Positions 1 to 64,000 of a stretch of 64,000 nt of DNA are shown piece after piece. Each line of letters opens with the position of its first letter. The stretch's first letter is position 1. The position numbers and the translations under genes are program-made. The notes beneath the pieces are model-generated. The model did not search any database. It saw only the letters and a program-made list of their open reading frames with translations, and was not told the origin of the DNA. Source of the DNA: Leucoraja erinacea (lineage: Eukaryota); the NCBI RefSeq assembly GCF_028641065.1, contig NC_073405.1:20460001-20524000 (forward strand). The letters run 5' to 3'.

Positions 1-268
1 ACTCGGAAAGCACCACAACTGCCCCACAGCAACCAGGGCAAGAAACACAACACCACCTTAAATGGTCTGACTAAAGGAGGAATTCAAGAGGAGTCATAGA
101 GTGATACAGTATGGAAACAGGCCCTTTGGCCATGCTTGACAAGCCAACCAACATGCCCCATTCACACTAGTCCCACCTAGCTACATTTGGCCCTTATCCT
201 TCTAAACCTATCATATCCATGTACCTGTCCAAATGTTTTTTAATGTTATGATCGAACCTGCCTCAACT

Positions 269-950
269 ATCCACTTTGATGGCAAAAACAGGAATGCAGA
301 CTATTATCTAAATGGTGGCCGATTAGGAAAAGGGGAGATGCAACGAGACCTGGGTGTCATGGTACACCAGTCATTGAAAGTAGGCATGCCGGTGCAGCAG
401 GCAGTGAAGAAAGCGAATGGTATGTTAGCTTTCATAGCAAAAGGATTTGAGTACAGAGAAGGTTCATCAGACTGATTCCTGGGATGTCAGGACTTTCTTA
501 TGAAGAAAGACTGGATAGATTTGGCTTATACTCGCTAGAATTTAGGAGATTGAGGGGGGATCTTATAGAAACTTACAAAATTCTTAAGGGGTTGGACAGG
601 CTAGATGCAGGAAGATTGTTCCCGATGTTGGGGAAGTCCAAGACAAGGGGTCACAGCTTAAGGATAAGGGGGAAACCCTTTAAGATCGAGATGAGAAAAA
701 CATTTTTCACAGAGTGGTGAATCTCTGGAACTCTCTGCCATAGACAGTAGTTGAGGCCAGTTCATTGGCTATATTTAAGAGGGAGTTAGATGTGGCCCTT
801 GTGGCTAAAGGGATCAGGGGTATGGAGAGAAGGCAGGTACGGGATACTGAGTTGGATGATCAGCCATGATCATATTGAATGGTGGTGCAGCATCGAAGGG
901 CCGAATGGCCTACTCCTGCAACTATTTTCTATGTATCTATGTAACTACCA
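269..950 (+). mobile_element. CR1-like LINE 3' fragment with an internal deletion
   Basis: RT C-terminus [29 protein letters not shown]; nearly identical to the 3' part of 44453-47270; CTATGT-type tail. Confidence 0.9.
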
Positions 951-3015
951 CCTATGGCAGCTCGTTCCATATAACCACCAGCCTCTGTATGAAAATGTTG
1001 CACCTCAGGTTCCTAATAAATATTTCCCCCCACACAAACCTATGTCCTCTGGTTCTCAATACTCTCCTCTGGGTAATAGGCTCTGAGCATTTACCCTATC
1101 CATTCCTCTCATGGTCTTGATATAAGATCACCCCTCATCCTCCTGCTCAACCTTCCTTTTGTTCAGGCATTCAAGTTCTGGCAACATCCTTGTAAATCTT
1201 CTCTCCATCCTTTTCAGCTTAGCTCAGAACTTTCCCATAACAGGGTGACCAAAGCTGAACACACTACTCCAGATGTGGCCTCACCAGTCCTGAACAGCTG
1301 TAACATAGCCTCCCAACTTCTATACAGTACCCTGACTGGTGAAGGCCAATATAACACCTTGACCATCCTACCTACCTGTGATGCCACTTTCAATGAACTA
1401 TGCACCTGCACTCCTAGAGATCTCCACTGTGTAGGTCCTGCCCTGGTTAGACTTGCCAAAATGCAACACATGCTTATCTGTATTAAACTCAATTATTCCT
1501 CAGCCAACCTGAGCAAGATCCTGCTGCAATTTTTGACCACCATTTTCGCTATCCACAATACCACTTTAGTATCATCTCAAACTTACCAATCGTGCCTAGT
1601 ATGTTCTCATCCAAATCATTGATATAGATGACAAAATAGTAATGGGCCCAGCACTGAACCCTGAGACACACCACTAGTCACAGGCCCCCAGTTCGAAAAA
1701 CAACCTCTCACTATCACTGTTTGCTTCTTCCCATTAAGCCAATTTTCCATCCAGTTGGCTAACTCTCCTTGGATCTTATGTAATCTAACTTTCCAGAGCA
1801 GCCTTCCATACGGATCCTTGTCAAATGCCTTGCTGAAATCAATACATTCTATGTCTACAACTCTGCCGTCACCATTTTGGTTGCATCTTCAAAATCTTCA
1901 TTATCTGTACATGTCTTTTTCCACAGTAAAAGCAGGAGAAATACTCATTGAGGGTCCACTCAGAGATGATTGCTTTAATCCCTGAGGGGCTCTATTCCCT
2001 CTCTGGTTACCTTTTTTCCCTTAATATACTTGCCATATCCTTGGTAGATGAGGTCAATGAGAACCCCAAGAGATTCTCTATTCTCTCCCTAGTTAAGAGC
2101 AAATGGATAACGAGGGAGAGAATACATCCCCTTAAGTGTCAGTATGGTCTTCTCTGTGTGGAACCATAGGACATGGGTGAGGTGTAGAATTAATATTTCC
2201 CATTTTTATTTACCATGGAGATCACAGAAGCCAGGAAATTCAGCTAATCTCCCAACCTATCGCCAATTCAGGGAAGAGAACAGTGGATGTCCTGAAATAT
2301 TATGACATTATGAAAGAGGAACAGCTAACAATCTTGAGGAAGATAAATCGCCAAAGCCTGACCAGGTGTATCCAGAGACGTCTTTGGAAGCCGGGGGAGA
2401 AATTGCTGGAGCCCAGGTAGATATTTGTACCTTCATTAGCCACGGCTGTGTTACCAGAAGACTGGAGGGTGGCTAATGTTGGGTATTCATTTGAGAAGGA
2501 CAACAAGGACAAATCAGGGGACTACAGGCCAGTGAGCCGAACGTCAGTGGTGGCAAAGGTACTGGAGGGATTCTGAGGGACAGGATTCATAGTGAAAGGC
2601 AAGAGTTGATTAGGGACAGTCAGCATGTGTGTGGCAAGAATGTTGACAAGGGAAGATGTTGGCTTCATGAACCTTAGCAAGGCTATTGACAAGGTTTGGA
2701 TTTATGTCATCTTTTTGTTTTTGATTTTCAGTCATATCTTAGAAAAAATGCTTGAATAAGTCAGATACTCCACTGGTCACACCCTCAAAGAACTCCAGAA
2801 GATGTCAGGCATTTTGTTTTTCAGAAATCTATGTTAAATCTACTCAATCCCATTCAATTTTCCATGGTATTCATTATAGAAGCCAGCATTTTCCATATCA
2901 CTAACATTAAACCAATAGGTTGCTAGTTCACATTTTCTATTCCTGCCCATTCTTAAATAACGGGGTCATATTTGCTACTCTTCATTCTACAGAAAGAATT
3001 CTAGAACCTGTAGAA
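950..3015. mobile_element. Cluster of older degenerate CR1-like fragments in both orientations
   Basis: Broken RT motifs (LGVQVHSSLKVASQV; CCAGAAGACTGGAGGGTGGCTAATG; ACTACAGGCCAGTGAGC). Confidence 0.7.
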
Positions 3016-3023
3016 TTCTGGAA

Positions 3024-3600
3024 GGGTGGCACAGTGGTCGAGTTGCTGGCTTTCAGCGCCAGATGCGAGTTCAATCTTGACTACGGGTGCTGTCTGCATG
3101 AAGTTTGTACATAGCCTGTGACCACATGGGTTTTCTTTGGGTGCTCCAATTTCCCCACACACTCCAAAGATGGTAATGTCGGGATGATCACTGGTCAGCA
3201 TAGACATCGGTAAGATTTGGCTGGACAAATAAGATTTCTCATGGCATCACACCACATAGTTCAAGAATATAAAATACTGGATCTTTTATTTAAGTTGTTA
3301 CATGACATCACATTCCATGCCAGTTGATAAAGGAAAGCATGCTGTATGCAAGGCCTCTCAGTTCATCAACAATCTCCAATGACCTATGATTCAGGGGCAG
3401 CACAGTTGCACAGCTTAGAGGTTTTGCCACATAGCAGAGACCTGGATTCGATCATGACTTCAGGTGTGTGGAGTTTGCAAATTATCCCAGTGACTTCCAG
3501 ATGCTTCGATTTCTTTCCACATCCCCAAAACATGCAGATTTGCAGGTTAATTGAAACAGCCGCTATTGTGTATGAAGCGGATACAAAAGTGAGGTAATAT
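3024..3600 (+). mobile_element. Two degenerate tRNA-derived V-SINE-like copies (~3024-3215 and ~3392-3600)
   Basis: GGCACAGTGG A-box-like head, GTTCAATC/ATTCGATC B-box-like motif, GGAGTTTG central domain. Confidence 0.6.
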
Positions 3601-6119
3601 GGCAGTGTTGGTCACAGGTTCGGCAGGTGACCGAGTGAACAATTTCAGAGCATTTTGCAGATGATACATGCTACCAATTGAATGACCCAAAAATAGGGTC
3701 GGAGTCTGAGAGATTATAATGTAGGATATGGCCTGCTTCTGGTTAGTTAGGCTGTGTTTTTAAGTGAAGGGGAGATGCTAAGTTTGTGGGAAAAGTGTAA
3801 TGCAGCAATAGGAGGTAGGCAGTGAGGGAAGCAGCTAAACACATGGCATGTGCACACTTAAACATCACTAACTGGAAATGGTTGAGATAGAGCTCCTTCT
3901 CAGTGCATGGCCCTCATAAATGATTTGCATTCCACATTTATCCCATCCTGAAAAATACCTAACCAATTCATGGCAATGTATTCATAAGTTAAATGGAGTC
4001 CCATTGATATTTTAATTAATGGGATTATTACAGAGGCAGTGGAACACGATGGGAGCGGCACGTCATGCAGACTTTCCTTCAGGAAACCCGTGATCAGTGT
4101 AGTGCTTTTTCAGATTGCACAAACTCTTCATTTGGAGTTCCCCATTGCCTCGAGTACAGGGGATCCCCAGGTTACAAGTGACCCGGCTTCAGAAGCACGG
4201 ACTTTACATTAATTTACCAGTTTTTAAAAAAACATTTTTTGAGCTAGTACTGTTCTATAGACATACAGCATAGTAACCGGCCTTTATAGCCAACTCTACC
4301 ATTCAAACAAAAAAGCCTCAGCTAACCAAATAATACTTGCCCATACTTGATCTACTTCCCTCCAACTATTTCCATATCCATTAATTGTTCCATAGGTTCC
4401 TATTACATCTTTCCCCTCACCTTAAACTCTCTAATTCTTGATTCCACAATCCTGGGATAAAGATTGTGCCTATTTATTCCCCTCGTGATTTTTAGACCTA
4501 CATAAAATTACCCCTCAGCCTCCCGTGCTCCAAGGAATAAACTCCCAACAAGTCCAACCTTTCCCTATAGCTCTGGCTCACGAGTCCTGGCAACCTTCTT
4601 ATGAATCTTGTTATTCATAAATGAGTGCATACAGCATTCATTCCACTAACTTAATTATGGATGGCGTTAGGGTGATTATTCAATGAAATAATTGTAGCAA
4701 ATGTATGTTTAGTGGGATATGGGCAGCTATTGCAAAAGTTCATTCTGATAAGGGTTCTCAGGAACAGAACATTTGTGTAACTGAGGGACTGCCTTATGCT
4801 GCAAATTCTCAGCTGACAATAAATACAAAGTTCTGGAGTAGGGACAGACATGACTCTCACAGAATCTATAACAATGATCAAGTATACGGAAATACTTAAA
4901 TAAATTAGAGTATGCTGGAAATAGCATCCGTAAAACAACTTTTTTTTTGCACTTCCCAATCCCGATGAAGGGTGTAAGATCCCAAAGCTAACTGTTCATC
5001 TTTCCACAAATGCTGATTGCAACATTGTTTTTAAATGCTGTGTGGAATGTTTTAAAATGTCACATGATTTGGATTGTAACTAACAATATTGGCAGCAGGT
5101 TCAATAGTGAAATACAGAGGAGTGGGACCAACTGGATGCCTTCCCAAGAAGGTATGGGCAGTAGATTAATGAATGGGTGATGAATTAAGTGGACAGTAAA
5201 CCGAGGACACACAGAATGCCCTCAATCCTTTTACTCCTTTTCTGTCATTTACAACGGGCTCAGAACCAACCCTGCTTAAGAATTGCTTAGGATAGCAGAT
5301 CCAACGACAAAGGAATGCACAAGAAAATGATGAGCACGTGCAAAAAAAAGTTAGAACTTCTAACATCAATTATATAGTTGATATGTAGAAATAAGGGATT
5401 GTATGGATTACAAAGTGCTGGGGTAACTCAGCATCCCTGGAGAACATAGATAAGTGACATTTAGTGTCAGGTCCCATCTTCAGACAGTTTGGCAGCTGGA
5501 CTATTGGATGCCATTCCAAGTAACATTCCAATATTTTTCCTTCTTTCAACGTTACACTAAGACATTAAATTTCTCAGCATACCCAATGAGTGGGGTGGGG
5601 AGTGCAGGAACCAGGGCCGTTGCAATCGAAGGACAAAGATCTACATCTGCTTAGGTGGGCTAAGCAAGCTCCCATTGCTACCCAGAAATGAATTTCATAA
5701 CAATGCACACATTCCAGTTGAGACATGCAAGTTCCAGGTGCAAAATGTTACAACCCATCTGTTCCTCCCGTGGATATTCTGTGAATTTGGCCGAATCACA
5801 GCCAGATGCCAACCTGCAATTGACCAGAACTATTCCACACTGAACTGGCCAGCGAGGTATGTATGTGTAGGACATGGGGCATTCGTGCAGAGTTATACTG
5901 AGGGAGGAAGGGAAAGAAAAGAGAAGTTCTCATTTTAAAGAACACTGCAACTTTAGGACAAGTTGAACTAGAACTAAAATGTAACAGAGAAGCAATCAAG
6001 TGAAAACAGAAAACCACTTACAGAGAAACAGCGATGCAATTTTCCACACTGGGGCGGTTAAATTAAGCCCTTAGTAGCTGTGATGAGAGTTACAAACAAT
6101 AGGTAAGCTGAAACATTTA

Positions 6120-6181
6120 GATAAAGAAACAGCAACCAGACACAAAAAAGGTCAGAAAAATAAAGAATGAAGCAGTTTATT
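6120..6181 (-). terminator. PTBP1 polyadenylation signal and GU-rich downstream element
   Basis: AATAAA (6181-6176) followed by TTTTTTGTGTCTGGTTGCTGTTTCTTT. Confidence 0.7.
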
Positions 6182-9100
6182 GAAGTAGTACTACATTGGC
6201 CAGAGCTGTTAATGGTAGTAAAAGAAAATTGCATAATCTGAAACGGTGTACACTGGTGAATGCATTCATACAGCTACAAATTCATTAGAAAATTATTTTA
6301 ATCTTCTTTGCATTACAAACATTTCTTCTCAATAGAAGAGGAATTGTTTTCTGAAAAACCCTTTTACATATGAAACCTGACAGCTGTTTTTTTTTAATCA
6401 AAATATACAAGACAATGCTTCCATATAAAAACCGGTTTTGTTCCCCATAGCCTCTCTCGGTAAAAAAAGTTATGAATATTTACACCTTTTTCAAACATTC
6501 TTTACAGCTGGAAAGAGGGAATATTTCTTTGAAGAAACCAAGGACAAAAATAATGGTGGTGTATTTTTGTCTCTGAAAGCTGAATACGTTCAGTAAACAG
6601 CATATAAACAGGAACAAAGGTTGAATCCACTAAACATACAGCCACCATTCTAGGTGCACAATGCAATATTACAATCATATTTGAGGGCTAGAGGAGGAAT
6701 TGTAAAATGTGAAGAACTAAGACTTCAGAAGGCACAACAACTTTGGTCCATGAAACCCTGAAAACAAAACGCTAAAAATCCATTAAGGAGTTGACATGCG
6801 TCACTGAACAATATTTCTTTAAAATAAGCTATTGCTCATAAACAGTTTAGGCACAAGATGAATGTGGTCATTAATGAACACTCATACAAAGAATTAGTCC
6901 AAAGCACAAATGTTCATGTTATGACTCCAGCATTTTGCCCGTATTATGGAATGTTTGGGAAGTGGATTTGAAGTTTTTCTCTTCACTAATTACAAGGAAA
7001 AGCAGATGGTTACATTTTGACAACAGGAAAACCATCACTGGTTCACAGGTCATTTGAATCCAAGTGCTAAGAAACCCGTTTTCAGTCGTGGACAGCTTAA
7101 GATTATGACCATTTCAATTAAAGCGATAGGACTCTGTACATGCCAAAAGGGCTTGTAAATGCCACAAAACCACTCCCACCAATCTCCTCCCCCCCCCCCA
7201 TCAAGCAAAGTCCTTAACTATCCAAAAATAAAAATCGCAGCAAAGTGTTGTAGCACTTCAGTGTGATAGCACTGTATAACTAGGCTCATACATCCAACCT
7301 GACAGGCATGCAATTTCCAGATCATACAAGCCAGTCTTGTAAAAAGAATATCAAGAGAAGTAAAGGTCTTGCAGACATGTTGATAACTCACTGGGAAACC
7401 ATTGGTCTGTTTTTAGATGAGCAAATGGAACATCCTCCTAGCTACCCCACATCACCATTCAGCCTTCTACCATTCAGAAGAAAAAAACCCACCTCCCCTT
7501 CCCACTTGCTTTACTTTGTTAGTAACCTGAAGGAAATTTCGGGTAACAAATGTTTGATTGTACTCAAAAATATTTACCAAATGAACAACAGCACAGAGCC
7601 AAAACCAATGCATGCGAGGCCAACAGCCACCTTGTGCACCAGCTGAAGACTCAAGTACTGTAGTGAGCACTTAGTAATAGGAACCTCTTTGACAATGCTG
7701 TACTCATGCATAAGGGAACAATGCAGGATAAAAATGGAATGAAATATTGAGTGGTAAAAAGACAAATTGATAGAACTAATGTAGAGCAAAAATAAAATGA
7801 AAGCAATTTACCAAATACAGCAAAAACAAACTGCACACCATGTCAGCTATTCGGCTGATTTCACAAATTAATCAGCAGGTGTCAGAGCACACTGCAGACA
7901 ACTGACACCACACCAGGTCTACTCACAATGCAGGTGTAAAGAGCAGAAATTTCAGCTCAAAAATGATATAAAAAAAAAAAAATCTAAGATACAAGGTAGA
8001 AAATACACATTCTATGGATTAAGATAATAAAACACACCCCAGCTATAAAATACAGATAGATATTGAATATAGAAGGCAACAAGCTTAGGCCATTCAAAAT
8101 TGGGACTGTTCCTGGTTACCAGACGGACCTTTTTCTTTTTGCAAAGGCAGAGTAATACAATTTCCTCCTGGATGGTCACCATTAACTAAGACTACTGACA
8201 CAATCAAGTGTGAAGGCTACAACTCGCACCCTTAACATAGGCTTGGAAATGCATATGGAATGAGCAAAAAAAAGCTACCCTTACCCGATTACATTAATAT
8301 CCATCCAATTACTTGCCCTGTGCCTTTACTCTAGGGTTTCATTCAGTGACATGCAACAGAACACATAAGATAATTATTTTCTGAAAAGGCCACAACATGT
8401 CAGTTGTACTTGCCATGTCTGAACCAAAAAAATCAACCTGCAAATTGAGAAATGCAGCTCATAGTCTGTAGCAACTCTCACATCTACACTGCTTCAATCT
8501 GTTAAACATACTCAACATACCAGAGGTTGGATGGATAGGACTGCAAACTAGTAACTTTGGATTCAATGGTTAATTTAAGGCTAATACAGTTCAAACCTAC
8601 AGCTTCTTCCCACCCACCCCTGTCCTTAGGGCAGTGGCAACATTTGAGTAAACAGGCAGCAAAAATTGCTTTAACTTTAAAGCACATAACCAGAAACAGA
8701 TGTACAATTTTAAAATGGCCCTTGTTTCATTAAGACATTAAGGCACAGAATAATTATTTAAATGAAAATATGCTTAAATTATCCACACTTCTGTATTATA
8801 GTGGTATGGATACCCAAGGGTAATGGGTTGAGGGTGATTACAAAATTCAAAAAGGTTTAGTATACAACCTGAAGTTAGGTTCAGCGGTGGGTAATCCAAG
8901 AAAAATATTTGGATTTTGTAAACTTTTGGAAGAATTTCAAATGCCAAACAGCAACATTAGCACAAGCCAATCAATGAAATCTAACTGGGGTTGGCAGCAC
9001 TGCTACCGAAAAAACAGGATGTCATTGCAGTAAACATGCAAAATATTCTCGAAAATAAAGAATTGTGGTCACTTTTGGGTCATTTTCAGCTGCAGCTGTT

Positions 9101-9193
9101 TTGAGGTCTAGTGGTATCTCTGAAATAAGAGAATCATTGTGCCATAGGCCAAACGGGACTCCAGGAGATAGCTGGAAGTCCATGTTCAGAACT
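6155..9193 (-). other. PTBP1: PTBP1 3'UTR (~3 kb, predicted)
   Basis: AU-rich tract with no recognisable repeats between the stop codon and AATAAA at 6181-6176; carries several miRNA seed matches. Confidence 0.7.
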
Positions 9194-9326
9194 TCAAATA
9201 GTGGACTTGGAGAAGGAGACTCTGAGGTGGTGGTTTTCCCCAAGATCATGATTATGAAGATCAATAAGAGCTTGGATTGCATCTTCCACTGAACTCATCT
9301 GGATGAGAGCCATCTTGCGATCCTTC
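9194..9326 (-). CDS. PTBP1: PTBP1 exon 15 coding part
   Basis: [46 protein letters not shown]. Confidence 0.94.
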
Positions 9327-12300
9327 CTACAATTACAAGCAAACAAAATTTCAATAACAGCACAGCCAAAATGCATGACCACACAGAATTGAATAAAAAA
9401 TGATCACTGGATTTTTTTATTTTTTTTTTAAATGCAACTCACTGGAAGAACTTGAATGCCTTGACCATGCCTGTCGTTGTGGAGAAGAGCATCTTGAGAT
9501 CCTCTTCAGTAACTGAAGGTCTGGAAAGAAACAGACAATGAGAATCCCGCTGTTAGTCAAAGATAAGAGCAGTCAGTCAACCTGTATTACCAGCCATGCC
9601 CAAACACTGTTTCAAACCAGGTGTCCAAAAAGCCCTGCAAAAGTTGGACACCAAAAACTCCAGCAAATAAGCCTCATCAATTGTTAAATGCAGACAGAAA
9701 TCAAAGTGCAACAGCAATAGCGGCCATACTTTAGGCTTTATTGCCCAAGAAGACATGCACTGCAAACAGTTACTGGGTCTCTTTTCAAAGATGACTTCTC
9801 CCGACAATGCATCTGTGAAGGTAATGTCAGCTAACATTTCACAGGTATTACAGCAGGGAAGCTGTTGGTGCACAAGTTGTCATTCCATGTAACACGTTAC
9901 AAGTTGCAAAGAAAATTGTGAAGGCAAGAGCAGGAATCTCAGACACAAAATCTATGAGGTGTAACAGATTCGCCAACAATAATTGATCATTTAAGATTCA
10001 ATTATCAGATTCAAAAAAAAATTCAGTTTGTAGGGAGAGGATAGGGGAATGGGCTAGCTGGACTCTTACATAAAACCAGCATGAACAACGTACCAATTTC
10101 TCCCATCTGTGATTTTGTAAGGTGCTTGCGAAGAGGAGACTTTGCACTGCTAAGCTGATTCAAGGAACACAACTTAGGAAAAACATTCCGATATCGATTG
10201 TTTTCCCTTTAAAACTAATAAAATGCGTGGCAACAGAATATTTCAAATAACTGACCAGACCCAAAGTTTCACCTCCAAACAAAATGCAATACCAAACTTG
10301 CAAAACAACCACACTTACGGAATATTGGAGAGATGAAGGGTGGCAGAAGGAGGAAAGATGTTTTGGAAATTCTTTGATCCAGGTTTCTTAAAACGATGCA
10401 GTGGTGAGCTGCTGTAGTCCTTGGTCAATCCCTGGTCCTCCTGGCCCTCACGGGGAAGCTGTACTGTCTGGTGCTTGGACATGGTCACACGCATCGCCTT
10501 CCCGTGAAGCCTCTGACCATTTAAATGGCTCATAGCTAGGGAAAAGACCAATCAATTGAAGTCAACTTGAGACACAGTTGGCATCAACATATCAGAGTTA
10601 GAATGGACCAAACAAAGGGAGAGAAAACAGAATTGCAACGAGGTAGCCTGACATTAGTAGAAACATTGCTGGGGTCTTTGAAGAAAATCAGGAAGAAACA
10701 ATGAAAATAAACAGGTCATCTTCAGTTTTTAAAAGGGGGTGAGGAGGAAAGAGTGTTCTTGAACAAGCGTGCAGAAAGAAGACACGGACTCCTTTGTCTC
10801 CAGCTGAAGTAGTGATTTACAAGACCCAGTGCCTGGGATGTATTGTGCATTTGCCCAAGAAGGTGCATACAAATAGAAAGCCAGTATTACAAAAGGAAAT
10901 TTAAACAAAACTATAGATGGAAACTTAGCAGGTCATGTTACACCAGGTTGAAGACCAGAGAGATCTGTTCTGTTTCAAGTCTCATGATCTTACTGGCATA
11001 GTAGGCACAAGGGACCGGATTACTTCCTACTTTTTTTCCGTCTGGGTAGTTCTGCTACAACAAGATAGTTGCATTCCTAGGAAACCCCGGGTTAAAGATA
11101 ATTGTGTTATGAAACCAAGTGTCCACCAGGAAAGGTGGTATGGGGCGAGAGTTTCAGACTCAATCACATTCTCCCCCACCCGTTTGCAGGATTTTTTTTT
11201 TAAAGTTCCTTTTAATGGTTGCGTTTAGTTTTTATATATTGTAGGGCAAAAATACTAAAACGTCATTTGTACCACTACACAGCTATCAATAGAAGCAATA
11301 TTGAATCAATTTAAACCATCTCCTGCAGTGAAAGCAGCTGTGTTCTTAAGAGACAATGGTGTCTGAATATTGCAGGGAACAATAATTATAAATTATATTA
11401 TAACCAAATAGACCAGCATAATGCAAATAGTGTTCTCCTAATTCATCAATTATATTATATCCAATTTGTGTTGTGGAACTATAGGTTTAAAGCAGGACTA
11501 CTTTGTAGCAGTCTCTTGAAGAGTCTCTTGCTCAAAATAAATGTAGAAGCAAACCAGAGGGAATTGTGGCTTAATAGAAACATAGAACATAGGTGCAGGA
11601 GTAGGCCATTCGGCCCTTCGAGATTGCACCGCCATTTGATATGATCATGGCTGATCATCCAACTCAGTATCCCATCCCTGCCTTCTCTCCATACCCCCTG
11701 ATCCCTTTAGCCACAAGGGCCACATCTAACTCCCTCTTAAATATAGCCAATGAACAGGCCTCAACTACCTTCTGTTGCAGAGAATTCCACAGATTCACCA
11801 CTCTCTGTGTAAAAAATGATTTCCTCATCTCGGTCCTAAAAGTCTTCCCTCTTATCCTTAAACTGTGACCCCCTAGTTCTGGACTTCCCCAACATCGGGA
11901 ATAATCTTCCTGCATCTAGCCTGTCCAAACGCTTAAGAATTTTGTAAGTTTCTATAAGATCCCCCCTCAGTCTTCTGAATTCCAACGTGTACAAGCCAAG
12001 TCTATCCAGTCTTTCCTCATATGAAAGCCCTGCCATCCCAGGAATCGGTCTGGTGAACCTTCTCTGTACTCCCTCTATGGCAAGAACGTCTTTCCTCAGA
12101 TTAGGAGACCAAAACTGTACGCAATACTCCAGGTGTTGTCTCACCAAGACCCTGTACAACTGCAGTAGAACCTCCCTGCTCCTATACTCAAATCCTTTTG
12201 CTATGAATGCTAACATACCATTAATGCATGCTAATCATGTATTTTATAAACAAGGGGAAAATATAAAATTAGAGCAAAATAGGATTCAGATCTTTGTTGA

Positions 12301-15300
12301 ATAGAAGAGTACAGCACAGCATCAGGCCCTTCAGCCCGCAATGCCTGTACCAAACATGACGCCAAGTTAATCCTGCCTGCATCTGATCCATATCTCTGGA
12401 TACCCTGCTCTGGTGATTCAATTTTCACCCCAGGAATGGATAGGATAACTATTTAAAATACCTTTTAGCTCAAGGATTAAGTGCTAGAACTTCCTTGGAG
12501 ACCAATTTGATTGGAGACTTACCCAGTTGTGCTTGAGTACAGTCAAACATTTGAACCAAGGCATTTTCTTTCTTGTTGAAGAGTATCTTCACACGTTGCA
12601 CATCACCATACACTCCTTAACCAAAGACAAGGCAAGTTAGCACTGCCATTCATTTTTTCCATTAATTGAGATCCAACACATTCAACCAAAACGTCAAATC
12701 ATTTATTTTCTCCCAGTTATCAAAATTCAGACTTGTATTGCTATGAAAACTGTAGCACTCAGAAGAATGAAATTTAGTGTCAAACTAATTTATTAATGCC
12801 ACAGAAATTTGAGTTCATCTACAAGTTATGATTACAAAGGCATGCAAAGCACCCAAACATGCATTACTGAGCATTGTATGCAAATCAAAGAATCAAACCA
12901 TCAAAATTATAGCTCAATTGAAATTATGCATTGAAATAGCAAACTGCAATCTTCAAATATAAAGGTTTTAAACAAGAAATAATAAAACAGATAATAAAGT
13001 GCTAACAATAACATACCGAAAAGAATAAAGAGGCATTGGGGCGTAACTCTCTTTAGAAGGACAGCAGAGCAAGGCAGCGGAAGACAGGAAGAGGAAAGGA
13101 ATCGAAGGAGAACGAAGATGGAACGAATCATCCACAACGAAGGGTGGTTCCCACAGAATGGTGAATTGGTTCATGGTTCAAGATGGTTAATTGAGGGGCA
13201 GGTTGGTCCGAAGAGTATTGTTGAAGCACAGGAAGCATGGGGACCGTGCAGTCAGTTCACAAAGGAATCCGTAACAGGGGTGGGGAGGGAGAAAGGGAGG
13301 GAGAATGGGATGGGGAAGGGAAGGAAAGAAAAAAAGTAGCATAAAACAGGTCAGTACACATGAGAAATTTAGTGTTCCATCTGGTTGATCAATGAATTAT
13401 TTTTCATTATTTTATAAAATTAAAAGCTGTATCACTTCACCTAAGAAAAACGCATGCTAAAGGAAAAAAAACTAAATAAGATTAAATAGACTATTTTATT
13501 CCTCAAATGCAGTAGTTGTAAAATGATAACATTTACAGCTATAGGGTATTGAACCTCTACCATATTTATAACTGAGCAGCAGAATTTCTAGGTCATGGTA
13601 CTGCTGTCTTACCAACAAAACACTGCATTCAGTTGAAAGGCAGTTTTGTATTGTACGGTATCAATTTTACAGATGTTATGATCCATTATTCTTACATGAC
13701 CCAACATACACCATTTCTGGGGTCAAATTTAAACAAGACCCATTAAAATAGTTCATCCGATCTATTAATGCCCCCTACTTTTTAATACCCCTAAAATTAG
13801 GAGCATTCCCATTATGCTTCCCCAAGCATAGTAAACATTTGCAGAACTTTGAAATTACTTTAAAGACTCTTTGCATGTTGCCAAGTGACTCGAGTACAAA
13901 AACCCACAGGTACTTTCAAGTGTATTCAAATTAGTCGGTCCTCTTTAAACATAGGTTAGAGGTAAATTTATTGGGAGAGCTGTAATTCAATGTAAATATC
14001 ATGGACAGTCTGTTGATCCCGCACTAAAGTGAAAAGATAGCCACTGACTGGATTTGTTTTCAAAGAGCCTGTATTGGCCTCAGTGGGTCAAATGGCTGGT
14101 TCCTCAGTGGTACAGATTCTGATTACATACTTGTAGAAGCTGCCAGCATCAACAGAACCAAACAACATAGAATTTTTTGAACCGTCCCAATAATTTAGGA
14201 TTAACCATTTACTATTATCCATAAACTCCAAGAAAAAGCAAGCGAAGTTGCTCTGATGTATTAAATGAACTCAAATTACCAAGCCATTCCCAGGCTGAAG
14301 AACAAGCCCCAAAGCTCAGCACCAAAACTAATTTGTTGCATTTTAGAAAAAGGCAATTTATACCCACTTAGTCTCAAATGAACGAGGTGAGGCTTAATGC
14401 AAAAAGTGTAGGCTGGCTAAAGGACAGCTCAGGGCAATCCAACAGCCTCGAACATCTGCTGTCAGAAACCGAGTCCAGAAAACAAAGACTTTGCAAAATA
14501 GAAATGAAAACTTCAAGCTGGTTAGTGGATGGGATAGACATGCAAGATTAAGGACAAAGGAACAGGAGAGCATTCGAGACTGAACAATATTTACCCAAAA
14601 GTAATTATCGGTTGGGGGCAGTGGAAGATAAATTTAATCCCAAACAGTGCACGGTTTTGGGGAGGACTAACTAGGCTCGGATATTTCTAATGAATGGCAG
14701 CATCACAGTAACTATTGATGTACGTGATCAAGTAACCCTAAAGCAACAGCACAGGAAGACAAAGAGAAGCAAGCATATTGGACACCCAATTTAGTTAGCA
14801 GCAATGCAGAATACAAGAGAGGGGGAATTGTATACCAATACTGAACATGGTTAGACCGAGTTGGTGTACCATATGCAGTTCTGGTTGCTGCACTATAGGA
14901 TGGACAAAATTGCATTGGAGACAATGCAGAAAATTCACTAAGATAACAAAAAGAAAATCATCATTATTGGTCAACAGTGATGGCACTTGTTAAGAACAAA
15001 ATCCATACAGACCAAATCTTCATGATGAATGCCAGCAGTTCTGATTGAAACTTGGATCGAACAAGGATAGAAGTCAGAAACCTCTGCTAACTCTGATATT
15101 AGTCTACACATGCCACCCATTCAGAGCACCAAATGTCCATTGAATTTAGATAGGAATCAGCTCCTGGAATCAGTACGTAGCAATACAGATTCCCCCCATC
15201 ATTTAAATTAATGCCGCAGTTTTCTAAGAATTAAAAAGTAAAATTTAACACCATTGATTTTTAAAACTACTATTTTTGAATGTCAGCTATTCAATCTTAG

Positions 15301-18300
15301 ATAGCTATCAAGTCTGGGCAAGGGGCTTAACTCTGATGATGGGCTTAGCAATAAACAGCTTGCTGTTCAATGAAAGGTCCGAGACACTTTCTATCCGAAA
15401 ATTTAGCAAATGGAAAACAATTGCAGACAGAAGGGCACTCCATAGTCTGTTTTATTTTACTAGCATATAATGTAAATGCTCATGTATAGTACGATCTCAG
15501 CACAACATCAGTACCAGATCAGAGGAAGTCCTTATTCACTAAATGTGGGGGTGCCCAGGAAGCACTAGACAGAAACAAACAAGTTAAATTGGTGGAAAGT
15601 TACATTAAGACAAAACGTGCAGAGATTAGATTCAACTTTGTTCATTTAAAAAATACACAAAGAACTCAAACCATAGCTTTGTTTTAGTCTGTTACATTCC
15701 TATAGCTTCTTCTGAAATCAAAAACACTGAAAGTTAGATTACATCATGCAAAGTCACTCCAGAATGCCTAGCTGAGGACCAGCCATCTTACATGGGAGAT
15801 CATGACAAGACTCCAGGACCACATTACAGTAACGAGTTGGGAGATTAACCACGTTTCCCAACTGGACAAGAGGGGGCAATTGTTCCTGCAAACCAAAAAA
15901 ACAATGGAAGCTAAAGATGCCCTGTGCAAGTCTACAAATCATTGAAAAAGCTAAACAAACATTTCTACTGAAAAGCAAATTAGCAATGGGTCCGATGAGG
16001 CAATGCATTTGGACAGAGTGGAAGGAGAAAGGGACAGAGGTGGTGACTACACAAAGCACATTTCCTTACAAAAATCCATATGGAGATTAAATTGAAGGTA
16101 AAACTGAGCACGAGGGCAAATTTGGGCAAAACGATAAACAATGAGGAAGGTCTCAACAATTTAATTTAAAAGAGAGCTAAAGTTACACACATCTTTGAAA
16201 ACTTTCAATTCTTTGTCATAATCTAGAGAACAAGGTCTAGTTTCACCAAGTTAAAAAATCTAAGACAGTTTAATGTAAGCAGGCAAAAATAGTTCACATG
16301 GCACTAACCTCAGGATTCAGGTTGCTGACCAGCAGGACAGCATTGGCTGCAGAGGCGAAGCCTGGAATCCCCATGCGACTTGCTGCTGCTGCTGCAGCTG
16401 CTGACTGCATGCCAAGTGGAGCCAGGGCTCCATGGACCCCTGGGACAGAGAAACCTATTAAACGAGAAACTTGTTATTGCATAAAATGTACTTAAAATTG
16501 ATTACGCTTCAGTTACATGCACAACCGAGACCACCAAAACCCATGTAATGCAATGCCAGAAAATACACTGCACAAACTCGTTTGACCATGCAATCCTGCC
16601 TGCTGCAAAAGGAAACAGAGAAGTAAAACCTTGTCACACAAACCTTGTCATGCAAAGAGATGATTTGCCAGGTCCTAGATATGAAAATGAGGTAAAGAAG
16701 ACACCCAAAAGGACAGAAGATAACACCACTCACTGCATCCAGTTATCCCACACCTTGCTTTAAATGCCATGCCAACCTGGAACCCAAACAGCGATCCACA
16801 ATTTTCTCCTCATTCAAACTAACTTTTCTAATTAGTCCAAAATTAAGCTGTTGAAAATACCAAAGAATAAAAATGTTTCCAAGTACAGAGTACCATAGAA
16901 AAAGGAGGTAATAAGAAAGTCACAGCATATAATGATTGGAGAAAATGTAGATGTTTGCACAAGTAACTTCAAATTATTGGAATAAAGAAATCAAGGCTAT
17001 TACATTTCTTCTTTTAAAAAAAAGATGTAAAGTGAATAATATACAAAAAGGCCAGTGCAAATTTAAATATGAACATGTATTTTGTAGGCCAGATTTAGCT
17101 CCTCATATCATCCAACGTGGGTGGATTGCAAGGCCAATGGGAGTGTGGTAACACTCCACCACTGGAGCTTTACTTTTTTGGATACAAGGTTTTTAGGGGG
17201 ATGAAGGACAAAGAGGAAGAGACTTATTTGGTAACAGAAATAAAAACCACAATCGCAGCATGACAGGCCAGGACAATCAAAATCAGTTCAAGAGAAAGGA
17301 ACATGTGGTATTATTGCAATGAACCCACAAAGAACAAATAAGAGGGAGGTTTAATAGGAGGGGAATACTTCCAGCATTGAGTGACAGTAGCATGTACTCC
17401 AGGTACTCACTTGCCCAAGTGCTAGAAAAACCAGGCATGAGACAGGGGTAAAACTGAAAAAAGAGGAAAAGAGATGGGGCTCCACCCTGGTACGGTTCCA
17501 AACTTTTGATAATTGTATCTTGAAATTACACAATTTTCTTGCCTGTTTATCCTTAATTTACACTGTATTTTTATTATTGCACCTTAAAATAACATTTTAC
17601 TTGCTGGTTACCTATTAATTTGCACAGAAAATTTGTGATAATCATACCTTCAAATGACACCAACTGCTTGCTTGTTTACCCTCGTTATATTGAAAATATT
17701 TTATATTACACCTACACGTAGCATACCTGTTCCTTGCTTGTTTACTCTAATTAGAGAGAAGTATCCTTTACACAGGGATTTTTAAAATAATTATACCTTG
17801 AAATGGCACAATTTCCTTTCCGGTTTTCCCCTTAATTTATACTGCCATTTTTTTTTAATTATACCATACAATAACACATTTTACCTGGTTGAATCAGGTA
17901 AAAAAGAACATTGTGGTGTCTATGACATAAAGATTCTTGAACGCATTTCTGTTACAAATGTACATAAGTAACTCTGTGTCCCCACCCCAACCCCGGTACG
18001 GTAGGCCTAGGGGACAGGAAAACCGCTGTTCTACATGTGCAGAGCTGAGCGGTAGCCGTAGAGATGCGCATGCAAAGACGGTTGGCCAGCATCCGCGTAC
18101 ACGCTTTCGGCTACAATCTATTCTGTGGATTTCCACGCACTCAACCATCGGTGCAGTGGCGAAAGACCTTTATAGCGGAGATTTTTTTTTTTTTGCCACA
18201 TTTCAAAATCCGCAGAAAAATCTCATGCCTGCAACATTACTGTAGATATTTGATGGACAGCATAAAAATGCAGAGCGCAGCATTCATAAAGAGTACGCAT

Positions 18301-21300
18301 GAGAACTTTACTCAATTTGCAGCATGCCTAGAAAATAGGGGGGGGCAACAAGGAAAATAATCCTTCCTCTCCCCCGCTCGCCTCAAGCCTACTGTCTCCG
18401 CCTCTTCCTTTCATTGCCTATTCCTTCTCTCCATAGATGCTGCCTCGCCCGCTGAGTTCCTCCAGCATTTTTGTCTAACGTATAATAATTCTGGAAGTAG
18501 TTTCAGGGAATGCAACTGGGTAAAAGGAAGATGAGCCATTGCTGATCACAGTTAGACTGTTCTTTTCCACAAATATATAAAAGATTTTTCACCAAAAAAA
18601 AAAATCAAGAATAAAAGTAATAAAGATACTTTTTAAGTGGGGTAAAGATTATTTTTAAACCAGAACAAGCTGCTATTTAAAGGAGAAATGGAAAATGAAT
18701 CGAGTGTAAGAAAAAGTACGGAGTAAAACCAAAAAGCGTGTTAAAGAGAATAATTATGCTGGGGTAAGGAAACAAACCTGGGGCTTAATTATGGAATAAA
18801 AAGGGATTCTCGATGAATGCGTCTGAAAATATAAAGATGTGTGGTGTGCAAGAGGGCCAAGAAGTTTGTCATAGCAAATTAAATCTAAATAGAATGCGAA
18901 GAATACTGTATTTATCAAATAATTCTAGAATTAAAATATGGGAAGATCGAAATTGAAATAGCAGACATTGAAGAGCAGAGGAGATCCATAAAGAGTGGAA
19001 TTGGCCACTCCTAGTTTTGTTCCAAGCCTTCCTGGTCATTCAGATCCAAATAAAAAAGTTGGCATGCAGTAAGCTTGGAGATAAAATTCCCACACAACTC
19101 ACCGGCTTGCTGGAAGGCAATACCAGGAGGAAAACCAGTTCCACCTCCATAAGGCGAGGAGATGATACCTGGTGCACCTGGTAAGAAAGCAGGCCTGCAT
19201 AAGCACTCTGAGACACAAATTACTTTTCACAAACCAACCCTTTCTTTTAACTCCTGTTTAACATGCTTCAAGAATACTAAGGGATTCTATCAAATAATTT
19301 TAGTTGAAAGCTGCTTATTTTCCAGAGCCCGTGTGAAAAGTCAAGTATTCCTACACACAACTGCACAATTAACATGAGAGTTCCAATGAGGGGGTCTATC
19401 GAGAGTTTAAATACAAGAAAAATTAAACTCATCAGAATTCTGCAGCTTGGTCCTGTACCCAAATTACAATTTCGTTATATTTTAATGAAAAACAGCCACA
19501 CCTAAAATCCACATGCCTTTAACAACATTTTAGCATATGACTGCACTAAAATTTAATATACAATGCAAATTATAAACTAGGAAAACATGCACCTGTAAAA
19601 ATGAAATAAACTAGTAAAACATTAGTAATGATTTCATGACAGAACTTGAGACAACAACCATATATTTTAGCACCCATGAAGCTAGATTATGCCCTACAGA
19701 TGCACAATATCAGGCAGTTAAATCCCTTCTAACCTCAAGTCATCATGTGCTCACAACAGCCAACTGCAAAGTAAAACTTTGCCAATCTCAGAAAGGTAGC
19801 TCAATGTCAGATCGTGAAGAATTTCCCGCTAATTGATTAGTTACAAATGTTACCAAAAACCACTTGATGTTCAACTCTAGGGAAAGCTATTATAAATAGT
19901 TCAACAGGATCCACATTTATCAGCAAGTTCTCGAGCTTCAAACCACATACTACCATTAAGCAAGCTACTACAATGTCCTTCCTACCAAAATTATAACTGT
20001 CGCTCTACCCCACAAAATTCAAAGTAACCACAAAATTACACCTCTCGGATAGAATTTCAAGTGAAGTTGAAGATCAAATTGCTAAAATGCTAAACTATGC
20101 TTGCACTACACTCGCCACCAATAAGATTGCATCAAAATTCCCAAGAACCGATTATGGATCATAAGTGTGTAAATGTTACCAAGGAAACCGCGCACACACA
20201 CATGCGCACACACTTAAAACTCCAGTGTATTTACCTAGTAGGGAGACTTCCTTACCAAAAGCGGCCATGGTTTGGTCTAAGGTTGGCTGGCTGTCACCAG
20301 ATGGCAAGTCAGGACGCGTGTAGTCTCTGCTTTTGTCATTATTGTACTTAACATTAAGGCTAGTCAGCTTAGAGAAGTCAATGCGCAGAGTGCAGCAGGC
20401 ATTATAGATGTTCTGTCCATCCAAGGCCTAACAGAAGAGATAGATACACAAGTTATAGATATATTAATTCCTTACACATAATAATTACCTGTATAAATTT
20501 AAATCATTCAGAGCAAATTGAAGTGGACCGAGCTTTGTCTGGGTGGGTTACAACACCAAAGACAAAGTTTAAATTTTGGAGTTAGGTGACTAAAGGTAAA
20601 ACAGTACAGCTGGCTTCATCATTTAGTGCCTTTTCTTTGTGATAGGGTGAAGGGCCTCGACCTGAAACGTCACCCATTCCTTCGCTCCAGAGATGCTGCC
20701 TGTTACTCCAAATGTTACTCCAAATAACTAAGTTACTCCAAATAACTCCAGCTTCTTGTGTCTATACATGAAGCATTTCCTTTCTCCCTTCACAGGCACT
20801 GTCTAACCAAATGACTATTTCCAGCATTTTCTCACTGGGTACAGTGAATGAATATTCAGAATGATGAAAAATGCACTAATCAGGTTATGAACTTGGTCCC
20901 CTTGATCATTAGAATACACTTCTTCAACATACCAGTTTAGCATGTTGTGCACAGGAGCCATCAGCATATTGGAGCAAGGCCTGGAATTGGTTATTCTTTG
21001 TGAAAGTAATGATCTTCAACACCGTGCCAAACTTGGAAAAAATCTGCAACCAAGCAAAAGCAGAATAGTGTAAAAAAAAAAATTAATGTACAATTTACAC
21101 CGACCGATGAGTTACTAAATTACTGTACTGCATGAAAATCAAACATGTCAACGCACAATGAACCACAATGACCTTTTAAACTCACTACGCTTGGCACACA
21201 AGGCTCTTACCGATAAACTACAATGCATACAGGAAATCTTAGATCAAATTAATGCTTCTTTAAAATCTCATTACTGATACTCTAAACCATCCATATCAAC

Positions 21301-24300
21301 TATTTATGCTGAATATGAAGCCGATAAATGGAATATGACAGCAGTATCTGCTATCAAATAGGATATCAGATAATGCTTGGAAAAGTGGACACACACTTCA
21401 ACTATAAATTTATTTTCATTGTAGAAATGCCAGTTTGACAATTTCATTCAACCGTACTCAATTTAAACTTGAAGAACTCAGAACCTCAAGGTGCTTAAGA
21501 GCATTCACATCAAATACGTCGAATTTCTTACACAAGTGATAAGGAAGTAGGAGGTTTCCCCTAACATTAATGATTCCGAAAATAAATATTTTTAGATTAC
21601 GACAGCTCATTTTATACAAATAGCCCAAATTCCACAGCAGCCCCAAATAAATTGGACCACCACACCTTCACCCATAATACCAGTCACTTCTCAGCCCCAC
21701 CCCCAAGTCATTTCAATGTTCTAGCATTAACTGCCAAATTAGACTCACCTGGTGCAAAACATCAAGAGTAACTGGATAGAAGAGATTTTCCACAATGATT
21801 CGAAGAACAGGGCTCTGGCCAGCAAGATTGACTGCAGTATCTGGGACACCTGTTCCAGCAATGGCCATGTTTGCATTCTGCACTGCATTTACTGCCTGAA
21901 GAGCTGCTTGTGCTCTCTGAAAAAATAAAATAAAACAGGAAATCTTGAAATAACTGGCTAAGGGGTAGGATAGGGACACACAATCCCGTTTATATCAACA
22001 GGTCGATGGGGGAAAAGGGTCAAGAACTTAAAATTCCTGGGCGTGCATATTTCCGAAGATCTTTCTTGGTCCCAGCACACCGATGCAATTATAAAGAAAG
22101 CACATCAGCGGCTCTACATCCGGAAGAAGATTATGGAGAGTCGGTATGTACAGTAGAGAGCATGCAGACTGGTCGCATCGTGGCTTGGTTCGGCAACTTG
22201 AGCGTCCAGGAGTGGAAAAGGCTGCAAAAGGTTTAAACACTGCCCAGGCCATCACCGGTCTGATCTCCCCAACCATCGAAGGGATCTTTCTCAGTCGCTG
22301 CCTCAAAAAGGCTGCCAACATCATCAAGGACTCACACCAGCCTGGCCACACACTCACCTCTCCCCTGCCATCAGGTAGAAGGTACAGGAGCCTGAAATCT
22401 GCAACATCCAGGTTCAGGAACAGCTTCTTCCCCAAAGCCATCAGGCTATTAAACACAACATCAAACAAACTCTGAACTTTATTGCACTTTATCGGTTTAT
22501 TTATGTGTATATATGTGGTCTATGGTATATAGACACACTGAACTGTTCTGTATTTATGCCTACAATATTCTGTTGTGCTGCAGCAAACAAGAATTTCATT
22601 GTCATATCTGGGACACATGACAATAAAACTCTCTTGACTTGACTATCTCACGTTAAATCTCAATTATACAATCACGATTGTACAATACAGAAATTGATTC
22701 TGTGTGCCCCCACAGTCAATCTGTTGCCCATCTACACCCATCTGCTTGCAATAGGATTACATCCTTTCACGTCGTATCTGTTTGCACTAAATAAAGTCCT
22801 CTTAAATGTATTAATTCTACCCGATTCCACCATGTCCTCTGGCAGTGGCTTCCACGTATTTATATCTGTGTAAAAATAAACTTACTACAAAGATTGCTTT
22901 AAATCCTCATTACAACATTACACAAGATAGATGCTCAAGGTCAGAATTCATGTATTGGTCCCATTTCCTCTGAATAAGACGCTTAAAACCAGAGAAAAGG
23001 TTTAAGGTGAGCAAGATGGTTAGAGGGAAACCAAGGAAAACTTGGTTTCAACTCAAAATGTTTATACTCTGGATGCACAGAGAAGGTCATGGCGACAGGC
23101 ACTACATTTAAAAATTGTCTGGACAAACACTCAAATCATCAAGACAAAGATAGCTACAGAATGAATACAAGTAATTTATATTAGTACAAAATGGGTATTT
23201 GATGGTTAGCGCAGACTTGATGGACCAAAGGACCAGTTTATTTGTACTGTTGGCCTCAATGAAAGGTGCCAAATGACACCATACCAGTCAACAGATGTAG
23301 CCTCTCAAAGCAAGCTGGTTAGTCAAGAAACAGCATTAATGCGGTACTCACAGCCTGATTGGGAGAATTGTCAGTTTTCAATTCCTTGTGGTTAGAGTAC
23401 TGGATGTAGATAGGGTGACTCCTCAGGTATGGAGTGACAGTGCCATAGTAGCTAACCATTGTGTTGGCAGCTTCTTCAGTATTCATTTCAATGAAAGCCT
23501 ATAAACGCAAACATAAATCAACTGAAATTCAAAAAAGCAATTTCTTAAGTATGGTTTACAGAATTAAATTGGAAGCTACTCTGCAGATAAAGAAATAAGC
23601 ACCGACTAAACTGGATAAAACAAGACTGCCATGCTTTTATCCGCCATAATGGAATTCAACTCATACATACCTAAAGTAGCTTTTACTATCCTCCTTTATA
23701 TTTTTGGCTAGCTTACCTTCACACCTCATCTTTTCTCCCCGTATTGCCTTTTTAGTTATCTTCTGTTGCTCTTTAAACGTTATCCAATCCTCTGGCTTCC
23801 GACTCATCTTTGCTATGTTCTTCTTCTCCTTTATTGTTATACTGTCCCTGATTTCCCTTGTCAGCCACGGTCGCCTCTCACTCCCCATTGAATCTTTCTT
23901 GAATAAGCTGATCCTGCACCTTCTGTATTATTCCCAGAAATACCTGCTATTGTTGGCCCACTGTCATCCCTGCTAGGGTATCTTTCCAGTCAACTTTGGC
24001 CAGTTCCTCCCTCATACTGTAATACTGACACCTCCGATTTACCCTTCTCCCTCTCAAATTATCGTTTAAAACTTATCACATTACGGTCACTACCTCCAAA
24101 TGGCTTAACAGCAAGTTCCCTTATCAAATTTGATTCATTACACAACACTAAATCCAGAATTGCTTTCTCCCTGGTAGGCTCCAGTACAAGCTGTTCTAAG
24201 AATCCAACACGGAGGTACTCCACAAATTCCCTTTCTTGGGGTCCAGTACCAACCTGATTTTCCCCAGTCTACCTGCATGTTGAAATCTCCCATAACAACC

Positions 24301-27300
24301 GTAGCATCATTACCTTTCCGACATGCCAATTTTAACTCTCAATTCAACTTGCACCCTATATCAAGGCTACTGGGGGCCTGTAGATGTCCCATTAGGGTAT
24401 TTTTGCCCTTAGTTCTACCCATACTGACTCCACATCACCTCTTGCAAGGGACTAAATTTCATTCCTCACCAAGAGAGCTACCCCACCCCCTCTGCCAACC
24501 TGTCTGTCTTTTCGATAGGATGTATACCCTTGAATATAGGTCAATGAGTCAATTGTGGCCATATGGTTACTACTAGTGAGACATTTAGCAAAGATGTCTA
24601 CTTTGTAGTGAACACTGCAACAGCTGGTTTTCTAGCATTTAGCTCGCTCACATCTGCATTAATAAAGATGGGGGGAAAATACTCAACACTGGGTAGTCCA
24701 GATTAGAATTACAATAGGCAAAGGATATTAATCCTTTGTTTTGGGAAATAAGACCAAATCCACACACCTGATTTTTGCCTTTTAACATGAGAAGATTTGT
24801 AACTTTTCCAAAAGGCAGGCCCAGGGAGATGACCTCTGCTTCAGTTATGTCGTTGGGAAGTTTGCGGATGTGGATGACTCTGGAAGGCATTATCCCCGAA
24901 ATTCTATTCTCTCCTTTGAACTTCTTGCTGTCGTTGCCATTGGCTGAAAAAGTTTAAACACAACGTGATGGCACTAGGGCTCTCCAAGTTACGATTACTA
25001 GTCATGTAAAACCAACTATATACCAGGTTAATAGTGCATAAAATGTTGAGATACTTACTGTATTCACCAGGGGGAGAAGAGCTGCTCATGATGTAGGGAC
25101 CGTTAGTAGCACAAGCAGATAAAAGCTCGTCAGACCCCCGCTGTAGAGAGGAAGAATAAGATTTTTTTTTAAATCTTATCAATAACACAGGGTTTTGTAA
25201 ACACAGAGTTAACTTTTCAGGTTCAGGGTATTGTCCCAAAATGCATTCACCAATCTTGTGTCTGGACGTCAAATGTTTTCCACAGTATTGTTTCATATAG
25301 AAATTGCACATATTAGTGGCTCTTCATTGAGACAGCAACCCTGCTTCAATTAATACTAAAGTGCAGCACTGGACATGCGAAATTAAGATGCCAATCACTA
25401 CAAGACTGTGTAATGTATGTGCTAAACAGAGTTAAGTGATCCAACAAAAATTTCAGAATCCTGCCATATGTAGCTATAAATAATTACTCCAATGTCTGGA
25501 TGTCGTTGCGAGACCTGCAAACCCTACAAAGACAGCACGAGAGCTCAGGATCACAGATGTTGTCAATGTGCCACCAATTAATGGAAAGGTCAGTATTTGG
25601 TGAATGGACACGAGAACAATATATATCATGGCTGCTGAGCTACGCAAGCACAGCATCTCATAATACTATCAACATTTCAGTGAAAACAGTGATATGGCAA
25701 CTAGATACTAAAACACTGCCACATAAAAACAACAAAGAATTAAAGCTCTGAATAAACATTTTATTAATTTCTCAAATTGCCCAAACACAAAATATTGCCT
25801 TAAGCAATGCCGTACATGGCTTTTAACTGCTTAATTCTTAGGTGAAGCTGGGGGAAGATGCATATCCCAGCTGCCAGCTGAAATATTAGCTCACTTTGAA
25901 ACATTTGGAATTGTGAACAGAATCAGTGATACTTCCCCATAGAAAAGTGTCAACAAAAGGAGTAGACTTAGCCATTGTGAAATGAGAACCAGATGTGCAG
26001 AGGGGTTCCAGATGAAGCTGGGTTGGGGCAAGTTTGGTTTTCTAGCCCCATAGCTGCAAGCCTACAACAACCCACCTTCTGATGCCCCTTTTACACTTCA
26101 AACTTTAACCGGCGGGGCAGAACGTTATCCTATAAACTTGAAAAAGATAGAAGAATAACATCAGAAAAAATACCTGCAAAATCCTAACTAGATGGCCAAG
26201 TGTTAAGTTTACCTTTATGCAAAAACAAGATTAAACCAGGTGCCCATTTCAAATCCATCTCACGAATGGAGTATAGCAACACTATTTCAATGCGGCAGTT
26301 TCAATAACTGGGATTTGGTAATAGACAGTGACAAATGGGTTGACCTGCAATTAAGGCATCAAAACATTTCTCTTGCCATAACAGCATTGTATTCACTGTC
26401 CTGAACATGTAATGACATGCAATAAAAATATTACTTCATAGGATGCAGAAGGGAGGGGTAGGATCCCATGAGAAACAAACCCCAAATTGTTAAGAATTTT
26501 AATTTGTCATCAATAATTTATCCACACTTTGTTGCAGAAACCGAGAAAAGATAGTAATAATTTCTGGTGGAAGGTCACGATAACACCACAGCTCCCACTA
26601 CACAAATAAGGTTGTTACAAACCACAACTCCAAAAGCCCAAAATATAACTGCATACAAATTCCATTCCCCCCCCCCCCAAGGCACAGAGGAAAATTTGAT
26701 TAAAATCTCAACCAATCACAAAAAAGCACAAACAAGCAACAGGAAGATAAATCTTATGCTTCAGAAGTACAATACTAAAAGCTGCCTTACAGAACATTGT
26801 TCTCTTGGATAGCTGGATACCACATATAAAGAGTGCACGAAAGTTGTCGTGGCAACAGAATGTTTACCAAAACATCAACTAAAAAAAAATCTTGCTTCCA
26901 ATTACAGAAACAGCCATTCAGCAAAATTAATCTCACTATAAATAAGGATCTCCACCCTAAACCAACATGAATACGCCCCAGTTAAAATATAATTGCTCAT
27001 ATTGGACAGGCATGCAAGCTAGTTGATTTAGTCATGCACAACATATAACCATATAACAATTACAGCACGGAAACAGGCCATCTCGGCCCTACAAGTCCGT
27101 GCCGAACAATTATTTTCCCTTAGTCCCACCTGCCTGCACTCATACCATAACCCTCCATTCCATTCTCATCCATATGCCTATCCAATTTATTTTTAAATTA
27201 TACCATCGAACCTGCCTCCACCACTTCCACTGGAAGCTCATTCCACACCGCTACCACTCTCCGAGTAAAGAAGTTCCCCCTCGTGTTACCCCTAAACTTC

Positions 27301-30300
27301 TGTCCCTTAATTCTGAAGTCATGTCCTCTTGTTTGAATCTTCCCTATTCTCAAAGAGAAAAGCTTGTCCGCATCAACTCTGTCTATCCCTCTCATCATTT
27401 TAAAGACCTCTATCAAGTCCCCCCTTAACTTTCTGCGCTCCAGAGTCCTAACTTATTCAACCTTTCTTTGTAACTTAGTTGTTGAAACCCAGGCAACATT
27501 CTAGTAAACCCATGAACCCATTAACAATCTCTGTATATTAGTAAACAACTTAAGATCATCCGCTTAGCAAAATATCATACATTACTTCCATATGGTATAT
27601 TGCACACATTGCCATTGTACACCTTTAACTATCTGCTGCCCATTGAATTGAATTCCTTTATTGAACAAAATTTCGTGCCTAGTCATACATACAATAATAA
27701 ACAACACTAAACACAAATTAACATCCACCACAGTGTATCCTCCAAGCACCGCCTCACTGTGGTGGAGGCAAAAAACCGAGGGAGATCATGTGATTTGGAA
27801 ATGGCAGTGCAACAAATCAAATCCTGTTAGTTTAAAACAGACATTCCTGAGCTTTGTTTTAGCATTCCATTTCCTGTCAACAGTAAAGGCTACTCTTAGC
27901 AGAGATAGAAATGTCAAAGGAAATAGCCATGAATTAGTTTGCTGTATAAACAGGATGCAGGATGCAACTCATTCCCCCAAAATGCATTCACCAATCTTCG
28001 GTCTGGACGTTTAAAGATCCAAACACCAACCTTTTTTGCATCGTATCTGTTCCAAGAACAAAATCACATAGCTTACTATTAAAGATAGACACAAAAAGCT
28101 GCAGTAACTCAGAGAGATATAGAACAAAGATATGCAAAAACATAACGATGATCAAGTCCATTGCTGGCAGTGGGCTAGGTGATTGACCGTCATAACTTCT
28201 TTGCATATCTTTCATTAATTTGTCCTATATCTCTCCATAGCAGTCTATATCTCTTGTTTCCCTTTCCCCCGACTCTGATCTTTGGATTAAACCAGCATCT
28301 ACAGTTCCTTCCTTCATTATTAAAGACACCTAGTATTGGGAAATGACCCTGGCCGGGTCAGTTTCAGAAGGAAAAGAGACAAAAAAATGGAGGAGAAACT
28401 CAGTGGGTGAAAGGTCAGATTCAGAATGGAAGGGAGAGTTGAAGTGCTGGGCAATCGGGAGATCAGTTTGGTTAGTACGGACTGAGCAGAAGTGTTGGGT
28501 GAAGCGAACGCCGAGCCTACGTTTGGTCTCGCTGATGTAGAGAAGGTGACACCTACAACAGTGGATCCAGTAGATGAGGTTGGAGGAGGTGCAGGTGAAC
28601 CTCTGCCTCACCAGGAAAGACTGTTTGGGTTTCAGAAGGGGGGAGATTTGGAAACAGTGATAACTCCATTAGCTTTAAGATAATTATTGATAAGCCTAGG
28701 ACTGGACTGAAGTGTAAAAGCGCTAAGAACTGGTGGCTGAAGACATACTACGACAGTATTAGGCAGAAGTCAGGGAGAGTTAAGGGAATGGAGGGTTATG
28801 GTCTGAGCGCAGGTATATGGGACTAGGGGAGATTATGTGTTCGGCACGGACTAGAAGGGTCGAGATGGCCTGTTTCCGTGCTGTAATTGTTATATGGTTA
28901 TATGGTTAGAGTAGATTGGGGGAGCAGCTGTTATTGGGCAAGTCCACACCTGATATGTCCACACCACACCTGACACACACTACTCAGAATTCATGCCCAA
29001 CATGATCTTGTGAGGAAGAAAGACAAGGATAGCAGATTTGCATAATCCTGGGATGGTGAAAGACATTCAATAGAAAGGTAAAAAGTAGAACCATTTGAGG
29101 CAAAGGATGGAATTTATACCTAGAACTAGAAAGTGTGCAAGATATCAAATGTGTACTTCACATCGGTATTCACCAAGGAGAAGGTCATGGAGGAGAGCTA
29201 GATCAAGTATATAAAATATATCAATATCTTACAAATACAGACCTAAATATCACTTGGGGACTGAAGAAAAAATTCATCAATACTAAAAAACTAATATGCA
29301 GAACCCAATGGAGATCAGAAAAACAGGAAAAAGTTCAAACTTCAGTAGTTCATGCGTCATTCTGAAACAGGAAACAGATGTTGGTGATTTGAAAATATAT
29401 TTGTGATGCTAAAATTCTGCCGAAGCTGGATCACTAGTTTAAGGTGCATATTTAAAATTTAAGTAACAATAATATCAAAATGGGCAAAGTACCAGATGAG
29501 ATCGGGAACCAAACCAATTGCAGGGATCCAGAAAACATCGCACATTACATGTTTGAACAAGCAGTTCTAATGAGGAAATGGCTCCTGTGCAATAGCACCC
29601 ATTTCATGCCACAGGGCAGATTGTTCAGCAAAACTAAAAATATACTAGAAACTGCAGTCTTTGATATGGTTGCCAATTAATTTCTAATGAAAAGTATTAG
29701 ATTAATAAGAATGAAGAAAGATAATGCATGCATTAGTGCACTGCTATCTGTGAAAAGACTGCAGATAAAAATGCATCTTCTGTGCCTCCCTTTAATACAT
29801 CAAATCACTTGAGTTAAGTCAAAACAAACACTGTAGCCAATGCGTTTAGGCACTTTTCCAATACCAGTTTCCTAATGCTTCACGAGCAGTCACTGATCTA
29901 TAGTATGGTTGCAATGTTAATGCTTATAACTGCATACCCACAAGATCAGTGACCTGATCAATTAAACAGATAAATGGAGTACATTAAAACCAGTTGGAAT
30001 TGAGTGTGACATGCTCATCAATTTAAAGACCATCTGGCAAAATGACTGAATGTCTACAGAGAACAGGAATAGGCAATGAAGGTCTAAAAATTAGAATCAG
30101 TAACAACTGTCAGAATAAGGAAATTATCAAAACCGAGTAAATTTACTGAAATCATTTAAACCAGATTCAAATTTGTAACTCTAGACAAAGTGTCAATCTA
30201 TCAATCCATACACTAGCTACCTCAGAATGAAGTATCATCATGGAGAAAGGAAGTGTGAAATAAATCATGCTACAAGGCAAGATGAATTGCCTTGTTTGTG

Positions 30301-33300
30301 ACTGAAATAAGACTTACAGGTGTGAAACAGCTAGAATGAGCACTGCGGCTATGAGAATTGTTCTAGGAAAGAACTGTTGATGCTGGTTTAAATCGAAGGT
30401 AGACACAAAATGCTGGAGTAACTCAGCGGGACAGGCAGCATCTCTGGAGAGAAGGAATGGGTGACGTTTCGGGTCGAGACCCGTCTTCAGACTGATGTCA
30501 GGGGAGTGGGCGGGATAGAGATAGAATGTAGTTGGAGACAGTAAGACTGGTGGGAGAGTTGGGAAGGGGAGGGGATGGAGAGAGAGAGGGAAAGCAAAGG
30601 CTATTTGAAGTTAGAAAAGTCAATGTTCATACCGCTAGGGTGTAAGCTACCCAAGCGAAATGCGAGGTGAAGTTCCTCCAATTTGCGCTGGGCGTCACTC
30701 GGCCAATGGAGGCCCAGGACAGAAAGGTCAGATTGGGAATGAAAGGGGGAGTTAAAGTGCTGAGCAACCGGGAGATCAGATAGGTTAAGGCGGCCTAAGC
30801 GGAGGTGTTCAGCGAACGATCGCCGAGTCTGCGCTTGGTCTCACCGATGTACAGAAGTTAACACCTGGAACAGCGGATACAGTAGCTGAGGTTGGAGGAG
30901 GTGCAAGTGGACCTCCGCCTCACCTGAAGACTGTTGGGGTCCTTGGAAGGAGTTAAGGGGGGAGGTAAAGGGACAGGTGTTGCATCTCCTGAGGTTGCAG
31001 GGAAAAGTACCTGGGATGGGTTGTTTGGGTGGGGACGAGTTGACCGGGGAGTCGCAGAGGGAACGGTCTCTGCAGAAAATAGAAAGGGGTGGAGATGGGA
31101 AGATGTGGCCAATGGTGGGATCCCGTTGGAGATGGATAAAATGTTAGGAGGATTTTATGCTGTATGTGACGGCTGTTGCAACGGGAGGCGAGGACAAGAG
31201 GGACTCTGTCCTTGTTGCGAACGGGAGCGGGTGCAAGAGCGGAGCTGCAGAATATCGAGGAGACCCTAGTGAGAGCCTCATATATAATGGAAGAGGGAAA
31301 TTCCCGTTTCCTAAAGAATGAGGACATCTCTGATCATCTAGCAAGGAAAACCTCATCCTGGCGTAGACAGAAGAATTGGGAGTAGGAGGATAGTCTTTAC
31401 AGGAAGCTGGGTGGGAAGAAGTGTAGTCCAGATAGCTATGGTAGTCAGTAAGTCTGTAGTAGATGTTGGTCAATAGTTTGTCTATTGTTCTAACCTATTT
31501 AATCAGAGGATAGTTTGTCTTGGGCTGCACCCCTTAAGTAATAGGACAATTTTTTTTAAATCCAGTGGCATGGATTTAAAACAACTGGTGTAAAGATTGA
31601 GGAGATAGAATAACGTTTTCAGAGATAGGGTACTATACACCAATGTTTTCAAGTATGCATTTTGCATTTTAAAAATGTGCAAATGGGAAGGATACAGGTC
31701 AGGTTTGGAAAATAACAAGGATTGACAGTAATGGATGTGGGCCAAACAGCATCAAAGTGCTCAACCCTTATGGCAACCCTTCAATTTGTCCTTGTATCTG
31801 CCCTTCTGTGCAACTGACATTTCAATCTTTGAACACTCCCCCAGTTTCTCACTGGATGGGAGCACACCAATTTTTCAAGACACAGAAAATGCTGTACTAA
31901 CTCAGGTCAGGCAGCATCTCAGTGATAGACACATAATGCTGGAGAAAACCAGCATCCGCAGTTCCTTCTTACACACCAAATTCTGTGCAAATAAGCGTCT
32001 GCACAATTCGCCAATCCAAAAACAAATATATCAGCAGTTTCTAGAAATCCAAGATAAAAATCAGAAAATACAGAGACGACTGTTGAATTGAATCAGTTGC
32101 AAACAGTGGATTATAACTGGAAGACATTTGTCAATACACATGACTACAGGGCTCATAATCAAACTCATCCAAAAATGCACAAACAATTGTTTGGGATTCA
32201 CCACACATTACAATTACCAGTACAAGGGCAATTCGAATGCCTGTACTTTTCAAAAATAGCTCGTTTTCACAAGCAAATATTTTTAATTGAATATCCTATT
32301 GGATATTCTTTTTCAGGGACTTCATGGAAGTGCACTACACTAATGAGCCTGAAACTAGAGGAGCTGCCTGCCTCAGCGGTGTTCTACAGTAATTTGATAC
32401 AAAAATATTCAATATTAATGGGAAACTACTGAGAACTGCGTGACTACATATTCCGGGCCATTCTAGTCTCAAAGAGAAACTGGATCACAAGGCCGATTAT
32501 TCCAAGCAAAGAAACCCAAAACAATATCAAATCAATCAAGTATAAATGTGGCATTTTCAGAGGAAAGGATATTAACACGGGAAGAGCAGCAAGGCATTCC
32601 AATCCAGAAAGGAAAAAACAATCTGCATTCTTACCATCTGGAAATTTAATGGACAGATTATCAGGTTAATTTAAAGCCAAATAATGAGCAAAAAAAACAT
32701 ATCAAAAGGCAAGAGCTGCTTTGACTATTCACACAGGACGTAGGGACCCTGCAAGTACTGAATCTGATCTAATGTAATCTAAAGAATATCTTCAAACCAA
32801 CACTTGGCAGTCTTTAACTGAAAGTAAAAATGCAAGTACTCAGTCAGTACATGGAGAGGCCAATGGAGTTCATTTCTCAGAACTTTGCAATCTATCTTCA
32901 TGATTTCCCCAGGGGGAAGAAAAATGTAGGAAAAAATCCAAGGAAGTGCTATTACCCCAAAAATGGACTTCAGCTGCACTTGTCTATCCTGCTTTAGGTG
33001 ATAATTCCCCCCCCCCCCATTAATCAGAAAGGCTATGCAATCCGACATGAAGAGAACAAACTATGCAGCATTTGCAGAAATTGCTTCTTTTCTTTTAAGC
33101 TTGCCAATTTTAATGAAGTACAAGATTAGTTTGGTAGATTGAATATAATAGCTTGACAAAAAAAACTGATATGTACCATTGAACAAAGTGGTTAATCTAG
33201 CATCATCATCTGTCCAATAATAGTTATTGTTTGTAATTCAATATACACCAGGAATTAAATAATTTAGATGCTTGTGTAAATGAACGAGCCACAAAACACG

Positions 33301-34580
33301 ATGCAATGTGCATTTCTCAAAGCTTGCATGACTTCAGTACCTGAGGGCAAGCAAGAGATATGGCATAAACTACATTTATAGAGATATGCCTCAAAGCGAT
33401 CATGTGGGATCACAACTGTTGAGTGAAAAAAAACCTACCTTTGTACCAACTGTTATATCTTGGACAATGCTGTAGGAAATAAAAACAACAATCAGTCCAC
33501 AACACCTAGGTCAGTAAAAATACTGCAAATCAGTTTAAAATGATTGAACTTTGCATCCAATGCATCCATGTGCAACTTTATTTTTCTGACCATCAAGTAT
33601 CATGCAAAAAATGCTCTCCTTCCACCCAATCTCAAGAGTTTATATCAACTTTTTTAAATTATCCTTTACTCAACGTTTTATTCCAAAAAAATTGAAACAA
33701 AAACAAGAACCTGCACTTGGCTCAGAAAAAAATGTCCCCTACTGCCGGACACTTATTACATTTGATTGCAATTCTAGCCTGTCCCCCATGGGACAGTGGG
33801 GGTATTAAGGAGTTGTTTGTACTCAACTCCCCAATACAAGACATCGGAAAAAAAGTTTGCTGCACGCCCAACATGCCACTCAAACGTGAAGTGACTCCAT
33901 CTCTGGGAAAGAGTTATTTTAAAGACTAACTTTTATAACGATTCCTTTTGTTCAGATGGTACTGACAAAACTTCCAACAAAAAAAAAAAAGCAGGAGCGA
34001 GGGAGGGAGGGGGGGGGGGGATGGGATGGGGGGAGGGGGGGGGGAGGGAGGGGGGGGAGGAAAAGGGAAGGCGGGGAGCAACATTGGGCGGTGGGAAAAG
34101 GGGACAAGTTTAACAACGCTTGGCTACACGTTTGAACCGCAGCCACGCACAGTTCATGCCCGGCCCTCGCTGCCCATAGGTAAGGGCTCCCCGCCCCATT
34201 CAGCTCGGCAGGCGCCTCCCGAGCCGCGGGCTCCAGCTCCGCCGCCATTTTGCGCGGTGGGAATGGCGACTCGAAGGCTGCGGTCATCCCGCTCTTCTCC
34301 ACCGTTTCCCACACACTCTAGAGACGTGGAAGCGGCGAGCCGGAGGGGATGGGGGTCGAGGACCGAGGTGCCGCAACCCGGGCATCGTGTGTGCGTGTGC
34401 GTCTCACGGGGACGGCAGCGAACACGAAACTACCCCCCTCCCTCTCTCCCCCCCCGCACGAGTTTTTCTGTCGCTTTCCTTTCCTTTCCCTCCGGTGCGC
34501 CCAGTCCGGTGGCGGCCCTTGGAGCAGAGTAGAGTAGAGTAGAGTAGAGTGTAGCAGCGCAGCGCACCTTACCCGTCCAT
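9194..34580 (-). CDS. PTBP1: Polypyrimidine tract-binding protein 1, spliced CDS (15 exons, 553 aa)
   Basis: join(34573-34580,33439-33469,25068-25140,24768-24943,23352-23498,21749-21916,20933-21043,20256-20427,19103-19177,16309-16454,13017-13050,12523-12615,10319-10535,9443-9520,9194-9326) = 1662 nt, all GT-AG and phase-consistent. [19 protein letters not shown]...four RRMs...[24 protein letters not shown] and the poly-Ala linker favour PTBP1 over PTBP2/3. Confidence 0.95.
9443..9520 (-). CDS. PTBP1: PTBP1 exon 14
   Basis: [26 protein letters not shown]|GTGAGT. Confidence 0.93.
10319..10535 (-). CDS. PTBP1: PTBP1 exon 13
   Basis: [13 protein letters not shown]...[30 protein letters not shown]|GTAAGT. 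Confidence 0.94.
11575..12222 (-). mobile_element. CR1-like LINE 3' fragment in PTBP1 intron 12
   Basis: ORFs [10 protein letters not shown]...[10 protein letters not shown] and [13 protein letters not shown]; same family as 44453-47270. Confidence 0.92.
12523..12615 (-). CDS. PTBP1: PTBP1 exon 12
   Basis: [23 protein letters not shown]...QAQL|GTAAGT. Confidence 0.93.
13017..13050 (-). CDS. PTBP1: PTBP1 exon 11 (34-nt NMD-switch exon)
   Basis: TAAAG|AGAGTTACGCCCCAATGCCTCTTTATTCTTTTCG|GTATGT; [11 protein letters not shown]. Confidence 0.95.
13051..13380 (-). promoter_or_regulatory. AG-exclusion zone, distant branch point and CU-rich tract upstream of PTBP1 exon 11
   Basis: No minus-strand AG from 13380 to 13053; TACTGAC at 13356-13350 followed by a long pyrimidine tract. 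Confidence 0.85.
16309..16454 (-). CDS. PTBP1: PTBP1 exon 10
   Basis: [28 protein letters not shown]...[10 protein letters not shown]|GTTAGT. Confidence 0.93.
17432..18231. mobile_element. Candidate non-autonomous hAT-like DNA element
   Basis: 11-bp inverted ends CAGGCATGAGA...TCTCATGCCTG and internal degenerate direct repeats; no 8-bp TSD found. Confidence 0.4.
19103..19177 (-). CDS. PTBP1: PTBP1 exon 9 (RRM2-RRM3 linker, 75 nt)
   Basis: [25 protein letters not shown]; resembles mammalian alternative exon 9. Confidence 0.9.
20256..20427 (-). CDS. PTBP1: PTBP1 exon 8
   Basis: [45 protein letters not shown]...AAF G|GTAAGG. Confidence 0.93.
20933..21043 (-). CDS. PTBP1: PTBP1 exon 7
   Basis: [26 protein letters not shown]...HAKL|GTATGT. 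Confidence 0.93.
21749..21916 (-). CDS. PTBP1: PTBP1 exon 6
   Basis: [10 protein letters not shown]...[22 protein letters not shown]|GTGAGT. Confidence 0.93.
22030..22643 (+). mobile_element. Rex1/Babar-like non-LTR retrotransposon 3' fragment
   Basis: C-terminal signature [30 protein letters not shown]; tail CAATAAA...CTTGACTTGACT. Confidence 0.75.
23352..23498 (-). CDS. PTBP1: PTBP1 exon 5
   Basis: [18 protein letters not shown]...[15 protein letters not shown]|GTGAGT. Confidence 0.93.
23660..24535 (-). mobile_element. CR1-like LINE fragment (endonuclease/linker region)
   Basis: VVMGDFN and [11 protein letters not shown]...[16 protein letters not shown]. Confidence 0.85.
24768..24943 (-). 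CDS. PTBP1: PTBP1 exon 4 (start of RRM1)
   Basis: [12 protein letters not shown]...[11 protein letters not shown]...LMLKGKNQ|GTGTGT. Confidence 0.93.
25068..25140 (-). CDS. PTBP1: PTBP1 exon 3
   Basis: [24 protein letters not shown]; donor GTGAAT, with an alternative in-frame GTAAGT donor ending the exon at 25059. Confidence 0.88.
27043..27508 (-). mobile_element. CR1-like LINE 3' fragment (second subfamily)
   Basis: [13 protein letters not shown]...TRGHDFRI...[14 protein letters not shown]. Confidence 0.85.
28395..28630 (-). mobile_element. Penelope-like element GIY-YIG endonuclease fragment
   Basis: [36 protein letters not shown]...PIAQHFN. Confidence 0.8.
28780..28907 (+). mobile_element. 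CR1-like 3' end, inverted relative to 27043-27161
   Basis: Reverse complement of the 27043 element tail. Confidence 0.75.
30365..31482 (-). mobile_element. Penelope-like element 3' part (RT C-terminus, GIY-YIG, terminal repeat with hammerhead motif)
   Basis: [21 protein letters not shown]; [15 protein letters not shown]; [17 protein letters not shown]; frameshifted. Confidence 0.85.
30460..30493 (-). ncRNA. Minimal type I hammerhead ribozyme motif (Penelope-associated)
   Basis: AGT CTGAAGA C GGGTC TC GACCC GAAAC GTC ACC. Confidence 0.65.
33439..33469 (-). CDS. PTBP1: PTBP1 exon 2 (31 nt)
   Basis: TTTCCTACAG|CATTGTCCAAGAT...ACAAAG|GTAGGT; [10 protein letters not shown]. Confidence 0.93.
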
Positions 34581-34860
34581 TGCAGAGCAGAGAACGCAGG
34601 AAGAAAAACCGCGGCTTCCACCAGCCGACCTCCCAACATATACCCCCAGAAAATGGCGCCGCGTCAATCACGGGCGCCGCCGCCTCCCATAGGCCGCCGG
34701 GCCGCAGGGGCGGGACTCTACCCGCCGGCCGCCGCTCCCATTGGTCGAGGCCAACGGTCGACGTGGAGCATCACGGCCCGCGGGCACCCAGCCGCCGCGC
34801 TTCCGATCTATGAGCTTTGCTTCCGGTGGCGGCAGCGCTGACATCAGCGGCCCCTTCCTT
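34100..34860 (-). promoter_or_regulatory. PTBP1 CpG-island promoter
   Basis: High CpG density; YY1-type CGCCATTTT at 34658-34650 and ~34243-34251; GC box GGGGCGGGAC 34707-34716; CCAAT 34744-34740. Confidence 0.8.
34573..34580 (-). CDS. PTBP1: PTBP1 exon 1 coding part
   Basis: GCA ATG GAC GG|GTAAGG inside a CpG island. Confidence 0.9.
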
Positions 34861-34925
34861 CCTTCACACGTTGTAATCCCACTCCGCTATAAGATCTTTG
34901 GCACAAGTGGTGGGGCGAGCACTTC

Positions 34926-34960
<35 letters not shown>

Positions 34961-35330
34961 GGGGGGGAGGGGCTTTCTGAAGAAAACGAATGAAGGGGAA
35001 GGGGGGTAGGAGAGGGGGAGAGGGTGGGCAAGTAAGATGGGAGGGGGAAAGGAAAGGGGGGAGGGCGACGGAGGAAAGAGACGGGGGGGGGAGCAAAGGA
35101 AGGAAGAACTGGGCGAGGACGGGATCAAATATCTTATAGCTCTGCTATAGGATCTTTGGACGGGATAACACGAGGGTGAAGGAAAAGAGGGGGAGGGGAG
35201 AGGCGAGGCGAGAATGGCATAGGGAGTGGGGGCAACTAAGGGAAGGGTTGACAGGAGAGGAGGCAAGAGATAAGTTGAGGCGGGGGCGAGGGAGGGAATA
35301 GACTAGACGTGATGAGGTAGTGTCAAAAGG
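34926..35330. repeat. (GA)n microsatellite, G-run and purine-rich low-complexity tract
   Basis: ~12 GA units, then ~18 G, then G/A-rich sequence. Confidence 0.8.
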
Positions 35331-36103
35331 GGAAGCTATACCAGGATTGGAGGGAGATAAAAACTTTGGTGGTAGGAAGCAGTTTGTGGGGGATGGGACA
35401 TACCTGGTGTATCAGGGGTTGTGGGGTATGGACCATTGATGGGAGAACTGGGGAAGATGGGAAAGAGGAAGAAAGGCCTCTGTGATATCTCAACCAAGAC
35501 CTATGTTGCCCAATTCCTGTCCTCTTGCTCGGTGAGAGGGAGATACTAAATTAATAATTTGTTTCAACGTGTCGGTGACAACGGTGCAGATAAAGAAGTC
35601 TCCTTCCTCATTGCCTGGTGGTGGTGAATCCTCATTTGACCTGGTGTAGCCCAACCACCAAATTCTGATCCATCCTCCGCCAAAGCATTGTGCGTTGTCA
35701 CTTGCTATATACACTCAAGCTTCTTCCATCTCTCGAAGCTGTCCTTATGGCAATGAGCATATTGTGACTGGGACAGTTATGAACACTGGGAGCCCCCAGT
35801 AACATCCACACATAAACCACTGATGGAGAAGTAAGATGCACAGAAGCTCTTATGCGTTGAGTTAGACAATGGTAAAAGAAGGTGCAGACAGCTGTAAATA
35901 GTGTGGCAGATGGAGTAGTGAGGGATATTGGGCGATACAAGTGAGAGTAAGAGCAAAGTTTGCAGTGTGTTGGAAGTTGAGGGATGCTGGGGTGATAGTG
36001 AGGTCACTTGACAAACATCTCTGTAGCATCCATCCATTTCTTAAGCCATTATTCACCCACCTTACCAATGAATGTTGTATTTTAATAAAGAGCCATCATA
36101 TAA

Positions 36104-36331
36104 TAGAAACATAGAAAATAGGTGCAGGAGTAGGCCATTCGGCCCTTCGAGTCTGCACCGCCATTCAATATGATCATGGCTAATCATCCAACTCAGTATC
36201 CTGTACCTGCCTTCTCTCCATCCCTTTAGCCACAAGGGCCACATCTAACTCCCTCTTAAATACAGCCAATGAACTGGCCTCAACTACCTTCTGTGGCAGA
36301 GAGTTCCAGAGATTCACCACTCTGTGTGAAA
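36104..36331 (-). mobile_element. CR1-like 3' end
   Basis: Same tail as the 11575 and 44453 copies. Confidence 0.85.
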
Positions 36332-36779
36332 ATGATGGATTATCAACCATTGCTGTTTTCCACTCATATTTCTTACTTTATAATGAAGACAAATAATTCC
36401 CTTTTTTAAACCAATTCTTTTTTAACCAGAATGTACACAATCATTTTATTAGGCACAAGTGTGATAAAATCAGCACAGATGGAACGAACAAAACATTTGG
36501 GTGGTCACATGGAGTCACTCTGTCCTTTGGCTTCTGCCAACACATTATATTGTAACACCATACAACAGTCTTTGATGTTTCAATCTATGGAGTCATTGCT
36601 CTTTATAGCAAAGGATTTTCTTTTTATCTGTTCCGAGCTGTACTCATGCATATGACAATAAACTTAGAATTGAACTGGAATGCAAGGTATTTTGATATGT
36701 GGGATTAATAGTCCATTGAACCAATTCTGAAGACAAACTATATCAGATAATTACCATTGTCTTACTTCTTTGTCCAACT

Positions 36780-37100
36780 AAAACACAATTGGATATACTT
36801 CGAAAAGTACGAACATATCTCGAATGATGTTTTTAAACTTTAACAAATTTTTCCATTCTTCTTCAATTACCTCTTTCACTCCTTTTCCTTTTTTTATTTT
36901 TTATTTTAGTTTTCTTTTTCCTTCTTCCCTCTCTCTATTTCATCTATCCCTTTAGCCCTATCTAGTTATAAAAAAAAAAAACGAAGAAAAATGCAAAAAG
37001 TATTGGAGACAATGTAATAATAACTGACAATATTATCAATTTAAAAATGATGTAACAATGATGTAATAGATCATGTACCTATCTCCAATAATAAAAAATT

Positions 37101-37136
<36 letters not shown>

Positions 37137-37145
37137 ACAATTGGA
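36780..37145 (+). mobile_element. 5'-truncated poly(A)-tailed retroposon (L1-type) with 14-bp TSD
   Basis: AAAACACAATTGGA at 36780-36793 and 37132-37145; AATAAA then ~31 A. Confidence 0.8.
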
Positions 37146-37250
37146 GTTGGGGGGAAGCCAGAGTCCTTGCCTGACTTCAGAAGCACAACTAACCCAACTC
37201 TCAGTTCAACAACCCAACTTTGTAAATGGAAGAAGTTTCTGCACAAGAAA

Positions 37251-37256
37251 TTTATT
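37251..37256 (-). terminator. Proximal WDR55 poly(A) signal (a second candidate lies at 36450-36445)
   Basis: AATAAA ~145 nt after the stop with GU-rich sequence downstream. Confidence 0.55.
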
Positions 37257-37399
37257 TTGGCAGAATATCGACTCTGGGATCCACTCATTTGCACAAACAT
37301 GCACAAGTTAAGAGGAAGACGAGCTTTTTGTTGCACGAGATGATATAATCCAATCACAAAGCTTGGCAGCTGATCAGGGCACAGGAAAGGCACAGCCTA

Positions 37400-37724
37400 C
37401 TATGCATCAAAGGTTTCATCGTCGCTCTTGCTGTTCTCTTCTCCCTCGACACTTTCCTCTGCAAGATCAGCAAAAAAGCCACTCCCAGGCCCATAGCCAA
37501 ACGCTTTCTTGCTTAATGATTCCAGCTTCCCGGACTTCTTCCGTTTCCTGTAGTCATCAACAATGACTGTATGCAAGTTAGAGACATCCCAAAATTTCAC
37601 CTTCTCGTCATGGGCACAGCTGGCGAGGAAATGGCCCTCTCTGGACTTGACAATCTGCTCGATAGACTCGCCGGGGTGCTGCCCCACACTCCCAATCACT
37701 CGATTGGGAAGAATGTTAACGGCC
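37400..37724 (-). CDS. WDR55: WDR55 exon 8 coding part
   Basis: [16 protein letters not shown]...[14 protein letters not shown]...FFADLAEE...TAG. Confidence 0.92.
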
Positions 37725-40700
37725 CTGGGAGAAACAAACACACGATTTGAAGACACGCACACTATTGAAGCTTCATACTGTGATAACAAGTATATTTTCA
37801 CCTGAGAAAAGGTTTGACATTCTAATGTCTGGTCCCAGAAATGAAGATATTCCAATTAAATCCTAATTATGATTGGTGAGATTCCTATCAAACTCTATCC
37901 TTCTATTAATAAAACACATAATTTCTCATACTGCCTTTAAAAATGTATAGAGAAATTTTCCCAGAACATTCTTTTCCAAAATCCCCATTGTATTACTTAC
38001 TGCTGCCTAATCTCTTTTGACTAACTAAAGTGCATAATCCTCACACTTCAATAATCATAACTGTTACCTTTCGAATGGAAAACCCAAGTACAGGTTATCA
38101 ATTCCAGTAGGCGGAGAAGGGACGTGGTGGGCACGATGCCGTAAAGGAGAATGAGCACAAAGAGCCCGTGGGGGGTGTACGGAAACAACATGGTGGGCAT
38201 CACACTGTTCAGGACATAACAGGCTGAGCGCAAGGACTCGGGGGCAGAGAAGATGCTTTACAACACGTGCTTTCTCACCTGATAACTCCATCCATGGAAG
38301 CTGTACAAAGAATGTTATCAGTGATCGGCACGACACAGTCAATGGATTCTCTCTGCACTTGGAATCGATCACTGGTTGCCCCAAACCCATTCCAGTTGAA
38401 GATGTAGATCATTCCCTCTGATGAACTGCAGGCCACCTTGCCGCCTCCCTGTTCACAAACAGAAGAAGGTTAATTAGCACCGCACTCTGCCTGGGTTCCA
38501 GTCTCATTAACCAGCCTCTGACTCATTGAGGGGAAGATGCTGCACTCAGTCAGCTCATCCTGTAACCGCTGAGCAAGTGAATAAACTAAAGGGGCATGTT
38601 AAAGAAAATTGCAAGTTCGGCCCTGTGGACCCTGAAATACAGAGGGGTGTTCCAGACTGCGGGAAATGGGCATGATGGGAAGGTGCAACAAGGCCAGGGA
38701 ACGTACAATAAATGGGAGGACTCCAGTGTTATCCTTGGAGTCAATGTTCAAGGATTCTTAAGGATAGTGGTAGTTACAAGAGATTAAGGGATGCTTTCCT
38801 TATTCGTTGGTGCACAAGATCAGGGGAATTATGTTAGAACAGCGTACAACATTAGTTTAGCTGTAGTTTATGCCTTGCATACATTTCTGGCTGTCATGTC
38901 ACAGGTATTATGTAAGGGCGGCACATTGGCGCAACAGAAGAGCTGCTTCCTTCCAGTGCCAGAGACACAGGTTCAATCCTGACTATGGGTGCTGTCTGTA
39001 TGGAGTTTGTACATTCTCCCTATGAAAGGGTGCATTTTTTCCCCAGTGCTTCAGTTTCCTCCCACACTCCAAAGATGTACAAATTAGTAGGTTCATTGAC
39101 TTTGGTAAAATTGTCCCAAGTGCGTAGGATAGTGTTAAGTGTATGGGGCAATCGATGGTCAGCGCGGACTCTGTGGATTGAATGACCTTTTTCTGTGCTT
39201 TTAAAGTTTATTTAGTGGTTACGAAGTTTTACCTCACCTACATATTCTTGTAAGAATTTACTCTGTGGTTAAGAATCATGGCCATTGGTTTCACAATGTT
39301 TAATCCAAATACATTTCAATTCTGCAAGAGTTCACCTTCATTATAGCCAGTGATGTAAGGTCACCATCCTGAAACTCTGATTGCAGGTCAAAGCGGCGTC
39401 TCTTAATGTTGAAAACACACATCGTACCATCACCACTAGAGAGACAACAGGACAATGTGAGAAGCCATTATGCAGAAGGAGGGAGAGACAAATTAATAGA
39501 GAACACAAGGTGCAGAAGAGATCAGATGGACAACCAATACATGCTAGTGGCATGCCAGCTGCTGTCTCACAGTTCCAGTGGCCTGGGCTCGATCCCGACC
39601 TTGTGCCTTCTCTGTCTGGAGTTTCAGTGACTTATGCACAAGTTGTAGGATCATGGATTCACAGCATGGGAATAGGCCCTTCAGCATTAAATCAGTACTG
39701 ACAGTTAATGCCCATTTACACTAAACTCACTTCATTCTCCTCATAGCAAAAGCAGCCAACCAACCCACGTGTCTTTGAGATGTTGGAGAAAACTGGAACA
39801 CCTTGAGGAAGCCTACGTGGTCACAAAAAGAATGCAGGCAACAAACATAGCCTCATGAATCCCAGCTGCATCTGGCTTTGTTGGTTACATGAAACTGTCT
39901 TTGTTCAATCCGACTCTGGCGCCACTCCCCAAATCGTTGTCCACCACATCAACAACGACGCTAATGCTGCCGTGGTGCATCTTGTCAACTTCAACACTTT
40001 CGCCATCATGGCCATCCAGCCCTCAAATTCATCTGGTCTATTTCTGACACTTCTCTTCCCTTTCTAGATCAGGAGATAAACGTATCCACCAATATCTACT
40101 ATTAACCTATAGACTACCACAACCACTACTCCTCCTCCCACCCCATTTCCCATAAGAATGCCATCCCTTTCTCTCAGTTTCTCTGTCTCCACCGCATCTG
40201 TTTCCAGCTAAGGTATTCTGCTCTACAACTTGCAAAAGATCATCCTCCTCTGGAAATGTGGCTCATCCTGTGCCATGGCTGATGGAACCCTCACATAGAG
40301 AGGCCAACCTCCATCTCCAGCACATCTACTCTCACCTTTCTTCCCACAAACACAGAGTTTCCCGCTCCACACCTTTTACTCCAATGGCCTTAGTATCCAG
40401 CGCATCATCCTTCACCGCTTTTTTCAGTTCCAACATGATCCCATTGCCAGTTATATCATCCCCTCTCCACTTTCTGCAAGGACCATACCCTACGACCCTT
40501 GGTTCAATCCTTCCTCACCCACCCCTCCCCATACCCTGCTACTGTTGGTGCAATACATGTTCTTGAACCATCTTCCAGGGACCTAAACTCCCTTCCAGGT
40601 GAGGCATTCATTTGTACCTCCTCCAACCTGATCTACTGCATTTGGTGCTCTCAAACCAGCAAGACCAAGCACAGAATAGGTGATCACTTTGCAGAGCACC

Positions 40701-43700
40701 TTATTTGCAAAAGGGCCTTACCACAATGTAACATCATGTCTATGGAGTATGCATGAATTAATCAAATTTTTACCTAAGAGGCAAAACTACTATTCACTGA
40801 GTCAACCTTTAAGGTGAACCCATCCAGTTAGCCGAGTTGTTTCTGTACCTGGTTGTAAGCAAGATCTTCTTATTCTGGTCAATTGTGATATCACTAATAT
40901 AATCATCATGGTTTTTCATCTCCATGAAAGAGGTTTCCTTCCGCAAATCCCAAACTTTCAACAAACCATCATCGTCTCCCGTAGCAAAAAGATTTTCATC
41001 AATCAGCTTCAAGCTATTAATAGCAACACTGGTGGAAATAAAAACAAGAGACCCAGGGTTAAAGTGAAGCAAATGGGAGGGTGGCTGAGCGAGAAAGGTT
41101 AGTGGATCGATGGGAGGAGTTGGAATCCCATTAAGTTATGTGATAGGTGATACACGATCCTGTGGCTGAATATTTTTTTTGTTTAAGTCAACAACATGGC
41201 AGAAGCCGGAGAATGGGAGGTGGGTGAGGGTGTCAGGTGAAGAATGGGAAAAGAAAGGGGTGGCGAGGCAGCAGGGCATGACCCAGGAGAGGGGGGAGGC
41301 ATTGGCAGGGAGATGTCCGATGTGGTGGGAGGGGTGGTGTGGGGGGGGAGAAACATATGTACTCAAGAGAGGTAAACTGGAGAATATATTCCCAGATGGG
41401 AAGGCAGAACAACATTGGACAATGTACAAAAAGTGATAATGAACTTAGAAATGTTTTGCATTAAAATATAATCAAGTAAACAAATGAAAGGCTGTGGATA
41501 AATTGAGATGAGGATCATATTTAATCTGATGAAATAGATATAGCCAGAGAAGATTAACAATTAATTTACAGTACTATGTTACAAGTAGGAGAATAGCATT
41601 GTAGTTGGAGAATCGAGTTGGGGATGGGAATGGGGGAGAAAATGGGATAATGTACATTATCTGCCCAAAACGTTGCCCGTTTCCTTTGCTCCATAGATGC
41701 TGCTGCACCCGCTGAGTTTTTCCAGCATTTTTGTGTACCTTCGATTTACCAGCATCTGCAGTTCGTTCTTAAACACCTTAACAAGGCAATTTGGTGCACA
41801 AGTGTAAGGATTTCTGCAGATGGTAGCACAGGTAGATAGGGAGGTGAGGAAGGCACTCCTATCAATATGGCATAGAACGCAACGTGCAGGAGATAATGGC
41901 GCAATATAACATTGGTTCACCGCAGTTAGAATACAGTGTACTATCTGATAGCAATGCTACGGGAAGAATGCAATTCACTGGAAAGTGTGCACAGCAGATT
42001 CACCAGATGAAGCATTTCAGTTATATGGATAGATTGGAGAGGCTGGGTTTGCATTCCTTGGAGTAGAGCAGGGCAAGGAGGAATCTGATAGAGGGGTTCA
42101 AAATTGTTAGGGACACTGATAAACTAAATAATAGGAAACTATTCCCCATGTCAGAGGCATCCAAAATTAGAGGGAAAAGTTTTGTTAGGGGATAATAAGG
42201 TGTAGTTCAGATCTAAGGAAGATTTCTTTCCACCAGGGATGGTTGGAATCTGGAACACACTGCCTGAATAAATGATGGAGGTAGGTACTCGCAAACCATT
42301 TAATTATGCAAGGGAGCACTTGAATTGCCAAGGCAAAAGAAAACTATGGACCAGGTGTTGGTGAATGGGGAGTGTGTGGGGAATGAGATGATGGACCGAA
42401 AGGCCCATTGTTGTTCCTGTGACGCAATGAGTACTTTGGGAACACAGGTTGAAACTCTGTTCGGGGTAATTTAACCTGGTTTCCTCCAGGTGCTCTGGTT
42501 TCATCCCACATCCTAAAGGTGTACGGGTTTGTTGGTTAATTGGCCTCTGTAAATTGACCTGCGCTGTTTAGGTGGGAAAGTTGGAAAATATAGAACTAGT
42601 GTGAACGAGTTATCAATGGTTGCCATGCATTTGGTGGCTGAAGGCCCCGTTTCCATGCATTAAACATTCCTTGGAACACTACAATTTACCGTTTATGTCC
42701 TGCCTCATTTGACTTTCCAAAATGGATCATCCTCTCCCTTTGCACTCCACATTTACAGGTCCATTCTGTTACTCTTGGATGACCATCTATAAATCATACT
42801 TTGCATTTCACCTATCACCGTTCCTTTCAACCCTCACACTCTGCGGGTCGACCTCCCCTTCGCATGGCCTCAGTCCCAACTCTGCCCTGGGATCACCCAA
42901 CTACGCCCATTGCTCTCTGCCGCTCATTCGGTTTGGGGGGGGGGGGGGGAAGAGCCAGAGTCAGTACCTGTGAGCTTTGGGAATCCTCCTCGTCAACTTG
43001 CCTCTTTCAACATTGAGAATGTGAACCGATTTATCTTTTGAAACTGTAAAGAGTCCTGCAAAGAAGAAAACACCATGTGAGTTCTGAGTCATGATCGCAC
43101 TGAAATCATGTGCGGTTATCTCCCTGCAGGTGCTGGCTGACCAGCTAAGCAATTCCAGCATCTGATCCTCTTATAACACACATGCTATAAAATCCAACCG
43201 CCGACAGAGTCATTATATAAGAGCAAATTTTTAATCCCACTACCTCACCTTAGAATGCATGTGATCTAATTGTCAAGAATAGCCTACCATGCAGGACCTC
43301 GTCAAATGTCTTGCTAAAGACCACATAAACAATATCCACAGCACTGCCCTCATCAATCTTCTTGGTGGCCTCATCAAGAATCTTCAGATCTGTGGGTATT
43401 CCATGCATACTATCCTGAATCAGTCCATGCCTATCCATATGATGGTAGATCCTGTATCTTAGCACGCAGTTCAGTGACTAACCTTCTATACATTAGGCAA
43501 ATCATATTATGTATAAGAGTGTCAGAGAGGAGACCACACTGAGTCAGTACAAAAAGGTCACCATGTTTTAGGTAATCTTCAAGTACCCTTCAAGTCTGAT
43601 ATGTTGTTGTCACCAAAGAGGATCTACCACTATCCACTGTAATCATTTCACTTTTTTAATCACGTATTAATATATTCATGGTATGATTTGACTGGGCACC

Positions 43701-46700
43701 ATTCAAAGCAAAGCATTTATAATCTAAACTAGAACTCAACCACCTTTGGCAATTTGTATACTGCAGTAAGACATCACAACTCCTATGTTTAAATTTGTTA
43801 GCTTTCTTGATCTTCTCCTCAGTAAAATAAATGGATGAAAAATATTAATTTAATCACTCCCCCTCCCATCTCTCCCCTTCCTGCAAATATTGATAATAAA
43901 TTGAGGCACTACCTTCCCCATTGTCGGTGAATGCCACTTTCCGGCAGGATTTCAAGTGATGCCCCGAGGACCACAGCTCCTGGTTTCCAGACTCCTCACA
44001 CGAATAGGAGAAACTGCAACACAATTCAAGGCAGACGGTCACTATTTTCCTGCTAATGTTTTCCTTTGTTTCCCTTGATACTCTGCTTGGTGTTGTACCC
44101 TCATCCTTCTCTGCTCCCACCTCAGAAGGGTGCTGTAACCATTGATTAAATGCCTCAATACAGCAGAGAATCATATATATCTGTATAATTCAACTGTTCA
44201 ACACTAATACTAAAAAGCATAAGATCAAACAGAACCATGTTTCTTCCTTGCCTAAAACACAGTGAAAGTGATGTTGATTAAAAGGGAAGAAACCATGGAG
44301 GCACCTGATGTTTTTTGGCGTCTGACTCCAAGTCTTAAGGATATAATTAATGTAAAGTAATGGCTGGAAGATGATGGGTGACAATGCAATTAGCGGGAAT
44401 AAATTTGGGTGTGACTGGAGAGTTAATGATATCAATGAAAGGAACAGTATTTAGAAACATAGAAAATAGGTGCAGGAGTAGGCCATTCGGCCCTTCGAGC
44501 CTGCACCGCCATTCAAAATGATCATGGCTGATCATCCAACTCAGTATCCTGTACCTGCCTTCTCTCCATACCCCCTGATCCCTTTAGCCACAACTAACTC
44601 CCTCTTAAATATAGCCAACAAACTGGCCTCAACTACCTTCTGCGGCAGAGAATTCCAGAGATTCACCACTCTCTGTGTGAAAAAAGTTTTCCTCATCTCG
44701 GTCCTAAAAGATTTCCCCCTTATCCTTAAACTATGACCCCTTGTTCTGGACTTCCCCAACATCGGGAACAATCTTCCTGCATCTAGCCTGTCCAACCCCT
44801 TAAGAATTGTGTAAGTTTCTATAAGATCCCCCCTCAATCTTCTAAATTCTAGCGAGTACAAACCGAGTCTGTCCAGTCTTTCTTCATATGAAAGTCCTGA
44901 CATCCCAGGAATCATTTTGGTGAACCTTCTCTGTACTCCATCTATGGCAAGAATGTCTTTCCTCAGATTAGGAGACCAAAACTGTACGCAATACTCCAGG
45001 TGTGGTCTCACCAAGACCCTGTACAACTGCAGTAGAACCTCCCTGCTCCTATACTCAAATCCTTTTGCTATGAATGCTAACATACCATTCGCCTTCTTCA
45101 CTGCCTGCAGCACCTGCATGCCTACTTTCAATGACTGTTGTACCATGACACCCAGGTCTCGTTGCATCTCCCCCTTTCCTAATCGACCACCATTCAGATA
45201 ATAATCTACTTTCCTGTTTTTGCCACCAAAGTGGATAACCTCACATTTATCCACATTATACTGCATCTGCCATGCATTTGCCCACTCACCCAGCCTATCC
45301 AAGTCACCTTGCAGCCTCCTAGCATCCTCTTCACAGCTAACACTGCCCCCCAGCTTCGTGTCATCCGCAAACTTGGAGATGTTGCATTCAATTCCCTCGT
45401 CCAAATCATTAATATATATCGTAAATAGCTGGGGTTCCAGAACTGAGCCTTGCGGTACCCCACTAGTCACTGCCTGCCATTATGAAAAGGACCTATTTAC
45501 TCCTACTCTTTGCTTCCTGTCTGCCAACCAGTTCTCTATCCACATCAATACTGAACCCCCAATACCGTGTGCTTTAAGTTTCTATACTAATCTCTTATGT
45601 GGGACCTTGTCGAAAGCCTTCTGAAAGTCCAGATATAACACATCCACTGGTTCTCCCTTATCCACTCTACTAGTTACATCCTCGAAAAATTCTATAAGAT
45701 TCGTCAGACATGATTTACCCTTCATAAATCCATGCTGACTTTGTCCAATGATTTCACCACTTTCCAAATGTGCTGCTATCCCATCTTTAATAACTGATTC
45801 TAGCAGTTTCCCCACTACCAACGTTAGACTAACTGGTCTGTAATTCCCCGTTTTCTCTCTCCCTCCCTTTTTAAAAAGTGGTGTTACATTAACTACCCTC
45901 CAATCCTCAGGAACTACTCCAGAATCTAAAGAGTTTTGAAAAATTATCACTAATGCATCCACTATTTCTGGGGCTACTTCCTTAAGTACTCTGGGATGCA
46001 GCCTATCTGGCCCTGGGGATTTATCGGCCTTTAATCCATTCAATTTACCTAACACCACTTCCCAGCTAACCTGGATTTCACTCAGTTCCTCCATCTCATT
46101 TGACCCCCGGTCCCCTGCTATTTCCGGCAGATTTTTTTTATGTTTTCCTTAGTGAAGACAGAACCAAAGTAGTTATTCAATTTGTCTGCCATGTCCTTCT
46201 TCCCCATGATCAATTCACCTGTTTCTGACTGCAAGAGACCTACATTTGTTTTAACTAATCTTTTTCTCTTCACATATCTATAAAAGCTTTTGCAGTCAGT
46301 TTTTATGTTCCCTGCCAGTTTTCTTTCATAATCTATTTTCCCTTTCCTAATTAAGCCTTTTGTCCTCCTCTGCTGGTCTCTGAATTTCTCCCAGTCCTCT
46401 GGTAGGCTGCTTTTTCTGGCTAATTTGTATGCTTCATCTTTTGTTTTGATACTATCCCTGATTTCCCTTGTTATCCACGGATGCACGACCTTCCCTGATT
46501 AATTTTTTTGCCAAACTGGGATGAACAATTGTTGTAGTTCATCCATGCAGTCTTTAAATGCCTTCCATTGCATATCCACCGTCAACCCATTAAGAATCAA
46601 TCGCCAGTCTATCTTGGCCAATTCACGTCTCATACCCTCAAAGTTACCTTTCTTTAAGTTCAGGACCCTCGTTTCTGAATTAACGATGTCACTCTCCATC

Positions 46701-48876
46701 CTAATGAAGAACTCAACCATATTATGGTCACTCTTGCCCAAGGGGCCACGCACAACAAGACTGCTAACTAACTAACCCGTCCTCATTACTCAATACCCAG
46801 TCTAGAATAGCCTGCTCTCTCGTTGGTTCCTCTACATGTTGGTTTAGAAAACTATCCCGCATACATTCCAAGAAATCCTCTTCCTCAGCACCCTTGCCAA
46901 TTTGATTCACCCAATCTATATGTAGATTGAAGTCACCCATTATAACTGTTTTACCTTTGTTGCACGCATTTCTAATTTCCTGTTTGATGCCATCCCCAAC
47001 TCCACTACTACTGTTAGGTGGCCTGTACACAACTCCCACTAACGTTTTCTGCCCCTTAGTGTTTTGCAGCTCTACCCATATCGATTCCACATCCTCAAAG
47101 CTAATGTCCTTCCTTTCTATTGCGTTAATCTGCTCTCTAACCAGCAACGCTACCCCACCTCCTTTCCCTTTCTGTCTATCCCTCCTGAATATTGAATATC
47201 CCTGGATTTTCAGCTCCCAGCCTTGGTCACCCTGGAGCCATGTCTCCGTGATCCCAACTATATCATAGTCAATATTTGCTGGAAGTTGAAGCATTAACAG
47301 GAGATTAGGGTTTAGGGAATAAATAAAATGACACAATTACATTGTGCAGTTTTGAAGCTCAAATGGCGTCAAAGAGTTCCACAGGCAATTTAAACATTTT
47401 CTAGTTTTGAAGAGAGGTCTCTGACATTACATTAATTGTGCCCAACTGTTGAAGTGACCAAGAAAGCACTTTAACGATGTTAGACGTGGCCATTATCAAT
47501 TTTTCAAAACAGCATCCTATCCACCAAGTAAAAAATATTGAATCAATTCTGAACAAGAGAGGCAATACAATTACAGACACCGGAAACTTAGCAGAGATGT
47601 GACCTATTAATGTACCCTTGCATTTAATAGGTGTATCTTCTAATCCATTAAACAGCACGCCATGGAATTGCACACCTTACCCCTCCATATCTCTATGTTT
47701 CCGTCTCTCCTGTTTCTCAGTCTGAAGATGGGTCTCTACCCGAAACCTAAACCATTCCTTCTCTCCAGAGATGCTGCCTGTCCCGCTGATTCACACCAGC
47801 ATTTGTGTCTATCTGCAGTTCCTACTAGTCATTATGCTTTGATTATGAGCTGCAAGGCAATCTGCAGAAGGCTGATGTCCACCAGTATAATGTAGTCCAA
47901 AGGCTTACACTCTTTTTCCTGACCTAAATACTTAAGAGCATTGTTTTGGTTACCATAATATATCTCTACAGAGAAATACATACACATATATATCTCCATC
48001 AACATCTCCTGCTGCGATAATATCTCGTGCTGGGTGGAAAGCAATCGTATTTACAATGGCACTGAAGGTGATATCTTCTGGGGTTTCTCGTATACGGGGC
48101 TCTTTTGTTTCCTCAATTTCAGAATCATCCTGTTGAAATGAATATTTAAATATGAGGATAGTTTCTGCAGGATACATTGCTCCAAATCCAGATAGCCTGC
48201 AACAATCCCGAAAGCACAAGACAAGGAGTCTGAAAAAAGTCTCGACTCAAAACGCCACATATTCCTTTTCTCCGGAGATGCTACCTGGCCCGCTAAATTA
48301 CTCCAGCATATTGTGTCGATCTTCAGTGTAAACCAGCATTGCAGTTCCCTCCAACACAAGACAACTACCAAATCGGGAGGAGAGCCTCTTCACACAGCCG
48401 AAGAACGGTGGGAGCGGGAAGGAGAGGACTGGGTAGGGGTAGGGGGAGGGGGGGGTTGAAGAGATAGACACAAAATGCTGGAGTAACTCAGCGGGACAGG
48501 CAGCATCTCTAAATAGAAGGAATGGGTGACGTTTCGGGCCTAAACCCTTCTTCAGACCTGGCCGGGGGCGAGGGGAAGCAGTGGATTTGCCGAGCGGGGA
48601 AGGAGAGGATTGACCGGGAGTAGGGGGGAGAGGGGAAGGGGGAGAGGATCGGATCGGATGGGACAGTTCAGGCGAGGGGAGATAGCAGCCGAGACGCCGG
48701 AGATGGATCATGGAGCAAGGGGCGTTGGGATAGGTGCAGGCGGCAGGCAGGCAGTCCGTTCTCCCCTTTCCCACAATAACCCAGCTCTCCGCGTTCATTT
48801 TCCCTTCCCGCTCGAACCCGATCCCAGGACGGGCTCCACGACCACGACCACGACCGCTCACCGTGGGCAGCGCCAT
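37400..48876 (-). CDS. WDR55: WD repeat-containing protein 55, spliced CDS (8 exons, 374 aa)
   Basis: join(48862-48876,47984-48129,43913-44013,42968-43055,40849-41028,39336-39435,38279-38448,37400-37724) = 1125 nt, phase-consistent. [39 protein letters not shown] and FFADL match recalled WDR55. Confidence 0.92.
38279..38448 (-). CDS. WDR55: WDR55 exon 7
   Basis: [29 protein letters not shown]...TASMDGVI. Confidence 0.9.
38916..39200 (+). mobile_element. V-SINE-like element
   Basis: GGGCGGCAC head, GGTTCAATCC B box, TATGGAGTTTGTACATTCTCCC core. Confidence 0.7.
39336..39435 (-). CDS. WDR55: WDR55 exon 6
   Basis: [33 protein letters not shown]. Confidence 0.9.
40060..40702 (+). mobile_element. 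Degenerate Penelope-like fragment
   Basis: [15 protein letters not shown]...[14 protein letters not shown]. Confidence 0.75.
40849..41028 (-). CDS. WDR55: WDR55 exon 5
   Basis: [29 protein letters not shown]...LLTT. Confidence 0.9.
41790..42420 (+). mobile_element. Old CR1-like 3' fragment
   Basis: PQLEYSV and [16 protein letters not shown]. Confidence 0.65.
42968..43055 (-). CDS. WDR55: WDR55 exon 4
   Basis: [28 protein letters not shown]. Confidence 0.9.
43913..44013 (-). CDS. WDR55: WDR55 exon 3
   Basis: [33 protein letters not shown]. Confidence 0.9.
44453..47270 (-). mobile_element. Long 5'-truncated CR1-like LINE (APE endonuclease + RT, disrupted) in WDR55 intron 2
   Basis: [61 protein letters not shown] across consecutive ORFs. 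Confidence 0.95.
47984..48129 (-). CDS. WDR55: WDR55 exon 2
   Basis: [20 protein letters not shown]...GDVDGDIY. Confidence 0.9.
48525..48558 (-). ncRNA. Minimal type I hammerhead ribozyme motif in WDR55 intron 1
   Basis: GGT CTGAAGA A GGGTT TA GGCCC GAAAC GTC ACC; 3-bp stem I GGT/ACC. Confidence 0.62.
48862..48876 (-). CDS. WDR55: WDR55 exon 1 coding part (MALPT)
   Basis: CCAAC ATG GCG CTG CCC ACG|GTGAGC; good Kozak context; phase 0 fits the next exon. Confidence 0.78.
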
Positions 48877-48905
48877 GTTGGCTCCCAGAATGCAGCTGCC
48901 GCGTG
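48870..48905. promoter_or_regulatory. WDR55 core promoter motifs (ZNF143/Staf-like and YY1-like)
   Basis: CTCCCAGAATGCA at 48882-48894; minus-strand CCAACATGGCG overlapping the start codon. Confidence 0.55.
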
Positions 48906-51061
48906 TTGAAGTTCATTAGCAACACGGGGGGGGCAGAGTGGGATGGGTCTGGGGTTAAGAGGTCAGTGATGAGGGCAGTTGTTGTCTCAGGGGCAGAGGG
49001 AGTGGATCAGTGATGGAGGCAGGGGGGTGGCCCATGGGGTCAATGATGAAGGCAGTGCCTAGGGGAGGGGTGGGGAGATGTAGGGGTGCGAAGAGGGTCA
49101 GGGTAGAGGGCAGAGGCAGAGGAGGGTCAATGATGAGGGCACTGCCAGAAGGAGGAGATGGTTCAGTGGCGTAGGGGAAAAGGAGGGGGCCAGTGATGGG
49201 GAAAAGGAGGGGTGGGAAGGCAGACAGTGTAATGACAGGGAAGTGCAGGGGTGCGGAGGAGACAAGGGTAATGATGGGGTAGTGTTTAGGGCAGAAGGGT
49301 GAGTGGAGTCAATGATGAGGGCAGTGATGGGGGCGGTTCAGGGGCAAAGGAGAGGTCAGTGATGAGAGCAAAGGACTTGGCAGTGAATCGGGGGAATAGC
49401 AGGGGTGAGAAGGGGGTGTCAGCAACAGGTTCTGAGGTTTTCCTGTGGAGTCAGTTGCAGGGAAATGCAGGTGGGAGCAGGGATGAAGGAGTAGGGGTCC
49501 AGTTATGAAGAAGGAGGGACTGTGATAAGGGAGCACAAAACAATCTGCTGGAGAAATTCAAGGGGTCTGACAGCACCTGTGGAGGGAAATGGACAGACAA
49601 TTTTCCAAATCGAGACCCTTCATCTGGACCAAAAGAGTAGAGGGATGATGGGTAGCATAAAGAAGAGGGGTGGGGAAAGTGTTTACATAGATTGAGTGGG
49701 TTCAGAGAGGAGTGGTGGACCAGTGGATGGATTCAGGTTGGGGGAGAGAAGAGAGGAGATAACTGAGGCTGGAACATGATTAGTGGAGGGGCAACAGATG
49801 ATGAGATCTGTTGGAAAGGAAGGTGGAATATGGGACCAAATAAAATAGGTAGGATGGCAGATTGGGGTGGAAAAAGGGAGTCGGAGGAGTGTGTGGGTGC
49901 TGGGCAAATGAAGTGGGTGGGGAAGAAACTGGATGAGAGTGGGGCAGACACCTCAAGGCATTGAAAAGATACCACCAACATTTCCTCAAAATCCTCCACA
50001 TCCACTGGCAGAATAATTGAATCAATGCCAGTGTCCCTCCAGTGCTGCCGTGCCCGACACTGACACCCTAATTACCCTCAGGCAGATCTGAGCTTTGGCT
50101 TGTGAAGATCTTACCAGGAGACAGAGAGAAAAATTCAAGGATATGTGTAAACTTTCCTTGCACAAATGCAATAGAGTTAATGGGCATGTTAGAGAATGGC
50201 TTCCAGAGAAAATTTAAGTGAGGGAATGGGACTGGTGGGATAAAACTGAGAGATGGCATAGACTTGATGGACTGAATGATCTATGTTGTAAAGCAATTTG
50301 AAAAATTCCCACTGACTCTTCGAAAACTGACCCTTCAATGGTCAAAGTGGTGCAGGATTTGCACTGGGATTGAGTCCAGGTACACAGAAGCTGAAGGTGG
50401 TGGAAAGAGCGCACTACCCAAACTACCCTCAGGTTGTCCACTCAGCCACTTTCCGCCCATCTGTGGAAGAATCTGGGAGTCCCACCGTCACCTCCGAACC
50501 CACAGATCCAGAATAGAAGCCAGTCATTGTCTATCTCAATGGCTTATCTAGAAAGAATAGAATGTTTCATGTATTATTGTCACATGTACCGAGGCACAGT
50601 AAAAAACTTATTCTGCATGTTCCTAGTCATGTCATACTATACACAAGTACAATAGGTCTTCTTCTGGAACAGCATGCAGAGAGTCGCTGTGTTCTGGCAC
50701 CATCTTGCAACCTCCAAGACTCTGAAAAGTTCGATCGTCCTAAGAAGGTATGCAATTTCTTATATTCTCACTTTAAGGTCCTGTATCCTCGGGGACTGGA
50801 TCAATGAACTGAAGAGTCAGCCTAGCCTAGCAGATGCCATCAACTCTGTCCACTTTCCTCCACAGATGCTGCCCTGACCTGTTGAGTTCTTCCAGCACTT
50901 TGTGATTTTCCCAAGACTCCAGCAGCTGCAATTTCTTATCTCTATCATCTGGTGTCTCCCCGAACTCCCAGCACTGCTGACAATGGTTCCAGAATTTTGT
51001 TGAGTCAAGTAACAGAGACCAAGGGGACTGAGGAAGTCTTAAAGCAAACTGGTGAAAGTGG

Positions 51062-51370
51062 CTACAAACGGCTCAGTGGCACAGCTGGTACAGCTGCTGC
51101 CTTACAGCACCAGAGACCCGGGTTCGATCCTGATCTCGGGTGCGGTCTGGGTGGAGCTTGCACGTTCTCCCTGTGACTGCGTGGGTTTCCACTGGATGCT
51201 CCAGTTTCTTTCCTGATCCAAAGGATTTGCGGGTCTGTAGGTTGGTTAGCATTTGTAAATTGCCCCTAGTGTGTAGTGGGATAACTAGTGTGAACAGGTA
51301 ATAAATGCTTGGCGAGGGATCAGTGGGCTGAAGGGTCTGTTTCCATGCTGTATCTCTATAACTACACTAA
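51062..51370 (+). mobile_element. V-SINE-like element
   Basis: AGTGGCACAGCTGG A box, GGTTCGATCC B box, GTGGAGCTTGCACGTTCTCCCTGTG core. Confidence 0.75.
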
Positions 51371-51859
51371 AACGATTGACCCATTGATGAGCTTTGATCT
51401 GGTTTGGGAAGCAACAAATAATTTGACTCGTTTTGGCTGTTTTTTTTCTCCACTGTAGTTGCACCTTTGCATATCCTCTCTCAATTGCACCGAGATCTCC
51501 CCTTAAGTGAGGAGTATGAGCCAGGCTTGAGGGAGTAACTGAAAATACAATCCGACCCTCATTTAACGAGAATTTGTTAAGATTCGGGTAAGGGGCGGGG
51601 GGGGGGGGGGGGGGGTCAATCCAAGTGTCACCTGAGCCAACTGTTTGGATAAAACCACTGCCCCCTTTCACCTAAAAATATCTTCCCATCAGATTTACTG
51701 ACATGTCTGCAAGGATTGGAATTTCTCCTGCCCTTTGGCCTGCCACTTGACACATTAGTAAAATAATCAGGGTGGAGTCCTAAACCTGTTAATGTATGAC
51801 AGGAATAGGTTTAATGGTCGGTCTGAACCAAATCTCTGTCATATCTTTAGTACTTTAGG

Positions 51860-52162
51860 GATTTAATGTGGACACAGGCCCTTTGGCCCACCGAGTCCGC
51901 GCTAACCAGCAATCACCTCTTAACGCTGACACTATCCTACTATCCTACTATCCTAGGGATAATTTACAATTTACAGACGCTAATCAATCTACAAGCCTGT
52001 ACATCTTTGGAGTGTGGGAGGAAACTGGAGCACCTGGAGAAATTCCACATGGTCACGGAGAATGTACAAACTCCGTACAGATGGTACCCAAGGTCAGGAT
52101 GGATCCCGGGTATCTGGCCCTGTAAGGCAGCAACTCTACCGCTGTGTCACTGTGCCGCCCCT
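51860..52162 (-). mobile_element. V-SINE-like element (inverted relative to 51062)
   Basis: Minus-strand GGGGCGGCACAGTG head and GGAGTTTGTACATTCTCCGTG core. Confidence 0.72.
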
Positions 52163-53509
52163 GTACTGGTACTGAGGTCATCACTTCTGGTCAGATTAAG
52201 AGAGTACAAAGCAAAAATGGCCCTCCGTAAGTAAGGGGAAATGAAATTGTGTAGTTTGGATAGTGTCTTAGCAAGCTTTTAGACTGATGGAGCTGCCAGC
52301 CCCTCTCCCACTTCCCTGAGGATTAGCTGTTTAAATATTAATAAGGTCTGAGAGGGATCTGTGCTTCAGAGATTGTACTCTGACCTCCCCTGTAATCAGA
52401 GTTCACTGTCGACATTGCAGAGTAGAGGGTGAAGTCCAGGTGGCCTTGACAAATGGTTGTTGCCACTGAATCCCTGAAGGACTTTGACCTTTGAACGGAG
52501 TCAACCGAACATTTGCAATCAGGCATTTGTTCGGGGACAGACACAGCCCAGAGTGAAGGGAGTACTCCAGTCATCCAGTCATCCAGTCCAGAAGTTGAAT
52601 TCTATGAAATAGAATGGAGATTGTGGATGATTTGCAGTTTCCTCTGTGCACTTATGGCTGTGAAGTTGTGAAAGTAGTTAAAGCAGAGAGAGCACAGAGT
52701 GCTGGAGTAACTTGGTGGGACTGGCAGCATCCCTGGAGAAGATGGACAGGTTACATTTCAGGCCGGGATTCTTCCTCAGACTGGTCATTTTATTCTGCGG
52801 TTGGTATTTATCCTCTTGCATACCAGGAGTGAGTTGGGTAAGTGCTTCTTTGGCTGAATTTATTGGAGGTAATGAATCTGTACTCTGCCTTTAACAGGCT
52901 GCTAATTTTATGTTTATGTTTTCGAGAACCCTTGTGAGCCTTGTGTAGGAAATAAATAGTTCACACCTAGTTTACATTGCTTCTTAATCAACTGTATTTT
53001 TAAACCTTTCCATGACCTTGCTGTGGATCTCGGCAGTTCACAATCCTCTTCCATACAATCTCCATTGCAATTACATCTTTGCAACGATGTGGTGAGAAAA
53101 ACTACACACAGTACCCACTAAATGTTGGAGTAACACAGCAGGACAGGCAGCATATCTGGAGAGAAGGAATGGGTGACATATCAGACTCCTGAAGAAGGGT
53201 CTAGACCCAAAACATCATGCATTCCTTCTATTTGGAGATGCTGCCTGTCCCGCTGAGTTACTCCGGCATTTTATGTCTATCTTCGGTGTAAACCAGCATC
53301 TGCAGTTCCTTCCACCAGAATTGTACAGTATTTTTCCATTGCTTGCTCTTATTTGCTTATATTGCTCATTTTAACATGTCGTTATCAATAACACATGGGG
53401 AGGGAGTGGAGTGGAAAGGAAGTGCAGGAAAAGAAAGTGTTTGCTATTACATTTTAGTCACCAGGCACTGTCACAAAACACTGAATATCTGCAAGTCTGA
53501 TGTTACTTT

Positions 53510-54005
53510 GAATCCCTTCATCCAAATCATTGATGAATATTGTAAATAGCTGCAGTCCCAGCACCGAGCCTTGTGGTACCCCACTAGTCACTGCCTGCCA
53601 TTCTGAAAGGGACCCATTAATCCGTACTCTTTGTTTCTGCCAACCAATTTTCTATCCATGTCAGCACTCTATCCTCAATACCATGTGCCCTCACTTTGCC
53701 CACTAATCTCCTATGTGGGACCTTATCAAATGCTTTCTGAAAGTCCAGCCAGGTACACAACATCCACTGACTCTCCCTTGTCCATTTTCCTAGTTACATC
53801 CCCAAAAAATTCCAGAAGATTAGTCAAGCATGATTTCCCCTTCGTAATTCCATGCTATCTCGGACCAATCCTGTTACTGCTATCCAAATGTGTGGCTATT
53901 TCATCTTTTATAATTGACTCCAGCATCTGCCCCACCACCAATGTCAGGCTAACTGGTCTATAATTCAGTTTTCTCTCCCGCCTTTCTTAAAAAGTGAGAT
54001 AACAT
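53510..54005 (-). mobile_element. CR1-like RT fragment
   Basis: Similar to 45400-45890 (GVPQGSVL region). Confidence 0.8.
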
Positions 54006-54394
54006 TGTTTATGGCAGTTTCACTTTTGTGCCCAAAAGGTTAGATGTAGGGATGACCTTGTGAACTTGATTAAGCGCATAATGTTAAAATACTGTACAAT
54101 TGTTTGCAATGAATAATAATGAAAATTGCATTTTCCTTGCTCATCCTTTACATTTCCTTCCTGATGAACTGCACCAAATTGAAACTTCCAACTCAACTGA
54201 TCTTTGTGACACTTTGATGATGAGCTGTCCAGAGTCCCGGAGCCACACACAGTGCCCCCAACCTATCATACGGTCCCCAATGCCAGATCACACCCGACCC
54301 AAACTACCCCTGGTCCCTGAACCCACGCCCAGCTCAACCCTGATCCTACGTCCGGTTTCTGGTGCCCCACACTAGACCCAAACTCCCACACTAC

Positions 54395-54677
54395 ACTTGG
54401 ACAGTTTACAACCCAGCTATACGAATATTGATTTCTCCAACTTCACATAACCCTTGCTTTCCCTCTCTCTCCGTCCAACTCTGGTCCCCGACTAGTTACA
54501 CTGTCCTGCTGATTAATTTCACTGTTTGTAAACACTGAACCATTCTCGTTGTCAACGTCTGCTTTGATCTGTCTGTTCACACCTTATACTTCCGTATCTC
54601 TAATTTCCCTCTCCTCTGACTCTCAGTCTGAAGAAGGCTCTCGACCGGAAACATCACTCCAGCATTTATGTCTATCC
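54395..54677 (+). mobile_element. Penelope-like 3' end with degenerate hammerhead motif
   Basis: ORF-end remnant (NIDFSNF) then CTGAAGAAGGCTCTCGACCGGAAAC. Confidence 0.65.
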
Positions 54678-54719
54678 CACACACTATGGCCAACTGCATG
54701 CCCTGTGCCCAGATCCCCC

Positions 54720-55757
54720 TGATCCCGGTCCCTTACACTGGCCCGGTCCTTTAAACTAGACTCGGTGCCCGACCCCACACTAAACCTAGTCCCCTGCACT
54801 GTGCCCGGTCCCCTGCACTAAACCAGGTCCCCACATTAGACCCGGTCCCCCACACTAAACCCAGTCCCCCACACTAAACCCAATCCCCTACACTAAACCC
54901 AATCCCCTACACTAAACCCAATCCCCTACACTAAACCCAGTCCCCCACACTAAACCCAGTCCCCCACACTAAACCCAATCCCCTACACTAAACCCGGTCC
55001 CCTACACTAAACCCGGTCCCCTACACTAAACCCAGTCCCCTACACTAAACCCAGTCCCCTACCCTAACCCCAGTCCCCTTCACTAACCCCAGTCCCCTAC
55101 ACTAAACCCGGTCCCCACACTAAACCCAGTCCCCTACACTAAACCCGGTCCCCTACACTAAACCCAGTCCCCCACACTAAACCCGGTCCCCCTACACTAA
55201 ACCCAGTCCCCCACACTAAACCCGGCACTAAACCCGGTCCCCCGCACTAAACCCAGTCCCCCGCACTAAACCCGGTCCCCCGCACTAAACCCGGTCCCCC
55301 ACACTAAACCCAGTCCCCGCACTAAACCCAGTTCCCCTACACTAAACCCGGTCCCCTACACTAAACCCAGTCCCCTACACTAAACCCGGTCCCTACACTA
55401 AACCCGGTCCCCACATTAGACCCGGTCCCCACATTAGACCCGGCCCCCACACTAAACCAGGTCCCCACATTAGACCCGGTCCCCTCCACTAAACCCAGTC
55501 CCCTACACTAAACCCGGTCCCCACACACTAACCCCGTCCCCACATTAGACCCGGCCCCCACACTAAACCAGGTCCCCCATTTAGACCCGGTCCCCTGCAC
55601 TAAACCCAGTCCCCACTACCCGGTCCCCCACACTAAACCCGGTCCCCACATTAGACCCGGTCCCCTACACTAGACCCGGTCCCCTACACTAAACCCGGTC
55701 CCCACATTACACCCGGTCCCCACATTAGACCCGGTCCCCTACACTAAACCCGGTGCC
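54720..55757. repeat. ~19-20 bp minisatellite (CACTAAACCC[G/A]GTCCCC[TA]), roughly 50 copies
   Basis: Directly visible tandem array ending ~115 bp upstream of the VMAC ATG. Confidence 0.95.
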
Positions 55758-55872
55758 CGACCGACCGGTTGGCTCCACTGCGCCCTCTCCCGGGGGCGGC
55801 GAGGCCGCTGAGCCGGCGCGTGCGCGCGGTGCCGAGAGCCGCGGCCTTGCTCCGCCGGTGGTGATGCGCAAG

Positions 55873-56846
55873 ATGTCGATGCTCAGTTCGGTGCAGATCA
55901 AAGAGGCGAACGCGCACCTGGCGGCCGTGCACCGCCGGGTGACGGAGCTGGAGCAGCGGCTGGACGCGGCCGAGCGCACGGTGCGGGAGCAGGCCGAGCG
56001 CCTGATGGGCAAAGACCGGGAACTTCAGGCCGCAGTCAGGGAGCTGGCCCAGCGTAAGGACCGGTGAGCGGGGTGGTGAGGCCAGGGTGTGAGGGGAGGG
56101 TGAGATGGGATGGTGAGGGGGCTGAGGTAAAGGTAAGGGATGAGGGGAAAGTGTGAGGGGAGACGGGAGAGGATGGTATGAGGGGACGGGGTGAGGGTAG
56201 GGGGAGAGGTGAGGGGTGTGATGAGAGGGGATGTGTGAAGGGGGAGTGTGAGGGGAGGGTGTGAGAAGTGTAGTGAATGGTGAGAAGGTTTTGAGTGTCG
56301 TTGGTGATTGGTGGTGGCAAAGGGAGTAAGAGGGGAGAGAGAGTGATGAGAGAGGCAGCCAGTGCTTGGGATTTTCTGTGGGAGTGGAGAGGTTTGGGGT
56401 AGATGGATAAGAACTGGAAAATATAGACTGAGTGGAGCTCAGTATAACAGTGGAGCTGAAGCTGATAACATTGAATCTGTTGCAGGGAGATGGTGGATGT
56501 ACAGGCGAAGCTGCAGGACTGTGAAGGGACGGTGCAGAGATTACATATGCTGATGAAGGAGAAGGATGATGTAATTGCCCAGCTGAGGCATCGCAGTCAA
56601 CTGTTGGATAAAATCACCCGTAGCCGACCCCTCCTTGACAACTTGCTGTCCTACATGGCTGAAGCTGAACACTCACACAGCGTCCGTCTTCCACAGCCCA
56701 CTTTCCCTGAACACCCAGCAGAATCCCTTCACTCAGTCACCAACGGGTTAATGAACACCAGCCCCAATGACCGGAATTTCTCTGTCAGTGAGGATGATAC
56801 TGAAGAGCTGGACCAGGATGATTCGATCTTTGGGACCACAGTTTAA
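55873..56846 (+). CDS. VMAC: Vimentin-type intermediate filament-associated coiled-coil protein (2 exons, 183 aa)
   Basis: join(55873-56063,56486-56846); [37 protein letters not shown]...FGTTV matches recalled VMAC including the C-terminal TTV; CG|GTGAGC and TTGCAG|G are phase 2; an upstream in-frame ATG exists at 55864. Confidence 0.93.
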
Positions 56847-59800
56847 ATCTGCACCTGATCCAAGTTGAATGATGCTGGGAAGAGCCAAAGTGCCTGTTAA
56901 GTTTGCAGATCTGGAAGCCACACCAAAACCTGTGATCATGAAGCATTAGTTGAGAAAGCGGAAGCTAAACGTTCTCTTTCACTCCAAGTAATCTGATTGT
57001 TGGATTTCCTGACATTTTATTCCAAAGCTACTAGGATTTGATGGAAATTTACCTCACTATAAAGAACGTGGCCTTCAGAACAGTGGACTGTTAACACTGT
57101 TTTTCAATTTCTTGATGCAGTAAACATTGGTGTTGGGGTAACTCAGATTTCAGGCTTGAGCACCATGATCTTTGATTCGACAGTAGGGAGAAGTGATGAC
57201 TTACTCGTAGAGCACAAAGGGCAAACCCCAGGGTCCAGCCTCCTCTCCTTCTATGTTCCTCCAAGGTTTGGAATGTGTGGAATGTCCCTGAGTTTCTTAT
57301 TGGTTGCAATGTGTGTTGGGTGATTAACTGTCATTTGCTGTACTGGGGTTGTTATTTCCACATTGGGAGTCCAGCCATTCGTGAGGAGTGCTGGCTTGTT
57401 AGTGAGCTGGTTTTGTTGTATTGTTCTTTGCCTTTAGGACTTGAGTTTAAAGCCAGCCCAAATACACTGATAGTTTTTGCTAGCTGGCAAGGTAGTGTTT
57501 ATAGATTCTACTGCTCGTGTAGTGGCGAACATTTCCAATTGTTGAGCTGCTTGCATTGGTGGAGATTGAAGATTGATACCTGGCCAAGGACGCAGAGAAC
57601 TTCGAACTTTGTCGTGTGTGACACGTCCCTGCTGCCCCTGTTCTGATAATTGCCCAAATTGTCTGCTGCAAAGTGGAGTGCAATCCGTGCCTACTTAAAT
57701 ATTGGGTTCTGTTGTCTCTCCATCATCAAGAATTTAAAGTCCTTTGTCACAACATTTAACTAGATAGCCAAAGTCATGAGGGTGGGGATTGCTTCCTTGC
57801 TGTTGACCCCCTGCTGCCCAGCACTTTGCAGAACTGGCAGTGGAACAGGAGCAGCAATGGAGGTGGTTCTTGGCCACTTGACTATTAACAATCTCATCTA
57901 GTTGGCTTATTCAGTCAATCATCCCAATAACACAGACACAAAAAAAGCACATTGTGCAAATGGACCCTGCATCATTTGCACCTGGATTCAAATCCTGCAA
58001 CAATAATTAGAAGGTTCTTCTAATAATATTGTACAGATAATATTGTTTCTCCTTCCTCTTGCTCTCTAATTGGCCATTGTGAGTCCCTGCACAACACACA
58101 GGATGCCCATTTTAATGGGGACTCTAATTTTCTTTCTCCACTCACTGTCTCTCCCTCACTTCTCAGATCGATTCAGCAAAACCTAAACTGGTTTCCTGGA
58201 TTCATCATTGCACTAGTAGTGCACGGGAACTACATGCAGTGCACATGTAATTCACTGAAGTAACTGGGTGACAAATTGAATGGGGCATGTTAGTTAACTA
58301 CATCCACATCTCTTTTGCTTGCCTGTCTAAAAGCAGTGGATATAAAAAGGAAATTCCATCTTCAAATCACAGGTCTCTTGAAGGTTATGTCATTCCTACC
58401 TCAGGTTCTTAAAACCAAACAAATAAAAGTGGGTAATTATCTTTCAAGTAAGTTGGTGGGTAGTGAGTAACGGTGTCAGTGCGTTAATCGTCATTTTGTA
58501 AAATGGTCAGAAATGTTTATAAGTTTTGTGCAGAAAGACCTTTGCATTTGTGTTTAATCCTAAATAATACCCGTCAGGCCACCTGTTCCTTATCACACTA
58601 CTATTATATACCTTTTCCTGCATGAAATTGGCTGCTGTACTTATGACCTTGAGAAGGAACTTCAGAAGTACTTTCCAATCTGTAAAGTGTTTCAACCGAT
58701 TCTGGATCAATGGATGCCCCTTTATAAATGTAATTTACTTCTTCCATTTGATGTTGAATTGAGCCGGTGACCAGCAACCTGAAAGTTGCCTGGTCTCCTC
58801 CCGCATTGGATTGAATTCCGCCCTCCACATAGAAACATGGTTTGGGAACCCAGTGACTCAGGGGAATAAATGCCAGCTCCACTGTTGCTTGTCTTTGCTG
58901 CAATCAGATGCTTTATTTGGCTATACTGAATACGTATTAATTCCAGCACTTGCCTCCCATCCCACTCACTTTGAAATATATGCACTTTATTCCATCTCAG
59001 CTGTACAGCAAGGATCTTCCCACTTCCAGTCATCCTGCTGGTTCCACTGTTTGCATCCTTGTATCCCTATCATTAGCACATCTTCCCCAGCAATGGGCCA
59101 TTATGGACTCCACCCTTCCTGAGGTCATCTGCTGCTGGCCCTGTTTTGTTCTGTCTTTCAGTTTGAAGAAGGGTCCCGAAATTCCTCAGGTCATTTTGAA
59201 CTCACAGGCTTCTGTTGCCCTAGCTCACTTTAAAACCACTTACTGAAAAATGTATTATGCTAAATTTGTTACATGTAAAAATATTGCAGAATAACAGGGC
59301 AGTTATAGGCATTACATCCAATCATTTAGAAAATCTGAGAGTGCATCACCACCAGAGTCCAGAGGGTGCTGGATTATTTGAGAATTACTTTACTTTTTTG
59401 CAGCAAATGTGACATTTATAATTACTGGTACAGGTTTGGGGTATTTGGTGTGACTGATTTGCAGTATACACACTCACTTCACTGGACTTTGTCTCCTGTG
59501 TAGCTCTGGTTTGGTTTGTGATGGGACTGAGATGCCCTCGAATGCAGCAGCCGAGGCCACATCTGTGTACTTGAATATATAATTTCTAAATGTAACAACA
59601 TCCTAATGGGAAGTGACTTCTGAAGACGGCCTCTCTACAGTGAAGAATATGCAGGCTGTCCCACACAGGAGTCCTGGCACTTAGCCAATATACTCAGTTG
59701 GTGTGCCATTTTATTGCTACTGTTGCATTGAGATATCTCTGCGTCTTTAAAAGTGGTGGCATGCCTTGGCATCTACCTCCAACCAGATTCCTCAATCTAG

Positions 59801-62800
59801 TTCATGGTAACTGGTGAAGAATTGCACAGTTGTATCTGAGGGGAACTGGTTGATGTTGCATTGTTGGTCTTGGGTGGAGGTTTCTCCTTAACTGTTCAGT
59901 GTCAGCTGCACTTTGCACATGGTCTATGATCCTTTTCCTCTTGCCCCTCCCACCACCAAAGAAAATGGAGGAAGTGTGCAATCACAACAATGTTAGTGTA
60001 TAAATCGCATCTCTAAAAACTAATGACTGTTTAGAGCAATGCTAATTGTCAGTAGAGTTGTACTTGTATAACCATTCTGTATGTAAACACTCATATCCAG
60101 TAGTATAGCAATAACCTTCGAAAGGACTGTTACTTTACAATATCCATATGGTTCCATTATTCTGTGTAATCAATAATAGTCTTCATATAATCATTCTAGC
60201 ATAGCCAATGATAACGTAATCACTCCTAAATCTTTATCTAGATTTTGGTCATATAAACCATAATTTTTCATGTAGTCATTCTCTGGAAACTAGAACTACA
60301 TAATGTTGGAATTTCATTATTATGTTAATCTGCTGTAACTCTATTTTGGTTCATTTATATCTAGCTCACTTTTTAGTTTTAAAATGTATCTTGCAAGGTA
60401 GGTAACTGCGGCCATCAGTTTTAGACTGGAATGATTCTCAAAAATACAATGAGCTGATTTGGCATGTTCTTTGAATATAGTGGTTGTCAAGATTCCTGTA
60501 TCAAAGGATTTTGTTTTTTTTGTTTAGTTGTAGATATATGTAATAATCCATGGTCCCTGGATGGGGGACATATCTGATATTAAAATGACAAGAACAGACG
60601 CTATCCTTCATCTTAGTCAAGAGTGTTCAGATCCCTTATTGTGCTTCACCGCAATGATATATTAAATAAAATGCAAGTAGCTTGAACACTATTCTGAAGT
60701 GCTCATCAAAAACATTAGCACTTAACTTTGAGGGGAAAATACTCAAGATAGTTATGTTTATATCCAGCAGTGGATAGTCAGGGAATAGGAGAGGGAGCAC
60801 AAATGGAGGAAGAAGCACAGTTTAATGATTGCATAAGTCATGTTTGTGTAAAATATAAAGTTTTGTTTGGAGGGTTTTGGGACTATGATGAAAACTTATT
60901 TTGTTAAGTTTGCTGGATGAATGTACCACACTTGCTCAGGGTTATTTTTGATCATTGTTTGTAGATAGAAATCTGGTAAGCGGTGCCTTTTATAAAACTA
61001 TGCAATAACTTTATAAATGATTTTTGCAAGTTCCCACATTGGTCTGTGTTTAAATTGTATGTTCTGTGACTTTTGCCACAACCTCGTGACCACACTACTC
61101 CAGCAGACTCTCAGCATCCAAGAGACATCAACATCAACCAGCATCAACACTAGGATTTCTTAAAGGCGTAATGTCAATATTCAGCTCTTATGATTGAATT
61201 CATGTCTGTCTGGATCGGGCATGGCAACGGAAAGAGGAAATTGTTTGCCAGAAAGATCAAAACCAGCCAGCATGTTGGCATATACATCTGTGGGGAGCTG
61301 GGGAACCTTCTGCTGTAACCTTAGAACATCGAGTTGTGACGCATCAATAAACCCAAACACGACAACACATCCGATCACAGGTCCGATCAGCCTATTGTGC
61401 CTACACTACTATTTGAAGAACTACTTAATTACTTGTGACCTGCAGATGCTGCCTGTCCCGCTGAGTTACTCCAGCTTTTTGTATCTATCCCCTTACCCCA
61501 ATGTACCTTTTCCCAAGTATATCCTTTTACAAAATATCATCAAATCCATTTTGCAGCCCTTTCAGGAGGTGTGTTCTAGATCCATCTTGCTGCATTTAAA
61601 TATCTTCCCCTCCGAGTCTAGTCATTTATCTTAAATTTGTGTTTTCCTTGCTGGTGTGATCCCTGTGATTGAAAGGAAGGAAACATCATTGCAGGCTCCC
61701 ACTCTTCATCACAGTCCAATGATGTCAGCCCACTTGTTGGTGGCATTAATATCTGTTTCAATTTCAATGCCTCCCTCACATTTAGACACCAACTAGGTTG
61801 AAACAGTCTGCTATCAGGGGCTCCTGACTTTTTTTCTGAGCTATCAATTGGATTTTAGACAGTTTGCAGGAAAGTGGGGGATCCAGTTCAAGATTCCTCT
61901 CTCTACTCCTGCTGTTGGTGATCTTGAGTACAAGAGTGGAGATATCTTGCACCAAATGTAGAGCACTGGTGAGACAGTTTCCGGCATATCGGCTTTAGAT
62001 GTGTTCTCCCAACCTAAGTAGCTTCTTGATATTGGGTTTGTCAGGAAAGTGATGTTGAGGGTTATGGGCTTGTTGATTACAATGCAGATTTAGGAAGGCT
62101 GAGTGAACTACTGGTTGCCACTTCTGCAAGTGTCATATGTTTGGATGTGCTACTGTCATTCATTGAGTGCTGCTTGTCAATGCTCCCTAAAGCCACCTAT
62201 TCACTTGCTAGTGAAGATGAGCACCACTGCCTTGTATCTGCTCATGGTGAGGTGGAAGCATCTGTCTTCTGGTTGAAGCATGTGTTTCTTTAATCTCTCA
62301 GAATGTGGGGCGAGTTAAAATGAATTTAACTTTAGTCAATGTACACAAAGAAATACAAGCCATATGAACATACTGCAGTGAGTGTTACTTTATGACAGAG
62401 AGACTTTCCTTTTGAGGCTTCGATGGCTGACATTTGCTTTTTTTAAATTACCAATTTTCAGATTTGCTTCAATTTAGAGTTTATCAAGAGTGGTTGGAAT
62501 GTAGGAAGGGGAATAAGCCATTCTTGGTTGGCTTGATGGCTGTTCTAACATCAGTTAGATCTTGAATGACCTCTAGTCAAACTCATTTGCACCCCTCTGC
62601 ACGTATCTCTTTGTGCTCTCAGCAATTGAAAAGGTACCGTTCTCAGTTTTAGAAATTCTGATTGTATTTCAGCATTTATGACCCTTCAGAGAAGAGCATT
62701 CCAGATCTCTATTGTCCAGCACTTTATATCATAGATTGATACTAGACCAAGTGGGACCCGTTGGCTCCCATGTTCACACGGGAGGGCTGGTCCCCCGACG

Positions 62801-63074
62801 CAATATTGCACCTCTCCACCAATTCCAATATTGGTGGGGTGACCAGTGGGGGGGGGGGGGGGGGGGGGGGGAGCTTTCCGGAGCGCTGGCATGGGTGTTG
62901 TTGGCTGCAGGGACTACTGGTCTTCAGAGGGCTAGTATGGACATTGTGGGCCAAATTGATTCTTGGTGTGGCAGCTCAGTCCTTCTAGCCTGATGTGCTG
63001 GCAGCTCACTCACGGCTGGTGGGCTGGCAGTTGACTCACGGCTATTCCTTGAAATTCCATTTCAAGCATAGTGC

Positions 63075-63405
63075 TAGGCCACCAAATTCAAATCCATTTT
63101 CCTACCATTTCAAGCAGGGTGCAAGGCACCAAATTCAAGTGCAGTTTCTTACCTCTTCGAGCAGGGTGCAAGGCCACAACATTCAAGTGCAGTTTCATAC
63201 TGTTTCAAGCAGAGTGCAAGGCCACCAAATTCAAGTGCAGTTTCATACCATTTCAAGGAGGGTGCAAGGCCACCAAATACAAATGCAGTTTCATACCATT
63301 TCTTGCAGGGTGCAACGACACCACAGTCAAATGCAGTTTCATACCATTTTGTGCAAGGCCACCACATTCAAATGCATTCATACTATTTCAAGCAGGGTGA
63401 AAGCA
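63075..63405. repeat. 48-bp tandem repeat, ~7 copies
   Basis: AAGGCCACCAAATTCAAGTGCAGTTTCATACCATTTCAAGCAGGGTGC. Confidence 0.9.
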
Positions 63406-63792
63406 CCATAAAAACCACCATAAAACTACACAAAATCCACACTCACAGTTCAGTAGACATTCAGTGTGTTCAGTTGATTCACAGCTCAGACAGAGTCATG
63501 ACCTCTCCCTACCCCATTCATGCAGAGACTGAGCCACACCCACACTTCCGGGTTTTATAATCCTCCCCCCACACACCGGAAAAGGTGTGGCCTTCATGGC
63601 GTGATTGACAGGAGAGAGATTCTCAACATTTCTTAAACACTAATAACACGTTTGTTTTTCATTGATGGGAAGAATCCTCTGCATCTGATGAGCAGAGGGG
63701 AACTGAGTAAGATGGCCAAAAATCACAGCCGTTAATGGTAGCGTTTTATCTAAAATCAATATAGTGCAAACAGGAAGTTGTCAAGTTTAGAC

Positions 63793-64000
63793 AAACAACC
63801 ATTTACAGGAGTGCCTTTTTCACTTCAACCCAAACCCCCCCCAAACAACCATTTGCAGGCAGTGCCTTTTCACTTCAACCCAACCTCCCCCAAACAACCA
63901 TTTGCAGGCAGTGCCTTTTCACTTCAACCCAAACCCCCCAAACAACCAATTGCAGGCAATGCCTTTTCACTTCAACCCAAACAACCATTTGCAGGCAGTG
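63793..64000. repeat. ~48-50 bp tandem repeat, at least 4 copies
   Basis: AAACAACCATTTGCAGGCAGTGCCTTTTCACTTCAACCC plus a variable C-rich spacer. Confidence 0.9.

Follow-up and report, generated by a model that had tools for sequence, protein, structure and literature searches.

Background

Metazoan Penelope-like elements (PLEs) carry minimal hammerhead ribozyme motifs just past the GIY-YIG ORF (Cervera and De la Pena 2014, PMC4209133). That solo minimal hammerheads occur at thousands per genome is already published, with about 4,000 copies in the coelacanth and about 9,000 in Xenopus (PMC4209133). The activity reported for minimal Penelope hammerheads is low: monomeric minimal motifs did not cleave (PMC4209133), and one of nine Xenopus dimers was reported to do so. 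In the Poseidon element PAc of Anolis, reverse transcription starts at two internal sites that mark an optional 30-40 bp tail, product length tracks the template's 5' end, and uncut RNA is the main substrate; PAc ribozyme mutants insert normally, and cleavage by the PAc ribozyme requires protein (Frangieh et al. 2024, PMC11167929). As for the 5' ends of such transcripts, Penelope elements offer precedents both for initiation, in the form of a LINE-like promoter located internally (PMC2377424) and of a TCACT that resembles an Inr in the pLTR of a rotifer (PMC3846280), and for splicing, in the form of an intron whose end lies at helix I (PMC4209133).

Scattered over the window analyzed here, by which we mean the whole 64-kb stretch of DNA, are about 20 copies of a single module of 95-130 nt in which a minimal type I hammerhead motif is joined to a tail. 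We give about even credence to the reading that these repeats constitute the terminal module of a Penelope-like retrotransposon family with an endonuclease, represented mostly by dead copies, and that the solo copies were made by the enzyme of the autonomous element.

Results and discussion

The module family

Using a profile seeded with seven module copies, we recovered 20 matches at E<0.01 (7 of them the seeds) and 29 rows at E<=10; against the reversed window the same profile gave 4 rows with a best E of 0.75. Fragments of the module thus occur at about one per 3 kb. An earlier note, made from the sequence alone, had claimed a dispersed, high-copy hammerhead motif, and both the recurrence and the high copy number are borne out by this search. 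All 11 positions that it listed were matched, though 59162 is weak (E 0.21) and devoid of the tail and 54628 has lost most of its tail; the list was correct as far as it went, and about nine further fragments were found. The core pattern CTGANGA..GAAACGTC has two matches, at 30490-30463(-) and 48555-48528(-), the very loci that had been named as intact, with 0.00 expected from 100 shuffles. This amounts to 2 intact cores per 64 kb (Poisson 95% interval 0.24-7.2). Among the window copies at least three types of upstream sequence and three variants next to the ribozyme can be distinguished, and module fragments outnumber ORF remnants in the window only about 5:1 (21 vs 4). Apart from the ORF-linked module treated below, the copies are:

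48462-48557, minus strand: solo module with the second intact core (48555-48528) and a short 3' end, on the sense strand of WDR55 intron 1
48215-48364 including the flanking duplication, plus strand: solo module 48227-48353, core broken, long 3' end
47671-47823, plus strand: module with a broken core and about 50 nt of UTR of a second type
53110-53188 (minus) and 53189-53314 (plus): head-to-head inverted module pair joined at the ribozyme 5' edge, both cores broken
52690-52783, minus strand: solo module with a broken stem II, older and from another subfamily
54396-54677, plus strand: ORF C-terminus (54396-54450), second UTR type and module with an internal deletion
49537-49630, minus strand: most diverged module (29/88 mismatches), of another subfamily, with C-G replacing U-A as the first stem I pair
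5410-5485, minus strand: decayed solo module (profile search, alignment)
18417-18477, plus strand: tail-only copy starting about at the predicted cleavage site
20649-20765, plus strand: module truncated within the core
28077-28312, unstranded: composite, inverted fragment made up of a UTR inverted repeat and pieces of tail
31880-31971, unstranded: composite of inverted tail extension and tail pieces
41664-41769, plus strand: module of the GUU triplet subfamily with a long 3' end, truncated in stem II
43119-43163, plus strand: tail fragment (profile search)
50858-50934, plus strand: decayed tail (profile search)
59159-59181, plus strand: weak 5' half of the core without tail (profile search, E 0.21)
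61443-61491, plus strand: tail-only copy (profile search)

Linkage to a Penelope ORF

The 30490 module lies downstream of a decayed Penelope ORF, and its parts, together with two further ORF remnants besides the 54396-54450 C-terminus listed above, are as follows:

30601-31494 (remnant 30604-31494), minus strand: 5'-truncated, decayed ORF end with RT thumb, CX4CX2C linker and GIY-YIG; stop at 30603-30601
30491-30600, minus strand: pyrimidine-rich 3' UTR (73% pyrimidine at -45..-5) ending in TCAGT directly before the core
30461-30492, minus strand: minimal type I hammerhead motif in intact form, with cleavage predicted to fall between 30463 and 30462
30400-30460, minus strand: shared tail with a conserved AUGCUG/CAGCAU helix; short-class 3' ends at about 30400
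30364-30399, minus strand: optional tail extension of about 35 nt; long-class 3' ends at about 30364
28408-28662, minus strand: second GIY-YIG remnant of the same element family
39965-40753, plus strand: third, more decayed Penelope ORF remnant (protein-vs-DNA match), with no recognizable module

The ORF remnants match proteins that combine RT and GIY-YIG domains (tblastn E 6e-27 to 4e-35), which supports the Penelope origin that the earlier note had proposed. The 30604-31494 remnant can be aligned to residues 519-812 of an RVT_1+GIY-YIG protein 816 aa long (E 6e-27), the RT core being absent through truncation. Ten homologues were looked up, and the eight that could be named are all from the whale shark or a stingray. 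Pfam recognized GIY-YIG in none of the five Penelope-derived frames of the window, so that the assignment of this domain rests on the homologues. The earlier claim that the ORF stop lies about 110 nt from the 30460 copy holds (stop 30603-30601, core C3 at 30490), placing the hammerhead core 110 nt past the stop, in the terminal repeat; the ORF itself is broken by several stops and frameshifts. Three-frame translation of the remnant located a CX4CX2C linker, and a CX2-5CxxC linker is present in 141 of 151 homologues. By the definition given in PMC8557442, such a linker suggests the Neptune/Nematis type, an assignment by sequence motif. The features of EN+ Penelope-like elements found on testing are the C-terminal GIY-YIG, the hammerhead past the stop, the optional tail of about 35 nt and inverted copies of the element end, here joined head to head; one 10-bp target duplication is a further Penelope trait of the window. 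Neither a full-length copy nor a pLTR-ORF-pLTR tandem is present within the window. The ORF-linked 30490 module differs from the majority sequence at 2 of 94 positions.

Anatomy of the hammerhead motif

Among nine copies that span the whole motif (15 aligned copies in all), two have an intact core, and these two display CUGANGA, GAAA, NUH, G10.1-C11.1, an extra base 5' of helix II and the helix III palindrome. The motif matches the minimal Penelope hammerhead consensus in PMC4209133 Fig. S3. The layout proposed earlier, a minimal type I motif with palindromic ACGT in place of helix III, stands; its 2-nt stem II loop does not, because such a loop is sterically impossible, and the stem in the intact 30490 motif is therefore 4 bp closed by a 4-nt loop. 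Helix I has 2 bp in the 30490 copy and 3 bp in the 48555 copy, the latter having also a different helix II loop and a U.G pair. G12, which lies within a CpG, is altered in 4 of 11 copies. An Rfam scan gave no hammerhead match in the window at E<=1 nor in 30350-30560 at E<=10. The active dimer fold lies 12-20 kcal/mol above the best fold (2D energy, tertiary terms not included), which agrees with the low activity of minimal motifs as reported in PMC4209133 and with the single cleaving dimer out of nine from Xenopus. Folding z-scores for six single-stranded stretches ranged from -1.2 to +0.6 and gave no signal.

The ribozyme and tail are open in one frame throughout 30490-30364(-) and 53189-53314(+), for which the chance is about 1 in 3; the ORF start of PAc is likewise open through its ribozyme. 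Translations of the modules matched 151 homologous proteins at noise level (best E 0.005, with a 3-sequence target), and a coding role for the module is thus unsupported. Searches of viral, prokaryote-genome and metagenome contigs with the tail patterns returned no loci. The core pattern was found in two IMG/VR contigs (L001 501-529(-) and L002 501-528(+), as CUGAYGA-GGG..CCC-GAAACGUC); these have no Penelope tail and a poor helix I, were rejected as members of the family, and represent either chance matches or unrelated minimal hammerheads.

Conservation and decay

The earlier note had named core nucleotides no more conserved than their flanks, together with absence of cleavage at GUC, as what would refute its reading. 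In the eight copies that span both regions, mismatches number 9/95 in the core and 63/465 in the tail (p=0.32), or 6/87 and 61/450 without CpG (p=0.11), the column ranges being set by eye. Covariation in the ribozyme stems, likewise proposed as a check, did not emerge from 15 decayed rows: two pairs have a two-sided change vs 1.6 in shuffles, and 272 of 500 shuffles score as high. The 6-bp tail helix has 6/92 mismatches vs 55/343 in the rest of the tail (p=0.018), with 49 of 50 cells paired, a figure that is biased because the copies were found through this stretch; none of its five pairs has a compensatory change. The module copies show neutral decay after insertion, so that the lack of a significant core excess and of covariation is expected and does not refute ribozyme activity in the source elements. 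Selection on the ribozyme, if any, acts on those elements and is invisible in the window copies.

The tail and the 3' ends

Two classes of 3' end lie about 36 nt apart, and the tail extension that separates them is found in four copies and two inverted fragments. Flanks at both classes are AT-rich with low agreement to a consensus. One of 16 copies tested has a clear target duplication, namely 10 bp at 48215-48224 and 48355-48364 around 48227-48353 (null P 0.0023 per test, 16 tests). A 7-nt motif occurs at 30416-30410 and again at 30386-30380(-), 30 nt apart and one before each 3'-end class; a single upstream hexamer is able to pair with either of the two. To judge from these motifs, the optional tail may have arisen long ago by duplication of the RT recognition helix.

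The 5' edge

Five of 13 mappable 5' ends fall at -4..0 of the core, about 30 nt ahead of the predicted cleavage site, and one of the 13 falls at that site itself. The clustering has p 0.014 (scan-corrected, uniform null) for ends placed partly by eye, with the 53184/53189 pair merged, 49626 dropped as belonging to another subfamily, and eight fragments omitted, among them 30490 and 54628 (outside the range) and four short fragments; p is 0.0001 if 49626 is included and 53184 and 53189 are counted separately. A pyrimidine tract is present before the edge in all five UTR-bearing copies (71-83%) and missing in three of the four short copies tested (32-46%). In copies 48230, 52779 and 5483 a non-pyrimidine unique flank lies directly at the edge, and the target duplication of the 48230 copy lies 2 nt from its 5' edge. 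The flank of the 48555 copy is 73% pyrimidine and could be an unknown UTR. We take the TCAGT at the edge to resemble an initiator and, in combination with the 71-83% pyrimidine tract, also a 3' splice acceptor; the sequence fits the latter as well as the former.

Reads from related organisms

Four sequencing runs from relatives were searched at an 85% likeness threshold, the window genome itself not being among them. In all four runs the ribozyme was covered 22-37 times as deeply as the adjoining upstream bin and 7-25 times as deeply as the ORF end, contig depth in these runs not being equivalent to copy number. In the polyA run (X23), 20,964 of 7,335,232 records matched, and 96% of these run on into unlike sequence, so that for the most part the module rides along in transcripts of the host; its two strands are balanced there (7,447 vs 7,426). 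Over the Penelope ORF and UTR in the same run (30535-31477), minus-strand first mates exceed plus-strand ones about 1.3- to 5-fold; under the usual library convention this excess would be antisense RNA.

Loose ends, where reads depart from the module, lie at 30364, 30395-30407, 30450, 30464, 30475 and 30495 among the 24 listed of 3,271. Those of the short class (30395-30407) recur in all four runs, and the long-class end at 30364 has 785 reads in X23. The loose ends at 30450 and 30495 carry the consensus of other subfamilies. The top class at the 5' edge, that at 30495 (777 reads, agreement 0.5), is the UTR of another subfamily and not unique flank, and part of the depth step is therefore due to subfamily divergence. 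Six of the 15 joints listed, of 762 in all, have a side at 30490-30495, and these include an inversion and head-to-tail units of 94, 95 and 126 nt; no joint at the cleavage site 30463|30462 is among the 15 of 762 listed. Read ends do not pile up at any place, a weak test of cleavage in a polyA library. Tandem joints are rare, with 7-10 contigs among 372,839 placed in X19, and 19 RNA reads have a related go-back joint.

Host genes and neighboring sequences

The WDR55 gene occupies the minus strand, with its coding start at about 48876 and exons down to 37403; its best matches are from sawfish (80%) and stingray (79%), ahead of sharks, so that the DNA probably comes from a ray or skate. A second minus-strand gene starts at 34580, has no Pfam match and is, going by its peptide, presumably of the PTBP family. 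The first WDR55 intron (48127-48861, about 740 nt) holds two tail-to-tail modules 139 nt apart that are 77% complementary over 84 nt, and going by this complementarity they could form double-stranded RNA in the pre-mRNA. A LINE remnant with AP endonuclease and RT domains (44541-47336(-), Pfam Exo_endo_phos and RVT_1), which we take to be CR1-like, has a related fragment at 11836-12234(-). A decayed U2 snRNA-like sequence at 60503-60629(-) (Rfam 30 bits with gathering 46, E 0.036) is probably a pseudogene. Minisatellites are found at 54773-55758 (19 nt x53), directly following the 54628 module, at 63057-63403 (48 nt x7.4) and at 63792-63982 (48-49 nt x3.9).

Origin of the solo copies

The rule that PAc products extend to the 5' end of their template, the clustering of 5' ends and the presence of TCAGT, for which Penelope elements offer precedents, lead us to interpret the solo copies as made by the autonomous element through run-off on uncut RNA, a reading by analogy whose chances we consider roughly balanced. 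By analogy with PAc, the RT would prime inside the tail, the two 3' ends being internal start sites used in an AT-rich nick. The clustering of 5' ends suggests that the transcript of a tandem element would start, or be spliced, at TCAGT. The RT would then run off at the RNA 5' end just ahead of the uncut ribozyme, and where it failed to jump on into the body a fixed unit of 95 or 130 nt would be inserted, sometimes folded back to yield an inversion. The ribozyme of the source element is envisaged as cleaving only slowly, as a dimer or with help from protein, with lone copies inert. The near-majority sequence of the ORF-linked module, the 3'-end classes, the 5'-end cluster, the pyrimidine-poor flanks of short copies, the 48230 duplication, the depth step and the listed joints with a side at the edge speak for run-off; the share of subfamily divergence in the depth step, the pyrimidine-rich flank of 48555, the equal fit of TCAGT to a splice acceptor, the restriction of the reads to relatives, the small number of ends (13), the single clear duplication in 16, the 5:1 ratio and the head-to-tail units weigh against it. 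Solo copies are likely by-products of copying of the full element rather than a separate family. In its most specific form, to which we lend somewhat less than even credence, the proposal would be that the product that Penelope elements of rays and skates most commonly insert is a fixed "strong-stop"-like unit of 95/130 nt, reaching from the internal RT starts to the transcript 5' end at the uncut hammerhead.

It is conceivable instead that many Penelope subfamilies were truncated at random from the 5' side and that the sharp edge is a homology edge, with only the terminal module conserved. The several upstream types and ribozyme-proximal variants of the window and the subfamily consensus in the loose ends at 30495 and 30450 agree with this, as does the fact that 5' truncation is normal for PLEs (PMC8557442, PMC8969392) and that solo motifs are called probably truncated PLEs in PMC4209133. 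However, random truncation fits poorly with the unique non-pyrimidine flanks at the edge of copies 48230, 52779 and 5483, with the target duplication at the edge of 48230 and with the 53110-53314 inversion joined there, and we regard it as unlikely. The earlier note favored a non-autonomous family, which in retrozyme- or SINE-like form would possess source copies of its own (with units of 95-130 nt in tandem, cleavage of dimers, and circles) and use the Penelope RT in trans. Such a family would account for the excess depth of the module over the ORF end in all four runs, and the head-to-tail joints of 94-126 nt units also fit retrozyme-like spread, with the go-back joint in 19 RNA reads pointing the same way; moreover, a 4-nt variant is common to solo copies 48555 and 53189 and missing from the ORF-linked 30490, and pLTR-derived retrozymes are reported in one chondrichthyan (Li et al. 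2026, bioRxiv 10.64898/2026.07.22.740005). Yet ORF-linked and solo modules are nearly identical, and no tandem array was found, the motif appearing in none of the 20 tandem-repeat (TRF) rows of the window; there are no tRNA genes in the window and hence no tRNA head, the module beginning with the hammerhead core.

Nor would a circular template favor 5' ends at the ribozyme edge, and the rarity of tandem joints, the lack of a read-end pile-up or listed joint at the cleavage site (weak as that polyA test is) and the energetic cost of the active dimer in 2D folds likewise count against own source copies, so that we hold this alternative to be decidedly improbable. Finally, both intact cores lie in introns of minus-strand host genes and are sense to them, which raises the idea that the host has retained them as intronic ribozymes directed at the WDR55 and PTBP-family pre-mRNAs. 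A sense orientation in both of two cases has a 1-in-4 chance, and the intact copies are among the least diverged (30490 with 2/94 and 48555 with 6/94 mismatches), so that youth explains their intact state; as monomers they have no helix III and a helix I of only 2-3 bp, and monomeric minimal motifs did not cleave in PMC4209133. We therefore consider host retention highly implausible.

Implications

At a minimum, one more vertebrate lineage is added to those with the published Penelope hammerhead motif, here present at high density. What deserves following is the solo module with its fixed edge: should the shared 5' edge prove real, these genomes would contain a huge natural collection of RT start and stop points, and genome sequence alone could tell whether the template was cut or uncut. 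If the reading of the solo copies as fixed run-off units is true, they would constitute a genome-scale in vivo record of internal priming, with the ribozyme carried uncut through transposition; this would account for the solo minimal hammerheads that animal genomes contain by the thousands, and the units would be the raw material for the origin of retrozymes.

Comparison with known systems

In the open literature searched (Repbase, Dfam and subscription papers lying outside it), neither a module family of this kind in cartilaginous fish nor a run-off model is described, Li et al. 2026 aside, and the available parts of PMC4209133 Table S1 and Fig. S3 list no cartilaginous fish. Non-LTR retrozymes (PMC7229834; Li et al. 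2026) are, like the solo modules, non-coding, related to pLTRs, equipped with a type I hammerhead and dispersed as monomers; they are defined by tandem units with complete ribozymes and by abundant circles, whereas the window has no tandem units and the relatives have rare tandem joints. EN+ Neptune/Nematis PLEs (Craig et al. 2021, PMC8557442) share with the present family the C-terminal GIY-YIG, the CX2-5CxxC linker, 5' truncation, inverted ends and a 30-40 bp tail; unlike them, the window has no full-length copy or pLTR-ORF-pLTR tandem, and the likeness to this clade comes from the linker and not from an RT tree. PAc differs in belonging to the Poseidon clade and in having its ATG within the ribozyme, where the majority sequence here has none, and a fixed-length solo module with a shared 5' edge is not part of the PAc account as available to us (PMC11167929). 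It agrees with the present family in its two classes of element end with a minimal hammerhead some 60-100 nt upstream, in its AT-rich flanks and in the lack of RNA-seq ends at the cleavage site. The closest likeness in the ribozyme itself is to the hammerheads of PMC4209133, with which the motif shares CUGANGA-H, the G..C helix II, GAAA, the palindromic CG, GUC, a short helix I, the position past the ORF and an abundance of solo copies; within that set its 4-bp helix II accompanies a helix I at the short extreme (2-3 bp), like the Drosophila, Culex and Oikopleura rows.
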